Of a stretch of DNA of 64,000 nucleotides, positions 1-64,000 are shown piece after piece; position 1 is the stretch's first letter, and every line of letters starts with the position of its first letter. This stretch comes from Bacteroidota bacterium. Its GTDB lineage: Bacteria > Bacteroidota > Bacteroidia > AKYH767-A > OLB10. The notes beneath the pieces are model-generated. The model was given only the letters and a program-made list of their open reading frames with translations. It was not told where the DNA came from and did not search any database. Made by a program: the position numbers and the translations under genes. The stretch spans positions 453,840-517,839 of the forward strand of contig JADJOH010000008.1 in assembly GCA_016713925.1 (NCBI GenBank). Reading direction: 5' to 3'.

Positions 1-63
1 ATATGGAATGCTTAAATTAAAATTCCGGTATTTTATGGTTACTCAGAAAATTGCTGTCAGGCT

Positions 64-1197
64 TTATTCCTCCTCCTTATTCATCAATTGCATGAGCAAT
101 GTGTATGCTTGCTCTGTGACAATATTTTCCGGCAGGCTTGCTTTTTCATCAATAGGAAGAATTTCAATATATCCTCCGTCTTTTATCCCCGTGCGAACCG
201 GTACCATGCTGTATTTTCCTGCAGCTTCTTGTTGAAAGATGTAATTTTTATCCTGATAACTGACAACAGCCCCTTCCGGAACAACATCTGTTTCTTTTTC
301 TTTGATCTGTATTTCCGCGTTCATGAACATGCCCGGTAAAAGGTTTTTGTCATAGGCTTCAAAGTGGCAATGTACTTCTACGCTCCTGTGCTCATCCAGC
401 TCCTTGCCGATCAAAATTATTTCACAGGGGAATTTCTTTCCCGGATCAGAGTTGGTCCATGTCATGACCTTTTGTCCGATGGAAACATATTGAATGTCCT
501 TTTCGAAAACAGTCATGTTGAGATGTATGTCTTTGGGATCAACCAGCTCAAACAGGACATCCGACGGATTCACAAATGCGCCTACATTCACTTTCACCAC
601 GGCGACATAGCCATCAATGGGAGAGCGTATGGCGACGCTGCGGGAGATGTTGTCATCGGTCAGGCCTTCCGGATTGATGCCCGCCAGCTTCAATTGCTCG
701 GAGAGGGAACGGATCAATACCTTGTTGGACTTAAACTCCGCTTCCGCCTCCTGAAAGGATTTATCACTGCTTGTTTTGGTGACATTTAATTCCTGCTGCC
801 TGGAGTATTCCTGCTCCAATTGTCGTCCTTTTATTTTTGCGGTCAAGTAGTCTTGTTGAAGTTGGATGAGTCGAGGGTCTTCCATCACCGCTAACTCTTC
901 TCCTTTACGGAGATGCATACCCGGTAGTAGTTTGGTTGATTTCAGATAACCACCCAAAGGAAAAGTTATGGAAATCATGTTCTGTGGTGGTACATCAATG
1001 ATGCCATTGACCTGTAAACGCGCGGCCATCTTTCTTTTTTCTATCCGACCGGTTTTTATGCCCGATCGCTGAACTTGTTCGGGAGTAAGCTGAACGGCAT
1101 TTCCATTTACCGGAGCTGCTGCTTGTTCAGCATTTTCTTTGTTACTCGTGCAGGCGATGGACTGAACAAGTAGTATGAGGAGGATTATTTTTTTCAT
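64..1197 (-). CDS. Efflux RND transporter periplasmic adaptor (membrane-fusion protein, CzcB/CusB-like)
   Basis: Full-length 377-aa ORF with a lipoprotein-type signal peptide (LVQSIAC). Residue pattern is typical of the HlyD/MFP barrel-sandwich family. It lies immediately downstream of, and co-oriented with, the CzcA-like pump, 1 nt after its stop. Confidence 0.85.
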   Translation of the reverse strand: MKKIILLILLVQSIACTSNKENAEQAAAPVNGNAVQLTPEQVQRSGIKTGRIEKRKMAARLQVNGIIDVPPQNMISITFPLGGYLKSTKLLPGMHLRKGEELAVMEDPRLIQLQQDYLTAKIKGRQLEQEYSRQQELNVTKTSSDKSFQEAEAEFKSNKVLIRSLSEQLKLAGINPEGLTDDNISRSVAIRSPIDGYVAVVKVNVGAFVNPSDVLFELVDPKDIHLNMTVFEKDIQYVSIGQKVMTWTNSDPGKKFPCEIILIGKELDEHRSVEVHCHFEAYDKNLLPGMFMNAEIQIKEKETDVVPEGAVVSYQDKNYIFQQEAAGKYSMVPVRTGIKDGGYIEILPIDEKASLPENIVTEQAYTLLMQLMNKEEE

Positions 1198-1198
1198 G

Positions 1199-4100
1199 TT
1201 ATTTGCTATTTCCGGTTAATGTATGGATGCGTATAAGCGCATGCCGGTACAAGCGCTCGGTTTCATAATATTGTTGTTGGATGTCAATTGATTTATTCAT
1301 AAACATAACCCACTGCATATAGTCGATGTCTCCATTCTCGAGCCTCTTTCCGGCATCTTGGGTAATCGTCATTGCACCGGTCAATCCTTTTTCTTTATAC
1401 CAGCTTAAACTTTCACGATAGGAATTCAATTCACTTAAGGTGGTAGTGTAGAAAATATTTAGTTCTTCTTCCGCCGAGCGTGTATGTTGTATAGCAATGG
1501 CCTCTTCAATTTTTCCGGCGTTCACCTTGCTGGCTCTGAAATTCCAGAAGAGCGGGATGCTGAGTCCAACCTGTATGCCATCAAACCGATCATTCCCATC
1601 AAAGAATATTTCAGTATCCCCTGACCGTTGCCAGCCTTTGATGGATTGGTTGAAATAGCCAATGCTGATTCCGGGCCAGGCTTGTGATTTCTCCAAAAGC
1701 GTTTTTGAATGCGCCAGTTTTTCTTCCTGTTTCATGGCCAGGAGGGAAGGATGTTGTTGAAGTGCGGATGGATCGGGTGTCCCGGGCCATGTAGTCTCGG
1801 GATTAAAATCACTAAGGTCGGCAGTTACCGGTGCAGTGGTGTGGAGGAGGATGTTCAATTGCTCGTTCAATTTCTTCAGCTCGGACAATTGATGTTGATA
1901 GGCCATTTTCCATTCCCCTTGTATCAGTTCTGCATAGGCCTTGTCGCTTCCGGTACTGCTTCCTTTTTCCAGCATTAACCGGCTCCGGTCTGCATAGACG
2001 GAATAGATGCTGTCGGCTGTTTTTAATAAGCGGACCTGTTGTTGGGTAGTATAGATGTCCGTAAAGAGCATCCATATTTTAGCGGTGATCAGTTGTTCTT
2101 CTTCTTTTAACTGCCATTGCGCCAGACTAATTCCATCTTTACCTAACTGTGATTTTCGGATATACGTAAACGGTAGTTGGAATTCCTGACTGATGATGTA
2201 TTTTTGATCGTTGTTTAGGCTGTTCACCTGTCCAAATTCACCACTTACTGTTGTCGCTCCCGGTTCCCAACTGCTTTGCTTCATTTTTTTGAAGTAGTCT
2301 ATGCGCAATGCTTTTGCGGTGACGGAAGGATTTTTCATGGCTGAATCCAGAGCAGCTTGTATAGAAATTTGCTGTTGTGCATTCGCCTGTATCGCGGGAA
2401 GAACAAGAAGGAGAAGAAGGGTCCCTTTGCGAAGATTTCTTTTGTTGATCCAGGTCTGCCTGTGGATATAAAGCAAGGGCACAAGAAATAGCGTGAGGAA
2501 GGTAGCAGATAGTAGTCCGCCGATAACCACAGTTGCTAATGGTTTTTGTACCTCTGCACCGGCACCATTGCTCAGCGCCATCGGAAGGAATCCCAGTGAC
2601 GCAACAGCAGCGGTCATTAACACCGGTCGCAATCGGGTCCTGGTTCCTTTTCTAACAATCTCGAGCGGGTCAAGAAGCCCTTCTGCCCTCAGCTTATTGA
2701 ATTCGGATAACAATACTATGCCATTTAATACCGCCACACCGAAGAGGGCGATGAAACCAATACCCGCACTAATACTAAAAGGTAAGCCGCGTAGCGAGAG
2801 GGCGATAATGCCTCCAATCGCTGACAAAGGAATAGCACTGAAGATGAGCAGGCCCTGGCCCAATGATCCGAAGGCAAAGTACAAGAGCAAAAAGATAAGC
2901 CCCAATGCCAAGGGTACGGCTATGCTTAACCGTTGTTTGGCTTCGATCAGATTTTCAAAGGCACCACCGTAAGTAATGTAGTATCCGGGAGGCAATTTAA
3001 TTTTATCATTGACCTTTGTTTCCAATTCATCCACTATACTCTGTACATCTCTTCCTCTTACATTGAAGCCAACAATAATTCTTCTCTTCGCATCTTCACG
3101 CTGTATCTGATTAGGTCCGTCTTTCACTTCTACCTCTGCGACCTGATAAAGCGGTATTTGCAATCCGTTTTTTGTGGGGATGAGTAAGTTGCTTACATCA
3201 TTCTCATCTTTCCGCAACGCCAGATCTAAGCGAACGACCAGATCAAATCTGCGTTCTCCTTCAAACACCTGACCGCTGATTTGTCCGGCGAAAGCAGCAT
3301 TGACCACTTTATTGACTTCTTCTACCGGTACTCCATATTGCGCCAAGGCCTGACGGTTGTAGCGAATAACAATCTGTGGCATTCCTGTCATGCTCTCTAC
3401 ATAGAGGTCGCGGGATCCTTCTACTTGCTGCGTCAATTTCCCTAAGATGTTTGCATAACGCGTGAGGGTATCCAAATCTTCTCCAAAAATTTTGCAGACC
3501 ACATCTTGTCGTGCTCCCGTCATGAGTTCATTGAAACGCATTTGTACCGGATATTGAAATCCTGCCGTGATACCCGGAATTTTCTGAAGTTCGGTACTCA
3601 TTTTCTCGGTCAACTCATCGAAGGTTTTGGCGGAAGTCCAGTCTTTTTTATCTTTCAAAATCACCATCATATCACTCGCCTCAATGGGCATGGGATCGGT
3701 TGGAATTTCTCCGCTACCAATTTTAGTGACGATCTTTTCTACTTCAGGAAATTTCTCTTTCAAAAGTTTTGCCGCTTCTGTAGTCGCTTTAATGGTCATG
3801 GTCAGACTGCTTCCTGTCATCACCCGTGTATCTACTGCCAGATCGCCCTCCTCTAACTCCGGAATAAACTCTCCTCCCATATTCATCAGCAAAAGCATAC
3901 TGACGACAAACGCAACGATGGATCCTCCAATAACAAGCATAGGTTTACGGACAAACTTCTCCAGCCAACGACTGAATAAATGCTCTAATTTCTCCATCAT
4001 CTTATCAGAGAAATTTTTAGTATGACTGATTTTCTTACTCAGGAATAAGCTGCTCATCATGGGGATATAGGTAAGCGACAGAATAAATGCACCCAACAAA

Positions 4101-5560
4101 GCGAAAGCTACGGTTTGTGCCATGGGCTTGAACATTTTTCCTTCTATTCCTTCCAACATAAAGATGGGGAGGTATACAATCAGAATAATCACTTGACCGA
4201 ATACCGCACTATTCATCATTCGGGTAGAAGAAGAAATGACTTCATGATTCATTTCTTCCTGTGTGAGTACTTTTCCTTCACCCAGTTTTCGGCTATGCAT
4301 CAACCGGTGCATGACGGCTTCCACGATAATCACTGCACCATCCACGATGAGACCGAAGTCAAGCGCTCCTAAACTCATCAGGTTGCCACTCACTCCAAAT
4401 GCATTCATCAGTATCACTGCAAATAACATCGACAAGGGAATGACCGAGGCCACGATTAAACCGGCACGAATATGTCCGAGGAATAGCACCAATACAAACA
4501 CAACGATCAATGCTCCTTCCAGCAAATTTTTCTCTACTGTACCAATGGCATTATTCACCATCTTGGTACGATCCAGAAAGGGTTCTATGATGACTCCTTG
4601 CGGAAGGCTCTTGCGAATCTGCTCAATACGTCCTTTCACAATATCGATCACTTCGGAAGAGTTGGCCCCTTTCAGCATCATGACGATACCACCAGCTACC
4701 TCTCCGTCATCATTGTAGGTCATGGCACCATAACGGTTCGCCTGTCCGAAACGGATTTCAGAAACGTCTTTCATCAAAACCGGTAAACCATTGGGAAGAT
4801 TTTTAACCGCAATTTGTTCAATGTCCTTCAGTGAATTGACAAGACCTTCAGTTCTTATGAATAATACGGAAGGACCTTTCTCAATGTACGCACCGCCCGT
4901 ATTGCTGTTGTTGTTCGAGAGTGCTGTGAAAATATCGCTGATGCTGAGTCCATAGGATTTCAGTTTCCGGGCATCCACTGCAATCTCATATTGTTTCAGT
5001 TTGCCGCCAAAGCTGCTGATATCAGCGATACCTTTTACTCCTAGAAGTTGCCGTCGTACAATCCAGTCCTGAATGGTACGTAGCTCCATCGCGTTGTATT
5101 GCTGCTCATATCCGGGAGCGGGGCGCAATACATACTGATAGATCTCTCCGAGTCCTGTCGTTACAGGTGCCATTTCCGGTGTTCCTAAACCCGGAGGTAT
5201 CAGGCTTTGCACTTGTAACAGTCTTTCGCTTACCTGCTGCCGGGCCCAGTACACATCCGTTTCATCGGTGAACACCAGGGTGACCAGAGAAAGTCCGAAA
5301 CGAGAGAAACTCCTGATTTCTTTCAGCCCCGGAATATTGCTATTGCCCTGTTCAATGGGATAGGTGATGAGACGTTCCACATCCGGAGCGCCCAAAGCGG
5401 GTGAGACGGTTATTACCTGCACCTGATTATCGGTAATGTCAGGAACAGCATCAATGGGCAGTTTTTGAAGGTCGTATAATCCAAACAGGACCAACGCTAC
5501 CGTCAGCAAACCGACCACCAACTTATTCTTTATTGAGAATTTGATGATTGCATTTAACAT
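1199..5560 (-). CDS. Heavy-metal efflux RND pump (CzcA/CusA family, about aa 1-1040) fused in-frame to a TolC/CzcC-like outer-membrane factor (about aa 1040-1453)
   Basis: The N-terminal 1040 aa are a classic CzcA-family 12-TM RND permease (MLNAIIKFSIKNKLVVGLLTVAL...). With no stop and no ATG, the ORF continues into a signal-peptide-like stretch (KGTLLLLLVLPAIQANAQ). This is followed by about 400 aa with OMF/TolC-like character. The OMF part is about 1199-2440 and the RND part about 2441-5560. Confidence 0.8.
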   Translation of the reverse strand: MLNAIIKFSIKNKLVVGLLTVALVLFGLYDLQKLPIDAVPDITDNQVQVITVSPALGAPDVERLITYPIEQGNSNIPGLKEIRSFSRFGLSLVTLVFTDETDVYWARQQVSERLLQVQSLIPPGLGTPEMAPVTTGLGEIYQYVLRPAPGYEQQYNAMELRTIQDWIVRRQLLGVKGIADISSFGGKLKQYEIAVDARKLKSYGLSISDIFTALSNNNSNTGGAYIEKGPSVLFIRTEGLVNSLKDIEQIAVKNLPNGLPVLMKDVSEIRFGQANRYGAMTYNDDGEVAGGIVMMLKGANSSEVIDIVKGRIEQIRKSLPQGVIIEPFLDRTKMVNNAIGTVEKNLLEGALIVVFVLVLFLGHIRAGLIVASVIPLSMLFAVILMNAFGVSGNLMSLGALDFGLIVDGAVIIVEAVMHRLMHSRKLGEGKVLTQEEMNHEVISSSTRMMNSAVFGQVIILIVYLPIFMLEGIEGKMFKPMAQTVAFALLGAFILSLTYIPMMSSLFLSKKISHTKNFSDKMMEKLEHLFSRWLEKFVRKPMLVIGGSIVAFVVSMLLLMNMGGEFIPELEEGDLAVDTRVMTGSSLTMTIKATTEAAKLLKEKFPEVEKIVTKIGSGEIPTDPMPIEASDMMVILKDKKDWTSAKTFDELTEKMSTELQKIPGITAGFQYPVQMRFNELMTGARQDVVCKIFGEDLDTLTRYANILGKLTQQVEGSRDLYVESMTGMPQIVIRYNRQALAQYGVPVEEVNKVVNAAFAGQISGQVFEGERRFDLVVRLDLALRKDENDVSNLLIPTKNGLQIPLYQVAEVEVKDGPNQIQREDAKRRIIVGFNVRGRDVQSIVDELETKVNDKIKLPPGYYITYGGAFENLIEAKQRLSIAVPLALGLIFLLLYFAFGSLGQGLLIFSAIPLSAIGGIIALSLRGLPFSISAGIGFIALFGVAVLNGIVLLSEFNKLRAEGLLDPLEIVRKGTRTRLRPVLMTAAVASLGFLPMALSNGAGAEVQKPLATVVIGGLLSATFLTLFLVPLLYIHRQTWINKRNLRKGTLLLLLVLPAIQANAQQQISIQAALDSAMKNPSVTAKALRIDYFKKMKQSSWEPGATTVSGEFGQVNSLNNDQKYIISQEFQLPFTYIRKSQLGKDGISLAQWQLKEEEQLITAKIWMLFTDIYTTQQQVRLLKTADSIYSVYADRSRLMLEKGSSTGSDKAYAELIQGEWKMAYQHQLSELKKLNEQLNILLHTTAPVTADLSDFNPETTWPGTPDPSALQQHPSLLAMKQEEKLAHSKTLLEKSQAWPGISIGYFNQSIKGWQRSGDTEIFFDGNDRFDGIQVGLSIPLFWNFRASKVNAGKIEEAIAIQHTRSAEEELNIFYTTTLSELNSYRESLSWYKEKGLTGAMTITQDAGKRLENGDIDYMQWVMFMNKSIDIQQQYYETERLYRHALIRIHTLTGNSK

Positions 5561-5672
5561 AAGGAAGAATTCTTAAATGAAGGATGAATAAAAAATCATA
5601 TCGTTATCAGTGCATGATACGATAATTGAATGATCAGCGCATAGACTGATCAGCACATGAAATATATACAGT

Positions 5673-6065
5673 TTAAGATTTGGGCGGATTCCAAATATCC
5701 GTGAAATAGGAATTGGGGGGTAGATTGTCTTTTGAAGGGATGGTAAATTCCCTGCAATCGTTCATTCCAATAGTTAAATTCCCCTCAGCATGTTTGCGCT
5801 GATAAAACTTCAGATAATCGGTATGCTGTGAGCAGTCATGGTTCTTAAAAGGAAGTTGAGGATGGTGATTCAGATCGTCTTTATGATTTGCCAAATTCGA
5901 ATTTAAAAAATGCATTTCCAGAAAAACGGAAAATGACAGATCAGGGTCTTCGGTGCGATGTTCCAGAAAATGAGTGAAGAGAACGGGCATCTTAAATACC
6001 TGATCCAATCCCGTGCCTGAAGCGGCAAAGGAAAATATCAATAAGTAGCCTACTATTTTCTTCAT
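5673..6065 (-). CDS. Small secreted His-rich protein (possible periplasmic metal-binding protein)
   Basis: 130-aa ORF with an N-terminal signal peptide and roughly 12 His residues plus Cys. It is transcribed towards the czc operon immediately upstream of it. No family recognised. Confidence 0.45.
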   Translation of the reverse strand: MKKIVGYLLIFSFAASGTGLDQVFKMPVLFTHFLEHRTEDPDLSFSVFLEMHFLNSNLANHKDDLNHHPQLPFKNHDCSQHTDYLKFYQRKHAEGNLTIGMNDCREFTIPSKDNLPPNSYFTDIWNPPKS

Positions 6066-6159
6066 TCAACACAAAGATAACAATAACTCGTTGAAGTCCA
6101 TATTCGCCCCTCTTTCTACCTGACTTCCAAACGATGTCCATCTTCCGTCGCTCCCCATC

Positions 6160-6295
6160 CCCCCCCAGTCTCGTCAGATTCAAATCGTCGAAGACGAATT
6201 GAGTAATGACGAGACGATCCCCCCGGTGATCTCGTCAGACTCATGCATCGAAGATGGAATGAGAAATGACGAGAAGAACGATCGTTTTATTACTT
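6160..6295. repeat. Two tandem copies of a roughly 55-bp hairpin element (CTCGTCA...TGACGAG arms); an inverted copy lies at 25836-25920
   Basis: Direct reading: agtctcgtcagattcaaatcgtcgaagacgaattgagtaatgacgagacga, followed by gatctcgtcagactcatgcatcgaagatggaatgagaaatgacgagaaga. The reverse complement recurs at 25852-25915. Confidence 0.6.
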
Positions 6296-6302
6296 TTGCC
6301 CC

Positions 6303-6710
6303 ATGCAACGCCCTATCCGTGTTCTCATTGCTAAAGTCGGCCTCGATGGCCATGACCGTGGCGCCAAAGTAATTGCCTCCTTCCTGCGCGATGCCGGTAT
6401 GGAAGTGATTTATACCGGTTTGCGACAAACTCCCGAAATGGTAGTGAATGCCGCTGTCCAGGAAGATGTGGATGCCATTGGCGTCAGTATTCTGAGTGGT
6501 GCTCATATGACTGTTTTTCCGCGGATCCTTCATTTGTTGAAGGAGAAAGGAATGGATGATGTGTTGCTGACCGGTGGTGGAATTATTCCGGATGATGATA
6601 TGAAGAAGCTGGTAGCCATGGGTTGTGGCCGGTTATTTCCTCCCGGAACAGAAACTTCGGAAATTATCAGCTATATGACGGAAGAAGTAAAAAGATTGAA
6701 AAAAATCTGA
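6303..6710 (+). CDS. Cobalamin (B12)-binding domain protein (methylmalonyl-CoA mutase C-terminal domain-like small subunit)
   Basis: [19 protein letters not shown]...GVSILSGAH... is the canonical B12-binding Rossmann motif of MCM-type mutases (DxHxxG). Only 135 aa; no catalytic mutase subunit is adjacent. Confidence 0.8.
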
Positions 6711-6800
6711 CGTTCAACCGGTACCTGAATTAGCTGAAAAATTATTCTTTACAACACTCGCTAAACGCGTGAACCCTTACTACCAAACACGAATCACGAT

Positions 6801-7580
6801 ATGAACTATACCAACATCCTTTATACTGTAGAAAATGCGATTTGCACGATTACCATTCATCGGCCCGATAAGTTAAACGCATTGAATAAAGATACCATCG
6901 CTGAAGTGGGGAAAGCGTTTCTTGCTGCTCAACAAGATGATCATGTTCGCGGAATTATCCTGACCGGTAGCGGTGCAAAGGCTTTTATTGCCGGTGCTGA
7001 CATCAGCGAGTTCGCTTCTTTTAGTCTGGAAGAGGGGATGGCCTTGAGTGCTCACGGACATGACGTATTTAACAGCGTGGAGACATGCAGTAAGCCTGTT
7101 ATTGCTGCGGTGAACGGATTTGCTCTCGGTGGAGGATGTGAATTGGCGATGGCTTGTCATATGCGAATTGCTGCAGAAAATGCAAAGTTCGGACAGCCGG
7201 AAGTGAAACTCGGACTCATTCCCGGTTACGGAGGTACGCAACGTTTAGCCCAACTCATCGGTAAAGGCAAAGCGATGGAGTTATTGATGACGGCTGACAT
7301 GATCGATGCCAATGAGGCGTATCGTCTGGGACTCGTTAATTATGTTGTTCCTTCTGATCAATTGTTGGATAAGTGCCGAGAAGTATTGAATAAAATCATT
7401 GCGAATGCTCCTGTTGCCATAGCCGAAATAGTACATACTGTAAATGCGCATTATGACAAACAATCGGATGGCTTTAAAGAAGAGATCGCGCGTTTTGGTG
7501 CATGCTTTACAACAAATGATTTTAAAGAAGGCACTGATGCTTTTCTGAATAAAAGGAAAGCTGTTTTTACAGGGAAATAG
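6801..7580 (+). CDS. Enoyl-CoA hydratase/isomerase (crotonase family)
   Basis: 259 aa with crotonase-fold motifs (ITIHRPDKLNAL, AFIAGADISEF, ALGGGCELAMACH). Confidence 0.85.
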   Translation: MNYTNILYTVENAICTITIHRPDKLNALNKDTIAEVGKAFLAAQQDDHVRGIILTGSGAKAFIAGADISEFASFSLEEGMALSAHGHDVFNSVETCSKPVIAAVNGFALGGGCELAMACHMRIAAENAKFGQPEVKLGLIPGYGGTQRLAQLIGKGKAMELLMTADMIDANEAYRLGLVNYVVPSDQLLDKCREVLNKIIANAPVAIAEIVHTVNAHYDKQSDGFKEEIARFGACFTTNDFKEGTDAFLNKRKAVFTGK

Positions 7581-7669
7581 TTTCACGAGAAAGAATTATG
7601 GCGGTTTGATAGCTTCCTGTTTTTCAGGTAAATTATATTCTGTCTTATTCTTCAAAATTATTTTAAAAG

Positions 7670-7942
7670 ATGGTCGCGGTTCGAATCATTGTTACCGGTA
7701 AAGTACAGGGTGTATTTTTTCGTCAATCTGCACTCTCTAAAGCACTTGATTTAAAGCTCAGGGGATTTGTGATGAATCAGCCCGATGGATCTGTATTAAT
7801 AGAAGCTATCGGTGAGGAAGAGAATATCTAAAGTCTCTTCGAATGGTGCCATCGGGGTCCTCTTCCTGCTAAAGTTGAAAAAGTTCATAAAGTTCAAATT
7901 GATTTTTTTGCAGGCTATGATACTTTTCTAATCAAGAAGTAG
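7670..7942 (+). pseudogene. Acylphosphatase interrupted by an in-frame TAA stop
   Basis: An N-terminal 53 aa (MVAVRIIVTGKVQGVFFRQSALSKALDLKLRGFVMNQPDGSVLIEAIGEEENI) is followed by TAA at 7829-7831. In the same frame 36 more aa follow (SLFEWCHRGPLPAKVEKVHKVQIDFFAGYDTFLIKK). Together they make a typical roughly 90-aa acylphosphatase (VxGxVQGVxFR ... G.P.A.V). Confidence 0.6.
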
Positions 7943-8003
7943 CTACCGGCTACCGGCTACCGGCTACCGGCTTCTGGCTGCTTGCCGCTTGCTGCTTGCT
8001 TGA
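7941..8003. repeat. Degenerate 7-bp tandem repeat (CTACCGG)x4 decaying into (CTGCTTG)n
   Basis: Direct reading: gctaccggctaccggctaccggctaccggcttctggctgcttgccgcttgctgcttgcttg. Confidence 0.7.
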
Positions 8004-8040
8004 TTTTGACCGTCCCTGATAAATGCAAGTAAAATAATTT

Positions 8041-8233
8041 CAATGTATCTTATCGTATCTCAAAGTATCCCAACGTATCCCAAAGTATCCCAAAGTATAT
8101 CAACGTATCCCAAAGTATATCAGCGTATCCCAAAGTATATCAACGTATCTCAATGTATCTCAACGTATCTCAATGTATCTCAACGTATCTCAATGTATCT
8201 CAAAGTATCCCAAAGTATATCAATGTATCAATG
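8041..8233. repeat. Phased 10-bp tandem repeat, about 19 copies of CAAMGTATMY
   Basis: Direct reading: caatgtatct tatcgtatct caaagtatcc caacgtatcc ... caaagtatat caatgtatca. The period is exactly 10 bp. The ORF 8043..8315 is a translation artefact of this repeat. Confidence 0.85.
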
Positions 8234-9016
8234 TAAATATTTCACCAACGTTCTTTTCGCCAGTGGCAACAAGGTATCTTCCAACGGCAATGTCAACTCC
8301 GATTCAATGACGTAGGTAGCAGGGTTTGGTAAATTTTTATTGTAGAGAAGTAAGTCGTGCTTTATATTCTCGTAGGTATTGCGAAGCGTTTTTTCATACG
8401 AGTTGACATATTGTAATCCAATCGCTCTGTACCGTTCGTTGGGCTGATCGTAAATCGTAATCTGATATTCGAACACTACGGTTTCAGTAAGATTGCCATT
8501 CCGTAAAAACAAATAGCCGGCATCTGTATGCAAGGGAACAATGCCGACGGGATAAATATTCAGTTTGGATTCGATGAAATCATAAATTTTCTTTCCTTCG
8601 GCGAGATGCTGTTCAAATTGTGGGATGCTGAAGGCAATGATATTTTCAATTTCCCGCATGAGTTGATCATCATCGCAAAGTTTTTCATAAACGAGTTTAA
8701 AATGCTGGAAATCGGTTTGGCTGAGTTTTTCCGGGAAAGAGTCGAAAAGATTTTTCTTTTGTTCGCGCAATGCGACCAGATTACGGTAATGTTTGACGAG
8801 TTCGCTGAGTGCGGGGTAGAGCCGGGTTTCTTCAAAACGCTCACTTACATGTTGAAGATAGGCAAGTAGAAGGTACTTTTTATACTCGAAATCAATATGT
8901 TGTTCGGTAATCCAATTGTCGTTCAGTTTCTTTTCCATAGGTAATGATATAGTAACTACTAATTTACGAACGTATTGTACAACTTCAATATCGTGCCGGA
9001 AGAAAATTTGTTTCAA
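8228..9016 (-). CDS. Hypothetical protein (cytoplasmic, no recognised domain)
   Basis: 262-aa ORF with protein-like composition. The likely real start is the internal Met (MEKKLNDNW...) at about 8938. No family recognised. Confidence 0.5.
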   Translation of the reverse strand: MKQIFFRHDIEVVQYVRKLVVTISLPMEKKLNDNWITEQHIDFEYKKYLLLAYLQHVSERFEETRLYPALSELVKHYRNLVALREQKKNLFDSFPEKLSQTDFQHFKLVYEKLCDDDQLMREIENIIAFSIPQFEQHLAEGKKIYDFIESKLNIYPVGIVPLHTDAGYLFLRNGNLTETVVFEYQITIYDQPNERYRAIGLQYVNSYEKTLRNTYENIKHDLLLYNKNLPNPATYVIESELTLPLEDTLLPLAKRTLVKYLH

Positions 9017-9095
9017 CAGAATTGTGTTGAATATTACATAAATACCTTGCCAACCGTCTTGGTGGGCTTGTTAATTTAGACCATTCAAAGAAATT

Positions 9096-10094
9096 ATGAA
9101 ACGTTTAATCCCTCTGCTGATCCTGATATCAGTTATTTCGATCTCCTGCGTGCCCTCCCGCATGCACAATGAACTAAAAGCGAAAAAGTCGGCTTGTGAT
9201 AAGGAAAATGAAGAGCTGAAAGCCGCCAATCTCCAGTTAAATACCCGTCAGGGGGAACTCAGTGCTATGGTAGAAGACCTGAAAATCCGAATCAAGGCAT
9301 TGGAAAGCGACACCACAATAAAAGGTCAGGAATTACGTGATCTGCGTGGCAATTTTGAAAAACTGAACAATACCTACCAAACCTTACTGAAAGATGGTCC
9401 CAATGCGGCCTCAAATACGGAAGCTACACGACAGTTGATTCGTGACTTGCAGAAAACGCAGGAGCAATTGCAAAAGAAGGAAGACGAATTGTCCAGGAAG
9501 GCAAAGATGTTATCCTTGAAAGAAGATAGCTTATCTTTGATTAGCGGAGAGCTTAGCATGAAGAACCGCCGGCTGGCTGAACTGGAACAAATTCTGGCCA
9601 GCAAGGATTCTGCCGTGAAGGCGCTGCGCAATTCGGTGGCCAAAGCTTTACTGGGCTATCAGGACAAAGGGCTGAGTGTGGAGATGAAAAACGGGAAGGT
9701 ATATGTCATGATGGAAGAGCGTTTGCTTTTCGCGACCGGGAGCACTGTAGTGGATCCGAAGGGCGTGGAGGCGATCCGCGATTTAGGAAAAGTGCTGGAA
9801 AAAAATCCGGACATCAATATACAAATAGAAGGTCACACGGATAATGTTCCCATGCATGGCACCGGAGAAATTAAGGACAACTGGGATTTGAGTGTTATGA
9901 GAGCCACATCGGTAGTGAAAATTTTACTTACAGGAAGTACAATAAATGCTATACGAATTACAGCAGCAGGAAGAGGGGAGTTCATGCCTGTTGACAAAGC
10001 CAATACGACAGAGGGCAGGAAGAAAAACAGAAGAATTGAAGTGATACTATCTCCGAAACTGGATGAAATACTGAAGCTGCTTGAAACACACTAA
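9096..10094 (+). CDS. OmpA-family lipoprotein with an N-terminal coiled-coil region
   Basis: Lipoprotein signal (LILISVISISC), then a long heptad-rich coiled coil. The C-terminus carries the OmpA/MotB peptidoglycan-binding domain (NIQIEGHTDNVP...NWDLSVMRATSVV...RRIEVIL). Confidence 0.8.
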   Translation: MKRLIPLLILISVISISCVPSRMHNELKAKKSACDKENEELKAANLQLNTRQGELSAMVEDLKIRIKALESDTTIKGQELRDLRGNFEKLNNTYQTLLKDGPNAASNTEATRQLIRDLQKTQEQLQKKEDELSRKAKMLSLKEDSLSLISGELSMKNRRLAELEQILASKDSAVKALRNSVAKALLGYQDKGLSVEMKNGKVYVMMEERLLFATGSTVVDPKGVEAIRDLGKVLEKNPDINIQIEGHTDNVPMHGTGEIKDNWDLSVMRATSVVKILLTGSTINAIRITAAGRGEFMPVDKANTTEGRKKNRRIEVILSPKLDEILKLLETH

Positions 10095-11184
10095 CTTATT
10101 TTTAATACTCCTTTGCCTGCTGGTTATTCCTGTCCGGGCAGGGGAGGATCAACCCACCTTCCTTCACGGCTATCGTGATTTTCGGAACTTCCTCTATATT
10201 TTCGAAAACGGTACGCCGCGACAGTTAGAACAGCAAGTCGTCCGTTCCTTTAAAGCCAAAGGTTCCATGATTGCGTATGCCAACAATGCCAATGATCTCA
10301 TGGTATATTACAAGGGCGAAAAGTTTAAATTAGGAGATATGACGGCGACCAACTACGAACTGACGCAGAGTATGATGTATTTTCAGCGGGATCTGATGTT
10401 GAGTGTTTTTGACGAAGGCAAGGTGACACAACTCACTTTCTTTCTTCGTGATTTTAAAGTCAGTGATAGCCTCATCGCCTTTCGCGATCGCAATGTGGAT
10501 ATCCTGCGCGTTTATGGGCGGGGACAATTGCACGACCTTGAAGTCACCCTTACCGGGAGTCTGATCGATTATAAAATAGGAGAGAACTCGGTGGCCTATG
10601 TCAACAATACCGGATTTTTTAAAGCCTACCTGAATGATCATGTTTACGATATTGATAATGTTGCTCCGGTAGCTTATGAAGCAGGCGGTAATCTGATTGC
10701 CTATGTAGATGGACTTTATAATTACCTGAAAGTATTCTACAACGAAAAAATTCTGGTGCTGGAGCGATTTCAACCCCTCTCCTTTCAGGCCGGTGTGGAT
10801 ATGATTGCTTATGTGGCGGATGATAATTCATTCAAAATTTTTAACAGAGGAAAATTGGTAAAGGCAGAAGCTTATCCTCCCGACTTTTATCAGGTACGGG
10901 ATCGCTCGGTGCTGTTTTTCTTCAATAATCAGTTGCAGTTACTTCAGGATGGAGTTCGCTATGAGCTGGACGAGTTCAGGCCTCTGAACTATCAGATGAG
11001 TGAAAACAATATCGCATGGATGGATCAGGCCAATCGGCTGCATATGTTCACAGAGGGGAAATCCTACGAGGTAAGTATGGAAAGAATTTCTGCTTATGAG
11101 TTAAACGGGAACACCCTCAAGTACGACCTCCCGGACGGTACTTCCCGAATATGGTACAAAGGAAAAGTGTTTGGCAATAACTAA
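10081..11184 (+). CDS. Secreted repeat protein of unknown function (about 40-aa repeats with an I-A-Y/F/W core)
   Basis: Signal peptide (LILLCLLVIPVRA). There are at least six repeats of the form xxIAYxxxxxxLxVYxxG. It overlaps the upstream OmpA gene by 14 nt, so the two are probably one operon. Confidence 0.55.
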   Translation: MKHTNLFLILLCLLVIPVRAGEDQPTFLHGYRDFRNFLYIFENGTPRQLEQQVVRSFKAKGSMIAYANNANDLMVYYKGEKFKLGDMTATNYELTQSMMYFQRDLMLSVFDEGKVTQLTFFLRDFKVSDSLIAFRDRNVDILRVYGRGQLHDLEVTLTGSLIDYKIGENSVAYVNNTGFFKAYLNDHVYDIDNVAPVAYEAGGNLIAYVDGLYNYLKVFYNEKILVLERFQPLSFQAGVDMIAYVADDNSFKIFNRGKLVKAEAYPPDFYQVRDRSVLFFFNNQLQLLQDGVRYELDEFRPLNYQMSENNIAWMDQANRLHMFTEGKSYEVSMERISAYELNGNTLKYDLPDGTSRIWYKGKVFGNN

Positions 11185-11193
11185 AAGAAATTT

Positions 11194-12853
11194 ATGAAAA
11201 GATATTCATTTATTATACTACTGCTACTTGCTGCATCAGGAATACTGAAGGGGCAAAATGCATTTCTTCCGCTGAGCAATCAGGTAGAACAGTATTTTAC
11301 AAAAGAGATGAATCATGTCGGCAACGGTCTGCATTCTTCCTTTAAACCCTTTTTACGAAGGGATGCAGTGGATGCGATGTTGTTTATTACCGATAGTTTG
11401 CCTGCCTCTAAGCGGATGGTGTCGGACTATGGAAGGCAGTATGATTCACTCATCAGCATTCCCTTAAATCCCTCAAAAAAATTTAACACCACGCTGGTTG
11501 GGCGAAAATTATTTTCGGAACATTTGCTCAAGGTGGAGGAGGAGGATTATCGCATCTACCTCGACCCTGTTTTTGATTTTACCGGCGGGATAGATCAGGA
11601 GAATGATGATTCGTATTATTATAATACACGAGGGTTGTGGGTCAATGGTTCTATCGGAAAGAAATTCGGATTTAATGCTACTTTTTATGAAAATCTGAGT
11701 TCATTTTCCGGCCTATCTGGATTCAACAGTGCGAAAGACAAGGATTGTTCCCGGACAAGTAAGTGTGAGAAAATTTGATGATGCCAGTTTTGATTATGCA
11801 TTTTCAACCGGCTCTATTAATTTCCAGCTGAACAGACATTTCACTTTTGAATTCGGACAGGACAGGCATTTTATAGGAGATGGTTATCGCTCATTATTAC
11901 TCTCTGACAATGCATTTCATTATCCGTATTTTAAAATTATTACTGATGTTTGGAAGATCAGATATGTAAATCTATTCATGGAGCTGAGAGATTTGACGCG
12001 CGAATATCTGAATGATCAGTCCCCTTTTGATAAAAAATATGCTTCCATGCATTATCTGGATATCAATATTGGCAAGCGGGCCAGCATCGGAATCTTTGAA
12101 ACAGTCATCTGGCATGCAGACAGTGGTGGTGCACGTGGATTTGATATGGGTTATTTGAATCCTTTCATCTTCCTTCGCCCTGTTGAATTCAGCATTAATT
12201 CCCCGGATAATGTATTGATGGGAATCAACGCTAAATTTATGATCAATAGCCGTAATCTTTTATATGGTCAGTTGATGCTGGATGAGTTCCTTCTTGAAAA
12301 TGTGAAATCCGGCAAAGGATGGTGGGCCAATAAGCAAGGGGTACAGGCAGGGTTTAAGAGTTTCAATGTACTTGGCGTGAAGAATTTGTACTTGCAGGGA
12401 GAGTTGAATTATGTTCGTCCGTATACCTATCAGCACCGTGATGTGTTGGGGAGCTATAGTCATCACAGGGCACCGCTGGCCCATCCTTTAGGAGCTAATT
12501 TCTGGGAAGCAGTGGGTATAGTTCGCTACAATTATAAGCGCTGGCATCTGGATGCAAAGATGAGTATAGCCGAGGTCGGGTACGATACGGCAGGACGTAA
12601 CTATGGACAAAATGTTTTCCTCAGTTACAATGACCGGGAAAGTGAATTCGGAAATGAAGTCGGGCAAGGATTGAAAACAACCATTATGTGGGTTGATCTC
12701 AACATAAACTTCCTCATTAATCCGGTTTACAGAATGAATCTTTTTGCAAACATCGCCATGAGAAGTTCAAAGCAATCCGGTGAGACGATTAATGCCTTGC
12801 TGGTTCAGGGAGGAATTCGAACCAGCTTATTTAACCGTTATTATGATTTTTAA
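11194..12853 (+). pseudogene. Wzi/RemB-like outer-membrane protein gene split by a +1 frameshift near 11740-11770 (ORFs 11194..11778 and 11729..12853)
   Basis: The two adjacent same-strand ORFs (194 aa + 374 aa) overlap by 50 nt in different frames. The first has a signal peptide, so together they form one roughly 550-aa protein. The family assignment (capsule-assembly Wzi / gliding RemB-like) is from memory of motifs such as GDGYRSLLLSDNA and is tentative. A candidate A4 homopolymer lies at the junction. Confidence 0.55.
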
Positions 12854-13183
12854 AATTTAACGTTCTGTTTGCATTTATGTCTTGAATCTGGTTTATTTGT
12901 TCAGCCCTTCTTTATTTAAATTACTGATAAACATTCTTTTATATGGTTTTTACGGTCAGGGGAGAGTAAAATTGAAGTGCATGAAGAATCACCGCTAATG
13001 GGGATAAAATAACTTGCTTTGTATACGTCCTGTGCCTTAGATTTGCCTTAAGTCTAATGCGAAAATAAGAGGTAGAAGAATTGGGAGATTAAAATAATTC
13101 ATTCCCGTAGTACTTAAGATCATTCACCATATTTATAAAGAAGACCAAGTATATAAAGTTAATTTTGACTCAAATAATTTCCA

Positions 13184-14251
13184 ATGTTGAACATAACATT
13201 TGCCTGTATTACAGCTTTCCTGATCACCTTTATGGCGATACCGTCAATTATTCGGGTATCGGTAATTAAAAGTTTGTTTGATGAACCCACAGAAAGGAAA
13301 GCGCATAAGTCAAGTATTCCTACGCTTGGTGGTTTGGCCATCTTTGCGGGAGTTGCATTTGCCTATACGTTTTGGTCAGCCGGGTTGAACACAGGATCCA
13401 CTCAGTACATTGTTGCTGCAATTATTGTGATGTTCTTCATAGGGATAAAAGATGATATCGTTGAATTAACCGCTCATAAGAAACTGTACGGACAATTATT
13501 TGCTGCTATCATCATTGTGTTTTTTGCAGATATCAGAATCACCAGCATGTGTGGTGTATTTGGTATTTATCAGATTCCGTATTGGGTAAGTAGTGTTATT
13601 ACTATTTTTACCATACTTACTATTATTAATGCGTATAATCTTATTGATGGTATAGATGGACTTGCCGGTGGAGTAGGAGCTATTGCTGCCTTTACTTTCG
13701 GCTTATGGTTTTACAACTATGGACAAATTGCCCTCTGCATACTTGCCTTTTCTCTTTTCAGTTCATTGCTGGCCTTCCTTGTTTACAATTTCTCTCCTGC
13801 CAATATATTTATGGGGGATACCGGATCGTTGGTTGTCGGGTTAATTCTTTCTGTGCTTTGCATCAATTTTGTTGAGCTCAGTTTTGAATCATTGCCCTAT
13901 GCGTTTCCGTTCCGTTCTAGTCCGGCGATGGCCATAGCCATCCTTATCATTCCGCTGGCAGATACCTTAAGAATATTTATCATCCGACTGTTAAATGGTC
14001 GATCACCCTTTCATGCCGACAGGAACCATATCCATCATCAGTTACTTGATTTAGGATTAACGCATCGTGAAGCAGCTTTGACACTCTATTTGGTAAACAT
14101 TGGATTTATTGTAATAGCATTAGCTCTTAGAAATATTTCGAGTCTGAAGCTTCTTTATATTCTGACTATTATGGGTGTAGCTTTCAGTATTTTACCTTAT
14201 TATTTAAAGGTATGGAAGGCGAAACCGGCTTCTATTAAAGTGGCAGAATAA
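13184..14251 (+). CDS. Undecaprenyl-phosphate sugar-1-phosphate transferase (WecA/MraY, glycosyltransferase family 4)
   Basis: Polytopic membrane protein of 355 aa with MraY/WecA family motifs (IPTLGGLAIF, IGIKDD, NAYNLIDGIDGLAGG). Confidence 0.8.
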   Translation: MLNITFACITAFLITFMAIPSIIRVSVIKSLFDEPTERKAHKSSIPTLGGLAIFAGVAFAYTFWSAGLNTGSTQYIVAAIIVMFFIGIKDDIVELTAHKKLYGQLFAAIIIVFFADIRITSMCGVFGIYQIPYWVSSVITIFTILTIINAYNLIDGIDGLAGGVGAIAAFTFGLWFYNYGQIALCILAFSLFSSLLAFLVYNFSPANIFMGDTGSLVVGLILSVLCINFVELSFESLPYAFPFRSSPAMAIAILIIPLADTLRIFIIRLLNGRSPFHADRNHIHHQLLDLGLTHREAALTLYLVNIGFIVIALALRNISSLKLLYILTIMGVAFSILPYYLKVWKAKPASIKVAE

Positions 14252-14547
14252 CACTTCTTCACCCAACTTTCACCCCATTTCACCCTAAGTTTTTAAATTT
14301 GCGAATCAGGAAAACAGCGATTCGCCCAAATGATTTATTGTTTTGAGCAAGAATTGAACGATTTTTAGACCTTTAAGAGTAACAAATCAGCTCTTTATAT
14401 CGTTTAATCTCTCTGATACAATAAGTTATCAATAATCGATGTTTTGTAAAGAGTGAAAGAAAGTGGAGGAGTATACTTCACTTTGAATTAGTTTTAACCG
14501 ATCTTACCAAAGTATCTGTGTAGCATCATTAAACCCCGAGAAGAAAT

Positions 14548-16197
14548 ATGAAAATTACGACCCGTCTCCTTCTGTTAATATTCATATCCATATTAAGTTT
14601 TACTTCGGTAAATGCTCAGGATAATCGTGAAATTAGTAGTCCTAACGTCACAGAAGAAGTATATGATCCCATCTCAGCATTGCTGGACAGTCTGGTGACT
14701 TTAACGCATGTTGTGAGATATAACCAACAGGATGCCAATTGTTTTGATCCTAATGCGGTGGTACCCGGCTCTGTTCCAACCTTTTCTGACGAAGTCTATG
14801 CTCAACGGATTTCAGAAATTCTGTCTCCAATTCCCATGTCTTATAATGAACATGTGAAGGGCTTTATTGATTTATATGCTGTCAGAAAGAGAGGGTTGAC
14901 GCAAAGAGCTATGGGATTATCGAATCTTTACTTTCCCATGTTTGAAGAAATTCTGGATAGAGAGGGATTGCCCCTGGAGTTTAAGTACTTGTCAGTGGTG
15001 GAGTCGGCATTAAATCCAATTGCTGTTTCCCGTGTTGGTGCTACAGGGATTTGGCAATTCATGTATAATACCGGTATAATGTATGATTTGAAGGTCAATA
15101 GTTATACCGATGAGCGGAGAGATCCCTTGAAGGCAACTTTTGCAGCTTGCCAATATTTTAAAGACATGTACAAAATTTACGAGGACTGGTTACTGGTGAT
15201 CGCAGCTTACAATTGCGGGGCCGGTAATGTGAATAAGGCGATTAAAAGATCCGGTGGAAAGAAAAACTTCTGGGAAATCATGCATTATTTACCTGCAGAA
15301 ACCAGGAGCTATGTACCGGCCTTCATTGCAGTTGCTTATGTTATGAATTATTCCCGTGAGCACAACTTGTATCCTGTCTCTCCGGCTTATTCTTATTTTG
15401 AGGTGGATACAATTACTGTAAGTAATGCCATTAATTTTAAGGTGTTGTCAAACACATTGGATCTTCCGGTTGATGTCATTTCGTTCTTAAATCCCATCTA
15501 CAAAAAGAATATTATTCCCGATGTAGGTTCAGATTATATTTTAAGATTGCCTACCAATAAAATGGCTATCTTCATGTCTAGTCAGGAGAGTATAATGGCA
15601 CAATCTCTCCCACCGGCTCGCCCGGTGATGCCTGTTTATGCCGGCAGAAGGAGTTCGAGAGATGCTGCTGATGAAGGCAGTACAGCCTATGAAACCATCA
15701 CAAAGCGTGTTAAGAAAGTGCATACTGTCCGTCGTGGAGAAAATCTTGGGGTGATAGCAGGTAAATATGATATGTCGGTACAGCAAGTGAAAAAGATGAA
15801 TCGTTTAAAGTCAAGTACCTTGCGTTCAGGACAGAAATTAAGTGTTTATGCTTATGTGAAGACGAAGGTCCCGGTAAAATCGGCTCCTGCAGTAGAAGTT
15901 GCTGTGAAGAAGGATACCGATGCTCATGATTCCGCCAATGTGAATCGTGCTATAAACGGAGAAGAATCTGCTGATCAACAAAGTCAGGCTCAGGTTTCTG
16001 CAGATACAGATGACAACGAAAGAGTGGTGGAGACCTCTCCGAGATATATTTATCATGTTGTACAACCAGGAGATACTTTGTGGAATATTGCTAAACGCTA
16101 TGAAGGTGTAACTGTTGAGATGATCAAGGATATCAATAATCTGAATAATGCTACTCTCAAGCTGGGTACAAAGTTGAAAGTCATTGTAAACAGTTAA
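14548..16197 (+). CDS. mltD: Membrane-bound lytic murein transglycosylase D-like protein with two C-terminal LysM domains
   Basis: Signal peptide; SLT domain (ES...NP.A.S..GA.GIWQFM, AAYNCGAGNV); two LysM modules (HTVRRGENLGVIAGKY..., YHVVQPGDTLWNIAKRY...). Confidence 0.85.
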   Translation: MKITTRLLLLIFISILSFTSVNAQDNREISSPNVTEEVYDPISALLDSLVTLTHVVRYNQQDANCFDPNAVVPGSVPTFSDEVYAQRISEILSPIPMSYNEHVKGFIDLYAVRKRGLTQRAMGLSNLYFPMFEEILDREGLPLEFKYLSVVESALNPIAVSRVGATGIWQFMYNTGIMYDLKVNSYTDERRDPLKATFAACQYFKDMYKIYEDWLLVIAAYNCGAGNVNKAIKRSGGKKNFWEIMHYLPAETRSYVPAFIAVAYVMNYSREHNLYPVSPAYSYFEVDTITVSNAINFKVLSNTLDLPVDVISFLNPIYKKNIIPDVGSDYILRLPTNKMAIFMSSQESIMAQSLPPARPVMPVYAGRRSSRDAADEGSTAYETITKRVKKVHTVRRGENLGVIAGKYDMSVQQVKKMNRLKSSTLRSGQKLSVYAYVKTKVPVKSAPAVEVAVKKDTDAHDSANVNRAINGEESADQQSQAQVSADTDDNERVVETSPRYIYHVVQPGDTLWNIAKRYEGVTVEMIKDINNLNNATLKLGTKLKVIVNS

Positions 16198-16432
16198 ATT
16201 TTTAATCGACATTCATCAGCAGGTTAACTGCAGATGTAAATTAAGGAACAGATATAAATCCATATTCGAAGGCACCTTATTCAAATTAAGGTGCTTTCGC
16301 ATTTTTAGTAAAATGCAGGAATTAAGATTATACGTTTACGCCGTAGTTATTTGCATTTTAATCTCGAATCCTTCTCATATTTCCCTTTTTGAAAAGGAGA
16401 AATTTAATAAATTTGCAGCGCCAAGTACGGAT

Positions 16433-16508
16433 TGACCGATGGTGTAACTGGCAACACATCTGATTTTGATTCAGAAAAGTCCAGGTTCGAGCCCTGGTCG
16501 GTCAACCA
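16433..16508 (+). tRNA. tRNA-Gln (anticodon TTG)
   Basis: Hand-folded cloverleaf. Acceptor TGACCGA/TCGGTCA; D-arm GTGT...ACAC; anticodon stem TCTGA/TCAGA with loop TTTTGAT (anticodon TTG); T-arm CCAGG-TTCGAGC-CCTGG; discriminator A; encoded CCA. Confidence 0.85.
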
Positions 16509-16512
16509 TTTA

Positions 16513-16546
16513 AAAGGGGATACTAAATGTATCTCCTTTTTTATTT
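16513..16546 (+). terminator. Rho-independent terminator after tRNA-Gln
   Basis: Hairpin aggggatac-taaat-gtatctcct followed by TTTTTT. Confidence 0.75.
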
Positions 16547-16612
16547 TGAGGAAATTCGGTTCAGTGATTTGGCTTTTCAATTGCCCTATCATCCATTTTA
16601 CCTAATTCTTCC

Positions 16613-17345
16613 GTTCTATTCCGGTCCGCGAAGTTTAAGACCTCGCGGGTGTTAGACCTCGCGGGTGTTAGACCTCGCGGGTGTTAGACCTCGCGGGTGC
16701 ATATGGAAGTGTTAAATATCAATGACTTAATTTTTCAGGGAGACCATTTTCTTCATCTTGGCCAATTTCTGTCCCTTTTTAACCAAAATATAAAGTCCTT
16801 TCCGTGTCACTTACGGTCCGCGAAGTTTAAGACCTCGCGGGTGTTAGACCTCGCGGGTGCATATGGAAGAGTTAGATATCAATGACTTAATTTTTCAGGG
16901 AAACTATTTTCTTCATCTTGGCCAATTTCGCTACCTGTTTAACCAATAAGCAATGTCCTTTCCGTACCTCTTACGGTCCGCGAAGTCTAAGACCTCGCGG
17001 GTGTTAGACCTCGCGGGTGCATATGGAAGAGTTAGATATCAATGACTTAATTTTTCAAGGAGACCATTTTCTTCATCTTGGCCAATTTCGCTACCTTTTT
17101 AACCAATAAGTAATGTCCTTTCCGTACCTCTTCCGGTCCGCGAAGTCTAAGACCTCGCGGGTGTTAGACCTCGCGGGTGCATATGGAAGTGTTGAATATC
17201 AATGACTTAATTTTAACTCTTGACCATTTTCTTCATCTTGGCCAATTTCAGTCCCTTTTTAACCAATATGCAATGTCCTTTTTGTACCTCTTCCGTTCCG
17301 CGAAGTTTAAGACCTCGCGAAGTTTAAAACCTTGTGGGTGCTTGA
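16613..17345. repeat. Tandem array of about 4.5 copies of a 160-bp unit (first copy 193 bp because of an internal 16-bp sub-repeat, gacctcgcgggtgtta, x4)
   Basis: The copies start at about 16618, 16811, 16971, 17131 and 17291 (ttCCGGTCCGCGAAGTtTAAGACCTCGCGGGTG...CATATGGAAG.GTTA.ATATCAATGACTTAATTTT...CTTCATCTTGGCCAATTTC...). They are about 90% identical to each other. ORFs 16697..16885 and 17177..17494 inside the array are artefacts. Confidence 0.9.
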
Positions 17346-17550
17346 CCTCGCTGGTACTTATAGAAATGCATTTTATCAAATTGGAATACATTCCTCACAG
17401 AGCTGCCTCAAATTGTAGGTTGACGGAAGATCTATTCCATAGTTCTCAAATAAATGAAATCCCAGGTGAAGGAGCCGGCCGTAACACTTACTGAATATGA
17501 TCTCGAGATAAAATCCTACTTTTGAATAAACCATAATACTTTTTATCAGG

Positions 17551-18216
17551 ATGGAGAATCAAATTACCTCTGATAGCTCTGCATCGGTTTTGACGGAGTT
17601 GAATGATTATTACCATTCATGCCACGGTGCGATGGCTGAGTCTCGAAATATCTTTATTCAAGCCGGACTCAAAGAAGCGTTCCTCCGTTTCGGATTAAAA
17701 CTGAATATTCTTGAAGTTGGATTTGGTACCGGACTTAATGCATTGCTCACTTATCAGGAAGCCGGAAAACATCAAATGGACATCTGGTACACGGCTATCG
17801 AATTGCATCCGGTTTCGCCTGATCTGATAAATTATCCCATGTATGCGAAGGCAAGCGGATTTCCGGAGCATGAAAATGTATTGCAACGCATGCATGAACT
17901 TCCTTTTAATGTAGCAGGGGAGATAACTCCAACTTTCGTTCTTGAAAAACGTTTCATTGATATTCGGGAGTTTTCGGATAACCCCTACCGTTATCATCTG
18001 GTCTATTATGATGCCTTTGCCCCCGAAGTACAACCTGAAATGTGGACCAAAGAAATTTTTTACCGCATTCATGCCACAATGGCTCCCAAGGGAATTCTCG
18101 TTACAAGTTCAACAGAAAAGTTGGTGCAACGAAGTCTGAAATCAGCAGGGTTCTCTGTTGAAATAATCGATATGCTCCCGGGCAACCGACAAATGCTCAG
18201 AGCAATCAGGAATTGA
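17551..18216 (+). CDS. tRNA (mnm5s2U34) methyltransferase MnmD-like (MnmC N-terminal methyltransferase-domain family)
   Basis: SAM-methyltransferase motif (ILEVGFGTGLN) plus the family-typical DAFAPxxxPEMW motif. 221 aa, stand-alone. Confidence 0.65.
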   Translation: MENQITSDSSASVLTELNDYYHSCHGAMAESRNIFIQAGLKEAFLRFGLKLNILEVGFGTGLNALLTYQEAGKHQMDIWYTAIELHPVSPDLINYPMYAKASGFPEHENVLQRMHELPFNVAGEITPTFVLEKRFIDIREFSDNPYRYHLVYYDAFAPEVQPEMWTKEIFYRIHATMAPKGILVTSSTEKLVQRSLKSAGFSVEIIDMLPGNRQMLRAIRN

Positions 18217-18240
18217 TTTTTAAGTAGTAATGCTGATTTT

Positions 18241-18564
18241 CTAAATAAACTTTATAATTTCTTCCTCAAGTTCATGTACCATCTTGAAGCCAGCCATTCG
18301 CCACTTCAGTTCCCCGTTTTTGAAGATCATCAAGGTGGGGACACTCCTGATCTGAAAATGCTGTGACAATTCCGTTTGTTCATCTACATCCAGCTTCATG
18401 ATGGTCGCCTTTGTACCCAGACGAATTTCCAGCGCCGTAAGAATTTCATCCAGATAATTGCAGGGCTCACACCAGGTAGCATAAAAGTCTACCAGTACCG
18501 GTTTTTCCGATTTCATTAATTCCAGAAAGGTAGGTGCATCAAGTTGTGGAGCGGGGTATTCCAT
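18241..18564 (-). CDS. Thioredoxin (active site WCEPC)
   Basis: 107-aa thioredoxin fold (VLVDFYATWCEPCNYL ... SVPTLMIFKNG). Confidence 0.85.
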   Translation of the reverse strand: MEYPAPQLDAPTFLELMKSEKPVLVDFYATWCEPCNYLDEILTALEIRLGTKATIMKLDVDEQTELSQHFQIRSVPTLMIFKNGELKWRMAGFKMVHELEEEIIKFI

Positions 18565-18733
18565 GCGACAAAGATATCAGGATGTGACTTATTTCTATTT
18601 AATGATCGTTTAAAAATTCTCATTCATCACCCATTTCTCTAACCATCGAAATCATTCTGTTGTGTTAAAGCCTGGAACAGAATCGAATTATTCTTTTATC
18701 CCGATTGAAGGATGTTACGGAACGAAAGTAAAA

Positions 18734-20203
18734 TTATTTTTTTCTCTTGAAGAGCGGCAGTTGCTCTTTCCCTCCAAGATATCTCCACATGCTTCCGAAA
18801 TAAGTAAATAAGATGACAGCACTTATTCCCCACCATGCGTACATATTCAACGGGAAATAAATTTTACCTTGCTCAAAGATTTGCCAAAAGAGCGCCGCAC
18901 TCCCCATCATGAATACTAATTTACCGATTTCATAGGGAACCGGAAAAACCTGCTGTCCTTTTAAGTAGGATAAAAGCATCATCGAAGTATAGCAAATAAA
19001 GGTAGCCCACGCTGCACCAGTAAAGCCCATCTCAGGAATGAGCCATAAGTTAAAAACAATCGTTATCAATGCCCCGAGTATCGACAACCAGGCGCCATAA
19101 CCGGTCTTGCCGCTTAGTTTATACCAGATGCTCATGTTGAGGTAAATGCCAAGGAAAAGATTTGCGGCAAGCAGAATAGGAACCACATTTAATCCTCCAT
19201 GATATTGCTCGCCGATGAAGTGTTTAATGATGTCCATGTAGAACATGACACCAAGAAATATAAAACATCCCGCCAGGACAAAATAATTCATCACCCGGGC
19301 GAAAAGCAGCTTACTGTTTTCTTTATGATGTTGTGAAAAATAAAAGGGATCAGCCGCATAACGGAACGTCTGTACGAAAAGTGTCATGAGTATGCTGAGC
19401 TTGTAACAGGCACTGTATATTCCTAACTGCTGCATCGCGATGGATTTATCAGTGATCAGATATTTTAGAATTGCCCTGTCTAAAGTTTCATTGATCATCC
19501 CCGCAAAGCCTGCAATCAGGAGCGGAAAACCGTAAATGAGCATTTCCTTTACGAGGGGAAAACTAAAGGAACCGCCTTTCATCAATCGCAATTCGGGGAG
19601 GAGGAAAAGCAGGGTGACTCCACTGGCCACCAGGTTTGCGATAAAGACATATCCAATACCTGAAACAGCGGGAGCAGGGTTATTCTGAAGAGAAGGCAAG
19701 ACCAATAAGAAGAAAAGATTCAATCCTATATTAATAAAAATTCCAAGCAGCTTAATGAGTGCAAAGCGCATGGCTTTATTTTGTTGTCGTAATCTGGCGA
19801 AGGGTAATGTCGATAGGGTGTCGAAGGCAAGTATCCAGGCAAACCAACGTACATAATCGGCATGATCCGGATAACCGAGGGCGCTTGCAATCGGAGTCGA
19901 AAACAGCAATAGAATGATGGTGAAGAAGCCGGTTGTACAAAGTAGGGTGGTGAGCCCATTGCCATATACATTTTCATGACGCTCTTTTTTATTGGAGAAA
20001 TGGAAAAATGCAGTTTCCATTCCCAATGCATACACGACCATCAGAAAAGTGATGTAAGCATAAAACTCCGACACCACACCGTATTCAGCAGGTGCGAAAA
20101 TGCGGGTATACAACGGGACGAGCAGGTAGTTGAGAAGCCTCCCTACGATGCTGCTTAATCCATAAATAGCTGTTTGCCCGGCCAGGGCGCGCATTTGGCT
20201 CAC
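18734..20203 (-). CDS. Polysaccharide biosynthesis protein / oligosaccharide flippase (Wzx-like, MOP superfamily)
   Basis: 489 aa with about 12-14 TM helices and a Wzx-like N-terminus (ALAGQTAIYGLSSIVGRLLNYLLVPLYTRIF). Confidence 0.75.
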   Translation of the reverse strand: MSQMRALAGQTAIYGLSSIVGRLLNYLLVPLYTRIFAPAEYGVVSEFYAYITFLMVVYALGMETAFFHFSNKKERHENVYGNGLTTLLCTTGFFTIILLLFSTPIASALGYPDHADYVRWFAWILAFDTLSTLPFARLRQQNKAMRFALIKLLGIFINIGLNLFFLLVLPSLQNNPAPAVSGIGYVFIANLVASGVTLLFLLPELRLMKGGSFSFPLVKEMLIYGFPLLIAGFAGMINETLDRAILKYLITDKSIAMQQLGIYSACYKLSILMTLFVQTFRYAADPFYFSQHHKENSKLLFARVMNYFVLAGCFIFLGVMFYMDIIKHFIGEQYHGGLNVVPILLAANLFLGIYLNMSIWYKLSGKTGYGAWLSILGALITIVFNLWLIPEMGFTGAAWATFICYTSMMLLSYLKGQQVFPVPYEIGKLVFMMGSAALFWQIFEQGKIYFPLNMYAWWGISAVILFTYFGSMWRYLGGKEQLPLFKRKK

Positions 20204-20304
20204 GTAGTTAGCCCCGGTATTATTTTCAGCAAATCTAATAGATTGGAATGTAAATAATAATTATTTTTCAATTATAGATTTCAGAAAGGAAAGAGATGGT
20301 GGGA

Positions 20305-20350
20305 ATATTGCTATCGGCTTCCGGCTGCCAGCTACCAGCTTCCGGCTGAA
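20305..20350. repeat. Short GCTTCCGGCT/GCTACCAGCT simple repeat (same family as 7941-8003 and 20695-20765)
   Basis: Direct reading: ggcttccggctgccagctaccagcttccggctg. Further copies at 20695-20765 read tagctggtagccggaagccggaagctcatagctggaagccggcagccggcagcc. Confidence 0.6.
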
Positions 20351-20423
20351 GTTAAATATGAAAATAATTTTTACTTCGAAGAGGGAAATAATAATTTTCA
20401 GCCGGATGATTTTAACTCATTGC

Positions 20424-20789
20424 TCATATTCCAAAACTCATAATACCAGGTTCATAGGTCATAGGTTTGGCACCCACCGTGACATCGCCATGCCCGCCAT
20501 ATTTTCGTAGCTCTCGTTGCGATCGAGACTTCGCGACGTTGCGCCCGCTGCGTTTAAACAATGTCCTATCCGAAATCAAGTCTCTATAGCATTTAAATTT
20601 CAAGGTATTCAGAAGTGCGACCGATTGTCTAAAGCTCTCAGCCCATGTCCTCAGACATAACTCACAGACATTAACCACCAGGTCGTAGCCGCTTGCCCTT
20701 TGCTTATAGCTGGTAGCCGGAAGCCGGAAGCTCATAGCTGGAAGCCGGCAGCCGGCAGCCTCCTTTATCGAAGCAAAAATCTCAACCAC
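20424..20789 (-). CDS. Dubious ORF, hypothetical (possibly non-coding)
   Basis: 121-aa ORF that spans simple repeats at both ends. Composition is atypical and it has no recognisable domain. Confidence 0.2.
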   Translation of the reverse strand: MVEIFASIKEAAGCRLPAMSFRLPATSYKQRASGYDLVVNVCELCLRTWAESFRQSVALLNTLKFKCYRDLISDRTLFKRSGRNVAKSRSQRELRKYGGHGDVTVGAKPMTYEPGIMSFGI

Positions 20790-20840
20790 AACTGAAATTT
20801 AATTTAAAATATAAATTATCTTTGTTTCAAACTAAAAATC

Positions 20841-21323
20841 ATGAAAAAGTTCTTCCCCTACCTGATGTTCGTGTTTAGCTTACTATTTATGGGTTGTCCT
20901 TATGGATCAGAAGTAGCTATCGATGATGGTAAAACTAAAATTGATGAGAAGCTACTCGGCAAATGGGAATCGAAGAGCTCCAGCGATTATGATTATATCG
21001 TTTCTAAAATCGATGATACCACCTATAAGATAGAAAAGAAGCCTCGTGGTGAAGGCGAGGTAACTGTTTACATCGGATTCCTCTCTGCCATCGGAACCAC
21101 GAAATTTTTAAATGTTTGGGAAGAACAAAATACCACCCGCACCTATTATTTTTATAAAATGGATATCTCCGGAAGCGGTGCAAAACTGACCTTGTCTCCG
21201 GTGACAGATAATATCAAGGAAAAATTTGAATCCTCCTCCGAGCTGAAATCCTTTTTTGAAAAGAACCAGAACCTCAGTTTCTTTTACAGTAAGGATGATG
21301 AAGTGTATATCAGGGCGGATTGA
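20841..21323 (+). CDS. Hypothetical lipoprotein
   Basis: Lipobox (LLFMGC) followed by a 140-aa mature domain. No family recognised. Confidence 0.55.
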   Translation: MKKFFPYLMFVFSLLFMGCPYGSEVAIDDGKTKIDEKLLGKWESKSSSDYDYIVSKIDDTTYKIEKKPRGEGEVTVYIGFLSAIGTTKFLNVWEEQNTTRTYYFYKMDISGSGAKLTLSPVTDNIKEKFESSSELKSFFEKNQNLSFFYSKDDEVYIRAD

Positions 21324-21355
21324 TGTAACGACTGGTCGCGAACTGTCATCCATCA

Positions 21356-21401
21356 CCCCTCTCAGTAGCCGCGTGACATGTAACGCGGCTACTGAGAGGG
21401 G
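21356..21401. terminator. Bidirectional terminator hairpin between convergent genes
   Basis: Perfect 18-bp stem cccctctcagtagccgcg / cgcggctactgagagggg with a 10-nt loop. Confidence 0.7.
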
Positions 21402-21427
21402 ATAGCAAACATGAAACACCCTACTCA

Positions 21428-22201
21428 CTACATCTCCACCTCCAGCAACACCGGACAATGATCCGAATGTTTGGCCTCTGGCAAGATGACACATCGCTGC
21501 AAATTTTTTTCAAGATTTTTTGTGGCCATCAGGTAGTCGATGCGCCAGCCTAAATTTTTTGCGCGTGCATTGAACCGGAAACTCCACCACGTATATTGAT
21601 GTGGCTCCTGATTATAATAACGAAAAGTATCAATGAATCCGCTCTTAAAAAATTGCTCCATCCACTCTCGCTCTTCGGGCAGGAAACCGGAAGACTTCGC
21701 ATTGCTGACCGGATTATGAATGTCAATGGGTCTATGGCAAATGTTGATGTCGCCTCCTATGATGAGTTTACTTTTCTTTTTCTTTAAGGTAGCGATATAA
21801 TCTTCAAACCATTTCAGCCATTCCATTTTATACTCTTGCCGGTGTTCGCCGCTGGACCCCGAAGGCACATAGACACTCATCACTGATGTTTTCCCGAAAT
21901 CCGCTCTGATGATTCTTCCTTCTTTATCAATTTCGGGATTTCCTGAACCAATTTCCACATGATCCGGCTCTTGCTTGCTGAAGATGGCCACTCCACTGTA
22001 TCCCTTTTTCTCCGCAGGATGCCAGTAATTAAAGTAACCGTCATTGTCGAAAACAGGAAGATCGAGTTGTCCGGGTTCCGCTTTGATTTCCTGCAACAAG
22101 ACGATATCGGGGTTAACTGTCCGCAGCCATTCCATCCAGCCCTTGCTGAGCGCAGCTCGAATGCCGTTTACATTGTAGGTGATTATTTTTCTGTTTGCCA
22201 T
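21428..22201 (-). CDS. xth: Exodeoxyribonuclease III (AP endonuclease, Xth family)
   Basis: 257 aa with diagnostic motifs (TYNVNGIRA, IVLLQEIK, GDINICHRPIDIHNP, SDHCPV). Confidence 0.9.
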   Translation of the reverse strand: MANRKIITYNVNGIRAALSKGWMEWLRTVNPDIVLLQEIKAEPGQLDLPVFDNDGYFNYWHPAEKKGYSGVAIFSKQEPDHVEIGSGNPEIDKEGRIIRADFGKTSVMSVYVPSGSSGEHRQEYKMEWLKWFEDYIATLKKKKSKLIIGGDINICHRPIDIHNPVSNAKSSGFLPEEREWMEQFFKSGFIDTFRYYNQEPHQYTWWSFRFNARAKNLGWRIDYLMATKNLEKNLQRCVILPEAKHSDHCPVLLEVEM

Positions 22202-22314
22202 TGTTTATGATTCAGCGAATGTATTATAGCCGCGGGAATTATTCACAAAGAAAAGACGTAAAAAAGATTTATAGCGTTAAACAGATGTAAAATCCTCTGT
22301 ATTTTTAAGCGCTA

Positions 22315-25300
22315 TTGGATAAGAAAGTATTTAAGGTCATTGCAGCCGTCTGTTGTTGCCTGTCGTTCAGCCTGTACAGCCAGGATTTGAGCAATGCCCG
22401 TTTGCGTTATATCGTCCCGACTCGTGATACTATCCGGCTGGATTCCCTCAGCGTGATCCCCGGTTCGGTGGAAGTGCGTGCCGGAGATTCGCTGTTACCT
22501 GCACGATATTTCTCCCTGGACTTTTCTAAATCACTGATCTGGTTTGAGCCCTCCCTGTTGAAGGAGCTTGATTCCATCAGCCTGCGGGTCTTCTTCAGAG
22601 TGTACCCGATTTCATTTGAAGCGCCATTGTTTTTAAGGGATCGGCGCTTGTTGGAGAAGGCTTCTTCTACACCCGGCGCTGCTCCCTATACCGAGCGTCC
22701 GGCAGAGAAGAATGCCTCGCTGTTCGGGTTGGAAGGATTAGCACGTTCGGGATCTATTTCGCGCGGACTTACCATCGGCAGTAATCAGGATGCGGTGGTG
22801 AATTCGAGTTTGAATTTGCAATTAGCCGGTCGCATTAGTGGAAATATCGAAGTACTCGCCGCCATTACCGATGAGAATATTCCGGTGCAGGCAGAGGGGA
22901 ATACGCAGCAATTGCAGGAATTTGATAAGGTCTATATTCAGTTAAATAACGATAAGCATAAACTGGTGGCCGGAGATTATGATGTGCGAAACCCGGAAGG
23001 TTATTTTATGCGGTATTTTAAGAAGGCGCAGGGCGGATTGTATAGTTATACGGAAGTGATGGAACGCAAGAATAAATCTCCGCTCACGCTCGCCGCAGGT
23101 TTGGGTGCCGCCGTTTCCCGGGGGAAGTTCGCCCGAAATATCATCAATGGAATTGAGTCCAACCAGGGGCCCTATCGGTTGCGCGGTGCAGAAAATGAAT
23201 TGTTCATCATAGTGATGTCGAATTCGGAAAGAGTGTTTATCGATGGACTCCTTCTCGAACGCGGTCAGGACAGAGATTATATCATCGACTACAATACCGC
23301 TGAAGTAACTTTCACCACGCGCAGGTTGATCAACAAGGATATGCGGATTACGATTGAATTTCAATATGCCGACCGTAATTATGCACGTACCTTGCTGACC
23401 GGTTTCGCCGCATGGAAGGATAGCCGGATGCAGGCCGGTGTTAATCTCTACTCCGAGCAGGACAGTAAGAATCAACCCTTGCAGCAGGATCTCACCCCGG
23501 CCGACAAAGCAATTCTGGCAGCAGCAGGTGATAATCTGGGAGCCGCTTTCAAGGAGAGTGGCGATAGTGTCGCTTTTAACATCAATGAAATTTTATATGC
23601 GCGGATAGACACCACCGTGAGTGCTGTTCTTTATCCGGATATCTATCTTTATTCCACCAGTCCTGATAGTGCTTTCTATCGTGTCTCCTTCAGCAATGTC
23701 GGACAAGGCCTTGGCAATTATGTTGCGGTAGATGGGTTGGCGAATGGGAGAGTGTACCAATGGGTGGCGCCAATAAATGGTATTGCACAGGGAACCTATG
23801 AACCGAAGATCTTATTGGTATCTCCCAAACAACGGCAAATGGCAACGGGATTTGTAAAGTATGCACTGGGTCCTCTTACAAAAGTAGGCGCGGAGTTGGC
23901 GGTGAGTAAGGACGATATCAACCGTTTTGCAACGAAGGATAAAGCAAATGATGACGGTCTCGCGGCAAGAGTGACCTTCGAACATCAACAGCCACTAAAC
24001 AGAGAGAAACCGGAGGGTTGGAGTTTTGTCGGGCAGTTGCAGACGGAAGTGAACGATGAGTTTTTTCGTCCGGTGGAGGTGTACAGAGCAGTGGAGTTTG
24101 TCCGCGACTGGAACACGGGATTGTTAAATTCCTTCGATAAAGAATTGCTCTCGAATGTGCAGGTGGGAATCAGGCATTCGAAAACGGGAGATATGCGGTA
24201 TAGCTTTAAGTCATTGTACAGAGGAACTACTTACCGCGGATTAATGCATGGGCTCAACGGAAACCTGCAGGGAGGAAAGTGGACGGCGAGATGGGATGCC
24301 AGTTTCCTCAACACCGATGGAACTAACGGTAATAGTTCTTTTTTGCGCCATAGAGATGAGCTCACACGAAGGTTTGGTTCCTGGATTCCGGGTGTAAGAT
24401 TTGAGCAGGAGCGGAATGAACAAACGAGACCGGGTAACGATAGTCTGGCCATTAGCGCTTTTCATTTCAGAATTGCAGAAGTTTTTTTCACACGACCGGA
24501 TACAGTGAAGATCACCATGAAAGGTTCATTTAGTCGCAGAGAAGATGATGGAATTCGCGGAACCGATTTTATCCATGCGACCACAGCAGATATGGCTAAT
24601 TTTCATATCGGATGGAACAAAGGACTGCGCCAGAAAGTATCGCTGATCTTAAATTACCGGAATCTGCAGATCAATGATACACTACTCACACTTGTCAAAC
24701 CGGAAGAGAGCGCTACAGGCAGGCTCGATTATACACTGAATGCAGGAAAGGGCTTGCTCAGCCTCAACACCTTTTACGAGGGCGGAACAGGAAGAGAACC
24801 ACGGCGACTGTATTCCTATATTGAAGTCGCGCCCGGGACAGGAAATTACAGTTGGAACGATTATAACGTTGATGGAATACCGCAATTGAATGAATTCGAA
24901 ATCGCCGTATTCCAGGATCAAGCCAACTACATCCGTATCTTCAGCAGCACCGATGAATATGTAAAAGTGTTTTTCAACCAATTCAATGCTGTTATTAATT
25001 TTAATCCTGCGGCAAAATTCACAGGGGCTACTAAACCCTTCTTCGCGAAATTCAGCGTCTTGTCCTCCTTTCGTTTCGACAATAAAATTACAGGGAATGC
25101 CAATGATATTAATAACTGGAATCCGTTTCCCGGCATCATTCCCGATACGGTTTTGTTAAGCACCCAATCTACCGGGCGACATACTTTATTTTACGACCGT
25201 ACCGGCTCGAAGTTCGCGGCCGATATCAGCTGGCAGGAGCAACGCATCCGGCAATTGCTGGCTAACGGTCTGGATACCCGCACTTCGAATGGATTATCCA

Positions 25301-25812
25301 CAACGATCCGATGGAACATCACGCAATGGTTGGCGCTGCAGGAAAAAGTGGAATTGAGTGAGCGAAGGAGCGAAGCTGAAGCATTTACCACACGAAATTT
25401 TTTCATCACCGGTCGCGAGACAGACAGCAAAATCAATTACCAGCCGGGAAGTGTCTATCGGATTACGGTCTCCTATCGTTACAAGGAAAAACTAAATGAG
25501 TATGCTGAAGGTTTTGGAGAGAAGGCTACTATCAGCGATGCAGGATTGGAGTGGAGATACAATTCCGTGAAGAAAGGCTTGCTGACTACCCGCTTTAATC
25601 TTGTAAAAATTTCTTACAATGCCGAATCAAATACCTCTATTGCTTTTGAGATGCTGGAAGGATTGAAAGAAGGAACTAATCTCACCTGGGGAGTAAATAT
25701 TCAGCGCAACCTGGGAAGCAGTCTCCAGCTCAGCATCAACTACGAAGGACGAAAACCAGCCGGACTAAAAACAATTCATACGGGCGGCGCACAGGTGCGA
25801 GCGTATTTTTAG
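22315..25812 (+). CDS. Large secreted, beta-rich hypothetical protein (probable outer-membrane protein)
   Basis: 1165-aa ORF with a signal peptide and alternating-hydrophobic beta-strand character throughout; it ends in an aromatic residue (…RAYF). No TonB box seen. Family not recognised. Confidence 0.55.
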   Translation: MDKKVFKVIAAVCCCLSFSLYSQDLSNARLRYIVPTRDTIRLDSLSVIPGSVEVRAGDSLLPARYFSLDFSKSLIWFEPSLLKELDSISLRVFFRVYPISFEAPLFLRDRRLLEKASSTPGAAPYTERPAEKNASLFGLEGLARSGSISRGLTIGSNQDAVVNSSLNLQLAGRISGNIEVLAAITDENIPVQAEGNTQQLQEFDKVYIQLNNDKHKLVAGDYDVRNPEGYFMRYFKKAQGGLYSYTEVMERKNKSPLTLAAGLGAAVSRGKFARNIINGIESNQGPYRLRGAENELFIIVMSNSERVFIDGLLLERGQDRDYIIDYNTAEVTFTTRRLINKDMRITIEFQYADRNYARTLLTGFAAWKDSRMQAGVNLYSEQDSKNQPLQQDLTPADKAILAAAGDNLGAAFKESGDSVAFNINEILYARIDTTVSAVLYPDIYLYSTSPDSAFYRVSFSNVGQGLGNYVAVDGLANGRVYQWVAPINGIAQGTYEPKILLVSPKQRQMATGFVKYALGPLTKVGAELAVSKDDINRFATKDKANDDGLAARVTFEHQQPLNREKPEGWSFVGQLQTEVNDEFFRPVEVYRAVEFVRDWNTGLLNSFDKELLSNVQVGIRHSKTGDMRYSFKSLYRGTTYRGLMHGLNGNLQGGKWTARWDASFLNTDGTNGNSSFLRHRDELTRRFGSWIPGVRFEQERNEQTRPGNDSLAISAFHFRIAEVFFTRPDTVKITMKGSFSRREDDGIRGTDFIHATTADMANFHIGWNKGLRQKVSLILNYRNLQINDTLLTLVKPEESATGRLDYTLNAGKGLLSLNTFYEGGTGREPRRLYSYIEVAPGTGNYSWNDYNVDGIPQLNEFEIAVFQDQANYIRIFSSTDEYVKVFFNQFNAVINFNPAAKFTGATKPFFAKFSVLSSFRFDNKITGNANDINNWNPFPGIIPDTVLLSTQSTGRHTLFYDRTGSKFAADISWQEQRIRQLLANGLDTRTSNGLSTTIRWNITQWLALQEKVELSERRSEAEAFTTRNFFITGRETDSKINYQPGSVYRITVSYRYKEKLNEYAEGFGEKATISDAGLEWRYNSVKKGLLTTRFNLVKISYNAESNTSIAFEMLEGLKEGTNLTWGVNIQRNLGSSLQLSINYEGRKPAGLKTIHTGGAQVRAYF

Positions 25813-25835
25813 GATCGATCACTGCGCTCACCGGG

Positions 25836-25920
25836 AGGATCGTTCTCTCGTCATACTTCTTCCATCTTCGATGCAATGAATCTGACGAGATCACCAGGAG
25901 GATCGTCTAGTCTGCGACGA
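25836..25920. repeat. Inverted copy of the hairpin element found at 6160-6295
   Basis: cgttctctcgtcatacttcttccatcttcgatgcaatgaatctgacgagatcacc is the reverse complement (about 85% identity) of 6232-6290. Confidence 0.6.
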
Positions 25921-26029
25921 GCCTTGGGGGAACTTTAGTCAATTGACGTGGGGGAACGTTCGCTATACCCACCGAGCGGATCATTCAGCGCACCCATCGT
26001 GTGGATCGTCAATTGATTGGTTATTTCTC

Positions 26030-26260
26030 CGGAACCCCAAAGGGGTTCAACATCGCTAACCCCGGATGCAATCCGGGGTTAGCACACCAACCACCCCCCC
26101 CCAACCCCAACGGGGTTGAATATTGAGGATTATGAAACGTAGAATAAATTATTTCTTTTAAACGAACGCTTCGCTTGGAGGAAAGTCTCGCTTAGAGGAA
26201 CGCTTCGCTTGGAGGAGGGGAGGAACGCTTCGCTTGGAAAAGCTTGAACCTTGAACCTTT
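26030..26260. repeat. Hairpin-rich intergenic block: three AACCCC-N-GGGGTT hairpins and a (GAACGCTTCGCTTGGAGGA)x3 tandem repeat
   Basis: Direct reading: aaccccaaaggggtt; taaccccggatgcaatccggggtta; aaccccaacggggtt; then gaacgcttcgcttggagga three times with about 24-bp spacing. Confidence 0.7.
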
Positions 26261-26341
26261 CCCGTCAACACAATCCCGATAGCTATCGGGATGACGGGAT
26301 CACATCGCCCGTGGGCACGTGGCGAGTGAAAACCTTAAACT

Positions 26342-27259
26342 CTATTTCAACGTCAGACTTGCTACACCGATTTGATTGCTTTCGCAATAAAGTTCAATCG
26401 TATAAACCCCGGAGCTATAATCGTTGCCTTTTTCCCAATACACGCAGAGATCGGTATTACGATTTTCGTACATGATCGATTCCTTGGTGGTATAAAGTGT
26501 AGCCTGGCCGTTATAGATGAAAGTTTCGCTGGTGGTAGACATCACCGCGCCATCGGGGCTGAGCACTCTTACAAAAATATCCTTTGGACCTTTTTCTACA
26601 ACAAGGTTTTCCATGATGGTAAAACAGGTCTTGATGCGGTCGGTACTTTTGGCTTTGGTGGTTTCTGACTCCTTGCCGCTCGCTTTATAACGGACACCTA
26701 ATGCTTTCAGATTGGTGGTCTTTAGTACGGAAGCAATCGCCACTTTATTGGCAAGCACGCTATTCTCCTGTGTTAAGGAACTTACTTTTGTATTTGCTGA
26801 AGATAAATTTTGATTCAGAGAGACATTTTGCTCCGATAGCATCTTGTTCGCAATATTTAAAGAATCAATTTGAGCTATATAGCGCTGGTTGAGTTCTTTT
26901 AATGAGGAAAGTTCCTCCTTTGCTTTTCTCAACTGTGTAGCATCGCCGGAGTTAATCAGTTTTTGGATTTGAGCAATTTTTAATCGGATCTCTTCATCCT
27001 TGGCAGAAAGTTGGTTCTGAAGACTCGCATTTTCCTGATTTAACTTCTCATATTCCGTTTTTACCCTTTGCAATTCGGCGGAAAGGGATTCTTTCTCTGC
27101 CATAGTGGTATCTAATTCACGGCTTACCTGCTCCAAATGCGTTTTCTTATCAAAGAACTGCCAAAGCAATAAAGCATTGACTCCTAATAATATAGATATA
27201 ACAATGATGACGATGACCTTTTTAGAATCCTGGTCTTTTTCCTGTTCAGGGTTTGTCAT
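26342..27259 (-). CDS. Membrane-anchored coiled-coil protein (hypothetical)
   Basis: N-terminal TM helix (VIVIIVISILLGVNALLLW), about 150 aa of heptad coiled coil, then a roughly 110-aa C-terminal globular domain. Confidence 0.55.
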   Translation of the reverse strand: MTNPEQEKDQDSKKVIVIIVISILLGVNALLLWQFFDKKTHLEQVSRELDTTMAEKESLSAELQRVKTEYEKLNQENASLQNQLSAKDEEIRLKIAQIQKLINSGDATQLRKAKEELSSLKELNQRYIAQIDSLNIANKMLSEQNVSLNQNLSSANTKVSSLTQENSVLANKVAIASVLKTTNLKALGVRYKASGKESETTKAKSTDRIKTCFTIMENLVVEKGPKDIFVRVLSPDGAVMSTTSETFIYNGQATLYTTKESIMYENRNTDLCVYWEKGNDYSSGVYTIELYCESNQIGVASLTLK

Positions 27260-27782
27260 AGGGTAGCTTTTAGAGAGAATTAGGTGTAGGCGTAGGCTTC
27301 GAAATTATAATATTTTTTTTGTGATGGGGCTATTTTGAAGCTAAGTTTTTCACCATGGCTGGTTTATTCAGAATTAAACCATGATTTTTTACCTGAAAAT
27401 ATCGATAGATTTAACGGACTCTTACTCTAAAAGGTTCTGTTTCCACTTTGCGACGATGAAGCTTTGGTCCCATAATCGTCTCTCCGAAAATGGACAATGT
27501 CTGAATGTTGGCATGTTGTAAGCATCTTTTAATCAGTTTGCTACATTGAATTTAAGTGGTAGTGTGAATAAAACACCTGCATTATTAAAATATTAACAAT
27601 GGGGGGAATAGCGATCAATTATCTTGCTTCATAAAGGGTCAAAGAGTAACTTGCAGTCCGGTTTTTCAGAGAATGAAAAGCTATGTTCAATTTATTGTAG
27701 TTACCGTTAAAGATTCCCGATCTGATCTCACCAAATCAAGAATCAGGAATCTCCATCATTAAAAACTAAAATCAACCCCATA

Positions 27783-30700
27783 ATGAATCATCTCTACACC
27801 CCCCTCATCCGAGTAAATAAGAAGACCGGAGAAGAAAAGAAATCGATGAGCAGGAGCCAAAAGTATGTGCTTATGCTGCTTCTTCTTTTTACCGGATTAC
27901 TTTCTTCCTCTACCATCTTTGCCCAAACATTGATTGCCGGTTGGGATTTTCAAACGACCACTACAGGAGGAACTGCTGTACTTGCATCTCCGAACACCCC
28001 CAAAGTGTATAATGCGAATTTTGGTTCAGGAGCCATTTATTTAGACGGAACCAATAATTCAAGCAATTGGTTTGTTCCACTGACTGGAAGTACGAATACT
28101 GAATTAAATGCCTTTGGCGGAACTGCTGTCAATGCCGGAACTGGATTTTCTGTTGTCACCTCCGGTGCATCTTCCTTAGCTTTAGTAGCAGGAGCTGCTC
28201 AGGCTGCCAATGGGAAATTCGCCATTTTTAGTTTTAGTATGACCGGTTATATTAATCTATCAGTGACGTATGCATCTCAAAAAACCAACACTGGTTTTAG
28301 CACGCAGATTTGGGAATACAGCACCGATGGAATAAACTGGACTCCATTATCTACAGTGACGACAGTAACCACAGCTTTTTCCTTAATTACATTGCCTTCT
28401 ACCGCTGGATTAAATGGAGCTTCTACTGCCTACCTTCGTTTCTCCGGAACCGGTGCCACTGCATCAACCGGTAATAACCGTCTTGACAATATTCAACTCA
28501 ACGCAACTCCGGGTGTCACTTTTAATACGGATCCGGTTACCGGTTCTCCCTTCTGTATCTCTGATGATAACAGTGCTTCCGTGAATGTTTCATTTTTCTA
28601 TGCAGGAACACCTAATCCGGCAAATATTTATACGGCAGAATTAAGTTCATCTACCGGAAGTTTTGCATCTCCTGTCGCGATCGGATCACTCGCTTCTATT
28701 GCAAGTACAGGCACTATTTCAGCCACTATTCCAGCCGGAACAATTTCCGGAACAGGCTATAGAATTCGTGTGACCAGCAGTGATCCTGTTGCGGTAGCGA
28801 ATGACAATGGAACCAATCTCGTCATCGATAAAGTGGTGGCGACTGCGTCTAATAACAGTCCTGTATGCGCTGGCCTTAGTCTTCAATTATTTTCGGGTGG
28901 AGGCACTACGTATTCATGGACCGGACCCAATGGTTTTGCTTCAGGTGTTCAAAATCCAACAATTCCGGTAACTGTAAATGCTGACTCCGGTGAATTTATC
29001 GCCACCGCCATTTCAACGCTCGGATGTACAGATACTGCTTCTACTCTTGCTATCGTTCAAACTTGCAGTTGTATTCCCCCGACTATCACTTCCAATTCAA
29101 CCATGCCAAGTTGTAATGGTGGAGCCAATGGTAGTATTGATATCACTGTTAATGGTGGTGTGTCTCCATACACTTTTACGTGGAGTACGGGTGCAATTAC
29201 AGAAGATGTTACAGGACTTACAGCGGGAATTTATTCCGTCATTGTAAGCGATGCCATTGCCTGTACAGATACCTTTTTTGTAACAGTAAATGAACCCACC
29301 CTCATCTCTTCTTCTACCACGGTATTTCCTCCGGGATGTCAGGGATTCAGTAATGGCAGCGTTGATTTGTCAGTAAACGGGGGTACGCCAGGCTATACTT
29401 ACCTTTGGGATAACGGTGCTACAACTGAAGATATCAACGGTTTGATAGCCGGCTTATACAGCGTAACCATCACGGATGCCAATGGATGTGTGCAAAATAA
29501 TTTCGCAGTAGTTACAGACCCGGGAGCGTTTACAGCAACCACAATTGGTTTTGATGTTACCTGCGCCGGATTGAATGATGGCTTGATTGATTTAATAGCA
29601 TCCAATGATACCGTCTCTTCAAACCCGGGTGTACTTATCTCCGAGTTTTTGGCAAATCCTGCAGGTACTGATTCTTCAAAAGAATGGGTGGAGCTGATTG
29701 CCGTTAAAAATATTGACTTTGCTGTTACTCCTTATACGGTGATCGTTGCCAATAACGGAACAGCTACAACAAAGGGATGGGTGCAAGGTGGCGTTGCTTC
29801 TGCAACCACCAATGGAACCTTCGCATTTCAAATCAGCTCCGGCAAAGTAGTTCCCGGGGAAGTGTTTTATGTGGGTGGATCAAATATGGTGGTCACAGGT
29901 AGAAAGTTGAGACTGATTGATGTTGCTACTACCGGTGGAGATGGTGGAATTGGTCTGCCAACCACAGGAGGAGTGCTTGGAAATGGTACGACGAATGCCG
30001 ACGGTATTGCGGTTTTTAATCTTCCTGCAGCGGCGTTGGATTCAAATTCAGTTCCGGTAGATGTCGTTTTTTATGGGTCAGGAATGGGATCTGCAGTAGT
30101 AAATGGTGGTGTAGATGGATTTACCTTGCCTCTAAATGATAATTATATCGGTGGAAGATTGCAAGCGACAAGTTTCAGAGCTGTAGATCCGGGTGCACTT
30201 TCCGTGAAAGCAACCGGAACTTATTACAAATTATCCGGAACGTATACTCCCATTCGTGTGTGGACAACTGATACCACTATTTCCGGTGACACTTCTTCTG
30301 TGACGTTGATGAGTGGCAATAGTTATCTCTGGTCAAATGGTGCTATAACAGAAGATTTGAGCGGGCTTTCTGCAGGCACTTACTCTGTAACAGTTACCTC
30401 TCCGACAGGATGTACAACTACCGGATCTGCTACCATCACTGCTCCGGTTACGCTGGCGGTTACCGGACAGATCTTTGACGTAACCTGTTTCGGATTAAAC
30501 GATGGGGGTATAGACATCACCGTTAGTGGTGGTGTGATGCCTTATACTTATCTGTGGAATGATGGCGATATCAATGAAGATAGAAGCGCACTGGTAACCG
30601 GTACATACATTGTTACCGTAACTGACGCCAACGGATGTATCGTTATTGATTCATTTTATGTCAACCAGCCTAATGATATTACCTATACCACGTTGGTTAC

Positions 30701-33560
30701 AAATACCTCCTGCTTCGGTGCTTCGGATGGAGCAATTGATTTAACCGTGAGCGGTGGAACTCCGCCTTATACCTTTAGCTGGTCCAATGGCGCTGTGACG
30801 GAAGATATCATCAATGAACTTGCTAATTTCTATTTCTTCAATATTACAGACGTTAACGGTTGTGGTGCAGGAGGAATTGAATTTATCAATGACCCTAACC
30901 CTATCATCATAAATAGTTTCACTCCTGCTACCGGTGGTGCCGGGGTTTTGGTGACCATTAACGGTAGCGGATTTACAGGCGCAACTAATGTAACGTTTGA
31001 CAATGTATCAGCTGCTTCTTTTACTGTCATCAGCGACTTGCAAATTGATGCTGTAGTTCCGCCGGGTGCAGATACCGGTTTTATAGCAGTATATACTTCA
31101 CCTGCTTGTTTTACTACATCTACCGATACCTTCTTCTTTAATCCTGTTGCATGCCTTCCTCCATCATTATCTGCAACAACCATTGGTGCGAGCTGCTTCG
31201 GAGCTTCAGATGGAAGCATTGATCTTACCATCAGTGGCGGTACTTCTCCTTACACCATCAGCTGGAGTAATGGAGCTAATTCAGAAGACATTGCCGGATT
31301 AACGGCCGGTGTTTATACCGTTTCAGTCGTGGATGCATTCAATTGCCCGAACACATTAACAGTAGCTGTTTCAGAACCCGGACAACTTACCATTAGTGGA
31401 ATAGTGGATAGTGTAAGTTGTAACAGTGGTGCAGATGGTAGCATAGATATAACAGTAACAGGCGGAACCTCTCCCTATACTTTTAGCTGGAGCAATGGTG
31501 CATTAACAGAAGATATCATTGGTCTTACAGCAGGATCTTATACGGTTACTGTTATCGATATTTCTTCATGTGCCGCATCGGCCAGCTTCGATGTATATGA
31601 ACCTTCTGCTTTAAATACGAATGTGAGTACTTCAGATCCATTATGCACAGGGCAGGCGTCCGGATCTATTAATCCGAATGTAAGCGGCGGTACGGCTCCA
31701 TATACTTATCTCTGGAGCAATGGTGCTACAAGTGCAACTTTAGCCGGGGTAATGGCCGGACTTTATACGGTTGATATCACTGATGCGAACGGATGTCTGA
31801 TATCCGCAAGTGCAACATTAACCGATCCTCCTGCATTTACATTGAGTGTTGTTTCAGCAACTGATGTTTCCTGCCCCGGTGGAAATAACGGAGCGATAGA
31901 CATCTCCGCTTCTAATGATCCTCTTGTACCACCTGTAAACCCCGGGTTGTTAATATCAGAATTTTTAGCAGATCCGGCCGGCACCGACAACCCTTTTGAA
32001 TGGGTAGAGTTGATTGCCACCAAGTCCATTGATTTCAGCGTTACGCCTTATACTGTTGTTGTTGCCAATAACGGTACGGCGAATGTCAAAGGATGGAGAG
32101 CAGGCGCTGCATTAACTTATGCCTTCCAAATTAGTAGTGGTGTAGTAAATCCCGGTGATGTGTTTTATGTGGGTGGTTCATCGATGGCACCTACAGGAAC
32201 AAAACTGAGAACTATTAATACATCAACTACCGCCGGTGATGGTTTTGGTAATGTTGGTATTGGCATAGGTAATGGTGGTGCAAATGCAGATGGTGTTGCG
32301 GTATTTGATATGCCTTCTTCAGCAATTGATTCTTCAAAGGTTCCTGTAGATGCCATTTTCTTTGGTACCGGTCTTGGAAGTGCAATTGTCAATGCAGGTC
32401 TGAATGGATATACCTTGCCAACAAATGATCGCTATGCAGGCGGATTATTATCGGCCGGTGCATTCACCGCTCCGAATAGTGCATCCGGGTCACATCATGT
32501 GGCTACTGGAGGTTTTAATATTTCTACCGGAACATATACTTCAATCAGAAACTGGACCCTGAGCCCGACATTCACGGATGGTACTTCTGCCATTTCAATA
32601 AGTGTAAATAATACCTATAGTTGGTCGACTGGTGCAACATCACAGGATATTTCAGGACTTACAGCCGGCGCGTATACTGTTACCGCAACCAATACTGATG
32701 GATGTACGGCTACGCTAACCCTTAACGTCAATCAACCAAACGCGCTTTCTGTAACAGGATTCACTCCCGGATCAGGTAATACCGGTACCGGTGTAATTAT
32801 CAGTGGCACCGGTTTTACTGCTGCAGATGAAGTTTGGTTCAATGGAGTACCTGCGGTATTCATCATTGATAATGACGGACAGATTTCAGCAACGGTTCCT
32901 GCCGGAGCAACTACCGGACCTATCACGGTTATCAATGCAGGTTGTGATACAGTTATTTCAGGTGGTACGTTTACAATTAATACGAATGCTACCTTCAACC
33001 TGACTATGCTGATAGAAGGTTTGTATGATGGAGCAGGCGGATTGGTGCCGGCCTTATTGAATTCAGGAGTTGGTCTTAGTGCAACTGAATGTGATACGAT
33101 TTATGTGGAGTTACGGGATCAGTTGAATACGTTAACGGTATTGGCGAGTGGTACTGCGGTATTGAATACCGGCGGACAAGCAACTTTTACCTTCCCCGGC
33201 TCAGTGATCGGTCAAAACGGATATATCGCAGTCTTCCATCGTAATGCTGTACAGACCTGGAGTGATCTTGTTACCTTCACTGCTACAACGAATTACAACT
33301 TCACCACTGCTGCTACTCAGGCTTATAGCTCCAATATGATTGAAGTGGATCCGGGCGTATTCGCGTTCTACAGCGGCGATATCGCTCCACAGGATGAAGT
33401 GGTGGATATTACCGATCAGGGGTATGTAGGAAATGACATATTAAACTTTGCTTCCGGCTATGTACCAACAGATGTATCGGGAGATGGAGTAGTGGATATC
33501 ACCGATCAGGCGATTGTAGACAATAACATCCTTAACTTCATTGGATCAATTCACCCTTAG
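27783..33560 (+). CDS. Giant secreted cell-surface protein A (1925 aa): SprB repeats, two lamin-tail domains, IPT/TIG domains, conserved C-terminal module with dockerin-like repeats
   Basis: The probable real start is Met22 (MSRSQKYVLMLLLLFTGLLSSSTIFAQ, about 27846). There are at least ten SprB-type repeats (C.G..DG.I......GG..PYT..WSNGA.TEDI.GL.AG.Y.V.V.D..GC). LTD motifs (LISEFLANPAGTDSSKEWVELIA; LLISEFLADPAGTDNPFEWVELIA) lie at about 29640 and 31950. IPT/TIG modules have the form I..F.P..G..G..V.I.G.GF. The C-terminal roughly 190 aa (about 32990-33560) are shared with the proteins ending at 44476 and 58132. Confidence 0.85.
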   Translation: MNHLYTPLIRVNKKTGEEKKSMSRSQKYVLMLLLLFTGLLSSSTIFAQTLIAGWDFQTTTTGGTAVLASPNTPKVYNANFGSGAIYLDGTNNSSNWFVPLTGSTNTELNAFGGTAVNAGTGFSVVTSGASSLALVAGAAQAANGKFAIFSFSMTGYINLSVTYASQKTNTGFSTQIWEYSTDGINWTPLSTVTTVTTAFSLITLPSTAGLNGASTAYLRFSGTGATASTGNNRLDNIQLNATPGVTFNTDPVTGSPFCISDDNSASVNVSFFYAGTPNPANIYTAELSSSTGSFASPVAIGSLASIASTGTISATIPAGTISGTGYRIRVTSSDPVAVANDNGTNLVIDKVVATASNNSPVCAGLSLQLFSGGGTTYSWTGPNGFASGVQNPTIPVTVNADSGEFIATAISTLGCTDTASTLAIVQTCSCIPPTITSNSTMPSCNGGANGSIDITVNGGVSPYTFTWSTGAITEDVTGLTAGIYSVIVSDAIACTDTFFVTVNEPTLISSSTTVFPPGCQGFSNGSVDLSVNGGTPGYTYLWDNGATTEDINGLIAGLYSVTITDANGCVQNNFAVVTDPGAFTATTIGFDVTCAGLNDGLIDLIASNDTVSSNPGVLISEFLANPAGTDSSKEWVELIAVKNIDFAVTPYTVIVANNGTATTKGWVQGGVASATTNGTFAFQISSGKVVPGEVFYVGGSNMVVTGRKLRLIDVATTGGDGGIGLPTTGGVLGNGTTNADGIAVFNLPAAALDSNSVPVDVVFYGSGMGSAVVNGGVDGFTLPLNDNYIGGRLQATSFRAVDPGALSVKATGTYYKLSGTYTPIRVWTTDTTISGDTSSVTLMSGNSYLWSNGAITEDLSGLSAGTYSVTVTSPTGCTTTGSATITAPVTLAVTGQIFDVTCFGLNDGGIDITVSGGVMPYTYLWNDGDINEDRSALVTGTYIVTVTDANGCIVIDSFYVNQPNDITYTTLVTNTSCFGASDGAIDLTVSGGTPPYTFSWSNGAVTEDIINELANFYFFNITDVNGCGAGGIEFINDPNPIIINSFTPATGGAGVLVTINGSGFTGATNVTFDNVSAASFTVISDLQIDAVVPPGADTGFIAVYTSPACFTTSTDTFFFNPVACLPPSLSATTIGASCFGASDGSIDLTISGGTSPYTISWSNGANSEDIAGLTAGVYTVSVVDAFNCPNTLTVAVSEPGQLTISGIVDSVSCNSGADGSIDITVTGGTSPYTFSWSNGALTEDIIGLTAGSYTVTVIDISSCAASASFDVYEPSALNTNVSTSDPLCTGQASGSINPNVSGGTAPYTYLWSNGATSATLAGVMAGLYTVDITDANGCLISASATLTDPPAFTLSVVSATDVSCPGGNNGAIDISASNDPLVPPVNPGLLISEFLADPAGTDNPFEWVELIATKSIDFSVTPYTVVVANNGTANVKGWRAGAALTYAFQISSGVVNPGDVFYVGGSSMAPTGTKLRTINTSTTAGDGFGNVGIGIGNGGANADGVAVFDMPSSAIDSSKVPVDAIFFGTGLGSAIVNAGLNGYTLPTNDRYAGGLLSAGAFTAPNSASGSHHVATGGFNISTGTYTSIRNWTLSPTFTDGTSAISISVNNTYSWSTGATSQDISGLTAGAYTVTATNTDGCTATLTLNVNQPNALSVTGFTPGSGNTGTGVIISGTGFTAADEVWFNGVPAVFIIDNDGQISATVPAGATTGPITVINAGCDTVISGGTFTINTNATFNLTMLIEGLYDGAGGLVPALLNSGVGLSATECDTIYVELRDQLNTLTVLASGTAVLNTGGQATFTFPGSVIGQNGYIAVFHRNAVQTWSDLVTFTATTNYNFTTAATQAYSSNMIEVDPGVFAFYSGDIAPQDEVVDITDQGYVGNDILNFASGYVPTDVSGDGVVDITDQAIVDNNILNFIGSIHP

Positions 33561-33586
33561 GAAGTAAGATTTTTATTAATAAGGAA

Positions 33587-33623
33587 AAAGGGCAGTGGGT
33601 AAATTTTACTACTGCCCTTTTTC
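33587..33623 (+). terminator. Rho-independent terminator after giant gene A
   Basis: aaagggcagt-gggtaaattttact-actgcccttt followed by tt. Confidence 0.7.
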
Positions 33624-33890
33624 AATTCATACTTTAAGTGATTTTTGAGCTGGTTAACGTTGGTTCATATGCCTTATTCTTATATGTTGCACAATAGCAG
33701 CCGCTTACAAGAATTTGAATGACATAATGTCAATGTAAGAAAGTGAATCATTTCACCCACTATTTCGTTTAATTCATAAAAAAATGAGATTTAACACTTG
33801 AATTTTAATTTATTTTTTGCAAATTGCAAGTTCGTTCATATCATTTTAGGAAGTTATAAAAAGTAAAAAACTAAATAATAATAATATATC

Positions 33891-35156
33891 ATGAAGCAAT
33901 TCTACTCAATCACAAAGGAGAAATCGAAGTATTTCAAGTTGGTATTTCGTATTTTCATCTTAGTTTTTATTAGTTGCACGGGAGTTTTCGCCCAATCAAC
34001 AATAAATACTGCCATTGCTCCCATTACAAACAATAATGGTAGTGGTACTGTTACTTTTAATTTCCAAAATACTAATCCCTATGGTATAATAATTACCGAC
34101 ATTGAAGGGATTGTTGGAACTGCAGGGCTAACTTCTGCGGATTTATGGATTAAAACAACACCGGTAAGTGCAGCACCTGGAGCAATTTCTGTTGCTAATG
34201 GATGGACTTTGGCTGCTACCGGCACTTTTACAGGAGTTGCTAATACGACGACGCTTGTAACTCAGCCAATGTTAACAGGAATAAGTGTTGTTATTCCTGC
34301 AGGAGTTACCTATGGGTTTGCAATATCAGCATATAGCGGTACTGCCGGCCGGCAACGATATCATACCATATTAGTAACAGATCCGACTACCTTTTCAGCA
34401 GGCGGTTGTAATATTTTAATGGGAGCAAATATCAGTTATGCGGGTGGAGCACCACCCACAGCACCAACAAATACTCCCCGTGGATGGATGGGAAAGTTAA
34501 CCTTTATACCTCAAGCTCCTTGTGTTGACCCACCCACCCCCGGAACTGCAATAACAACTCCTTCAACGCAGATTTGCCCAAATTCAGCATTGACATTAGA
34601 TCTAACAGGTAACAGTGGTGGTTTAGGTCAGACCTATCAATGGCAAACAGGCCCGACTGCTTCAGGTCCATGGACCAATATAGGTTCCTCGTCCGGCGCT
34701 CCATCATTAATAATTAATCCAACAGCTTCAGCTTATTACCAGTGTCTGGTTACCTGTGGATTAACTACCCTTCCTTCTACTGCAGTCTTTAATGATGTTG
34801 CCACTTTGTTCCCTGGCGGAACATATACCATAAACAGTGCACTTCCTACGGGCGGCGGAAATTATGCGTCTTTTAATGATGCGGTTGCAGCCATTCAATG
34901 TGGTATTGCAGGTCCTGTAATTTTCAATTTTGCTCCGGGTAGCGGACCGTATGTTGAACAGGTCATTATACCTCAAATAGGTGGAACTTCAACGACGAAC
35001 ACAATTACCTTTAACGGAAATGGTGTCTCCATGATAGCTGCCAGTGCGAATACCAATCAACGAGAGGCCATACTTTTAAATGGAGCGGATCATATTACCA
35101 TTGATAGCATTCTCATTGATGTAAGTGGGGGTACCTATGGATGGGAATCCGGTTAA
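33891..35156 (+). CDS. Giant cell-surface protein B, N-terminal fragment (421 aa); continues in 35141..44476 after a -1G event in a G-run
   Basis: Signal peptide MKQFYSITKEKSKYFKLVFRIFILVFISCTGVFAQ. The end ...TITFNGNGVSMIAASANTNQREAILLNGADHITIDSILIDVSGGTYGW aligns with the internal repeat of B2 (TITFNGNLETLAFASANTNQRAVITLSGADHIYIDSLTIDASGGTYGYGVHLISQADSN). Reading continues in the +1 frame (GIRLTNSADSN) if tgggaatcc is read as tggggaatcc. Confidence 0.8.
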   Translation: MKQFYSITKEKSKYFKLVFRIFILVFISCTGVFAQSTINTAIAPITNNNGSGTVTFNFQNTNPYGIIITDIEGIVGTAGLTSADLWIKTTPVSAAPGAISVANGWTLAATGTFTGVANTTTLVTQPMLTGISVVIPAGVTYGFAISAYSGTAGRQRYHTILVTDPTTFSAGGCNILMGANISYAGGAPPTAPTNTPRGWMGKLTFIPQAPCVDPPTPGTAITTPSTQICPNSALTLDLTGNSGGLGQTYQWQTGPTASGPWTNIGSSSGAPSLIINPTASAYYQCLVTCGLTTLPSTAVFNDVATLFPGGTYTINSALPTGGGNYASFNDAVAAIQCGIAGPVIFNFAPGSGPYVEQVIIPQIGGTSTTNTITFNGNGVSMIAASANTNQREAILLNGADHITIDSILIDVSGGTYGWESG

Positions 35157-38100
35157 CCAACAGCGCTGACAGTAACGTTATTTCAAATTGTCAGATCAAT
35201 ACATTGGCCAATAGCACATCTTCCAACTATGCAGGAATTATTATGAGTGGTTCTGCAACTGCAGCCACTACTGCCGGAGACAATGGAGATGGAAACTTGT
35301 TTATCGGAAACACTATTATAAATGGATACTATGGATTTACTTTATGTGGCAACAGTACGGCTCCGTTTGCCGCAAACAACAGTATCATTAATAATGATAT
35401 CATAGATCATTATTTTTATGGGATCTATGTGGTGAACGCCGAGAACTCCATTATCAGTGGAAATAGTTTACATCATGATTCGCGTGCCACCACTACTACC
35501 ACCTATGGTGTTTATTTAACTACTAATTGTATAAGTACTCAGGTATCAGAAAACAGAATCTACAACTTCTTCCTGGGAAATGCCCTTTCTACTTCCACTA
35601 GCTATAGTATTTATGTGGCAGGAGATGGAACTTTGGGCACAGAAAATAAATTGTTTAATAATATTATTTATAGCATCCGTGGTAATGGAGCTCAATATGG
35701 AATTTATAATACTACCGGTGATTACATGCAGGCGTATCACAATACGATCTCTTTTGATGATGCAGCAGCTACTTTAGGTGCAAGTTATGGTATTTACCAG
35801 ACAGGTGCTGTTACAAGTGTTGATATCAGAAACAACATCATTTCAATTACGCGTGGTGGTACCGGAACCCGATACGGATTGGGTTTTGTGACTGCGGGTA
35901 CGTACATCACGAGCAACAATAACGATATTTATTTAAATTCAGGTGGAACGGATAGTATTGGTATTTATACAACACTTCCTTTTACCACATTGGCCAACTG
36001 GCAAACTGCCAACGGAGGCGCTTATGATGGATCCAGCGTAAGCTTAGATCCATTATTCGCAGATCCGGGTAATGGAGATTTTACTCCTGCAAATCCGGGT
36101 GTAAACTCAAATGGAGCGAATGTGGGTGTAGCTGCTGATATTTTAGGTAACCCGCGTACGTTAGCTGCTCCGGATCCGGGTGCCTATGAATGGACTCCCT
36201 TGGGTGCGGATGCCGGGATAACTTGGGTGTCGCCGTTGCCTCCGGTTGGTTTGGGTAATCAGACGATTACCGTCCAGATCACCAATGCACAAACTGCCAC
36301 CATTACCAGTCTTGATCTTGCGTATACGGATGGCGTGAGTACGGTTACAGAAACTTTCAGTTCATTAAATATTACAGCCGGTAATAATCAGCAATTTTCA
36401 TTCACCACTCCCTATAACTTAACGGGTAATGCGGATTTAAGAGCATACGTCAATTTGGTGAATGGTGCTATTGATGATAACCAGGCGAATGATACCACTG
36501 CGGTACAAAACTTTTGTCCTGCGCTGAATGGAGTATATTCCATTGATTCGGCTTTACCTACTTCAGGTACAAATTTCCAGACATTTACAGATGCCGTAAA
36601 TCAGATGATCTGCGGTGGCGTGGTGGGTCCGGTTACACTAAATGTTGTTGCCGGTTCAGGACCCTACAATGAACAAATATTGATTCCTGCCATAGTAGGT
36701 GCTTCAGCTACCAATACCATCACCTTTAATGGTAATTTGGAAACCCTCGCTTTTGCCAGCGCGAATACCAACCAGAGAGCTGTTATTACGTTAAGCGGAG
36801 CAGACCATATTTATATTGATAGTTTAACTATTGATGCTTCCGGTGGAACTTATGGTTATGGTGTTCATCTGATCTCTCAGGCGGATTCAAATAAAATCAC
36901 GAACTGCGTTGTAAATACAACAGCAAATCAGACCACCACTAATTTTGCCGGAATTGTGATGAGTGGATCTCTTGCTTCTGCAACTACAGCCGGTAATTCA
37001 GGAAACGGAAATGAAATCAGTGGCAATACCATTACAAACGGATATTACGGTATAACGGTTGTTGGTACTTCAGCCGCACCATTTATTAGTGGAAACCGTG
37101 TAGTGAATAATTCCATCACCGACCACTATTTATATGGTGTATATAGTCTGGGAAATACAGGTACTGAGTTTGTTGGAAATAATATCAGACAGTTGAATCG
37201 TACGTCCACATCTACTACTTATGGATTGTTTTTAACTACAAACACCATAGGTGCTAAAGTTGAACGAAACAGAATACATGACTTCTTAGTTGCAACACCA
37301 ACTTCCACTTCTACAGTTTACGGAATTTATGTAGCCGGAGATGCGTTGTTGGGCAGTGAAAATAAACTGGTGAATAATTTGATTCATACACTCGGAGGAA
37401 ATGGTGTTCAATATGGTATTTACAATACAGGTGGAAATCACATGTGGGCCTGGCATAACACGATTGCATTGGATGCTGCTGCTTCAACGCTGGGAACTAC
37501 CTATGGAATCTACCAAACCACAGTTGCAGATTCTCTTCAGTATTATAACAATAACATTTCAATTACGCGTGGAGGAACCGGAGCCAGATATGGAATATTC
37601 TTTAATACAGCCGGTACGTACATAAAAAGTAATTACAACAATATATATGTTAATACACCGGGGGCAGATAGCATTGGATCATATGCAGCAACAGCCTTTA
37701 CTACATTAGCCAATTGGCAAACGGCAAATTCATCTGCATACGATCAACAAAGTATAAATTTTGATCCCCAGTTTGTAGATCCGTCACTGGGCAACTATCA
37801 ACCTTCAGTTGTTGCTTTGAATAACGCAGGGACTCCACTTGGTGTTACTGAAGATATTAATGGTGCAGTTCGAAATTTAACAACTCCTGATATTGGGGCG
37901 TATGAATACCTTATAGCTACTGAGGATATAGGTGTGACGTTATTGATTACTCCTGCACCAATAGCAAGTGCCTGTTATACGGCCAATGAAACGATTACAC
38001 TTCGGATTAGAAATTATGGTTTAAATGCCATCGACTTCTCGTTAAATCCTGCTACTATCACTTGTAATGTGACCGGTGCCACAGTGGCTACTTTAACAGG

Positions 38101-41100
38101 TACTCCAAGCGGCATTTTACCTATCAATGGAACATTAGATGTTGTGATGTCCACTACATTGGATATGACTGCAATCGGTATTTATACTTTTAATGCAACC
38201 GTTTCAATGACCGGTGATGGTAATGCTGCAAACGATGCAATGACCCCAACAACAAGAACTACCGCAGCTTCTTTAGGTAGTATTAGTGCAGATGTAAGCA
38301 CTATTTGCGTAACAGGAGCTCCGACACTTACATTAACAGGAGCAATCGGAAATGTGCAATGGCAAGAATCATTAATAGGAAATACTGGGCCTTGGACAAA
38401 TGTAGGCACTAACAGCAATGTCTATACTCCTGGATCTTCTATTACGGATACCACCTGGTATCAGGCAGAAGTAACTTGTAATGCATTTTCCGGAACAACC
38501 AATGTGGTTCAGGTAGATTACCTGCTACCCCAAATTTTAAGCACAGTGAATGATTCCGTTTGTGGTCAGGGAAGTGTTACCCTTAGTGCTACAAGTACCG
38601 GTCAGGGAACTATTAACTGGTATGACGTGGCAACAGGCGGTACTGCGCTCGGAACAGGTAGCACCTTTACAACGAATATCACAGGAACTACAACTTTTTA
38701 TGCGGAAGAACAACTTTCCGGTGGTGGTGGAAGTGCTGCTGCCATTCAAATTACAGAAATAGATTTAGGCGCCAGTGATCAGTTGGAAATTCAAAATGTT
38801 TCACCCAATACTATTAATGTTACCGGTTGGAAAGTAGCTGTTAGCAATAGTTATACTGATATCACCTCCGTCAATACAATAGTTCAAACTTTGAGTGGCA
38901 GCATGACCCCCGGTCAAACGATGACCTGGACGGATGCCACTGCAGGTCCGAATTATTGGGGAAATAATTTATTCTGGAACCCCGGTGCATTTCCAAGTTT
39001 TTCAGGTTGGGCAGCCATACTTGATAACAATAATAATTTAGTGGATGTATTATTTATGAATTGGCCTTCAGCTAATATTCAATCAGCGAGTATTTCTATA
39101 CCAAGTGGTCCAACTATTACTATAGGCTCACAATGGAGTGGAGACGGAGTGAATATCTCAACTGTTGCAGCCACTCAAAGTGTGTCGCGTCAAGGTACTT
39201 CTGATAACAATGCAGCTACAGATTTCTCCATTATCAACTTATCAATTGGAAGTACTAATCCGGGAATGACGATTCCATTTACCGGTTTCGGCTGCTCAAG
39301 TACCCGTGTGGCTGCGTTGGGAGTGTCTACTTCTGCACCTGCCATTACAGTTACTCCCGGAAATGCGCTTTGTCCAGGTGATTCTATTGGCCTACAAGTA
39401 AGCAGCATTAATGATCCAAATTATGAATATACCTGGACATCAAATCCCGGTGGCTTTAACCAAAGTGGTAATGGTCCATTCTACGTGACACCATTAGTGA
39501 ATACTACTTATTATGTATCTGCTCTCGATACTTCTTCGGGAGGTACAGGAGGTTGTTTTATTACGGATAGTATAGTTGTTATTCCACTTGCATCTTTTAG
39601 TGCAGGTACAGTTTCTGCGACAGGACCTTATTGTATTACAGGGGAACCTACCATTTCAGTTGCAGGAGCATCCGGCTTTATTCAATGGCAGGAATCAACT
39701 GTAAGTGGAAACGGTCCGTGGACTAATGTCGGCATTTCCAATAGTAGTACTTATTTACCGGGAACCGTCACACAAACTACTTATTACAGAGTGATAGTGA
39801 GCTGTATTTCAACAACCGACTCTTCAAATGTAGACACGGTGTTTGTATACAATCCACAAGTATTGACGGCTAATGGAGATACTCGTTGTGGTCCGGGAAC
39901 TTTAAATCTTACCGCTACAACAGATCCGGGCTATAACTTAAATTGGTATGCAGATTCAACCGGTGGCGCTCTTTTAGGTACCGGAAGTCCGTTTACTACA
40001 CCACTGGTTCTACAAACGGATACCTTTTATGTGGAATCAAATTCCGGTACCGGCAGTTCGGATAGCCTTCAAGTACCACTGGCTTCCGGAGGTACAACAG
40101 GGGTTTATCATCATATGTTTACTGTGAGTTCGCCTAACGGAATGCAGATTAATAAAATTGGTATCAAATGCAATAATACCGTGGGTACACTCACTGCCTG
40201 GGATATCTATTACCGCCCGGATGATTTCAAATTGGTAGCCGGAGCGAATACATCCTCAGCCGGTTGGATTTTAGTCTCAACAGTTACAAATGTACCTTCT
40301 CAAGGCGCAACTGCTTATACAACCATTGCAACAGGAATTAGTATTGATATTCCTGCCGGTGCCACTTATTCCATCTATGTAGCTCCTGCTACCGGGGCGA
40401 CACACCAATATGGTACCAGTGTTGCCGGAACCGTGGTTGGAACGAATGCCGTAGGTTCGGTAATAGCCGGATACAGAGGCAGTGCTTTGTTTAATTGTAC
40501 TACCACTTCAGGATTCCCTGTGGTAAGTCTTGAATACAGCGTTGGCTGTCCTTCGACTCGTGTTCCGGTTATCGCAACTGTTACTCCATCTCCAGCCGTT
40601 CAAATTGCCGGGAATACTACAATTTGTCAGGGAGATTCAACAAACCTAACTGTTGTTGCAGGCCTACTCGATTATACAAATTTTAACTGGTTTCCCACAA
40701 CAGGTCTGAGTGATACCGCCGGTACAAGCATTTATGCTTTGCCTACGGTGACTACTAAATACTATCTGCTGGCTTCCGGTAACATTAATAATTGTCAGGC
40801 TGTCGACAGTATCACCATAATTGTAAATTCATTTAATTTAAATGTGAGTGTCAATAATCCAATAGTGTGTGGTGCATCTGATTCATCGCAGATTACAACA
40901 ACAGTAAGCGCAGGAACTTATACGTATTTATGGACTCCTTCAGCCGGTTTATCTGCAGATAACATACCTGATCCGAAAGCACGCCCAACCGGAGCCAGTG
41001 AAGTGTATACATTAGCGGTGACCGATTCCTTAACAGGTTGTACCAAGTATCAAAGTGTGACTATTTATAAATCATCGCCCGATGTTTTAACCACAGTAAC

Positions 41101-44100
41101 TGATACCGTTTGCGGAATAGATCAGGTGACACTAACGGCAACGGGTACCCCCGGAGGCGAAATTAGTTGGTGGTCTGCCGCAACCGGAGGAACACGGTTA
41201 GCCGTGGGGTCTCCATTTACTCCAACCATTGGAACAACAACAAACTTTTATGTTGAAGTGAGAGACACGATCACACAAACTCCTGTCAGTACCGGATTTA
41301 ATGGTGCTACAATAGCTACTGATCCGAACGCTGCGGGAAATATGTTTGATATAACGGCGATTAATAACGTGAGAATTTCAGGATTTGATGTGCATCTGAA
41401 TAATGATACATTGGCACCTTCTGATATTAGCGTCTATTATAAAGCAGGTTCGTATTCAGGTTTTGCCACAAATGCCGGTGCATGGACACTTGCAGGATCC
41501 GCAACGGGTGTTGTATCTGCGGGAAATGGAGTTCCAACAAATTTACCTATGAATCTTGACGTTTATATTCCCGCAGGACAAACCTATGGCTTCTATATTG
41601 TAGTGACTAATCTGGGTAGTTCTAATTCCCTTGTATATAACGCGAGTGGAATTTCTCCTGCGCAGTTCGCAGTGGCTGCATCAGATTTTAATGTACAGGT
41701 TAAATCGGGAACAGTTGTTTTCGGTCCGTTCACGGGTCAGGTAGCCGCTCCACTAAATCGTTTATGGAATGGAAATGTGAAATATTCCATCGGATGTATA
41801 AGTGCTAGAGATACAGTAGAAGCAGTATCGCTTACAGCTCCTTCTATTTCACTTACGACCTTACCCAACGATACCATTTGTGCCGGAAGTAGTGTGACGT
41901 TGCAAGCAAGTAGCGCAAATGATCCGAATTATTCCTACGTATGGAATCCGGGTGGACTACCCGGAGCATCGGTGTTAGTTTCGCCAACTGCAAAAACGAA
42001 ATACTATGTAACAGCTACAGATGTTTCCACAGGTGGTACAGCAGGTTGTATTACCGTAGATTCTGTCACAATTAACGTTAGTCCTTTGCCATTAATTGAT
42101 GCTACACCAACGTCTGTTAGTGTGTGTGGAGGTGGAACAGCCAACTTGAGTGTAACTAATCTCACTCCCGCTGAAACAACATTTGGAACACAGGCTAATC
42201 AAAATACTTCGACCACCTATCCGGCTCCTTATTCTGTTTATTATGGAGCACAAAGAATGCAAATGTTGATTACCGCGGCTGAACTTTCAGCTGCAGGTTA
42301 TAATGCGGGATCACCACTGGCGGGTATTAAATTTCCTGTAGTATCCTTAGGTCCAAATTGGGGAGTAAGTTTGACGTCATGTAATTCATTCCAAATGAGT
42401 ATCGGAAATACCGCCCTTACTACGTTAACTGCTTTTCAAACAGGTTTAACGCAAGTAATTGCCCCCGGAAATTTTACTCCGGCAGTTGGGTATGGTAATA
42501 CACATACATTTAATACTCCATTTGTTTGGAATGGGACTTCTAATATTATTATAGAAACTACTTTCGGAAATAATATTGCAGGAGTAGCGAATGATCATGT
42601 CATTCAATATAACACCGGAACGAGTTATCAAAGTACAATTGTGTATAGGGCAGATAATGTTACAGCCGCCGCTGCAGCAGTCGCCACTACGGTTAGTTTG
42701 TCGTTTAGTGCAAGACCTGATTTTAAATTTGTATCTAATACGGCTCTCACTTATCAGTGGAGTCCGGTTACAGGATTGAATAACCCTACTTCAGCAACTC
42801 CCGTATTAACTGTTCCTCCCGGTATGAATCAGTATTATTATGTTACTGCAACCAATCCATCTACAGGATGTACCGCTATGGATTCTATTTTGGTTTCAGC
42901 AATTTCTAATCCAAAACCAATCATCGCCGATAACGACACTACCTTGTGTAACCCTGATTTCATTTACGTGAATGTAGTGGATACCGGTCTTTATGTAGGT
43001 GGGTATCCTGCAGGTACTAACTTTACCTGGAGTGCTATCGGAGTTCCGATTCCTGATCTGGATTCTATCAGTTCAAGCAATGGTTCTTCTTACTCAGTTA
43101 TCGTAACGCTGCCCAGCGGATGTTCTGCAAGTTCCGATACCGCTATTATCCTGACCAAGTCAGTGGCAGTAGTAGATGTCATTACTCCTGCAAGCTGTAC
43201 CGGTGGTGGTTCTATTGCTGTTACCGTAACCAGCGGATTACCAAACTACAACTACATCTGGTCAACTGACCTTGCTCAAACCAATATCATCAGCAACGTA
43301 ACGAAGGCGAACAATCAGGATACATTAAGTAACCTGACCGCCGGTACTTATTACCTGCAGGTATATGACGAAGCGGGCACTCCTGCCTCATGTAACTCCG
43401 GAGTATTGACGTATGTTGTTTCGGGATCCTCTCCGATCGTGATCGATTCAGTAGTAGGTACAGATATTTCCTGTAATGGATTCGCTGATGGATCAGCCAC
43501 CGTTTACTGGACCGGAGGAACTACCCCATACAACATCTTGTGGAGCGATGGAAATACCAACGCTACGCGTGCAGTTACTGCCGCTGCCAGCTTAACGGTG
43601 ATTGTATCGGATAACTCCGGTTGTGCAGATACGTCATCCGTCACCATCAATGAGCCTGCATCAATTACCCTGACCCTTTCATCTACCAACGAAAGCGCCC
43701 CGGCTGCAAACGACGGTACAGCTTCAGTGGTAATAGCAGGTGGAACTCCCGGCTATATAATTGAATGGTACGATGCATTATTTACGCTGATTGGTAGCGG
43801 TACTCCAATTACAGGTCTTACAGGTGGAACGTATACCGCTGTGGTAACAGACACCAACGGTTGTCAAGGTTTTGATAACGTAGTGATCACGACTAACACC
43901 AACGCTATTCTTAACCTGACCATGCTGATTGAAGGTATGTATGATGGAACAGGCGGATTGGTGCCGGCCTTACTGAATTCAGGAGTAGGCGTTAGTCCGA
44001 CAGAATGTGATACGATCCGTGTAGAAATCCGTGATCAGTTGAATACGTTAACGGTTTTGGCTTCCGGAACAGCAGTACTTGGCACCAATGGCCAGGCGAG

Positions 44101-44476
44101 CTTTACTTTCCCGGCTGCCATTAATGGTGCAAACGGTTACATCGCGGTGTTCCATCGTAATGCAGTGCAGACATGGAGTGATTTACTCACCTTCTCTGCT
44201 ACAACCAACTACAACTTCACCACTGCGGCTACTCAGGCCTTCAGCTCCAATATGATTGAAGTGGATCCGGGTGTATTCGCCTTCTACAGTGGTGATATTT
44301 CTCCACAGGATGACGTGGTGGATATTACCGATCAGGGTTATGTAGGAAATGATATCTTGAACTTTGCTTCCGGCTATGTACCAACGGATGTATCGGGAGA
44401 TGGAGTAGTGGATATCACTGACCAGGCGATTGTAGATAATAACATCTTAAACTTCGTGGGATCGATTCTCCCATAA
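35141..44476 (+). CDS. Giant cell-surface protein B, main part (3111 aa): right-handed beta-helix (PbH1) repeats, Ig/PKD-like modules, LTD-like domain, SprB repeats, shared C-terminal dockerin-like module
   Basis: PbH1-like repeats (NNISITRGGTGARYGIFF...). There are many roughly 90-aa Ig-like modules ending in ...Y.V...D...GC. An LTD-like segment (IQITEIDLGASDQLEIQNVS) is present. SprB repeats occur near the C-terminus. The last 1572 nt (42905-44476) are about 95% identical to 56560-58132. Confidence 0.85.
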   Translation: MGIRLTNSADSNVISNCQINTLANSTSSNYAGIIMSGSATAATTAGDNGDGNLFIGNTIINGYYGFTLCGNSTAPFAANNSIINNDIIDHYFYGIYVVNAENSIISGNSLHHDSRATTTTTYGVYLTTNCISTQVSENRIYNFFLGNALSTSTSYSIYVAGDGTLGTENKLFNNIIYSIRGNGAQYGIYNTTGDYMQAYHNTISFDDAAATLGASYGIYQTGAVTSVDIRNNIISITRGGTGTRYGLGFVTAGTYITSNNNDIYLNSGGTDSIGIYTTLPFTTLANWQTANGGAYDGSSVSLDPLFADPGNGDFTPANPGVNSNGANVGVAADILGNPRTLAAPDPGAYEWTPLGADAGITWVSPLPPVGLGNQTITVQITNAQTATITSLDLAYTDGVSTVTETFSSLNITAGNNQQFSFTTPYNLTGNADLRAYVNLVNGAIDDNQANDTTAVQNFCPALNGVYSIDSALPTSGTNFQTFTDAVNQMICGGVVGPVTLNVVAGSGPYNEQILIPAIVGASATNTITFNGNLETLAFASANTNQRAVITLSGADHIYIDSLTIDASGGTYGYGVHLISQADSNKITNCVVNTTANQTTTNFAGIVMSGSLASATTAGNSGNGNEISGNTITNGYYGITVVGTSAAPFISGNRVVNNSITDHYLYGVYSLGNTGTEFVGNNIRQLNRTSTSTTYGLFLTTNTIGAKVERNRIHDFLVATPTSTSTVYGIYVAGDALLGSENKLVNNLIHTLGGNGVQYGIYNTGGNHMWAWHNTIALDAAASTLGTTYGIYQTTVADSLQYYNNNISITRGGTGARYGIFFNTAGTYIKSNYNNIYVNTPGADSIGSYAATAFTTLANWQTANSSAYDQQSINFDPQFVDPSLGNYQPSVVALNNAGTPLGVTEDINGAVRNLTTPDIGAYEYLIATEDIGVTLLITPAPIASACYTANETITLRIRNYGLNAIDFSLNPATITCNVTGATVATLTGTPSGILPINGTLDVVMSTTLDMTAIGIYTFNATVSMTGDGNAANDAMTPTTRTTAASLGSISADVSTICVTGAPTLTLTGAIGNVQWQESLIGNTGPWTNVGTNSNVYTPGSSITDTTWYQAEVTCNAFSGTTNVVQVDYLLPQILSTVNDSVCGQGSVTLSATSTGQGTINWYDVATGGTALGTGSTFTTNITGTTTFYAEEQLSGGGGSAAAIQITEIDLGASDQLEIQNVSPNTINVTGWKVAVSNSYTDITSVNTIVQTLSGSMTPGQTMTWTDATAGPNYWGNNLFWNPGAFPSFSGWAAILDNNNNLVDVLFMNWPSANIQSASISIPSGPTITIGSQWSGDGVNISTVAATQSVSRQGTSDNNAATDFSIINLSIGSTNPGMTIPFTGFGCSSTRVAALGVSTSAPAITVTPGNALCPGDSIGLQVSSINDPNYEYTWTSNPGGFNQSGNGPFYVTPLVNTTYYVSALDTSSGGTGGCFITDSIVVIPLASFSAGTVSATGPYCITGEPTISVAGASGFIQWQESTVSGNGPWTNVGISNSSTYLPGTVTQTTYYRVIVSCISTTDSSNVDTVFVYNPQVLTANGDTRCGPGTLNLTATTDPGYNLNWYADSTGGALLGTGSPFTTPLVLQTDTFYVESNSGTGSSDSLQVPLASGGTTGVYHHMFTVSSPNGMQINKIGIKCNNTVGTLTAWDIYYRPDDFKLVAGANTSSAGWILVSTVTNVPSQGATAYTTIATGISIDIPAGATYSIYVAPATGATHQYGTSVAGTVVGTNAVGSVIAGYRGSALFNCTTTSGFPVVSLEYSVGCPSTRVPVIATVTPSPAVQIAGNTTICQGDSTNLTVVAGLLDYTNFNWFPTTGLSDTAGTSIYALPTVTTKYYLLASGNINNCQAVDSITIIVNSFNLNVSVNNPIVCGASDSSQITTTVSAGTYTYLWTPSAGLSADNIPDPKARPTGASEVYTLAVTDSLTGCTKYQSVTIYKSSPDVLTTVTDTVCGIDQVTLTATGTPGGEISWWSAATGGTRLAVGSPFTPTIGTTTNFYVEVRDTITQTPVSTGFNGATIATDPNAAGNMFDITAINNVRISGFDVHLNNDTLAPSDISVYYKAGSYSGFATNAGAWTLAGSATGVVSAGNGVPTNLPMNLDVYIPAGQTYGFYIVVTNLGSSNSLVYNASGISPAQFAVAASDFNVQVKSGTVVFGPFTGQVAAPLNRLWNGNVKYSIGCISARDTVEAVSLTAPSISLTTLPNDTICAGSSVTLQASSANDPNYSYVWNPGGLPGASVLVSPTAKTKYYVTATDVSTGGTAGCITVDSVTINVSPLPLIDATPTSVSVCGGGTANLSVTNLTPAETTFGTQANQNTSTTYPAPYSVYYGAQRMQMLITAAELSAAGYNAGSPLAGIKFPVVSLGPNWGVSLTSCNSFQMSIGNTALTTLTAFQTGLTQVIAPGNFTPAVGYGNTHTFNTPFVWNGTSNIIIETTFGNNIAGVANDHVIQYNTGTSYQSTIVYRADNVTAAAAAVATTVSLSFSARPDFKFVSNTALTYQWSPVTGLNNPTSATPVLTVPPGMNQYYYVTATNPSTGCTAMDSILVSAISNPKPIIADNDTTLCNPDFIYVNVVDTGLYVGGYPAGTNFTWSAIGVPIPDLDSISSSNGSSYSVIVTLPSGCSASSDTAIILTKSVAVVDVITPASCTGGGSIAVTVTSGLPNYNYIWSTDLAQTNIISNVTKANNQDTLSNLTAGTYYLQVYDEAGTPASCNSGVLTYVVSGSSPIVIDSVVGTDISCNGFADGSATVYWTGGTTPYNILWSDGNTNATRAVTAAASLTVIVSDNSGCADTSSVTINEPASITLTLSSTNESAPAANDGTASVVIAGGTPGYIIEWYDALFTLIGSGTPITGLTGGTYTAVVTDTNGCQGFDNVVITTNTNAILNLTMLIEGMYDGTGGLVPALLNSGVGVSPTECDTIRVEIRDQLNTLTVLASGTAVLGTNGQASFTFPAAINGANGYIAVFHRNAVQTWSDLLTFSATTNYNFTTAATQAFSSNMIEVDPGVFAFYSGDISPQDDVVDITDQGYVGNDILNFASGYVPTDVSGDGVVDITDQAIVDNNILNFVGSILP

Positions 44477-44496
44477 GAAATAATTCATCTAATAAT

Positions 44497-44530
44497 AAAG
44501 GGCGATATCGTTTGATATCGCCCTTTATTA
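44497..44530. terminator. Bidirectional terminator between giant gene B and the response regulator gene
   Basis: aaagggcgatatc-gttt-gatatcgcccttt flanked by A/T runs. Confidence 0.7.
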
Positions 44531-44558
44531 TTATAACTATTGTATTAGTGACGGAGCA

Positions 44559-45197
44559 TTAAATAATTTTCTGTTCCAGTGCAACCGAAATTGCTTCTGT
44601 TGCAGAATGTACATGTAACTTCTCATATATTTTCTTGAAATGAGAGTTTACAGTATGCCAACTGATACCGCAAGCATCAGCAATCATTTTATAGCTGGAG
44701 CCTTTAACCAAATGAGATAATATCTCCAGTTCACGTGGCGTTAAATCAAAAGTGGAATTTTTAATTTTTGAATTCGTTTTATTTTGAAATACCTCCAATA
44801 CTTTCTTCGCTACGGATGGAGTCATAGGTGCACCACCTTCCATCACATCTCTTATCCCCTCAATTAATTTTAAAGGGGATGTTTTCTTTAAAAAATAACC
44901 ATGCGCGCCCGATTTAACTGCTTCAAAAATTTTATCTTCCTCTTCAAAAACGGTTTGCATGATGACCATCACGTCGGGCATAGATTTACGAATTAACTTT
45001 AATCCTCCTATACCATTTAAACCCGGCATATCGATGTCCATTAAGATTACATCAGGTAGCAATGCTTTGGCTTTTTCAATAATACCTTCGCAATTGACGA
45101 AAGTACCTACACACTTCATGTCATCATACTGATTGATTAATAATTCCAGGCTTTCCAGCCTTCCCTTATTATCATCAAAAACCATTACTTTAATCAT
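44559..45197 (-). CDS. Two-component response regulator, NarL/LuxR family (REC + HTH_LuxR)
   Basis: The receiver domain has the conserved Asp (VILMDIDMPGLNG). The C-terminal LuxR HTH reads LTPRELEILSHLVKGSSYKMIADACGIS..TV..H...IYEKL. Confidence 0.85.
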   Translation of the reverse strand: MIKVMVFDDNKGRLESLELLINQYDDMKCVGTFVNCEGIIEKAKALLPDVILMDIDMPGLNGIGGLKLIRKSMPDVMVIMQTVFEEEDKIFEAVKSGAHGYFLKKTSPLKLIEGIRDVMEGGAPMTPSVAKKVLEVFQNKTNSKIKNSTFDLTPRELEILSHLVKGSSYKMIADACGISWHTVNSHFKKIYEKLHVHSATEAISVALEQKII

Positions 45198-45267
45198 AAT
45201 TCAAATATAAGTAGTTCGATATAATTTATGTATCACTATTATTAGTCAGATATTGATAAATTCAGAA

Positions 45268-48200
45268 TTAAAGATCAAATACCAGTTTAACGCTCGTTCC
45301 TTTACCCGGCAAAGAGTCAATAGTCAGGACACCTTTTATTTCCATTGCTCTTTTTTTCATATTGACCAGCCCATTTCCTCTTGTATCTTCCAGTTTAAAG
45401 CCTCTTCCGTCATCTTTTATCATCAGGGTAATCATTTTATCGTTTTCATATAAATCAATCCAAACGGATTTGCATTGGGCGTATTTTAAAATATTGTTCA
45501 GACTTTCTTTAAAAATCAAATACAGGTTTTTACGCTGCTTCATATCAATCTTTACATTTTTCAATCGTTCATCAAGATTGAGGTGGAGGTGAATTGGGGT
45601 AGAACCAATGGTTTCCGCAGCGTGAGTCCGCATTTTAACGAGGATGTTTTCGAAGCGATCATTCTTACTGTCAATCATCCAAACAATATCGTTCATTGCT
45701 TCCTGTGAAATTTGCGTGTATTCACCGATTTTATCCAGCACAGGAATAACATCGTCTTTTTTTCTGCTGATACTTTCTTTAGCCACCTGATTAAAAATGG
45801 AAATAGAACTAAGGTTAGAGCCGATTTCATCGTGTAAATCTCTGGCGATATTCTCCCGGATGTTTAAGAGTTTTCGGTTTTGTCGGTTCTTATAGAGCAT
45901 CCAACTGTAAATCAAACCTGCCAACGTCAGCAATAGTAAAATATAAAAATAGTCGGATTTGTACCAGGGGGTACTTATGGTAAAAGGAATAGACAATTCC
46001 TGATCACTCCATTCTCCATGGGGATTAGAGCATTTTACTTTAAAAATGTATTCTCCCGGATCCAGATTTGAATAAGTAGTGAAACGTCGGGTACCACAAT
46101 TTATCCAGTTTTGATCCAGCCCTTCCAGCTTATAAGCATATTGAATCTCTTCATTCCTGAAAAAGTCGAGTGAGGAGAATTGAAAGGTGAGATTGTTTTC
46201 AGTGTATTGAAAATGAAAGCTGGAGTCCAAAGGCTGAATTTTATTGTTGCATAAAATTTTTGTAATTACAGGTGGAGGACTGAGTATATGCGCTGAAACG
46301 GTATCCGGATGAAAAATGACGAAGCCATTGATTCCACCAAAGGCAAGTCTTCCATCGGTCAGACTACAAGCTGCATTCGTATTGAATTCCTCAAAGAGCA
46401 GTCCGTCTTTATTGGAAAAAGTTAAAAAGGAATTATTTCCCGGAATGAATTTGCAAATTCCTTTATTGGTTCCCATCCAGAGATTACCTGTTGCATCCAT
46501 CAGCAGACTATAAACCGAATTGTCCGAAAGACCTTCTTCTTTTCTAAATTGCCTTATCGTTTTTTTAATAGGATTATAACTGAGTAAACCGTTTCCGTTC
46601 GTGCCAATCCAGATATTCTCTTTATCACGATAAATTATACTCCGAATATCTGATGAGAGAAGTGGCAGTTGATTGTTCAACGGCATAACTTCCATGGTGT
46701 TTTTATCAATGGTAAATATTCCCTTGGCTGTACCTAGTAATAACCTGCTATTTATATACCCGGTAATACAGAATATACTTGCTCCCTTCAGGTGTTCCTT
46801 GCCCTGTTTTAAGTCAAGGTTTTCAGGTGGAGGTATTTCCTCTCTTGAACGAAGGCGAAAAAGATGTCCGGACGAAAGCCCAAAGTAAATAGATGAATCT
46901 GCGTCCACATATGCGGAACGAAAGGTGAACCGATCATTTTGCAGGAGAGAATCATAAGAAACATGCAGTTTATATTCACTTTTTTTATAGTTCAATTGAT
47001 GGAGCAACGGCGTATTCCAACCGGTGATCCAAATGTTGTCGTTTTGATCCTTTATTATAGTGCTGTAAGGATTTTCGTTGAAAAGCACTTTGTTAGTTGT
47101 GGGGTGTATTATCCGCGTAAGGCTACTGTCAACTATATTAAATTGTCGAACTCCATCCAGTGAGGCAATGAAAAGTGAATTCTTCCCGGTTTCGCAAATG
47201 GAACGTATATTTCTGCTTAAAGAGTAATTGTTGGGATTCGCTTTTCCGTCTGTTACAAAAGAATTGAAGAGCGTTTTATTTCTTTCACATTTGACCAATC
47301 CTTTTCCCGCTGAAAAGAACCAGGTAATTTCATTGCTATAATCCAGAATTAAGTTACAGTCATTGGTTGGGTTTTGAGAATTACCTGTATGAAGATGGGA
47401 GAGCAACAACAGCGAGTCATTTGCAATGGCCATTTCAATTAATCCACCATTACTATTCTGCAACCAGAAATTATTATTTTTCCCTTTCACAAAACCACTG
47501 AATGTAAAATCCGCTCCAAATTCTTCCTTCAGTTTTATTAAAAGGGACGATTTGCCGGATTTGCCGGTCAACATATTGTGAAACTCAATTTCACCCTTCG
47601 GTGAAAGAAGGATCAGGTAATTGTTTATTAATTTTTCAAAATTGGGTTTTGATCTCAAAGGTGTTGTTTCTGAAGATCGGGGGAGGATTTCTTTGAAAGT
47701 TTGAAGTGTAGGTTCAAATACGAAAAGATGGGAAATACAACTTACATAGAGATCCTTATCCTTAATAAAGAAATAGTTTGGTTGAGCACACAATGAAATG
47801 CTCGCTTTCTTATTCAATCCGATAGGATCCAGTTTCTTGAATTGATTTGTTGTCAGGTCAAAACCGAAAAAGCCATTTCCTGTAGCAAAGAGCAATTGAT
47901 TATTGAAAATTTCAGCATTAACCGAAGAGGCCTCCGAAATAAGTGCCGGAAGTAGATATTTTGTAACAAGATTCTTTGAAAAGTTAACTTTATATAACAC
48001 CTCCTCCGCCAAAAAGAACGTAAACGGCCCATAGAAAGCGATTACTTTAACATCTTTTCCGGAAGAAATTGGGAGAATAGATTTGAAAGTTTCTGTCCTG
48101 TATGAGTAACTTGCAATTGCCCGGGAAGTAATAAAGAAGGTATTGCCTGATGCGTCACTATGACCGGAAATAACTGTTGAAGAAGGCAGACTTGAAGGAT

Positions 48201-48447
48201 CCGATGGGTTATTTCTATATTCTATAAATTCATTCCCATCAAATCGGCTCAATCCATTTTCAGAAAGCAACCACAAGAATCCTTTAGGATCATCCCATAA
48301 TCCGGTTATGGTACCTGCCGGAAGTCCTTCCTGTGTGGTATATGACTTAAAATATACCGTTTGCTGAGCAGAGAGGCTCCACAGATTTCCGATAAGGAGC
48401 CCCACGAAAACAAGGAACTTTTTTCCGGTAGAATTCAATTTTAACAA
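45268..48447 (-). CDS. Sensor histidine kinase with periplasmic two-component-regulator propeller + Y_Y_Y domains, one TM helix, HisKA_3 and HATPase_c
   Basis: 1059 aa. Signal peptide; repeated WIGT..GL..YN propeller blades; a TM segment (YFYILLLLTLAGLIYSWML); an H-box (ARDLHDEIGSNLSSI); a GNGL/GKGT ATPase lid. It lies upstream of, and co-oriented with, the LuxR-type regulator. Confidence 0.85.
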   Translation of the reverse strand: MLKLNSTGKKFLVFVGLLIGNLWSLSAQQTVYFKSYTTQEGLPAGTITGLWDDPKGFLWLLSENGLSRFDGNEFIEYRNNPSDPSSLPSSTVISGHSDASGNTFFITSRAIASYSYRTETFKSILPISSGKDVKVIAFYGPFTFFLAEEVLYKVNFSKNLVTKYLLPALISEASSVNAEIFNNQLLFATGNGFFGFDLTTNQFKKLDPIGLNKKASISLCAQPNYFFIKDKDLYVSCISHLFVFEPTLQTFKEILPRSSETTPLRSKPNFEKLINNYLILLSPKGEIEFHNMLTGKSGKSSLLIKLKEEFGADFTFSGFVKGKNNNFWLQNSNGGLIEMAIANDSLLLLSHLHTGNSQNPTNDCNLILDYSNEITWFFSAGKGLVKCERNKTLFNSFVTDGKANPNNYSLSRNIRSICETGKNSLFIASLDGVRQFNIVDSSLTRIIHPTTNKVLFNENPYSTIIKDQNDNIWITGWNTPLLHQLNYKKSEYKLHVSYDSLLQNDRFTFRSAYVDADSSIYFGLSSGHLFRLRSREEIPPPENLDLKQGKEHLKGASIFCITGYINSRLLLGTAKGIFTIDKNTMEVMPLNNQLPLLSSDIRSIIYRDKENIWIGTNGNGLLSYNPIKKTIRQFRKEEGLSDNSVYSLLMDATGNLWMGTNKGICKFIPGNNSFLTFSNKDGLLFEEFNTNAACSLTDGRLAFGGINGFVIFHPDTVSAHILSPPPVITKILCNNKIQPLDSSFHFQYTENNLTFQFSSLDFFRNEEIQYAYKLEGLDQNWINCGTRRFTTYSNLDPGEYIFKVKCSNPHGEWSDQELSIPFTISTPWYKSDYFYILLLLTLAGLIYSWMLYKNRQNRKLLNIRENIARDLHDEIGSNLSSISIFNQVAKESISRKKDDVIPVLDKIGEYTQISQEAMNDIVWMIDSKNDRFENILVKMRTHAAETIGSTPIHLHLNLDERLKNVKIDMKQRKNLYLIFKESLNNILKYAQCKSVWIDLYENDKMITLMIKDDGRGFKLEDTRGNGLVNMKKRAMEIKGVLTIDSLPGKGTSVKLVFDL

Positions 48448-48541
48448 GCAGATGGAGGTTGAACGATTTTCATAGGGTGGTCATAAGAGCAGCTTTCTAT
48501 AACTAGCGGAGAAGGGTAATTGGAATGCTTCAACACTTCAG

Positions 48542-48555
48542 CCCTAATATTAGGG
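48542..48555. promoter_or_regulatory. 14-bp perfect palindrome CCCTAATATTAGGG (candidate operator); a second copy, CCTAATATTAGG, lies at 48907-48918
   Basis: Direct reading. Both sit in the 535-bp divergent region between the sensor kinase (-) and giant gene C (+). Confidence 0.4.
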
Positions 48556-48805
48556 GTTTACGAAGGCATAAAATTAACGAAATTGCGTGAGATTAGATCT
48601 GGGTAACACCGAAACCAAAACAGTAAGGTTGTTTATTAGAATGGAAGGAAATAGCTGCTGAGAAATTGGCAGCTTTTTCTTTCATTTCCATACTTAAAGC
48701 GTTTTTATGCAGCCCGCTATGATTTTTATTGTTGCAGGGAATACACAAAATAGTTATCAATAGTTGATGGGTAACAAACTGATCATTGATTAAAATCAGC
48801 GATGT

Positions 48806-48869
48806 TATCCTCTTATTTCAGCATATTTTACCCGAAGGGATGGTTAAAATATGCTGAAATAAGAGGATA
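48806..48869. promoter_or_regulatory. 25-bp perfect inverted repeat with a 14-nt loop (tatcctcttatttcagcatatttta - cccgaagggatggt - taaaatatgctgaaataagaggata)
   Basis: Direct reading. It lies about 115 bp upstream of the giant gene C ORF start, with no T-run after it. Confidence 0.5.
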
Positions 48870-48982
48870 GTCCTGATTGTATATGGCGCTAATGGTTTTG
48901 CGACCACCTAATATTAGGCATTGGGAAATGGAAGTTTATCCCGAACTTGCTTGATTATATTCCGTGAAAAATTCATGCTACA

Positions 48983-51481
48983 ATGATCACACGTCGTGTA
49001 TTGATGAAAACAAATAACCAACATATGAAAACAATTACCAGTTCACCAGGTTTGAATAAAGTCAGACCTGTTTATTTTTTGCTACTCTTTACTCTCAGTT
49101 TCATGACTTGTTTTGAGTCGGTAGCACAAGTTGCTTACAATTGGACGTCAACAACAGGTGGTACTTATACACAATTATCCGGAGGAGGTATAACAGTGAT
49201 TAATGCCAATGCCGGATTGTCATCAGGTCTGTCTAATAGTCAGGATGACGGAGCAGCTCTTGTTACACTGCCCTTCACATTTACGTACATGGGTAATCCG
49301 TTCACTGAGGTTACTTTTTGTACGAATGGCTGGATAGGAATGGGTAATCAGATGACCATTTCCGCCAGTAATTCGAGAGTTGGTGGAAACTTATTTACTG
49401 CAACCGCTCCCGTTAATACAATTGGTGTATGGTTTAAAGATATGGGCGCCAATTTTCCTGCCACTCAGCCGGGAACAGGTCCGGGTAGTATGCGACATGG
49501 TTTAACCGGAACAGATATTTATACCTTTCAATGGGATCAGGCTGTCGGCAGCAGCTTCAGCATTACCACAGCTAACCTTATCAGATTTCAAGTTTCTATC
49601 CATGGACCTGCTTCAGCCACGCCCGGCCGGATTGAATTGTTATATGGAACAACTACCGGAACTATAACTGCCACAGGAGCAGCTATAGGAATAGAAAATG
49701 CAACCGGAGGAACCAATAATTATATCAATGCATTAAACGGATTACAGAACTCAACAACTACTTCATCCGCATGGCCGGGTAATGGAAACGGATGGCGTTT
49801 CGATCCGCAAGCTCCCTGTGTCATTCCTGCTGATCAACCCACCGCATTAACATTAACCCCTGTTTCTACCTCTCAAATTGACGGTTCATTTACTCCGGCA
49901 GGCAGTACGCCTAATGGGTATTTAGTAGTGCGTTATCCTAATGGTGCGGCAACTACAAATCCTGTAAATGGCACTACCTATATAGCCGGGCAATCTCTTG
50001 GTTTGGGTACCGTTGTTTCGTTTGGAGCAGCTACAAGTTTTAGCACTACAGGTCTTACCGGAAGTACCACCTTTGATTATTACGTTTACGCCTATAATAA
50101 TTTACTTTGTTCAGGAGCACCTGCCTACAATACGACGATTAACGCCGGACAAAATTCAGGATCAGCTTCAACAAATGCCTGCGGTGTAATTGCATCTCCA
50201 ATAACTGTCGGACCTACAGGAACCTATCCTACTTTAAGCGGACCGGGTGGCGCCATTGCCGCTATTGCTACAACAGGTATTTCATCTCCACTGGTTATAG
50301 AAATGCAAAGCACTTATACCGGAGCAGGAGAAACCTATCCGATAACGATGTCTTATGATGCATGCATCACTGCTACTAATAATGTGACTATTCGTCCGGA
50401 AGTGTCGGCCACTTCTGCCATTTTAATTACCAGTAATCATGCGACTTCCACCATTGATATGAATGGAGCCAGTTTTATTACTATCGATGGCCGCCCGGGC
50501 GGATCTGGAACCGATAAATTTTTAACGATAGAGAATACCGGTACCACCGGTCAGTCGGTATTATTGAGAAACGAATCTTCTAACAACACACTTACCTATC
50601 TGGATGTCCGCGCTGCGAATGCGAACGGAGCGAACAATACAACTACAGCGTTGGCAGGAAGTACCATTCCCGGAGCAATTGCTATTGGTACTACTACCGG
50701 AGCAAATGGAAACGATAATAACACCATTTCATTCTGTGATGTACACAGTATTACCTCCGGTGGAAACCTTGGTGTCTGTATCTATGCTTATAATTCAACC
50801 GCAGCAGGTACAGCTTCCAATAATGATAACAACAGTATTATCAATAATAATATTTATGATTTCTTCCTTGGTGCTTTGGCTTCAGCAGGTATCAATGTTA
50901 CTCCGGGTAATAATAATTATAGTATTGCTAACAACCGTATTTATCAGACATCTTCCCTGACTTATACCGGCACACAAACGGTTCGTGGTATGTGGATCTC
51001 ACCTAATACAGGATCTTTAACCTCGGCAAGCGGTTATGTGATTTCAAACAATAGTATTGGTTACAGTACTTCTGCGGGTACGGGCACTTATACAATGACC
51101 GGTACAACCGCGTGGTTGTTTAGTGGGATGGATTTATCCTTAGGAATTGGTACTGCTTCTTCTGTTCAAAATAACACAATTACCAATTTTAATGTGACAT
51201 CCGGTAATACCGGCTCCACTGCTTTTGTTGGAATTAACGTCGCCAATGGTGTAGTAGATATTGGAACAGTTACAGGGAATTTAATCGGATCAAACACTGT
51301 AAATGGTGCAATTACTTTTACTGCTACCGCTAATACCGGAGGAGTTCTTGGTATCAGAACAGGTGGTGGAAGTTTAATCAACATAGCCAACAACCAGATT
51401 TCAGGAGTAGATTTGCTTTCATCTGTACTTACCGTAACACCCATATTCAATGGTATTGCCGTTTCCGGGGTACAACAGTGA
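48983..51481 (+). CDS. Giant cell-surface protein C, fragment 1 of 3 (832 aa); likely real start at Met15 (MKTITSS..., about 49025)
   Basis: Signal peptide ...FLLLFTLSFMTCFESVAQ. N-terminal module with LPFTFTYMGNPFTEVTFCTNGWIGMG; beta-helix-like Asn-rich repeats. It ends at a G4 run; the reading continues in the -1 frame (51478..51936). Confidence 0.8.
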   Translation: MITRRVLMKTNNQHMKTITSSPGLNKVRPVYFLLLFTLSFMTCFESVAQVAYNWTSTTGGTYTQLSGGGITVINANAGLSSGLSNSQDDGAALVTLPFTFTYMGNPFTEVTFCTNGWIGMGNQMTISASNSRVGGNLFTATAPVNTIGVWFKDMGANFPATQPGTGPGSMRHGLTGTDIYTFQWDQAVGSSFSITTANLIRFQVSIHGPASATPGRIELLYGTTTGTITATGAAIGIENATGGTNNYINALNGLQNSTTTSSAWPGNGNGWRFDPQAPCVIPADQPTALTLTPVSTSQIDGSFTPAGSTPNGYLVVRYPNGAATTNPVNGTTYIAGQSLGLGTVVSFGAATSFSTTGLTGSTTFDYYVYAYNNLLCSGAPAYNTTINAGQNSGSASTNACGVIASPITVGPTGTYPTLSGPGGAIAAIATTGISSPLVIEMQSTYTGAGETYPITMSYDACITATNNVTIRPEVSATSAILITSNHATSTIDMNGASFITIDGRPGGSGTDKFLTIENTGTTGQSVLLRNESSNNTLTYLDVRAANANGANNTTTALAGSTIPGAIAIGTTTGANGNDNNTISFCDVHSITSGGNLGVCIYAYNSTAAGTASNNDNNSIINNNIYDFFLGALASAGINVTPGNNNYSIANNRIYQTSSLTYTGTQTVRGMWISPNTGSLTSASGYVISNNSIGYSTSAGTGTYTMTGTTAWLFSGMDLSLGIGTASSVQNNTITNFNVTSGNTGSTAFVGINVANGVVDIGTVTGNLIGSNTVNGAITFTATANTGGVLGIRTGGGSLINIANNQISGVDLLSSVLTVTPIFNGIAVSGVQQ

Positions 51482-51936
51482 ATGTGACAAATAATACTAT
51501 AGGTAGTTTAACGCTTGCCAATAGTATCAATGCCGTTTCCGCATCTACTTCTACATCGATTCAATCGATTCGAGGTATTACAGTGAATAGTGGCGCAACT
51601 GCCAGAGTTGTTACCGGTAATATCATTGCCAATATGAATACGAATATTGCAGCTGTCGGAACACAGGCAACATCTATGCAGGGTATTCAGGTGACTGCAG
51701 GTACCGTTACTGTTTCTAACAATACAATTACCAACCTCAGTTCAAGTACGCAAACTACTTCCGGAGGTAATACTTCTGCTATTGTGGGAATTGCCTATTC
51801 CTCTACAACAGCACCTGCAACGATCAGTGGTAATACCCTTCATACATTGCGATTAACGAGTCCTCTTGCAACGGGAGCAACAACTTGTCAGGCGATTACT
51901 TTTTACAGGACCTACGACAGGAACCAATGTTATTGA
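51478..51936 (+). CDS. Giant cell-surface protein C, fragment 2 of 3 (152 aa, GTG-start artefact)
   Basis: It continues the Asn/Thr-rich beta-helix repeats (NNTITNLSS...). Reading passes into 51866..58132 if the T5 run near 51905 is read as T4 (...CQAITFTGPTTGTNVIEKNNIHSL). Confidence 0.75.
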   Translation: MNVTNNTIGSLTLANSINAVSASTSTSIQSIRGITVNSGATARVVTGNIIANMNTNIAAVGTQATSMQGIQVTAGTVTVSNNTITNLSSSTQTTSGGNTSAIVGIAYSSTTAPATISGNTLHTLRLTSPLATGATTCQAITFYRTYDRNQCY

Positions 51937-54900
51937 AAAGAATAACATTCATAGTTTATCGCTGGCTAACACGGCAAACACGTTAGGAGTTTTGTCGGGA
52001 ATGGATGTTGGATCAGGTCTGGTAACGATAAAAAATAACATGATTCGTTTGGGGCTTGATGAAAACGGAAACAGTGTAACTGCGGGCATCTTGATTCGCG
52101 GTATTTCAAGTAATTCTACGACTCAGAACATATACAATAACAGTATCTATATTGGTGGAACAGGAGTAGCTTCGTCAACTGTTAATTCAACCTGTTTTCA
52201 AAAGACAGGGGCTGTCGTTGCGGATGTCCGGAACAATATTTTCATGAACGACAGAAGCAATGCTGCCGGAACAGCGAAACACTATGCAGTTAATTTAAAC
52301 AACTCGACTTCACTCACATTAAATTACAATGATTACTACGGAACAGGTACAGGGTATGTGTTTGGATTTAACGGTACAACTGACTTTGCAACGTATTCAT
52401 CCGGTTGGGTGGCGAGTGATATCAACAGTCAGGCGGGCAATCCTGAATTTATCAATCCGGCAGGTACAGCAGCAACCGGAGATTTACATATTCATCCAAC
52501 TAATCAAACCATCATCGAACAAAATGGAACGAACATCGCTTCGGTAACAGATGATTTTGACGGACAATCACGTGCCGGATTCACTCCAGATGATATCGGT
52601 GCTGATGCAGGAAATTTTGCCGGATTCTTCTGCTCCGGTCCTCCCTCTTCTGCAACGGCTACCTTAGCAATTCCTGGTCAGGTGTGTGGTAATGTTACAA
52701 AAACGATGTTCCTCTCCGGATTTACTGCATTGCCGGGTTATACTTATCAGTGGCAAGAGTCAGCTACAGGTTTGCCGGGTTCATTTGTTAATGTTACCGG
52801 AGGTACAGGCGCAAATGCTATTAGTTACACTACCGCAATATTAAATGCCTCCATGTATTACCAATGTGAAATTGGTTGTTCATTTGGAGCAGGAACTACT
52901 ACTTCAAGTTCGGTTTTTGCAGACATACTTCCTGTACCAGTAATAACTGCTACACCGACTACCGGAACCAGCGTATGCAGCGGGGCTAATGTGGATTTAT
53001 CTGCCAGTGGTGCGAATACTTATACCTGGACTGTAAATCCGGGTGTGGCAGGTTATCCGGTAGTATCCTTGTTAACCACAAGGAATAATTTAGCTAATGT
53101 AACCTCAAGGCCAACTTCTACGCTTGCATCAAGTACTGCCACTCCTCCGGCCACTGTTGCAACTCCAACATGGACTTATACAGTAACCGGAACTGCATTG
53201 AATGGATGTACATCGCAAGCTGTGGTAGTTTTAAATGTGGTCACATCACCGGTTGTTCCTGTTCAGTTAACCTATACTTATTCACCTGACCCCGTATGTG
53301 CAACCGGAACGCCTGTAACCTTTACAGTAAATAATCCGGGAACTATTGGTGCAGGAAGCTGGGTGTACAATTGGTATGATCAATCCGGAACAACATTGCT
53401 TCAAAGCACTACCACTGCATCCGCTACAGATAACTATACCCCTACAACACCAGTTGCTAATGGTAATTATATTTATCAGGTACGTGCGAGCAATACGGAG
53501 TGCCCTGCATCGTATGCAGTAGCATCACCTTCGTATTTTGTTGGTTATACTTCATTGAATGTTGTTTCGGACGCGAATTGTGGTGATAACGGAGTAGCGA
53601 CCGTTTATCCGGAAGGACAAAACAGTTTCACAACATGGTATTCGAATAATTTTGCTACCGGCCTACAAGGACCTGCATTCGATGCATCCTTCGGTAATAC
53701 CAATTTTACAAGCGGAAGAGCCAATATCACCAATCAGGCAAATGGCCAGACCGGTGCTTTGGTCATCAGAAATTCTGCGTTCATCAATACAAACAATTTG
53801 CAGGTTGATTTTAAAATGTCAACAGGCCCCCGCGGATTTGCCTTTAATATATTAGGAGCAGATGGTATGTGTTGGAGTTATGGTGGAGATGTTACTGTAG
53901 GAACAGTGACAACAGGAGGACAAGGTGAAGGAGGGTCAGGTACAGGACTTAAGCTTGCATTTGATGCAACGGCAAACGGGCCGAACAATCAGCCGGGTTG
54001 TTACCTCATGTTTAATTGTACAGTAGTAGGGCAGGGTCCCGGTGATCCCGGAGTACTTGCTTATAAGTTAGGATCCTGGTGGCAGGGACTGGTGGATGCA
54101 CCTGTTGCGATCATCATCAGTCAGAATGGATTTGTAACAGTAACCGTAAACAATGAGGTGATTTTTGATCATGTACCCTTGCCGGCCTCTTATCTCACCA
54201 GCAATAAAAGCAACTGGATACATTCGTTCACTGCACGTACGGGTGGTTCAAACCAATTACATGCTATTGACGATTTAAATATTCGTTATAATAGTTACGA
54301 GTATAGCAACAACAGTACGACCGGTTTAGATGGAACATGGCAATCTTCAAATACCTTCTCAGGACTGGCAGCAGGTACCTATCCGTTATGGGTACGTAAT
54401 CCTGTAGATCCTACCTGCGTTTCGAATGTGGGTAATGCCATTATTGGAACCAGTCCTTCGCCTTCATCAGCCATTACTGTTGCTGCGCCTGGTTTTAATA
54501 CAACCATTTGTGCAGGAAGCAGTACTGATTTAACTACGGATGTTTCTATTCCGGGTGCTGTCTTTTTATGGGAAACAGCCGCTTCAGTAGGAGGTCCTTA
54601 CTCGCCGGCACCGGGAGTAAACAATACCGCCATCTACTCGACAGGTACTTTATTGGCGAGTGCTTACTATCGTTGTACTTTTACTTGTCCGAGCTCTTCT
54701 CCTGTGACCTCTACACCTGTATTGGTAACCGTTAACAGCGGAACGATTACTTCAACGAATTCACCTCAACAAGTAAACTGTCTGAACAGTATAGCTACTG
54801 TTACCGCTAACCCCGGACCGAATACAACAATTGTTTGGTATGCCAGTCCAAGTGGGGGTTCACCATTGTTTTCAGGAAACAGTTATTCCGTCACCCCTTC

Positions 54901-57900
54901 ATCGTTTCCTTCGACGTACTATGCGGAGCCTGTAACAACAACTTTTACCAATCATTATGATTTAGGAGGGGAAAAATCTGTGGGTGGAAATTTAAATGGC
55001 GGATCTGCAGCCGGTATCAATATTTCAAGTAAATTTAATACGACGGCAAGTATCAGAATTGACAGTATTAAGGTGCTTCCAAATGCTGCCGGTACACTTA
55101 CGGTTGCCTTACAGAATGCAGGATCTGCCACTAATATTTCTTCGTTTAATCAAACAATTTTAGCAGCGCAGGTGGGAACCTTTGTAAATGTTCCGGTGAA
55201 CTTTGTGGTAACCGGTTCAGGAAATTACCAGTTGACAACAAGTGGAGTAACCTGTTCCTATAATCCTACTTATCCTCCGGCCAACTATGGCCTTTCTTAC
55301 ATGAATCTGGGAGGAGTATTCTCCATTGTGGGTGGTTCAACAACACCAACAGGTGCTACCAGTACAAGTGTATATGGAACTTCGTATAATTGGAGTATTA
55401 CTACTTCCTGTCCGACAGGTGGTGCCAGAGTACCTGTGGTTGTGGATATAAACCCTGCGAGTCTGGTGACCGTAAATCCATCATCATCTACTTTCTGTGT
55501 GGGAGGTTTTGCACAACTCGTAGCTTCCAGCCCGACAGTATATAGTGATTACGGATGGTCTCCGGTAACTAATCTTTTCATTGATTCCCTGGGAACAATT
55601 CCATATACCGCAGGAACCAATGAAGATACTGTTTATGCGATTCCTGCTGCGGGAGGTTCAATCACCTATACTGCTTCTACTGCTGTAACCGGATGTACCA
55701 ATACTGCTACTGCTGTTGTTACAGGAAACCCTTCTCCAATAATAACGGCTACAACTACTACGCCTGTATTATGTAATGGTGATACAGCTCAGATTTCTGT
55801 AAACATCACTTCGCCGGTTTCTGTTAACTATTCCGTTACTTCTATCCCTCATGCTCCGTTGGATCCCACCGGTTCAAGTGATTGGGGAGCCGGTCCTTCC
55901 GGTGATGATTCGCAGGTAGCAACTACTCTTCCGTTTCCTTTCACGTATTTCGGAACGGCGTATACAAATGTGAGTATTTACTCAAATGGATTCATTCAGT
56001 TTGGAACCAGCAGTAACTCTACTACTGTATATGGTGCAAACATTCCAAGTGCTGCTAACCCAAATAATATTGTCGCTCTGGCCTGGGAAGATTTTAACGT
56101 TGTATCTCCGGATAGTATTCGTTTCTATACTGTAGGTGCTGCTCCTAACCGTCAGTGGGTAGCCGAATGGGTGAACGTTGACTTCTTTACTACAGGAGGT
56201 AATGTCAGTGGACAGATTGTTTTAAATGAGGCGGACAACACGATCGATATTTATCATACTAATATTGATAACAATGGTAATCAGACGGCTTGTGGTGTTG
56301 AAAACAGTAACGGTACCGCCGGTTTTACACCTCCGAGCCGTAATTTCTCGTTATGGACTCCTAATCCGGTTGTGAATGAAGCCTGGAAGTTTACGCCTCT
56401 TCCTGCCACAAATATCAGTTGGTCGGGTGCTAATATCATTGGCTCTTCCACTGAAGCGAATATTCAGGCTAATCCTCCTTCTTCCGGTTACTTCACTGTC
56501 ACCGTCACAAATCCGCTCAATGGATGTACAAGAGCTGATTCAGTATTGATTAGTTCAAGTGTGAATCCTAAACCTGTCATCACTGACAACGACACTACCT
56601 TGTGTAACCCTGATTTCATTTACGTGAATGTGGTGGATACCGGTGCATTTGTTGGCGGCTATCCTGCAGGTACAAACTTTACCTGGAGCGCTATCGGAGT
56701 TGCGATTCCTGATCTGGATTCTATCAGCTCAAGCAATGGTTCTTCTTACTCAGTTATCATTACACTGCCTAGCGGATGTTCTGCAAGTTCTGATACCGCT
56801 ACTATCCTGACCAAGTCGGTGGCGGTAGTGGATGTGATTACTCCTGCAAGTTGTACCACAGGTGGTTCAATCGCTGTAACCGTAACCAGCGGATTACCGA
56901 ACTATAATTACATCTGGTCCACCGACCTTGCTCAAACCAATATCATCAGCAACGTAACGAAGGCGAACAATCAGGATACATTAAGTAACCTGACCGCCGG
57001 TACTTATTACCTGCAGGTATATGATGAAGCGGGAAGTCCTGCCTCTTGTAATTCCGGTGTATTGACCTATGTTGTTTCGGGATCCTCTCCGATCGTGATC
57101 GATTCAGTGATTGGAACAGATATCTCCTGTAACGGATTTGCTGATGGATCAGCCACCGTATTCTGGACCGGAGGAACTGCGCCATACAACATCTTGTGGA
57201 GCGATGGAAATACCAACGCAACGCGTGCAGTTACTGCCGCTGCTACATTAACGGTGATTGTATCGGATAACTCCGGTTGTGCAGATACATCATCTGTTAC
57301 CATCAATGAGCCTGCATCAATTACCCTGACCCTTTCATCTACTAACGAAAGCGCCCCCGGTGCTAACGACGGTACAGCTTCAGTAGTAATAGCAGGTGGA
57401 ACTCCCGGCTATGTCATTGAGTGGTACGATGCATTATTTACATTGATTGGTAGCGGTACTCCAATTACAGGTCTTACAGGTGGAACGTATACGGCTGTGG
57501 TAACAGACACCAACGGTTGTCAAGGATTTGATAACGTAGTGATCACGACTAACACCAACGCTATTCTTAATCTGACCATGCTGATTGAAGGTATGTATGA
57601 TGGAGCAGGCGGATTGGTGCCGGCCTTACTGAATTCAGGAGTAGGCGTTAGTTTGACAGAATGTGATACGATCCGTGTAGAAATCCGTGATCAGTTAACC
57701 CCTGGCAATATTCTGGCTTCCGGAACAGCAGTACTTGGCACCAATGGCCAGGCGAGCTTTACTTTCCCGGCTGCCATTAACGGTGCTAACGGTTACATCG
57801 CGGTGTTCCATCGTAACGCGGTACAGACATGGAGTGATTTGCTCACCTTCTCTGCTACAACGAACTACAACTTCACCACTGCGGCTACTCAGGCCTTCAG

Positions 57901-58132
57901 TTCCAATATGATTGCTGTAGCGCCGGGCGTATTCGCGTTTTACAGTGGCGATATCGCTCCACAGGATGACGTGGTGGATATTACCGATCAGGGCTATGTA
58001 GGAAATGATATCTTGAACTTTGCTTCCGGCTATGTACCAACGGATGTATCGGGAGATGGAGTAGTGGATATCACCGATCAGGCGATTGTAGATAATAACA
58101 TCTTAAACTTCATTGGATCGATTCATCCATAA
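51866..58132 (+). CDS. Giant cell-surface protein C, fragment 3 of 3 (2088 aa): beta-helix, Ig-like modules, lectin-like domain, SprB repeats, shared C-terminal dockerin-like module
   Basis: The motif LPFPFTYFGTAYTNVSIYSNGFIQFG recurs (also in fragment 1). A possible L-type lectin-like segment reads ...GLKLAFDATANG...HAIDDLNIRY. The last 1573 nt are near-identical to the 3' end of gene B. It ends ...DVSGDGVVDITDQAIVDNNILNFIGSIHP. Confidence 0.85.
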   Translation: MQREQQLVRRLLFTGPTTGTNVIEKNNIHSLSLANTANTLGVLSGMDVGSGLVTIKNNMIRLGLDENGNSVTAGILIRGISSNSTTQNIYNNSIYIGGTGVASSTVNSTCFQKTGAVVADVRNNIFMNDRSNAAGTAKHYAVNLNNSTSLTLNYNDYYGTGTGYVFGFNGTTDFATYSSGWVASDINSQAGNPEFINPAGTAATGDLHIHPTNQTIIEQNGTNIASVTDDFDGQSRAGFTPDDIGADAGNFAGFFCSGPPSSATATLAIPGQVCGNVTKTMFLSGFTALPGYTYQWQESATGLPGSFVNVTGGTGANAISYTTAILNASMYYQCEIGCSFGAGTTTSSSVFADILPVPVITATPTTGTSVCSGANVDLSASGANTYTWTVNPGVAGYPVVSLLTTRNNLANVTSRPTSTLASSTATPPATVATPTWTYTVTGTALNGCTSQAVVVLNVVTSPVVPVQLTYTYSPDPVCATGTPVTFTVNNPGTIGAGSWVYNWYDQSGTTLLQSTTTASATDNYTPTTPVANGNYIYQVRASNTECPASYAVASPSYFVGYTSLNVVSDANCGDNGVATVYPEGQNSFTTWYSNNFATGLQGPAFDASFGNTNFTSGRANITNQANGQTGALVIRNSAFINTNNLQVDFKMSTGPRGFAFNILGADGMCWSYGGDVTVGTVTTGGQGEGGSGTGLKLAFDATANGPNNQPGCYLMFNCTVVGQGPGDPGVLAYKLGSWWQGLVDAPVAIIISQNGFVTVTVNNEVIFDHVPLPASYLTSNKSNWIHSFTARTGGSNQLHAIDDLNIRYNSYEYSNNSTTGLDGTWQSSNTFSGLAAGTYPLWVRNPVDPTCVSNVGNAIIGTSPSPSSAITVAAPGFNTTICAGSSTDLTTDVSIPGAVFLWETAASVGGPYSPAPGVNNTAIYSTGTLLASAYYRCTFTCPSSSPVTSTPVLVTVNSGTITSTNSPQQVNCLNSIATVTANPGPNTTIVWYASPSGGSPLFSGNSYSVTPSSFPSTYYAEPVTTTFTNHYDLGGEKSVGGNLNGGSAAGINISSKFNTTASIRIDSIKVLPNAAGTLTVALQNAGSATNISSFNQTILAAQVGTFVNVPVNFVVTGSGNYQLTTSGVTCSYNPTYPPANYGLSYMNLGGVFSIVGGSTTPTGATSTSVYGTSYNWSITTSCPTGGARVPVVVDINPASLVTVNPSSSTFCVGGFAQLVASSPTVYSDYGWSPVTNLFIDSLGTIPYTAGTNEDTVYAIPAAGGSITYTASTAVTGCTNTATAVVTGNPSPIITATTTTPVLCNGDTAQISVNITSPVSVNYSVTSIPHAPLDPTGSSDWGAGPSGDDSQVATTLPFPFTYFGTAYTNVSIYSNGFIQFGTSSNSTTVYGANIPSAANPNNIVALAWEDFNVVSPDSIRFYTVGAAPNRQWVAEWVNVDFFTTGGNVSGQIVLNEADNTIDIYHTNIDNNGNQTACGVENSNGTAGFTPPSRNFSLWTPNPVVNEAWKFTPLPATNISWSGANIIGSSTEANIQANPPSSGYFTVTVTNPLNGCTRADSVLISSSVNPKPVITDNDTTLCNPDFIYVNVVDTGAFVGGYPAGTNFTWSAIGVAIPDLDSISSSNGSSYSVIITLPSGCSASSDTATILTKSVAVVDVITPASCTTGGSIAVTVTSGLPNYNYIWSTDLAQTNIISNVTKANNQDTLSNLTAGTYYLQVYDEAGSPASCNSGVLTYVVSGSSPIVIDSVIGTDISCNGFADGSATVFWTGGTAPYNILWSDGNTNATRAVTAAATLTVIVSDNSGCADTSSVTINEPASITLTLSSTNESAPGANDGTASVVIAGGTPGYVIEWYDALFTLIGSGTPITGLTGGTYTAVVTDTNGCQGFDNVVITTNTNAILNLTMLIEGMYDGAGGLVPALLNSGVGVSLTECDTIRVEIRDQLTPGNILASGTAVLGTNGQASFTFPAAINGANGYIAVFHRNAVQTWSDLLTFSATTNYNFTTAATQAFSSNMIAVAPGVFAFYSGDIAPQDDVVDITDQGYVGNDILNFASGYVPTDVSGDGVVDITDQAIVDNNILNFIGSIHP

Positions 58133-58154
58133 GAAATATAATCTAAATTAAAAT

Positions 58155-58189
58155 AAGCGAGGTTACCAATAGGGTAGCCTCGCTTTTTC
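58155..58189 (+). terminator. Rho-independent terminator after giant gene C
   Basis: aagcgaggttacc-aat-agggtagcctcgctt followed by ttttt. Confidence 0.65.
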
Positions 58190-58219
58190 AATTTGATATA
58201 ATTTGAAATCTTAGTCAAA

Positions 58220-58405
58220 TTATTTCACAACAACAGGGCAGTTTCTGCGTGTAGAACAATTGGAAACGTTGCAACTGGTCAGCGAAGTGGGAGAGCCGCA
58301 GAAGTAGTCAGATTTTTTTCCTCCTACTCTTTGATGCATTTCAGATTCATTTAAGTTGGAGATGGTCATTTTGTTTAAGCTGAGTTTGTTGATTGTTTTT
58401 TTCAT
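58220..58405 (-). CDS. Candidate RiPP/bacteriocin precursor peptide with a Bacteroidota-type double-glycine leader and a Cys-rich core
   Basis: 61 aa. The leader reads MKKTINKLSLNKMTISNLNESEMHQRVGG; the core reads KKSDYFCGSPTSLTSCNVSNCSTRRNCPVVVK (4 Cys, Ser/Thr-rich). The leader pattern (MKK...KLSLNK..I..L...EM....GG) matches the GG-motif natural-product precursor families of Bacteroidota as I recall them. Confidence 0.6.
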   Translation of the reverse strand: MKKTINKLSLNKMTISNLNESEMHQRVGGKKSDYFCGSPTSLTSCNVSNCSTRRNCPVVVK

Positions 58406-58612
58406 GATGTTTGTTTTTTATAGTTTTTATTTTGTTTGATAAGTCAAAAGTATATTCATCTTGTCCGGTCTGTATGGAACTTTATAGAGACGGTCACTTT
58501 GCTTTGTAAATGGTCTTGTCCGGCGTGTATTTGTCAAATAAGGGAGAACCCTATGTTGAACAGGATGAAAAAAAATGACCTTATATAATGGATTGGAACT
58601 TGAAAAGGTGTT

Positions 58613-58744
58613 GGAAATGATATCCTAAACTTTTCTTTTGGTTATATACCAACTGATGTATCGGGCGATGGAGTGGTGGATATCACTGATCAGGCGATTT
58701 TAGATACTAACGTCTTAAATTTCGTTGGGTCTATTCATCCGTAA
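58613..58744 (+). pseudogene. Orphan remnant of the giant-protein C-terminal dockerin-like end (last about 43 aa)
   Basis: It translates to GNDILNFSFGYIPTDVSGDGVVDITDQAILDTNVLNFVGSIHP*, against GNDILNFASGYVPTDVSGDGVVDITDQAIVDNNILNFIGSIHP* in genes A and C. No upstream ORF is attached. Confidence 0.7.
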
Positions 58745-58864
58745 AGAAATTGGAGCCTACATCATATCAGACTTTGTTGTCCCTGCCATTTTCGGAGGGA
58801 CTTTCGTTCCGTTTGATTGATTTGGCTCTAATTATCTATTTTTGTCATTCAAAATTATAGAAAG

Positions 58865-60016
58865 ATGAACGATAATTCCGGTTTCGGTACCAAAGCTATA
58901 CATGCAGGTCAGCATCCTGACCCCACTACCGGTGCTATTATGACACCTATTTACCAAACCAGTACCTATGTGCAGGAATGGCCGGGTAAGCACAAGGGTT
59001 ATGCCTATGCCAGAGGGAAAAATCCGACCCGTTCCGCCTTGGAGCAGTGTATCGCAGCCCTGGAGAATGCGGAACATGGATTATGTTTCAGTAGCGGACA
59101 AGGGGCCAGTGATGCAATTATCAAAATGCTGCGTCCCGGTGATGAAGTCATTGCGACCAATGATTTGTATGGCGGTAGCTACCGGATGTTCACTAAAATA
59201 TTTGAACCTTTTGGAATAAAATTTCATTTTGTAAACATGTATGACGCGAATAATATTCGCAATCATATCAATGATAAAACCAGAATGCTCTGGGTAGAGA
59301 CACCTACTAATCCTACCATGCAAATTATTGATATAAGAGCATGTGCTGCTATTGCGAAGGAGTCAAAGCTCATCCTGGTCGTCGATAATACTTTCGCTTC
59401 ACCTTATTTGCAGAATCCACTTGCCCTGGGTGCTGATATTGTAATGCACTCTGTCACGAAATACCTCGGTGGACATAGTGACGTGGTGATGGGTGCTATC
59501 TGTACCAACAACAAGGAATACTATGATCAATTGGCTTTTATCCATAACAGTTGTGGAGCTACTCCGGGACCAATGGATAGTTTTTTAGTATTACGTGGTA
59601 TAAAAACATTGCACGTGCGCATGGAGCGCCATTGCAGCAATGGAAAAGCAATAGCAGAATATTTGAGAGCACATCCTAAAGTAGATAAAGTGTACTGGCC
59701 CGGTTTTACTGATCATCCTAATCATCATATCGCCAAAGCACAGATGAAGGATTTCGGAGGGATGATTTCGTTTACACTTAAAAATGCTACCGTGGAAGAA
59801 ACATTTACTATGGCTTCGAAAGTTAAAGTATTCTCTTTGGCTGAATCACTCGGTGGTGTTGAGTCGCTGTTGAATCACCCTGCTACGATGACTCATGCAT
59901 CTATACCAAAAGAAGAAAGAGAAAAGGCGGGCGTAACCGATGGCTTGATTCGTTTAAGCGTAGGCATTGAAGATATTGAGGACTTGTTGGAGGATTTAAG
60001 ACAGGCGATAGGTTGA
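58865..60016 (+). CDS. PLP-dependent trans-sulfuration enzyme (cystathionine gamma-synthase / beta-lyase / methionine gamma-lyase family)
   Basis: 383 aa. Cys/Met-metabolism PLP family motifs are present (AIHAG..PD..TGA...PIY.TSTY; SVTKYLGGHSDVV, the PLP-Lys). Whether it is MetB or MetC cannot be decided from the sequence. Confidence 0.85.
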   Translation: MNDNSGFGTKAIHAGQHPDPTTGAIMTPIYQTSTYVQEWPGKHKGYAYARGKNPTRSALEQCIAALENAEHGLCFSSGQGASDAIIKMLRPGDEVIATNDLYGGSYRMFTKIFEPFGIKFHFVNMYDANNIRNHINDKTRMLWVETPTNPTMQIIDIRACAAIAKESKLILVVDNTFASPYLQNPLALGADIVMHSVTKYLGGHSDVVMGAICTNNKEYYDQLAFIHNSCGATPGPMDSFLVLRGIKTLHVRMERHCSNGKAIAEYLRAHPKVDKVYWPGFTDHPNHHIAKAQMKDFGGMISFTLKNATVEETFTMASKVKVFSLAESLGGVESLLNHPATMTHASIPKEEREKAGVTDGLIRLSVGIEDIEDLLEDLRQAIG

Positions 60017-60020
60017 TATA

Positions 60021-60237
60021 TTACGAATTACGAAATTGTACGGAAGTGCGAATTACGAAAGTATACGGAAGTGCGAATTACGAAATTGTACGGAAGTGCG
60101 AATTACGAAAGTATACGGAAGTGCGAATTACGAAATTGTACGGAAGTGCGAATTACGAAAGTATACGGAAGTGCGAATTACGAAATTGTACGGAAGTGCG
60201 AATTACGAAATTGTACGGAAGTGCGAATTACGAAAAA
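60021..60237. repeat. Tandem array of about 8.5 copies of a 25-bp unit, AATTACGAAA(T/G)T(G/A)TACGGAAGTGCG, with two variants alternating
   Basis: Direct reading. It starts 5 nt after the metB/C-family stop and ends about 290 bp upstream of the sensor kinase gene. ORFs 60013..60387 and 60036..60299 are artefacts of the repeat. Confidence 0.9.
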
Positions 60238-60529
60238 TGGCTGAAAGCGCGGAACCGGCCTACCGGCAGGCTGGTTCGAAATGGACGAAATGCGAATAGC
60301 GAAATATGGAATAAAAGGAATCAACACCCGAATTTCGTTTGCGTAGAAAGCCGGACTTCAATTTATCATTGGATTTACCATTTTTAGGCAGATTATTGGT
60401 TTTTATGTAAAGGAAGGGTGTAGATTTTTTCATTTACCGGATTAATTTTGTAAGTTTGCTTATAGCACGTACTGATTTATTATTTATATCATGAGGACAG
60501 GTCTTCCTTTTTAAGGATTTTAATCCCCG

Positions 60530-63500
60530 GTGATAGGTGATGGACACAATATGAGAAGACTTTTAACCATATCTCTTTCTGTTTTATTGTTTCTCCATGC
60601 GGCGATTTTAACAGCGCAGGAGAAATCAGTTTACCTGAAGTCATACCATGCTGTCGACGGTCTTTCCGATAATAATGTTACCTGTATTGTTCAGGATAAG
60701 TATGGTTTTATTTGGATAGGTACAAAAGATGGCTTGAACCGGTTTGATGGAAAGGAGTTTCAGGTGTTTCGCAATGATCCAAAAGATTCTGTTTCGCTTT
60801 CTTCTAACAATATCACCTGTCTGGAAATTTCCAATGACTCTATATTGTGGATTGGAACAGCAAATGCAGGTTTTTGTTCTTATGATTTCAAGTCAGGGCA
60901 TTTTCGACGATTTACTATAGAATCAGCCGGATTACTATCAAATTATGTGAATTCACTTTCGTTTGATCAGCGTAAAAGTGGATTATGGGTAGGTCAGAAT
61001 AACGGAGGATTGAGTTTTCTTGATTTCAAAACGAACCGAGCTAAAACTCTAATTGACAACAAGACCTATTTTGATATTGCTGTGATGGATGACCATGTAT
61101 ATGCTGCTGCAATCGGCAGATCCATTCGACGAATTCAAAAATTAGATTTGTATGACTCCAGCACTGCGAAATATGCAAGCACTGTGAATACAATATTCCG
61201 TTCTGATGACGGTAAAATCTGGTGCGGTGCCTGGGACAATGGCCTGCATTTATTTGATGGAGTGACGAGGAAAGCTTCTTACATTTTTGACAATAATGGT
61301 CGATTGAGTTATAACGGCGATGAAATACTATCTATAGCTGAAGATGAACAGCAGCTACTTTGGCTGGGCACCCGAATGTCAGGGTTGAGATTCTTTGATA
61401 TGAAGTCCCGCACTTTTATACCACCCTTTCGATTTTCCGAGGAAGTGAGTGGCCGGGTGAATAGTTTGTTCAAGGATAAGAATAATCGAATCTGGATTGG
61501 TAGCGCAGCCGGACTATATCTTTACGATCCCTTGCTGAATCAGTTCAACGTAGTGATGTTAAACGATGATAGATCAGATGTTGATTGTCCGGTGAATGGA
61601 AGATTAATAACAAAGAGTGGTTTGGATCTTGTCATTTCACCCTGCGGACTCTACTTTAAGCACAAACAAGAGAACCGGTATAGTTTTAAATCTTTTGTTG
61701 AAGATAGTATAAAATTACAATTGGTATCTATTTTTAAAACCAGTTCAAATAGGATTTTAATTGGTACAAATAAAACAGTATATTTTTTAGATACTGTAAA
61801 TATTGCTTTATCTCCCATTACAAAAATCAATGGAAATTTTAAGAATCATTTTCATTCTATATATTCATCGCGCTTTAACGCGATGTCACCTTTAAGAAAA
61901 GAGAATGATAGTATGATTTTTATTGTGGCATATGGTCATGAAATGTTTCTATTTAACAGGAACACAGAACAAGTGATTAATATTGGATTTGGGAAGGATA
62001 GTATTTCAGATATTTATATTGATAATCTTATTCGCAAAATTGTTGTCGATAAAAGGAACAGAATATTTTTATGTGGCGCATCAAGAGGCCTTCAGCAGTT
62101 TTTTATTAAGGAGCAATTTAGGTTCGATAATTATTTTTATAATGACAGCTTGAAGTTTATTAAAGAATGTTCCTGGCGCACTTATGCTAAGCTGGATGAA
62201 AATACGATCAATGATATTTTCGATATGACTGAACTGAGTGATGGATCATATTATGCGACCAGTCAGGGCAATGGCTTACTCCGCTTTCATCCGGATGATA
62301 TTGATCGTCCTTTTGTAACTATGAATGCTCCTGTTAAATCGACGATGGGTATTTCGGCGGTTAGTGATTCCTCTATATGGATGATTACTTCTAAAGGTAT
62401 TTTAAATTATAACATCAATACGGGCAGGTATATACTCTATTCGGAACTACATGGACTTCCATCCGGAATGACGGGTTATTTTTATAAAGATAAGGACGGA
62501 CAACTCACGGCGGGTTTTGGAAATGGGTTTGTTAGTTTTTATCCGGAACGAATTAAAGCTCATGCGGAGAAACCAACTTTATACCTGACAAAGTACTGGG
62601 TCATGGATGAGCTTCAGAAGGAGAAAATCAGTAGAGAATTGGTGATGAAACATGATCGGAACTTTGTTCGATTCTATTTATCCTCAAATTGCTTTTCTTT
62701 CAATGAACAAAATGAGTATCGGTATTTTCTGGAAGGGATTGATCAGCAATGGAGAAGTAATGGCTCTGATCCGCTCATAACATACACGAATTTACCACCC
62801 GGAGACTATACTTTTCGTTGTATGGTTTTAAATAGTAGCGGAATCGCCAGTGATCAATTGAACATCCTCATTACAATAATTCCTCCGTTTTATACAACAT
62901 GGTGGTTTTATTTATTGATAGCCGGGTTTATTGCTGTACTTATTTATGCGATGTACCGGTATCGGCTTCTTCAAATTCTTAAACTGCAAAATATCCGTAA
63001 CCATATCGCCAGAGACTTGCACGATGATATTGGATCTACGTTGGGAAGTATTCAAATATATAGTCAGGTTGCGAAGGTGAAGTTAAATGGTGAAGCCTCA
63101 GAGACCATCGGCCCAATACTTAAGAAAATCGAGGATAATGCCAAAGAGATAATAGAGAAAACAAGTGATACCGTATGGTTTGTTAAATCGTCCAATGATA
63201 GTTTCCATGAATTGTTCATTCGAATGGAAAGTCATATCGCCGGATTGTTACAACATAGCCCTATTCGTTTCAACATTGTGGCTGACCCAACATTGTTTAC
63301 GCTTAAGCTGGATATGACATCCAAGCGAAACCTCTTTCTTATTTTCAAGGAAGCTTTGCATAACATGGTGAAGTATTCAAATGCAACAGAGGTGGAGGTG
63401 AAACTTGAAGTTAGAAATTCGAAGTATCGGCTGGTTATTCGTGATAATGGCGAGGGATTCGACAGAAGCAAGTATAGTAATCCTTTAAATGGAAATGGAT

Positions 63501-63595
63501 TGGCAAATATGGAAAATCGGGCATCTGAAATGAAAGGAAATCTTCGAATTGATGCAGCTCCCGGAAAAGGAACAGTCATTGTAGTGGAATTTTGA
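60530..63595 (+). CDS. Sensor histidine kinase (propeller + Y_Y_Y + TM + HisKA_3 + HATPase_c), paralogue of 45268..48447
   Basis: 1021 aa with the same architecture and motifs (WIGT..GL..FD blades; TM TWWFYLLIAGFIAVLIYAM; H-box ARDLHDDIGSTLGSI; GNGL...GKGT). Confidence 0.85.
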   Translation: MIGDGHNMRRLLTISLSVLLFLHAAILTAQEKSVYLKSYHAVDGLSDNNVTCIVQDKYGFIWIGTKDGLNRFDGKEFQVFRNDPKDSVSLSSNNITCLEISNDSILWIGTANAGFCSYDFKSGHFRRFTIESAGLLSNYVNSLSFDQRKSGLWVGQNNGGLSFLDFKTNRAKTLIDNKTYFDIAVMDDHVYAAAIGRSIRRIQKLDLYDSSTAKYASTVNTIFRSDDGKIWCGAWDNGLHLFDGVTRKASYIFDNNGRLSYNGDEILSIAEDEQQLLWLGTRMSGLRFFDMKSRTFIPPFRFSEEVSGRVNSLFKDKNNRIWIGSAAGLYLYDPLLNQFNVVMLNDDRSDVDCPVNGRLITKSGLDLVISPCGLYFKHKQENRYSFKSFVEDSIKLQLVSIFKTSSNRILIGTNKTVYFLDTVNIALSPITKINGNFKNHFHSIYSSRFNAMSPLRKENDSMIFIVAYGHEMFLFNRNTEQVINIGFGKDSISDIYIDNLIRKIVVDKRNRIFLCGASRGLQQFFIKEQFRFDNYFYNDSLKFIKECSWRTYAKLDENTINDIFDMTELSDGSYYATSQGNGLLRFHPDDIDRPFVTMNAPVKSTMGISAVSDSSIWMITSKGILNYNINTGRYILYSELHGLPSGMTGYFYKDKDGQLTAGFGNGFVSFYPERIKAHAEKPTLYLTKYWVMDELQKEKISRELVMKHDRNFVRFYLSSNCFSFNEQNEYRYFLEGIDQQWRSNGSDPLITYTNLPPGDYTFRCMVLNSSGIASDQLNILITIIPPFYTTWWFYLLIAGFIAVLIYAMYRYRLLQILKLQNIRNHIARDLHDDIGSTLGSIQIYSQVAKVKLNGEASETIGPILKKIEDNAKEIIEKTSDTVWFVKSSNDSFHELFIRMESHIAGLLQHSPIRFNIVADPTLFTLKLDMTSKRNLFLIFKEALHNMVKYSNATEVEVKLEVRNSKYRLVIRDNGEGFDRSKYSNPLNGNGLANMENRASEMKGNLRIDAAPGKGTVIVVEF

Positions 63596-63661
63596 ATTTC
63601 ACCAGAATTGGTGGTATTTAATTTTAAATTTACTCCTTACTATTGTAAAAGTTATTGAACG

Positions 63662-64000
63662 ATGATCAAAATTATTTTATTTGACGACAACCGTAGCATT
63701 TGCGATTCTATAGGGTTGCTCCTTTCTACGATAGATGATATGAGGTTAGTGGCCACCTATCATAATGTAGAAGATGTAATTGACAGAGTGCGTAAGGCTA
63801 ATCCGGATGTAATTTTGATGGATATTGATATGTCAGGGATTACAGGTATTGAAGCGGTAAGGCAACTTCGCTCAAAAAATATTACCATTCCTGTTATCAT
63901 GCTGACCGGTTTTGAAGATGCCGATAAAGTATTTGCCTCCATATGTGCCGGTGCTAACGGCTATATTTTAAAAAGTGCAAATATGAATGAGTTGGTAGGT
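63662..64000 (+). CDS. Response regulator (receiver domain; presumably LuxR family), 3'-truncated by the window end
   Basis: MIKIILFDDNRSICDSIGLL...PDVILMDIDMSGITGIEAV...ILKS is a REC domain. The ORF runs off the window. Confidence 0.8.
   Translation, partial: MIKIILFDDNRSICDSIGLLLSTIDDMRLVATYHNVEDVIDRVRKANPDVILMDIDMSGITGIEAVRQLRSKNITIPVIMLTGFEDADKVFASICAGANGYILKSANMNELVG

Follow-up and report, generated by a model that had tools for sequence, protein, structure and literature searches.

Results

The acylphosphatase–p262 intergenic region

The window (the whole stretch of 64,000 nucleotides that was analysed) contains a 284-bp intergenic spacer flanked by two convergent genes, one for an acylphosphatase and the other, p262, for a conserved hypothetical protein (Table 1). 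Most of this spacer is occupied by a tandem array of a 10-bp unit, which is non-coding and sits between the two stop codons. A block of heptamers begins at the TAG stop of the acylphosphatase gene, whose 3′ end faces both arrays, and is separated from the decamer array by a unique stretch that is kept in the sister species G010 with 2–3 substitutions. An OmpA-like gene and an enoyl-CoA hydratase gene lie nearby. The initial annotation had placed the array between two convergent 3′ ends and beside a 7-bp repeat, and both the open reading frames and the heptamers reported by TRF agree with this placement.

The acylphosphatase frame is interrupted in the window by a TAA codon. The same codon reads CAA in a contig of 99.6% identity (L163), in the conspecific contig L159 and in G010, and an intact 90-aa acylphosphatase product is called by gene callers in five conspecific contigs. 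The stop is private to the window assembly, the result of a mutation that arose very recently or of a base error. For p262, the true start is most likely the ATG at 8938, giving 236 aa, rather than the TTG at 9016. Sixteen contigs on record carry the 236-aa product, and most relatives align from residue 27; the exact 262-aa product was found in none. The TGA stop of p262 (8228–8230) falls inside the last partial decamer unit.

Table 1. Coordinates of the features discussed. Plain numbers are window positions; prefixed coordinates refer to other contigs of the window genome (C) or to contigs of relatives (L).
Feature	Location	Strand	Basis
Acylphosphatase gene, in-frame TAA at 7829–7831	7670..7943	+	Pfam PF00708, E 2.4e-16, first half
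Heptamer block, GCTACCG x4.4 then GCTGCTT x3.4	7942..8003	.	TRF, strain comparison
Unique 36-bp spacer separating heptamer block from decamer array	8004..8039	.	Sequence
10-bp tandem array, 20-bp higher-order unit	8040..8229	.	TRF, sequence, unit map, composition
Conserved hypothetical gene (p262)	8228..9016	-	ORF list; no Pfam family matched in a Pfam search of the protein
GTAT-N-TCAA loci, inverted-pair examples	C8:1117473-1117724, C8:257300-258045, C2:95417-95831, C7:644100-644349		
Amplified hairpin module in congeners	L015:2171-2285, L016:2065-2377, L017:1352-1634		

Architecture of the decamer array

TRF returned 19.0 copies of the 10-bp unit with 78% matches and 0% indels, and scored the same stretch at period 20 as well (8.8 copies, 90% matches). 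The score is higher at period 20, which indicates that two variants of the decamer together form the true higher-order unit, a dimer. With scores of 205/231, against a maximum of 62 across 50 simulated 64-kb windows (first-order Markov), the array is far longer than expected by chance. Read from the sequence, the unit has the form GTAT[C/A][C/T]CAA[A/C/T]. The 19 tandem copies of CAAMGTATMY described in the initial annotation were thus recovered, with T or G at the M position of some units. Its coordinates (8041–8233) were right apart from the end, which intrudes 3–4 bases into coding sequence. On its + strand the array is rich in C and poor in G (A66 C46 G20 T58), and no unit contains an A run longer than 3.

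Copy number varies among strains of the species

Strains were compared through contigs with an identical 236-aa p262 product, which was found in ten places from JGI, NCBI and Logan. Three conspecific contigs carry a decamer array of 190 bp, one with the same unit order as the window and two with two unit substitutions. The array measures 187 bp in one further contig, where it contains 9-bp units resembling long-read deletion errors; copy numbers were taken from metagenome assemblies, some of them Nanopore-based, and a difference as small as 187 versus 190 bp may be assembly error. Two other contigs have arrays of 269 bp (27 copies versus 19 in the window), the eight extra units being dimer blocks at the acylphosphatase-proximal end. 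Copy number is therefore polymorphic within the species (187–190 bp versus 269 bp). The heptamer block also differs between strains, with lengths of 57, 64, 68 or 71 bp.

Four Logan short-read contigs (L164–L167) all stop 54 bp inside the decamer array. As short-read assemblies break inside such arrays, the absence of an array from a short-read MAG is weak evidence. Exact-pattern scans of metagenome contigs for the array junction and for the spacer gave no match.

The same gap in related species

Flanking DNA was searched in 40 relatives and the orthologous gaps were then read; matching contigs belong to uncultured Bacteroidota MAGs, several of them long-read activated-sludge bins. The sister species G010, whose flanks are approximately 93% identical in nucleotides to those of the window, shares the decamer array, at 41.5 copies (414 bp), together with a longer heptamer block (6.4 copies). 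Comparison of the unit maps revealed that the units adjacent to the stop codon are common to both species and that different dimers have been amplified in each. Shared terminal units combined with differing internal dimers are classic minisatellite behaviour. In G015 the gap measures 150 bp and holds about three degenerate decamer units beside the stop codon and a relic of the heptamers. The orthologous gaps of eight other congeners are 15–77 bp long and contain no array. The pattern of four decamer units was found only in the window genome and G010 among 146 genomes of the order (controls, 0–1). This distribution indicates that the array is young and limited to a small clade.

Other sequences have been amplified at the same position. 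In three congeners an unrelated, terminator-like hairpin module is tandemly repeated in the gap with periods of 31, 70 and 100 bp (Table 1), and the module is single-copy in a fourth, G006 (L014). The convergent spacer has been filled with different repeats in different species.

Two further observations concern the acylphosphatase side of the gap in G010. A stretch of approximately 1.5 kb with terminal inverted repeats lies between the acylphosphatase stop and the heptamer block (L011:3945-5350) and reads as a putative two-ORF insertion element. The N-terminal region of the acylphosphatase gene also looks frameshifted in this species, as judged by reading the sequence.

Short arrays across the genome and the order

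The whole 4.64-Mb assembly of the window genome contains 565 repeat clusters detected by TRF. Short arrays, with a period of at most 30 and not a multiple of 3, number 326 (70 per Mb). Periods of 7 (141 clusters) and 8 (48 clusters) dominate, and nine clusters have period 10. On a gene map made with a crude longest-ORF caller, in which the positions of gene starts are approximate, 92% of the 326 short arrays are intergenic; convergent gaps account for 25% of these, versus 15–16% of the background, and divergent gaps are depleted. On the same map, 20% of array edges that face a 3′ end lie within 5 bp of the stop codon, versus one in twenty of those that face a 5′ end. Certain units recur, for example AAACCTT at 23 loci and AAGCCGG at 22. 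Three other tandem arrays in the window, at 16638-17332 (16-bp and 160-bp units), 20702-20760 (an AGCCGGA-type heptamer) and 60024-60235 (25-bp unit, 8.5 copies), belong to the same genome-wide phenomenon.

Sampled over 40–400 kb, six relatives (one belonging to a different family) have 22–115 such arrays per Mb, mostly heptamers. The tendency toward short arrays is common to other genomes of the order, including one of a different family.

A dispersed family of related units

A 9-nt core related to the decamer, GTAT-N-TCAA, was found in tandem arrays at at least 14 loci of the window genome, with periods of 9+10, 10, 11, 20 and 22. As single sites outside arrays, the core showed no over-representation. 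Most of the orthologous arrays in G010 differ in copy number from those of the window genome, and at one orthologous site the two species have different periods, 20 versus 11; the 10-bp period is therefore not a conserved property. Several of the loci are inverted pairs, in which units in minus orientation are followed by units in plus orientation (examples in Table 1). Contig C8 amounts to 25% of the genome but carries ten of the 14 independent loci (p = 4e-4, binomial, post hoc), unlike short arrays in general, which are evenly distributed. Shared flanks, such as a mobile carrier would leave, were sought by all-against-all BLAST of the 250-bp flanks of 16 family loci, and the only matches ran from repeat to repeat.

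In-place slippage alone does not account for the presence of one 9-nt core at at least 14 loci without shared flanks. The family may reflect active, sequence-specific seeding or copying of arrays, or a lineage-specific protein that reads sites spaced by one helical turn. The number of loci without common flanks, the inverted pairs, the clustering on C8 and the restriction to two species suggest this reading, which we nevertheless regard as unlikely.

Predicted curvature and alternative explanations

Curvature was predicted with a dinucleotide wedge model; with its parameters, which were checked by a phased A6 control alone, the decamer array is curved by 15 degrees per turn and the control by 28.7. 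Random genomic 190-mers gave 6.2 ± 1.5 degrees per turn, and 0/1000 random windows reached the value of the array, which makes a physical effect on local DNA shape possible. Arrays of 19 copies of permuted decamers gave a mean of 11.5 ± 6.2 degrees per turn and 26% of them equalled or exceeded the observed value, indicating that the curvature stems from the 10-bp period and not from the sequence of the unit.

The initial annotation had suggested that the array is intrinsically curved DNA or a set of same-face sites for a DNA-binding or nucleoid protein. A selected structural element of this kind would fit the period of exactly 10 bp without indels, the curvature that none of the random windows attained, and a related unit family that keeps to periods of 9–11 bp, near the helical repeat. 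However, the array has no A-tracts, its curvature is only about half the value for phased A6, and permuted units do as well in a quarter of cases. Close relatives range from 0 to 41 copies, an orthologous site of the family alternates between periods 20 and 11, most arrays in the genome have periods of 7–8 bp, and the core is not enriched as a single site. With related arrays at periods of 9, 10 and 11, and with a curvature that does not depend on the unit, selection for a structural role finds no support and is improbable. As signs of a merely neutral repeat, the same annotation had named random length or absence in close relatives together with no predicted curvature; the former is what we found, whereas the latter holds only by half, as a moderate curvature (15 degrees) is predicted.

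A role in transcription was considered in several forms. An Rfam search of 7400–9300 at E ≤ 1 gave no match. The predicted RNA folds of both strands of the array are weaker than those of shuffled sequences (z +1.4 and +3.2), which argues against a structured RNA or a terminator hairpin in the array. A scan for consensus terminators found nothing on the + strand of the gap and, on the minus strand, no more than a weak stem of 6 pairs made by the heptamers. Sigma-70-like matches inside the array were discarded: they are one chance match repeated, and the consensus does not apply to Bacteroidota. A different possibility is that the array is a candidate Rho-loading (rut-like) region that ends read-through transcripts from the acylphosphatase side. 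Its + strand has 46 C and 20 G, with 40 YC dinucleotides (recurring every 10 nt) versus 0 on the minus strand, and the weak fold (z +1.4), the lack of an intrinsic terminator on that strand of the gap and the enrichment of arrays at gene 3′ ends, where a fifth of the 3′-facing edges adjoin the stop, all point the same way. The RNA downstream of the stop is thus C-rich, G-poor and unstructured, but the orientation with respect to the transcript is not consistent. In same-direction gaps of the window genome the C-rich strand is sense in 77 arrays versus antisense in 85 (p = 0.58), and this lack of strand bias led us to reject the idea as a genome-wide rule. In convergent gaps the strand that is sense for the nearest gene is more often the G-rich one of the array, in 43 cases versus 20 (p = 0.005, post hoc). 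Moreover, congeners manage with gaps of 15–66 bp, and the upstream gene has a premature stop in the window genome and looks frameshifted in G010. Together these observations make a Rho-loading function quite improbable for the decamer array.

Translation of the array and an error of assembly carry far less weight. A 90-aa ORF (8043–8315, + strand) runs through the array, and the + strand is free of stops in all frames, as it would be if the array encoded a repetitive peptide. This openness, however, follows from the G-poor unit. The ORF has no Pfam match and overlaps the 3′ end of p262 in antisense orientation. In G010 its frame is closed, with stops present in two of the three frames, and changes in the number of 10-bp units would shift the frame. 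A peptide product is scarcely credible on these grounds. An artefact of a long-read metagenome bin could be suspected from the Nanopore-based MAGs among the relatives and from the conspecific contig whose 9-bp units resemble deletion errors. Against this, the same array and junctions occur in at least ten independent assemblies (JGI, NCBI, Logan) and short-read contigs read 54 bp into the array, which makes an artefact extremely improbable.

Discussion

A hypervariable minisatellite in a convergent spacer

The decamer array is very probably a non-coding, hypervariable minisatellite (VNTR) of the class of long simple-sequence repeats with units of 5–11 nt, with no dedicated function indicated. 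That it might be a hypervariable minisatellite had been raised in the initial annotation, and the copy numbers of 19 and 27 in conspecific strains, 41.5 in the sister species, about three in a third species and 0 in other congeners bear this out. Most likely the array grew in place from a seed of two or three units beside the stop codon of the hypothetical gene. We infer that units are gained and lost by replication slippage or unequal exchange, mostly two at a time (20 bp), and that the array is presumably neutral. It exemplifies a tendency toward short arrays between genes that runs through the lineage, and probably persists because a spacer between convergent 3′ ends has no promoter and tolerates changes in length. 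That arrays have been retained at orthologous sites in the window genome and G010 may point to weak selection, or there may simply have been too little time to lose them. In itself, the array is an ordinary fast-evolving intergenic repeat in a repeat-rich lineage.

According to the summary in PMC4679880 of the work of Mrazek, Guo and Shah (2007), simple repeats with units of 5–11 nt abound in bacteria of scattered lineages; units of 7 nt are the most frequent, and the repeats have no established function. The decamer array resembles these long simple-sequence repeats in its head-to-tail 10-nt unit, its length beyond chance, its intergenic position and a period not divisible by 3, and likewise in belonging to an array-rich genome and having no demonstrated function. 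The defining features of the class, an uninterrupted unit of 1–11 nt, a length above chance and a unit that is not a multiple of 3 outside coding sequence, are all present. It differs in that the commonest class, also in the window genome, is the heptamer, whereas the present array is built from decamers paired into 20-bp higher-order units.

Some Bacteroidetes (Gramella, Aequorivita) have intergenic heptamer arrays, with close relatives that have short repeat-free gaps (PMC4679880). The dispersed unit families, the many intergenic loci and the repeat-free gaps in relatives are shared with these heptamers and with the STRR of heterocystous cyanobacteria. The family described here has a unit of 10–11 nt instead of 7, however, and was found in only two sister species among those searched. 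The decamer array is accordingly not a dispersed heptanucleotide repeat of the STRR type; heptamers make up the block beside it and 141 other clusters.

Three further classes were considered and rejected. Kinetoplast-type phased A-tract DNA has a period near the helical repeat and a predicted net bend, as does the decamer array. The array nevertheless has no A-tract of 4 bp or more, about half the bend (in the wedge model) and a curvature that is not specific to its unit, and neither its phase nor the array itself is conserved. A contingency locus (a phase-variable SSR) does not fit an array that lies outside any coding frame and promoter, with only a stop codon overlapping its last partial unit. 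Iterons and replication-origin repeats have units of 17–22 bp beside a rep gene or origin, whereas the unit here is 10 bp and the neighbouring genes are those for the acylphosphatase, the hypothetical protein, the OmpA-like protein and the enoyl-CoA hydratase.

Bacterial VNTR or minisatellite loci of the MLVA type offer a close parallel, with copy-number differences between strains and sister species, conserved terminal units and expanding internal blocks. The decamer unit is shorter than most of theirs, and the host, unlike theirs, is neither cultured nor typed. The acylphosphatase–p262 locus would serve well as a strain marker for this activated-sludge Bacteroidota species.

Follow-up and report, generated by a model that had tools for sequence, protein, structure and literature searches.

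The window, by which we mean the whole 64-kb stretch of DNA analysed here, carries three giant genes on its plus strand. Gene A (27783–33560) is one intact ORF of 1925 aa, and its product is identical to MBK7888784.1 ('MAG: SprB repeat-containing protein [Bacteroidetes bacterium]'). Gene B (33891–44476; about 3,530 aa after repair) now consists of two ORFs (33891–35156 and 35141–44476), one G being missing from the G-run at 35143–35145. Gene C (48983–58132; about 3,050 aa after repair) consists of three ORFs (48983–51481, 51478–51936 and 51866–58132), with indels in the G-run at 51467–51470 and in the T-run at 51900–51904. The original prediction had placed the three large genes correctly, but B and C are split and are not the uninterrupted genes that it described. 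Each break is an indel of one base in a homopolymer. The break in B is read through in a single-ORF orthologue (L017, 10869–20318), and both breaks in C are read through in two others (L003, 2–5443, and P0146), each of which is one ORF. Since orthologues are intact across all three breaks, the latter are either assembly errors or the result of very recent pseudogenisation.

Each protein begins with a hydrophobic, signal-peptide-like N-terminus ending in ..FAQ or ..VAQ (judged by eye from the sequence), in agreement with the signal peptides initially proposed. In the product of gene A, the signal peptide is followed by SprB repeats, two LTD-like regions, a TIG-like domain and a tail that resembles an X-module–dockerin dyad (XDoc). 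Ahead of a tail of the same kind, B has beta-helix repeats, six Ig_7 domains, an LTD-like region and SprB repeats, and C has an fn3-like region, beta-helix-like repeats, Ig_7 and SprB repeats. Pfam matches to SprB repeats in all three proteins (243.8 bits in A, 33.5 in B and 42.8 in C), to Ig_7 ('CHU_C associated') in B and C (137.6 and 33.2 bits) and to Beta_helix in B (27.4 bits for a cut-off of 25.9) bear out these parts of the domain make-up first proposed; the LTD matches (30.8 and 24.5 bits for a cut-off of 34.3) and the TIG_SUH match (20.2 bits for a cut-off of 24) fall short.

A two-component system (44559–48447) lies on the minus strand, convergent with gene B. It consists of a LuxR/GerE response regulator (44559–45197) and a Reg_prop/Y_Y_Y/HisKA_3 sensor kinase (45268–48447). 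The GC content of the gene cluster (0.41–0.47) is like that of its flanks, and related MAGs show the same gene order. This undistinct composition and the synteny speak against a foreign island, and the term gene cluster replaces the 30-kb 'island' initially proposed.

The C-terminal module

The same 196-aa module closes A, B and C (A versus B 87%, A versus C 86% amino acid identity), confirming that a C-terminal module of about 190 aa is common to the three proteins. It is encoded on the plus strand at 32970–33557 in A, where the protein ends in ..GSIHP, at 43886–44473 in B (module HMM, E = 1.4e-90) and at 57542–58129 in C (E = 7.7e-92). This module is the only DNA that A has in common with B and C (584 nt, 82–84% identity), and the 3' ends of B and C have 1,569 nt in common (92.4% DNA identity). 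A relic of a fourth copy is present on the plus strand at 58604–58744; it comprises the last 46 aa only (GNDILNFSFGYIPTDVSGDGVVDITDQAILDTNVLNFVGSIHP, then a stop), lacks an upstream ORF and matches the ends of the three genes at 81–85% DNA identity. The terminal ..HP of the module is invariant. In A, the predicted X-module beta-sandwich spans approximately residues 1–135 (32970–33374), Ca-loop 1 lies at 33378–33416 with helix 1 next, to about 33443, and Ca-loop 2 lies at 33471–33506 with helix 2 next, to about 33533.

Por_Secre_tail and CHU_C gave no Pfam match on the last 219 aa of the tails at E ≤ 10, and no NCBIfam family matched the tails at the same threshold. No type A CTD (PF18962/TIGR04183) is present at the extreme C-terminus; the sole type A match in A is internal (residues 929–951, 20.9 bits) and meaningless. 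No type B CTD (PF13585 CHU_C/TIGR04131) was found on the tails and, using Pfam, no PorP/SprF-like gene in the window; the proteins have the SprB repeats of SprB-type gliding adhesins, but Pfam and NCBIfam searches of the window revealed neither their type B CTD nor an SprF-like gene. The NCBIfam search was also empty for a type C CTD (ChiA-like, cl41395), a result that counts only if the release holds such a model, which we take to be the case. The type C class was defined in PMC10202324. Given these searches, a standard T9SS CTD was rejected as the identity of the tail, and they agree with the earlier observation that it does not end in a recognisable type A or type B sorting domain.

Dockerin repeats were sought as two units of about 22 residues (Ca-loop plus helix) placed about 30 residues apart, with a 12-residue loop of pattern D-x-[DN]-x-D-G-x-x-D-x-x-D and a helix after it. 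The tail has such a tandem, its two loops being spaced by 31 residues. The repeats had been said to match the type I dockerin consensus very closely; this holds for loop 2 (DVSGDGVVDITD), which is a canonical Ca-loop, but loop 1 of the window (DIAPQDEVVDITD) has a 1-aa insertion and lacks the position-3 ligand, and relatives have a canonical loop 1 (DLN-QDEVIDGSD). D142, D149, D168, G171 and D179 are invariant, as are the Ca-ligand Asp residues and the Gly of both loops.

The tails of the window score 15.9–16.2 bits with Dockerin_1 (PF00404; E about 0.013) and do not reach the gathering threshold of 22.9. Failure of this model and absence of Ca-binding loops had been named as evidence against a dockerin; the first applies to the window tails, but a Flavobacterium cheonhonense relative passes (27.9 bits), 33 of 70 family members match at E ≤ 1e-3 (best 2.2e-9), and the predicted structure shows the loops. 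About half of the module family already carries the PF00404 label in databases. When the family profile (A2) was compared with PDB sequences, the top 17 matches were all dockerins, with both repeats covered (best E = 1.6e-4), and dockerins were the only solved structures matched. These profile matches, together with a predicted fold that matches dockerin structures, uphold the dockerin-type tail of the original prediction and support the conclusion that it is a dockerin-type module rather than a recognisable T9SS sorting domain.

An AF2 model of the tail built with a 70-sequence alignment had a pLDDT of 96.8 and a pTM of 0.92; it was used in place of a model from 24 sequences, in which the dockerin half was poor (pLDDT 52–68). 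It predicts two loop-helix motifs, with helices at residues 147–158 and 177–188, and an Ig-like X-module that immediately precedes the dockerin and packs on it as a rigid unit. In Foldseek, type II XDoc accounted for each of the top eight matches (E 1e-6 to 2.5e-5), with a target-normalised TM of 0.65–0.67 against XDoc-only chains. The X half has no Pfam match, and sequence identity to the CipA XDoc is only 14–16%. The predicted XDoc fold is confident. It makes type II XDoc, rather than type I dockerin, the closest analogue, and it speaks against the proposal that the upstream domain of about 110 aa is a separate sorting or secretion signal, since this domain is predicted to pack with the dockerin as one unit.

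Sequences with this tail make up a very large family that lacks annotation. The 90% clusters yielded 33 close matches and 389 matches by profile, and representatives of 50%-identity clusters number 12,753, 7,857 and 3,626 at E ≤ 1e-3, 1e-10 and 1e-30, respectively; we state the family size as at least 3,626 50%-identity clusters. In 145 of the 150 top carriers, the match ends within five residues of the C-terminus. Carriers range from 200 to 5,162 aa, with SprB, Ig_7 'CHU_C associated', PKD, TIG and GEVED as passenger domains, and they appear in NCBI, UniRef and JGI entries as 'hypothetical', 'SprB repeat-containing', 'Ig-like domain-containing' or 'beta strand repeat-containing'. The module is present in at least 559 genomic stretches, often in many copies per genome, and all 79 loci retrieved have Bacteroidota-type genes. 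Small secreted dockerin-only proteins and X-only C-termini also occur; two apparent 'module-only' proteins of 183–190 aa (P0244 and P0266) are really pieces of frameshifted giant genes in long-read assemblies. No published description of the module was found in the literature on dockerin or XDoc with T9SS, SprB or Flavobacterium.

An N-domain gene downstream of XDoc genes

About 25 carrier genes in other genomes are followed, 15–480 nt downstream, by a gene for a secreted protein that we call the N-domain protein. Its signal peptide and conserved N-domain of about 170 aa are followed by a spacer of variable content (PKD_6, MopE, Big_2, Ig_7 or none), and complete copies end in a T9SS type A sorting domain; the downstream genes carry Por_Secre_tail and have one N-domain in common. 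Among the module ends with room downstream, 32 of 96 (about 25 genes) have a same-strand N-domain ORF within 1.5 kb, and in 25 of 27 loci the N-domain matches lie in that position. Conversely, all five close N-domain genes on usable contigs come after an ORF ending in XDoc, with a gap of 80–175 nt. The pairing spans Flavobacteriales and Chitinophagales, is present in the cultured strains Flavobacterium sp. J49 and F. cheonhonense JCM 17064, and the locus of the closest relative (L001) has an N-domain gene. Roughly two in three XDoc genes lack an N-domain gene beside them.

The window of 64 kb contains no N-domain gene, and Pfam Cohesin matched none of its ORFs of at least 150 aa, in keeping with the initial report that no cohesin-like partner is visible there. 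That report had left the partner without a name; its absence from the window stands, and the question is narrowed by the conserved neighbour family of other genomes, which is a candidate receptor for the XDoc tail. Surface-protein genes tend to cluster, so adjacency alone is no proof of binding. Assignment of the N-domain to the cohesins is unsupported by sequence: it has no Pfam match, its best PDB match by profile is FlaF (E = 0.039), and hhalign against three CipA type I cohesins gave a probability of 0.1 with a thin profile. Nor is it a copy of the X-module, as hhalign against the XDoc profile gave a probability of 0.6%. The 1165-aa protein encoded upstream of A (22315–25812) was also considered as a partner and rejected; it has no Pfam, NCBIfam or PDB match, is unrelated to the Flavobacterium downstream genes, and its gene is syntenic only in the window's own lineage.

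Models for the function of the tail

We propose that the tail is a docking module, related to the cellulosomal XDoc by homology or analogy, that plugs the adhesin into a surface receptor (probability about 0.6). An Ig-like X-module beta-sandwich would be packed on a dockerin whose two loop-helix (F-hand) repeats bind Ca2+; once exported by Sec, folded and loaded with Ca2+, the tail would dock, and the giant SprB-repeat/beta-helix/Ig adhesin would be held non-covalently in a cell-surface receptor. The best candidate for the latter would be the N-domain family encoded directly downstream of XDoc genes in other Bacteroidota, and its type A sorting domain would ensure secretion and fixation on the outer surface. 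Cargo with a type A sorting domain is secreted and attached to the outer surface. The three proteins of the window would use an N-domain-type receptor encoded elsewhere in the genome. The non-covalent plug leaves unexplained the outer-membrane transit of proteins of 2,000–3,500 aa that lack a T9SS signal.

The model for such docking is the type II XDoc of Clostridium (Acetivibrio) thermocellum CipA (PDB 2B59, 3KCP, 5G5D, 5K39, 4FL4), which is likewise C-terminal on a very large multi-domain extracellular protein and whose partners are the type II cohesins of SdbA, OlpB and Orf2p. As in CipA, the tail is presumed to be a cell-anchoring plug; it differs in its host (a diderm Bacteroidota instead of a Firmicute), in its cargo (SprB/beta-helix/Ig adhesins instead of cohesin scaffoldins) and in its candidate receptor, which would be held by a T9SS type A sorting domain instead of SLH domains and shows no sequence similarity to cohesins. 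The XDoc of Acetivibrio cellulolyticus ScaA, which binds the ScaB cohesin (PDB 4U3S, 4WI0), has the same dyad fold (Foldseek E 1.6e-6 to 2e-6, target-normalised TM 0.65–0.66), but belongs to another phylum, with other cargo and a known cohesin. The docking model would take XDoc anchoring beyond Gram-positive cellulosomes and their enzyme scaffolds, to adhesins of diderm bacteria with a T9SS. It would also name a very large family of C-terminal modules on Bacteroidota surface proteins and assign it a function open to testing.

In a more speculative version, the cohesin–dockerin-like assembly might be wired into the T9SS. The XDoc would bind the N-domain of the small type A-CTD protein encoded next door, maybe already in the periplasm, and the adhesin would piggy-back on its partner's sorting domain and be held on the surface by the partner's attachment, dockerin-only proteins acting as competitors or adaptors. 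We regard this version as tentative; if true, it would be a new route of T9SS cargo recruitment and the first XDoc–receptor pair outside Firmicutes.

Alternatively, the tail might be a fourth, unrecognised T9SS C-terminal sorting domain read by the translocon or a shuttle, its dockerin likeness reflecting a reused fold; the type A protein encoded downstream would then be its cognate helper, the role that PorP/SprF-like proteins play for type B cargo. Several observations are consistent with this proposal, which is compatible with the docking model: the module's extreme C-terminal position in nearly all top carriers, its restriction to Bacteroidota-type loci among those retrieved, its many paralogues per genome, its invariant ..HP terminus and its passengers (SprB, Ig_7, PKD, TIG and GEVED), which are typical of T9SS cargo. 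The carriers examined have no other sorting domain, all have Sec signals and all need to pass the outer membrane. The tail also resembles type B CTDs (TIGR04131/CHU_C) of SprB-like adhesins in being carried by giant SprB-repeat/Ig_7 Bacteroidota proteins, in the length of the functional C-terminal part (about 200 aa) and the dedicated gene directly downstream, both described for type B CTDs in PMC10202324, and in not being known to be cleaved off. We nevertheless consider a fourth sorting domain doubtful. Type A and B models, and type C if present in the release, had no match at E ≤ 10, TIGR04131/CHU_C included; the extreme C-terminus is an alpha-helical dockerin and the predicted fold an XDoc, whereas known CTDs are beta-sandwiches; the gene next to it specifies a soluble T9SS cargo of type A and not a PorP/SprF outer-membrane barrel; and dockerin-only secreted proteins and X-only C-termini better fit modular binding domains. 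The absence of type A and B sorting domains, and of type C if the release has its model, raises the question of how proteins of 2,000–5,000 aa reach the surface, for which a specific candidate partner gene and cultured carrier strains are on offer.

It is unlikely that the tail is a Ca2+-dependent module binding exopolysaccharide, LPS, the substratum or itself (adhesin networks in flocs), with a downstream gene that is merely co-regulated. Aggregation matters in activated sludge and freshwater, the habitats from which the source lineage comes, the three carriers of the window have no candidate receptor in it, two thirds of carriers lack the neighbour gene, and cohesin-free dockerin-like modules are widespread beyond cellulosomes (Peer et al., 2009, as cited in PMC6487960). 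However, general clustering poorly explains a directional, short-gap pairing found across two orders and in all five reverse cases, and the full XDoc dyad geometry, a protein–protein interface in Clostridia, is kept. The Dockerin_1-type repeats reported on non-cellulolytic proteins (Peer et al., 2009), and the Bacteroidetes dockerins of rumen metagenomes (PMC6487960), resemble the tail; they are isolated repeats, unlike a fixed C-terminal X plus Doc dyad with a family of thousands and a conserved neighbour gene. It is very improbable that A–C are decaying pseudogenes whose tail has no present function in this organism. The three frame breaks and the truncated fourth copy would fit decay, but every break is a single-base homopolymer indel, relatives from long-read 'tig...' assemblies have similar ORF fragmentation and orthologues from short-read MAGs are intact; furthermore, gene A is intact, about 25 kb of coding sequence shows no further stops or decay, and the module residues are conserved.

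Should binding of the N-domain to the docking tail be confirmed, the pairs would provide new orthogonal Ca-dependent docking modules for surface display. A regulator/kinase pair similar to that of the window recurs beside XDoc genes at other loci, and such two-component pairs may regulate the XDoc genes.

Genes A, B and C and their common 3' end

Over their last 196 aa, the proteins encoded by the three giant surface-protein genes A, B and C share 86-87% identity, which confirms the common C-terminal module of the original prediction. At the DNA level, this 584-nt module is all that A has in common with B and C (82-84% identity), and B and C share a 3' end of 1,569 nt (92.4% identity). A relic of a fourth copy, encoding 46 aa of the last dockerin repeat only (58604-58744, + strand), lies 120 nt upstream of a Cys/Met PLP-enzyme gene. 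Two loci retrieved from other genomes, L005 and L011, have a giant gene that terminates at the place equivalent to this relic. Together, the relic and the position of these gene ends suggest that recombination has given gene C a B-like 3' end in place of its original one.

Three large coding regions are present on the + strand as predicted, but only gene A (27783-33560, 1925 aa) is free of frame breaks: gene B consists of two overlapping ORFs (33891-35156 and 35141-44476) and gene C of three (48983-51481, 51478-51936 and 51866-58132). Direct reading of the DNA placed every frame break at a homopolymer. The G-runs 35143-35145 in gene B and 51467-51470 at the first break of gene C are each short by one G, and the T-run 51900-51904 at the second break of gene C has one T too many. 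After repair gene B reads ..GTYGW/GIRLTNS.., in agreement with its internal repeat ..GTYGYGVHLISQ... The breaks may be real recent frameshifts; we take B and C to be single genes with assembly-type indels, because their orthologues are single ORFs straight across the breaks (L017 10869-20318 for gene B; L003 2-5443 and the protein relative P0146 for both breaks of gene C), and because the closest relatives, which are long-read 'tig...' assemblies, show similar ORF fragmentation. MBK7888784.1, from a 1.18-Mb MAG contig, is identical to gene A.

Pfam confirmed the SprB repeats (243.8 bits in A, 33.5 in B, 42.8 in C), Ig_7 (137.6 bits in B, 33.2 in C) and Beta_helix (27.4 bits in B) of the proposed domain make-up, but the LTD and TIG matches were sub-threshold. 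As judged by inspection, the N-termini of A, B and C resemble the Sec signal peptides proposed for them.

An XDoc-like tail family

The view that the tail is not a recognisable T9SS sorting domain was borne out by HMM searches, as neither Por_Secre_tail nor CHU_C (Pfam) matched the tails, nor did any NCBIfam model at E<=10. The close dockerin match that had been claimed held in part: the window tails reach 16 bits on Dockerin_1, below the cut-off of 22.9, but they retain the Ca-ligand pattern in both loops. Loop 1 of the window clade has a one-residue insertion (DIAPQD.., compared with DLN-QD.. in relatives). D142, D149, D168, G171 and D179 are invariant among 70 sequences; the terminal ..HP of the tail is also invariant. 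Dockerin_1 matched 33 of 70 family members at E<=1e-3 (best 2.2e-9), and the first ~135 residues of the module were covered by no Pfam family in the 70 members scanned. When the family profile was compared with all PDB sequences, the top 17 matches were dockerins with both repeats aligned (best E 1.6e-4).

AlphaFold2 gave a good beta-sandwich and a weak dockerin half with 24 sequences, and a model of pLDDT 96.8 and pTM 0.92 with 70 sequences, in which strands extend over residues 6-133 and helices over 147-158 and 177-188. The top eight Foldseek matches of the predicted fold were all type II XDoc chains, i.e. X-module plus dockerin, from C. thermocellum and A. cellulolyticus (E 1e-6 to 2.5e-5; target-normalised TM 0.65-0.67 for XDoc-only chains); the first match after these had E 1e-3. 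In structure comparison isolated dockerins scored 5.6-6.2, and a T9SS CTD (mirolase, 8qb1_A) scored 5.8, no higher than generic sandwiches. From the predicted fold and the XDoc matches, the '110-aa domain', proposed previously as a separate sorting or secretion signal, is modelled instead as an X-module packed on the dockerin and no independent signal. Large proteins ending in an X-module only were also observed (L005 5017-9876, L011 11975-12610, L003 17294-20116 and L012 15564-15995). They stop right after the X half (..TNFTFKQ* or ..TNYNFK*), and this stop is conserved across different MAGs; the X-module thus also occurs as a C-terminus without a dockerin.

A single-sequence search with the tail yielded 33 relatives, all with a ..[GS]xxP C-terminus. 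When 1.84 billion representatives were searched with a profile, 12,753 matched at E<=1e-3; 7,857 of these had E<=1e-10 and 3,626 had E<=1e-30. Among the 150 best carriers, the match reaches to within 5 residues of the protein C-terminus in 145, and carrier proteins span 200-5,162 aa. At least 559 stretches came up in the genome scan; the 79 loci that were retrieved belong to Flavobacterium, Flavobacteriaceae, Crocinitomicaceae, Chitinophagaceae, Sphingobacteriales and unclassified Bacteroidota MAGs, and often show 5 to >10 copies per genome. Five MAG contigs labelled Bifidobacterium (breve or 'uncultured': L015, L027, L029, L047 and L061) bear SprB-repeat/XDoc genes of Bacteroidota type; they are probably mis-binned or mislabelled Bacteroidota. 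Carriers are named 'hypothetical', 'SprB repeat-containing' or 'beta strand repeat-containing' in their sources, and those that pass Pfam 'dockerin type I domain-containing'; half of the family already has the PF00404 label.

Dockerin-like repeats in Bacteroidetes were noted earlier (PMC6487960), and our literature searches turned up neither the X+Doc dyad family nor the T9SS-linked neighbour. Among known systems, the XDoc of CipA or ScaA, together with the type II cohesin that anchors it, comes closest. It resembles the present one in dyad fold and C-terminal anchoring logic; it differs in phylum and cell envelope as well as in its cargo and type of receptor, and here the cohesin is only a candidate.

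A candidate receptor encoded downstream

ORFs were called in every locus, module ends were located and their 3' neighbours compared. Many XDoc carriers are followed, 10-50 nt on, by a gene on the same strand. Complete downstream genes encode a T9SS type A sorting domain (Pfam) in L065, L071, L081 (two genes), L030, L032, L045, L051, L059, L074, L001 and L052. The downstream proteins vary in their middles (PKD_6, MopE, Big_2, Ig_7 or none), and all share one ~170-aa N-terminal domain (N-domain) after the signal peptide. An N-domain HMM was applied to the 96 complete module ends that have 700 nt or more of downstream sequence, and 32 of them (~25 genes) are followed, within 1.5 kb, by the start of a same-strand N-domain ORF. 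N-domain matches occupy the downstream position in 25 of 27 loci, and the family consists mostly of ~300-aa proteins bearing PF18962. Conversely, all five close N-domain genes on usable contigs (L082, L083, L084, L086 and L087) lie downstream of an XDoc-ending ORF, with a gap of 80-175 nt and a complete upstream module (E 5e-69 to 1e-91); one distant member, in L085, is not preceded by an XDoc ORF. No N-domain gene is present in the 64-kb window; L001, whose module is nearest to that of the window, has a downstream gene encoding N-domain, SprB/MopE, PKD_6 and a type A CTD, and the Bifidobacterium-labelled L047 also bears an N-domain gene. The N-domain had no match in Pfam, nothing beyond FlaF (E 0.039) among PDB sequences, and no similarity by hhalign to CipA type I cohesins or to the X-module.

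Small secreted dockerin-only ORFs of 103-126 aa, with a signal peptide, a beta-hairpin and two dockerin repeats and lacking the X-module, were observed in six loci (L008 10652-11026, L030 3103-3414, L032 625-948, L035 10668-10979, L043 10675-11022 and L047 3945-4325), each between a giant XDoc gene and an N-domain/type A CTD gene.

The analysis shows the family, its C-terminal position, the conserved Ca-loops, a predicted XDoc fold, the lack of known T9SS signals and a conserved downstream gene family with a type A CTD. In the model proposed, the tail would be a Ca-dependent plug tethering the adhesin to a surface receptor, and the N-domain protein would be that receptor, one receptor possibly serving several XDoc proteins. 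The N-domain protein itself would be exported and surface-attached by T9SS, because export and surface attachment are established for type A cargo (PMC10202324). As for transit of the adhesin across the outer membrane, the tail could double as a new T9SS signal, a dual role that we consider rather unlikely, or the adhesin may ride out bound to its partner.

Other genes in the window and in retrieved loci

A 61-aa ORF (MKKTINKLSLNKMTISNLNESEMHQRVGG/KKSDYFCGSPTSLTSCNVSNCSTRRNCPVVVK; 58220-58405, - strand) is situated between gene C and the relic of the fourth module. In NCBIfam it passes the cut-offs of lant_leader_L1a (35.4 bits versus 22) and TIGR04149 GG_sam_targ_CFB (29.6 bits versus 25). 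It resembles a RiPP precursor, having a GG leader and a core rich in Cys; no modification enzyme was observed in its vicinity. In the 1453-aa ORF 1199-5560 (- strand), a full AcrB-type RND pump (residues 5-1032; ACR_tran, 932 bits) is joined to an outer-membrane factor domain (residues 1265-1450; OEP); the ORF is either a real fusion or the result of a stop codon lost through assembly error. Two overlapping ORFs (11194-11778 and 11729-12853, + strand), with no Pfam match, may represent a single gene that a further homopolymer indel has divided.

A 1165-aa protein (22315-25812, + strand) matched nothing in Pfam, NCBIfam or PDB, and its end (..QVRAYF) looks like that of an outer-membrane barrel. 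Its gene adjoins one (26342-27259, - strand) whose 305-aa product combines a transmembrane helix, a coiled coil and a beta domain. In 8-9 related MAG loci both genes are conserved immediately upstream of the gene A orthologue. In L086, KwaA/KwaB (Kiwa anti-phage defence; 330-1819) lie a few kb upstream of the XDoc/N-domain pair. Two-component genes encoding Reg_prop/Y_Y_Y/HisKA_3 sensor kinases and LuxR/GerE response regulators are present in the window at 44559-48447 (- strand) and 60530-63595 (+ strand); such genes also adjoin XDoc adhesin genes in L002, L007, L011, L082 and L087, including other lineages, and may be dedicated regulators.

Follow-up and report, generated by a model that had tools for sequence, protein, structure and literature searches.

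The bab genes of Helicobacter pylori are known for concerted evolution and gene conversion among outer-membrane adhesin paralogues. The babA, babB and babC genes lie at separate loci, and combine divergent ligand-binding middles with highly similar ends. In Saccharomyces, ectopic recombination among paralogous cell-surface genes of the FLO family is reported to make chimeric alleles (PMC3512402). Giant repetitive surface proteins of Bacteroidota are represented by the SprB-type gliding adhesins of Flavobacterium johnsoniae and by other T9SS cargo, in which SprB repeats (PF13573) occur together with Ig_7 'CHU_C-associated' domains. The very large extracellular scaffoldin CipA of Clostridium thermocellum carries a unit of X-module and type II dockerin (XDoc; 2B59, 3KCP, 4FL4, 4U3S) at its extreme C-terminus. 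In this study, we analysed a 64-kb stretch of DNA, hereafter the window, from an uncultured wastewater/activated-sludge Bacteroidota bacterium. The window contains three tandem same-strand paralogues, A, B and C, which code for giant secreted surface proteins with different N-terminal heads. The explanation that best accounts for our results, and which we hold with considerable confidence, is that the tails of these genes are in concerted evolution via gene conversion, that the shared end is a predicted anchor, and that an orphan fragment downstream of C is a relic of such an end.

The locus shares features with each of these systems. Like the bab genes, A, B and C are adhesin-type paralogues that differ along most of their length and resemble each other at one end. 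Unlike the Bab proteins, which are beta-barrel outer-membrane proteins of about 75 kDa in a host-adapted pathogen, they are products of tandem genes of 6-10.6 kb in an environmental bacterium. Moreover, conversion among the bab genes also moves a phase-variable CT repeat, whereas A, B and C have the 3' end alone in common and lack such a repeat. The likeness to FLO lies in the ectopic recombination itself; the FLO genes are eukaryotic and subtelomeric, and their recombination yields new functional chimaeras, whereas the part exchanged here is a conserved, predicted anchor end. The SprB repeats and Ig_7 domains are those of the F. johnsoniae proteins, but the position that type A or type B C-terminal domains hold in T9SS cargo is taken in A, B and C by an uncatalogued module. 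A literature search on SprB plus gene conversion retrieved nothing describing this case.

The coordinates of the locus are compiled in Table 1. Gene A is intact and its N-terminus reads MSRSQKYVLMLLLLFTGLLSSSTIFAQ. An exact-protein look-up of this gene matched no record, and related contigs for comparison were reached via neighbouring genes. Pfam detects SprB repeats above its cutoff of 28 bits in the three genes (243.8 bits in A, with an E-value of 6e-74, 33.5 in B and 42.8 in C), and B also has Ig_7, beta-helix and LTD domains. The gene coordinates first proposed for B and C had to be revised, as homopolymer frameshifts split both genes, which really start at 33891 and 48983. In B, a first ORF of 421 aa that includes the signal peptide is joined to the rest of the gene across a frameshift near a G5 run at about 35126-35150; in two related assemblies (L008 and L009) B is one ORF of at least 3331 aa. 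In C, two compensating 1-nt indels are found at 51466 (G5 to G4) and 51900 (T4 to T5) with respect to an intact allele of 3049 aa present in L001. Thus, the combination of cassettes and homopolymer frameshifts fragments these genes in MAG annotation, and B and C are called as two and three ORFs, respectively.

Table 1. Features of the locus; positions are those of the window.
Feature	Position	Strand	Description
Gene A	27783..33560	+	Intact, 1925 aa; signal peptide, SprB repeats, LTD domain, C-terminal module; from the ORF list
Gene B, true extent	33891..44476	+	Signal-peptide ORF 33891-35156 and ORF 35141-44476, with a frameshift between them
Gene C, true extent	48983..58132	+	ORFs 48983-51481, 51478-51936 and 51866-58132
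Cassette, B copy	42908..44492	+	SprB-repeat part 42908-43894, C-terminal module 43895-44473, stop codon and about 15 bp beyond
Cassette, C copy	56564..58146	+	Copy varying most between strains; receives B- and A-derived tracts
A tail, short cassette shared with B and C	32978..33567	+	About 590 bp encoding the 193-aa module
18-nt multi-substitution patch	B 44041-44058, C 57697-57714	+	NTLTVL in B and A; TPGNIL in C
Orphan remnant of giant-gene 3' end	58609..58750	+	Last 43 codons, stop codon and 6 bp
Terminator-like hairpin and T-run after C	58155..58189	+	Sequence AAGCGAGGTTACC...GGTAGCCTCGCTTTTT
61-aa peptide gene	58220..58405	-	Class I lanthipeptide-type leader; NCBIfam profile matches

Self-BLAST of the window confirmed that the 3' ends of B and C match at the DNA level; the alignment spans 1585 bp and contains 120 mismatches and a single gap, which amounts to 92.3% identity. 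On a MAFFT alignment, 119 of 1569 aligned bases differ (92.4% identity); a 'mean column identity' of 96% that was also obtained is a separate statistic. The original prediction had described a repeat of about 1570 bp with roughly 95% nucleotide identity. The repeat and its length stand, and the figure of 95% fits the protein instead (495 of 522 residues). As anticipated, the cassette codes for SprB repeats (about 330 aa, with three stretches recognised by Pfam at an E-value of 1.9e-15) and for a C-terminal module of 193 aa, and similarity continues for about 15 bp beyond each stop codon. The left boundary is abrupt. At position 42905, a codon-aware alignment passes from 33-51% DNA identity per 90-bp bin upstream to 84-99% downstream; in three species, the distance from this edge to the stop codon is 1562-1570 bp. 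Gene A was correctly expected to share just the end of the cassette at lower identity, as self-BLAST gives its tail 83.4% identity with B and 81.3% with C. At the protein level, A and B are 63% identical over 318 aa, and the last module of A matches those of B and C at 170 and 167 of 193 residues, respectively, with dS values of 0.76-0.82.

The cassette is under purifying selection. Between B and C, dS is 0.26 and dN is 0.029 (dN/dS 0.11), and 86 of the 119 differences fall at third codon positions; the dN/dS between the window C and the C allele of L001 is likewise 0.11. A local difference between B and C that had been read as a rearrangement does exist; it is a patch of 18 nt, of equal length in the two genes, with 13 mismatches (alignment columns 1138-1155). 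All C alleles have the C version of this patch except those of L001 and L005, which have B- or A-derived tracts there, and the patch moves as a block with conversion tracts. Homologues elsewhere read TPANVL or SPTTVL at this place.

No Pfam or NCBIfam family matched the 193-aa module. Its AF2 model (pLDDT 89) predicts strands across residues 4-130 and helices at residues 144-155 and 174-185, and the best Foldseek matches in the PDB are X-module/type II dockerin structures (4FL4, 4U3S_B, 3KCP and 2B59_B), with E-values from 5e-6 to 4e-5 and TM scores up to 0.68. As in the XDoc of CipA, a predicted beta-sandwich precedes two helices, and the D-x-S/N-G-D-G-x-V-D-x-x-D loop of these occurs in duplicate, reading DISPQDDVVDITD and DVSGDGVVDITD. 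At the fold level, the module is therefore predicted to have the duplicated calcium-loop-plus-helix segment after a beta-sandwich X-module and, like the CipA unit, it forms the very C-terminal end of a huge extracellular protein. Unlike in CipA, the module belongs to a Gram-negative member of the Bacteroidota, not to a member of the Firmicutes, and has no link to cellulases. Its sequence identity to the CipA XDoc is 12-17%, and the Pfam dockerin family PF00404 (Dockerin_1) scores 16.2 bits (E 0.012), below the cutoff of 22.9. A few homologues carry precomputed PF00404 matches, and no match to the cohesin family was found among the window ORFs scanned.

Regarding T9SS sorting domains, NCBIfam gives no match in the last 193 aa. 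TIGR04183 (type A) yields weak internal matches only, below its cutoff, and TIGR04131, the T9SS type B domain family, is absent among the NCBIfam matches. A profile search with the module retrieved 12,462 cluster representatives, of which 3,369 reach E<=1e-30, and thousands of Bacteroidota proteins have a relative of it as their very C-terminal end; in nearly all of the 150 matches listed, the match ends at the protein C-terminus. Cultivable Flavobacterium also carry the module (loci L084 and L101). Our literature search on dockerin plus T9SS found nothing describing such a module. The predicted fold suggests that the module may serve to dock these proteins onto a shared partner at the cell surface or in secretion, and docking of this kind would explain purifying selection and homogenisation at the protein's tail. 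One candidate partner is a conserved protein of 1165 aa encoded at 22315-25812, for which no family match exists. The shared segment had been regarded as a surface-exposed end; it is instead the conserved end, with the predicted fold of an anchoring module, and not a variable tip.

Comparison of the locus across strains and long-read assemblies, a check put forward in the original prediction, revealed exchanges of B-, A- and C-type tracts between the tails. The strains concerned are near-identical, their flanks matching the window at 99.4-100%, and the tracts, some 200-520 bp long, went from B to C, from A to C and from C to A. In the C gene of L001, 473 bp (equivalent to 57606-58074 of the window) show 0 mismatches to B and have C-type sequence on either side. 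This tract covers 34 B/C diagnostic sites, and outside it the same allele differs from B by 84 mismatches in 1103 bp. The donor-matching B copy is on the same 101.7-kb contig (locus L007). A Sawyer-type run test gave p=0.0005 for L001 and B. This test was inflated for most allele pairs when run over all polymorphic sites, because many of these sites (columns 1161-1229) come solely from the A-type tract of L005; only the L001/B result was used, and the tract was rechecked on the B/C diagnostic sites. In addition, C of L005 has an A-type tract of about 517 bp (window 57577-58093), and the last third of A in L020 is C-type. The swapped tracts alter few residues.

All these tracts were read from consensus contigs, and a consensus that racon builds from mixed strains could have obscured some of the mosaic structure or generated some of it; in L005, six indel columns in a 522-column tract point to a low-quality consensus there. 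The metagenome of the contig with L001, L007 and L017 (3300056623) is listed with a PacBio 6-10 kb library, metaFlye assembly and racon polishing, and most metagenomes of that study have PacBio libraries of 3 kb or 6-10 kb (PMC10949500). Reads of 6-10 kb exceed the 1.6-kb repeat and thus span the cassette. A crossover product between B and C, with loss of the 13.6 kb between the cassettes, was found in none of the assemblies examined. From these data we infer that homologous recombination between paralogues, as non-reciprocal gene conversion in tracts of a few hundred bp, would repeatedly overwrite parts of the tails. Since a tract cannot pass leftward beyond the end of homology, such a process would leave the sharp drop in similarity at the edge of the homologous segment and its recurrence.

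The divergent sequence could also have been exchanged between strains and not between paralogues, as alleles of the same gene imported from other sludge lineages. Traces of this kind are present in the heads. Between the window C and L001 C, the head (49-55 kb) contains patches with pS up to 0.37 that have no paralogous donor in the window, while 55283-56633 and the flanks are identical, and the window B head (33891-40557) is unalignable with B of other assemblies. In the tails, however, the donors can be identified as paralogues, namely the B gene of the same contig for L001 and an A-type sequence for L005. Allelic import hence acts beside paralogue conversion without replacing it, and as the source of the tail tracts we consider it unlikely. 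Within the first 300 bp of the cassette, certain variants match none of the copies compared, so additional paralogues, or sequence imported from other strains, must play a part as well.

Concerted evolution through paralogue conversion is also apparent between species. The heads are orthologous across species, as the window B is 82% identical to L043 over 1249 aa, and the window A head is 63% identical to L039 over 1500 aa and 65-74% to L051. Hence, the paralogues are older than speciation. The tails of the window genome have 81-93% DNA identity to one another; the values within other genomes are 98% (L043/L045), 96% (L037/L039) and 89-94% (L044/47/49/51), whereas between species they do not exceed 86%. 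Thus, the tails cluster by genome although the heads follow species. The long cassette recurs elsewhere, with 1639 bp at 94.8% identity in L043/L045 and 1580 bp at 91.9% in L044/L049, and the short cassette recurs in five other pairs (572-640 bp, 90-97%). A plain segmental duplication, in which the 3' cassette was copied once and then diverged without continuing exchange, would fit the window B/C pair taken alone, given its uniform synonymous excess and a mismatch clustering that is marginal (longest identical run of 101 bp, p=0.03). This scenario is already disfavoured, and we regard it as very unlikely: the paralogues predate speciation, yet their tails are 89-98% identical within each of four genomes and no more than 86% between them, and strains with practically the same flanks differ by whole tracts that exactly match another paralogue. 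Exchange between paralogues, as originally proposed, is therefore well supported by genome-matched tails on orthologous heads, by cassettes recurring in other species with the same boundaries and at 92-98% identity, and by the strain tracts. The qualification 'recent' fits the strain tracts and not the window B/C pair, which at dS 0.26 is not freshly homogenised.

It had also been suggested that the locus undergoes cassette-type variation, that is, a programmed transfer of silent or partial copies into an expressed gene, as in pilE/pilS or vlsE. The partial 3' copy downstream of C and the variability of the C tail, the highest of the three among strains, would agree with such a system. Its hallmarks are lacking in our data, and we judge this possibility highly improbable. 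Diversifying change is contradicted by the dN/dS of 0.11 in both comparisons and by the few residues altered in swapped tracts. The identifiable donors of tracts in C are the full-length genes A and B, and in place of an archive of promoterless partial donors there is one orphan of 142 bp, 15% diverged from C and with the same BLAST match in all assemblies. Neither a recombinase nor an invertase is encoded in the 64-kb window, and the predicted fold of the segment is that of an anchoring-type module. Finally, a collapsed or duplicated repeat, or chimeric contigs switching between B and C, is scarcely credible. In its favour, the homopolymer frameshifts of the window are typical of error-prone long-read assemblies, and the contigs used for comparison are consensus sequences from metagenomes. 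Nevertheless, B and C show 119 differences between their copies, each of which has unique flanks on either side, and both copies are present in at least eight independent assemblies, the clearest tract coming from a library with reads longer than the repeat; the B/C repeat is not an assembly duplication.

The lone, diverged copy of the final 43 codons downstream of C is present, with limits slightly wider than the 58613-58744 initially assigned. In the self-BLAST, the orphan is closest to the C end (85.2% identity), ahead of B (83.8%) and A (81.5%), and the next nearest ends, in another species, reach 79%. It lacks a usable start codon, is immediately preceded by in-frame stops, and terminates in ...NFVGSIHP and a stop, as the giant genes do. 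Its match to the window B end is the same (83.8% over 136 bp) in every assembly covering it, and the orphan thus looks invariant, with no sign of use as a donor. The 476-bp segment from the C stop codon to the orphan contains the 61-aa peptide gene (NF038153, 35.4 bits, cutoff 22; TIGR04149, 29.6 bits, cutoff 25). A cystathionine gamma-synthase gene also lies downstream of C, and its exact protein is on record as MBK7888793.1. Gene B has its own inverted repeat at 44490-44533. The orphan may be the relic of an older giant-gene 3' end, which would have been displaced once a segment with the present tail, the terminator and the small peptide gene came to lie upstream. Small secreted dockerin-only genes follow giant genes in six other loci (for example, L044 10632-11012). 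A decayed gene of this type was rejected as the source of the orphan, which has the giant-type terminus and 81-85% DNA identity to A, B and C, and is without the C-terminal extension that the small genes carry.

The sole structural variant seen at the orphan is a 551-bp deletion (58131-58681) in L003, from which the peptide gene is absent. An origin of this variant by homologous recombination of the orphan with the C end was rejected, as the junction (CATCCAT joined to TACTGATCAGG) is out of register; the stop codon is removed and LLIRRF followed by a stop is added. The register of the junction indicates that the deletion was illegitimate or that the assembly is locally in error, and gives no evidence of repeat-mediated excision. 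The deletion is uninformative as to where the orphan came from.

That paralogous surface-protein genes evolve in concert is textbook knowledge, and what is new here is the gene family. The locus provides a clean natural example, with orthologous heads, genome-matched tails, and tracts that segregate among near-identical strains of long-read metagenomes. It also holds a practical lesson for MAG annotations, in which cassettes and homopolymer frameshifts break such genes. Of more use is what the analysis yielded besides, namely a large uncatalogued C-terminal module, with a predicted X-module/dockerin-like fold, that replaces T9SS sorting domains on SprB-type giants. The 193-aa tail may represent an unrecognised and very widespread surface-anchoring module of Bacteroidota, with more than 3,000 protein clusters. 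Concerted evolution of the tails would keep every giant adhesin in the cell matched to one partner, and the constant 3' cassette would act as a recombination handle by which whole adhesin heads are swapped between paralogues and strains. In addition, the small secreted dockerin-only proteins of other species might compete for this partner or serve as adaptors to it. That all of this holds jointly, with the tail as a cohesin-dockerin-like or third T9SS-type anchor, is a tentative proposal that we consider possible though rather doubtful. The module offers an annotation handle for thousands of 'hypothetical' giant proteins and, should it prove to be an anchor, would indicate a route of surface attachment undescribed in Bacteroidota.

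Genes B and C, two of three tandem giant surface-protein genes, share a cassette of about 1.6 kb at their 3' ends. Self-BLAST of the window aligned B 42908-44492 with C 56564-58146 at 92.3% DNA identity over 1585 bp (120 mismatches, one gap), far above 80%, and the similarity continues for about 15 bp beyond both stop codons. A MAFFT alignment gave 119 mismatches in 1569 aligned bases. The original prediction had set nucleotide identity at about 95% over some 1570 bp; the repeat itself holds, but that percentage is the protein value (495/522 in a codon-aware alignment). In the latter alignment, 90-bp bins were each 33-51% identical upstream of 42905 and 84-99% downstream, and the left edge is therefore abrupt. 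As had been proposed, gene A has only the final stretch in common, at lower identity (32978-33567, the last ~590 bp; 83.4% with B and 81.3% with C in self-BLAST). The supposed local rearrangement within the cassette is an 18-nt patch of equal length in B (44041-44058) and C (57697-57714) with 13 mismatches. The B version is present in A, and homologues elsewhere look like the C version.

All three genes encode SprB repeats, with Ig_7 domains also in B and C and a beta-helix region in B (Pfam). B and C had initially been called too short, and their true starts are listed in the table together with the other features of the locus. Compared with an intact 3049-aa allele from a related PacBio contig, C contains exactly two compensating 1-nt indels (G5 to G4 and T4 to T5, respectively). 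Because C is intact in that contig, the 1-nt splits in B and C are probably homopolymer sequencing errors in a MAG built from long reads, and not a mark of pseudogenisation. The window's cystathionine gamma-synthase has an exact match on record, MBK7888793.1, a protein of an NCBI 'Bacteroidetes bacterium' MAG.

Coordinates of the giant genes and of other features in the window and in related loci
Feature	Locus	Coordinates	Strand	Remarks
Gene A	window	27783-33560	+	intact
Gene B	window	start 33891	+	signal peptide; broken near G5 run, ~35126-35150
Gene C	window	start 48983	+	signal peptide; broken by 1-nt indels at 51466 and 51900
Orphan 3' end	window	58609-58750		in-frame stops upstream, no usable start codon
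61-aa peptide gene	window	58220-58405	-	
1165-aa protein gene	window	22315-25812		
Two-component pair	window	44559-48447	-	after B
Two-component pair	window	60530-63595	+	after C
160-bp tandem array	window	16670-17319		4.1 copies, 91% matches
25-bp tandem array	window	60024-60235		8.5 copies, 93% matches
10/20-bp array	window	8040-8229		about 19 copies
77-bp sequence, first copy	window	6208-6283		
77-bp sequence, second copy	window	25838-25912		inverted
Small dockerin-like-half gene	L042	10638-10940		
Small dockerin-like-half gene	L044	10632-11012		
Small dockerin-like-half gene	L048	10649-11026		
Small dockerin-like-half gene	L073	3942-4325		
Small dockerin-like-half gene	L085	10666-11022		
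Small dockerin-like-half gene	L066	616-948		

The A, B and C loci were gathered from about a dozen assemblies by exact-protein look-ups of neighbouring genes. The JGI metagenomes used come from biological-nutrient-removal pilot plants, and most of the libraries were PacBio Sequel IIe, of either 3 kb or 6-10 kb, with assembly by metaFlye and racon polishing; sample 3300056623 is given there as a PacBio library of 6-10 kb (PMC10949500). All strain comparisons concern metagenome consensus contigs, which is the main caveat on the strain-level tracts described here. Unique flanks were 99.4-100% identical to the window, while the tails, that is, the shared 3' ends, differed by 1-9%. The B tail was identical in six assemblies; the C tail was mosaic. 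Contig Ga0558116_01011 has all three genes, and there a 473-bp stretch of C (window 57606-58074) showed no mismatch to B of the same contig across 34 B/C diagnostic sites, the 18-nt patch included (p=0.0005, run test with site permutation). This tract is flanked on both sides by C-type sequence, and the other 1103 bp hold 84 mismatches to B. C of locus L005 has an A-type tract over window 57577-58093, differing from an A allele by 13 substitutions and 6 indel columns in 522, and in locus L020 the A tail turns C-type over its last third. Thus, these tracts show C receiving sequence from both B and A, and A receiving it from C. At the 29 sites separating the window's B from the common B allele, the window state was found in some C allele in 22 cases and the alternative state in 19.

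The same pattern extends across species. Among 579-bp tails taken from 20 loci of related MAGs, sequences grouped by genome (window A/B/C, 81-93%; L043/L045, 98%; L037/L039, 96%; L044/L047/L049/L051, 89-94%), and all between-species pairs were at or below 86%. The heads, or N-terminal parts, have orthologues in other species: ahead of the B cassette, 1249 aa are 82% identical to L043, and the A head matches L039 at 63% over 1500 aa and L051 at 65-74%. Therefore, the paralogues are older than the species, and tail likeness within each genome was renewed later. Tails grouping by genome despite orthologous heads, together with strain-level tracts matching another paralogue, support the proposed gene conversion or recombination between paralogues. 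Long cassettes also occur in other genomes (1639 bp at 94.8% in L043/L045; 1580 bp at 91.9% in L044/L049), with nothing alignable upstream, and five other pairs share a short version (572-640 bp at 90-97%). In all three species the long cassette starts 1562-1570 bp ahead of the stop codon. Such a constant left edge is expected if conversion tracts never pass the end of homology; tracts stopping there would yield a recurrent boundary.

The window's own B/C pair is not freshly homogenised. Its cassettes show a dS of 0.26 and a dN of 0.029, with 86 of the 119 differences at third codon positions, and mismatch clustering is marginal (longest identical run 101 bp versus 67 expected, p=0.03; variance/mean 1.63 per 60 bp). 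We found no sign of diversifying selection on the exchanged segment (dN/dS 0.11, B versus C), and pN/pS was likewise 0.11 between the C alleles of the window and L001, compared along the full 9.15 kb of the gene. The suggestion of cassette-type variation of surface-exposed ends is not borne out: the shared end is conserved, selected and anchor-like, the donors are complete genes, and no recombinase is encoded within the 64-kb window.

Variation at the locus lies mainly in the heads. Between window C and L001, patches with pS up to 0.37 (pN/pS about 0.1), at 49116-49616 and 51366-55100, stand beside stretches without any difference, and 55283-56633 and the flanking genes are identical. No paralogous donor for these patches was found within the window, and they look like imports of divergent alleles. 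The B head (33891-40557) could not be aligned with B of other assemblies; against PacBio assemblies the non-alignable span, 33620-40557, comprises the sequence between A and B plus the initial ~6.7 kb of gene B, with flanks 88-99% identical on both sides. The whole adhesin head of B appears to have been replaced between strains. Together, the C patches and the B head indicate that import of divergent alleles from other lineages acts alongside paralogue conversion. Speculatively, the constant tail may serve as one homology anchor for head replacement.

The first 990 bp of the cassette encode three SprB repeats and the last 579 bp a 193-aa module. This module matched no Pfam or NCBIfam family, the sole hit being a sub-threshold Dockerin_1 (16.2 bits, cutoff 22.9), and an NCBIfam scan found no T9SS type A or type B sorting domain at the C-terminus. 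An AlphaFold2 model built with 19 homologues (mean pLDDT 89) predicts a beta-sandwich over residues 4-130 and helices at 144-155 and 174-185. With this predicted model, the top-ranked PDB matches in Foldseek were X-module/type II dockerin structures of the C. thermocellum scaffoldin (4FL4, 4U3S_B, 3KCP and 2B59_B; E 5e-6 to 4e-5, TM up to 0.68). Two calcium-loop-like segments, DISPQDDVVDITD and DVSGDGVVDITD, are seen in the sequence. A profile search of 1.84 billion cluster representatives retrieved 12,462 proteins at E<=1e-3, of which 3,369 reach E<=1e-30. Among 150 matches listed of the 12,462, nearly all extend to the protein's C-terminal residue; protein lengths range from 215 to 4586 aa. 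Genomes with the module belong to Bacteroidia, Flavobacteriales, Chitinophagaceae and Ignavibacteria, and many of them have it in numerous copies. Since the module is C-terminal on secreted giants and has an XDoc-like predicted fold, it is most simply read as a module for anchoring or sorting. Six loci, each from a different MAG, have a further small gene after the giant gene's terminator hairpin, encoding a signal peptide and the dockerin-like half of the module alone (100-128 aa); the window has no such gene.

The predicted orphan copy of the final codons downstream of C is present, with limits slightly wider than the 58613-58744 first assigned. Its nearest relatives are the window's own ends of C (85.2% by self-BLAST), B (83.8%) and A (81.5%), after which come matches from another species at 79%. 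It ends in ...NFVGSIHP*, as the giant genes do, and its BLAST match is the same in every C-locus assembly. A terminator-like hairpin and the 61-aa peptide gene lie between the C stop and the orphan. On the simplest reading, the orphan would be what is left of an older 3' end that was pushed aside when today's tail recombined in together with its downstream segment. The leader of the peptide is of the class I lanthipeptide type (NF038153, with a second match to TIGR04149, Bacteroidota GG-motif RiPP precursor), and its core is rich in Cys/Ser/Thr; the peptide gene is kept in about 20 contigs, and no modification enzyme for it was recognisable within the window. L003 lacks 551 bp (window 58131-58681), a stretch holding the stop codon of C, its terminator, the peptide gene and half of the orphan (the first), so that C gains six codons (LLIRRF*). 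Either an illegitimate deletion has truly occurred here or the assembly is locally wrong. Its junction (L003 9810-9830, window 58130|58682) is out of register, which rules it out as evidence of repeat-mediated excision between the C end and the orphan.

The window holds several other features. The 1165-aa protein, kept near A in all assemblies, matches no Pfam or NCBIfam family and ends in ...RAYF; such C-terminal ends are typical of outer-membrane beta-barrels, and the protein is a candidate partner for the giant proteins. B and C are each followed by a similar pair of Reg_prop/Y_Y_Y/HisKA_3 histidine kinase and LuxR-type response regulator, the C-side regulator lying beyond the window end and seen in L001. 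The 160-bp array, whose unit opens with a doubled 16-mer (AGACCTCGCGGGTGTT), is intergenic, after a LysM/SLT transglycosylase gene. The 25-bp array separates the cystathionine gamma-synthase and histidine kinase genes, and the 10/20-bp array is directly upstream of a minus-strand ORF (8228-9016). The 77-bp sequence, present twice at 87% identity and 19.6 kb apart, with its second copy directly after the 1165-aa gene, may be a small intergenic repeat element.

Altogether, the cassette is real, and the original prediction was right in its main point. In function, the closest analogue is the bab family of H. pylori, whose paralogous adhesin genes recombine within the genome, giving rise to strain-specific chimeras and to concerted evolution (PMC4552749). 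In structure, the closest analogue of the tail, by predicted fold, is the CipA X-module/dockerin. A, B and C belong to the SprB-repeat class but carry none of the known T9SS sorting domains. We found no description in the literature of gene conversion in SprB-type genes or of this tail module. Gene conversion among paralogues is a well-known process of which this locus is a further case; it is noteworthy mostly for how clear the population evidence is and for its uncatalogued anchor-like module.
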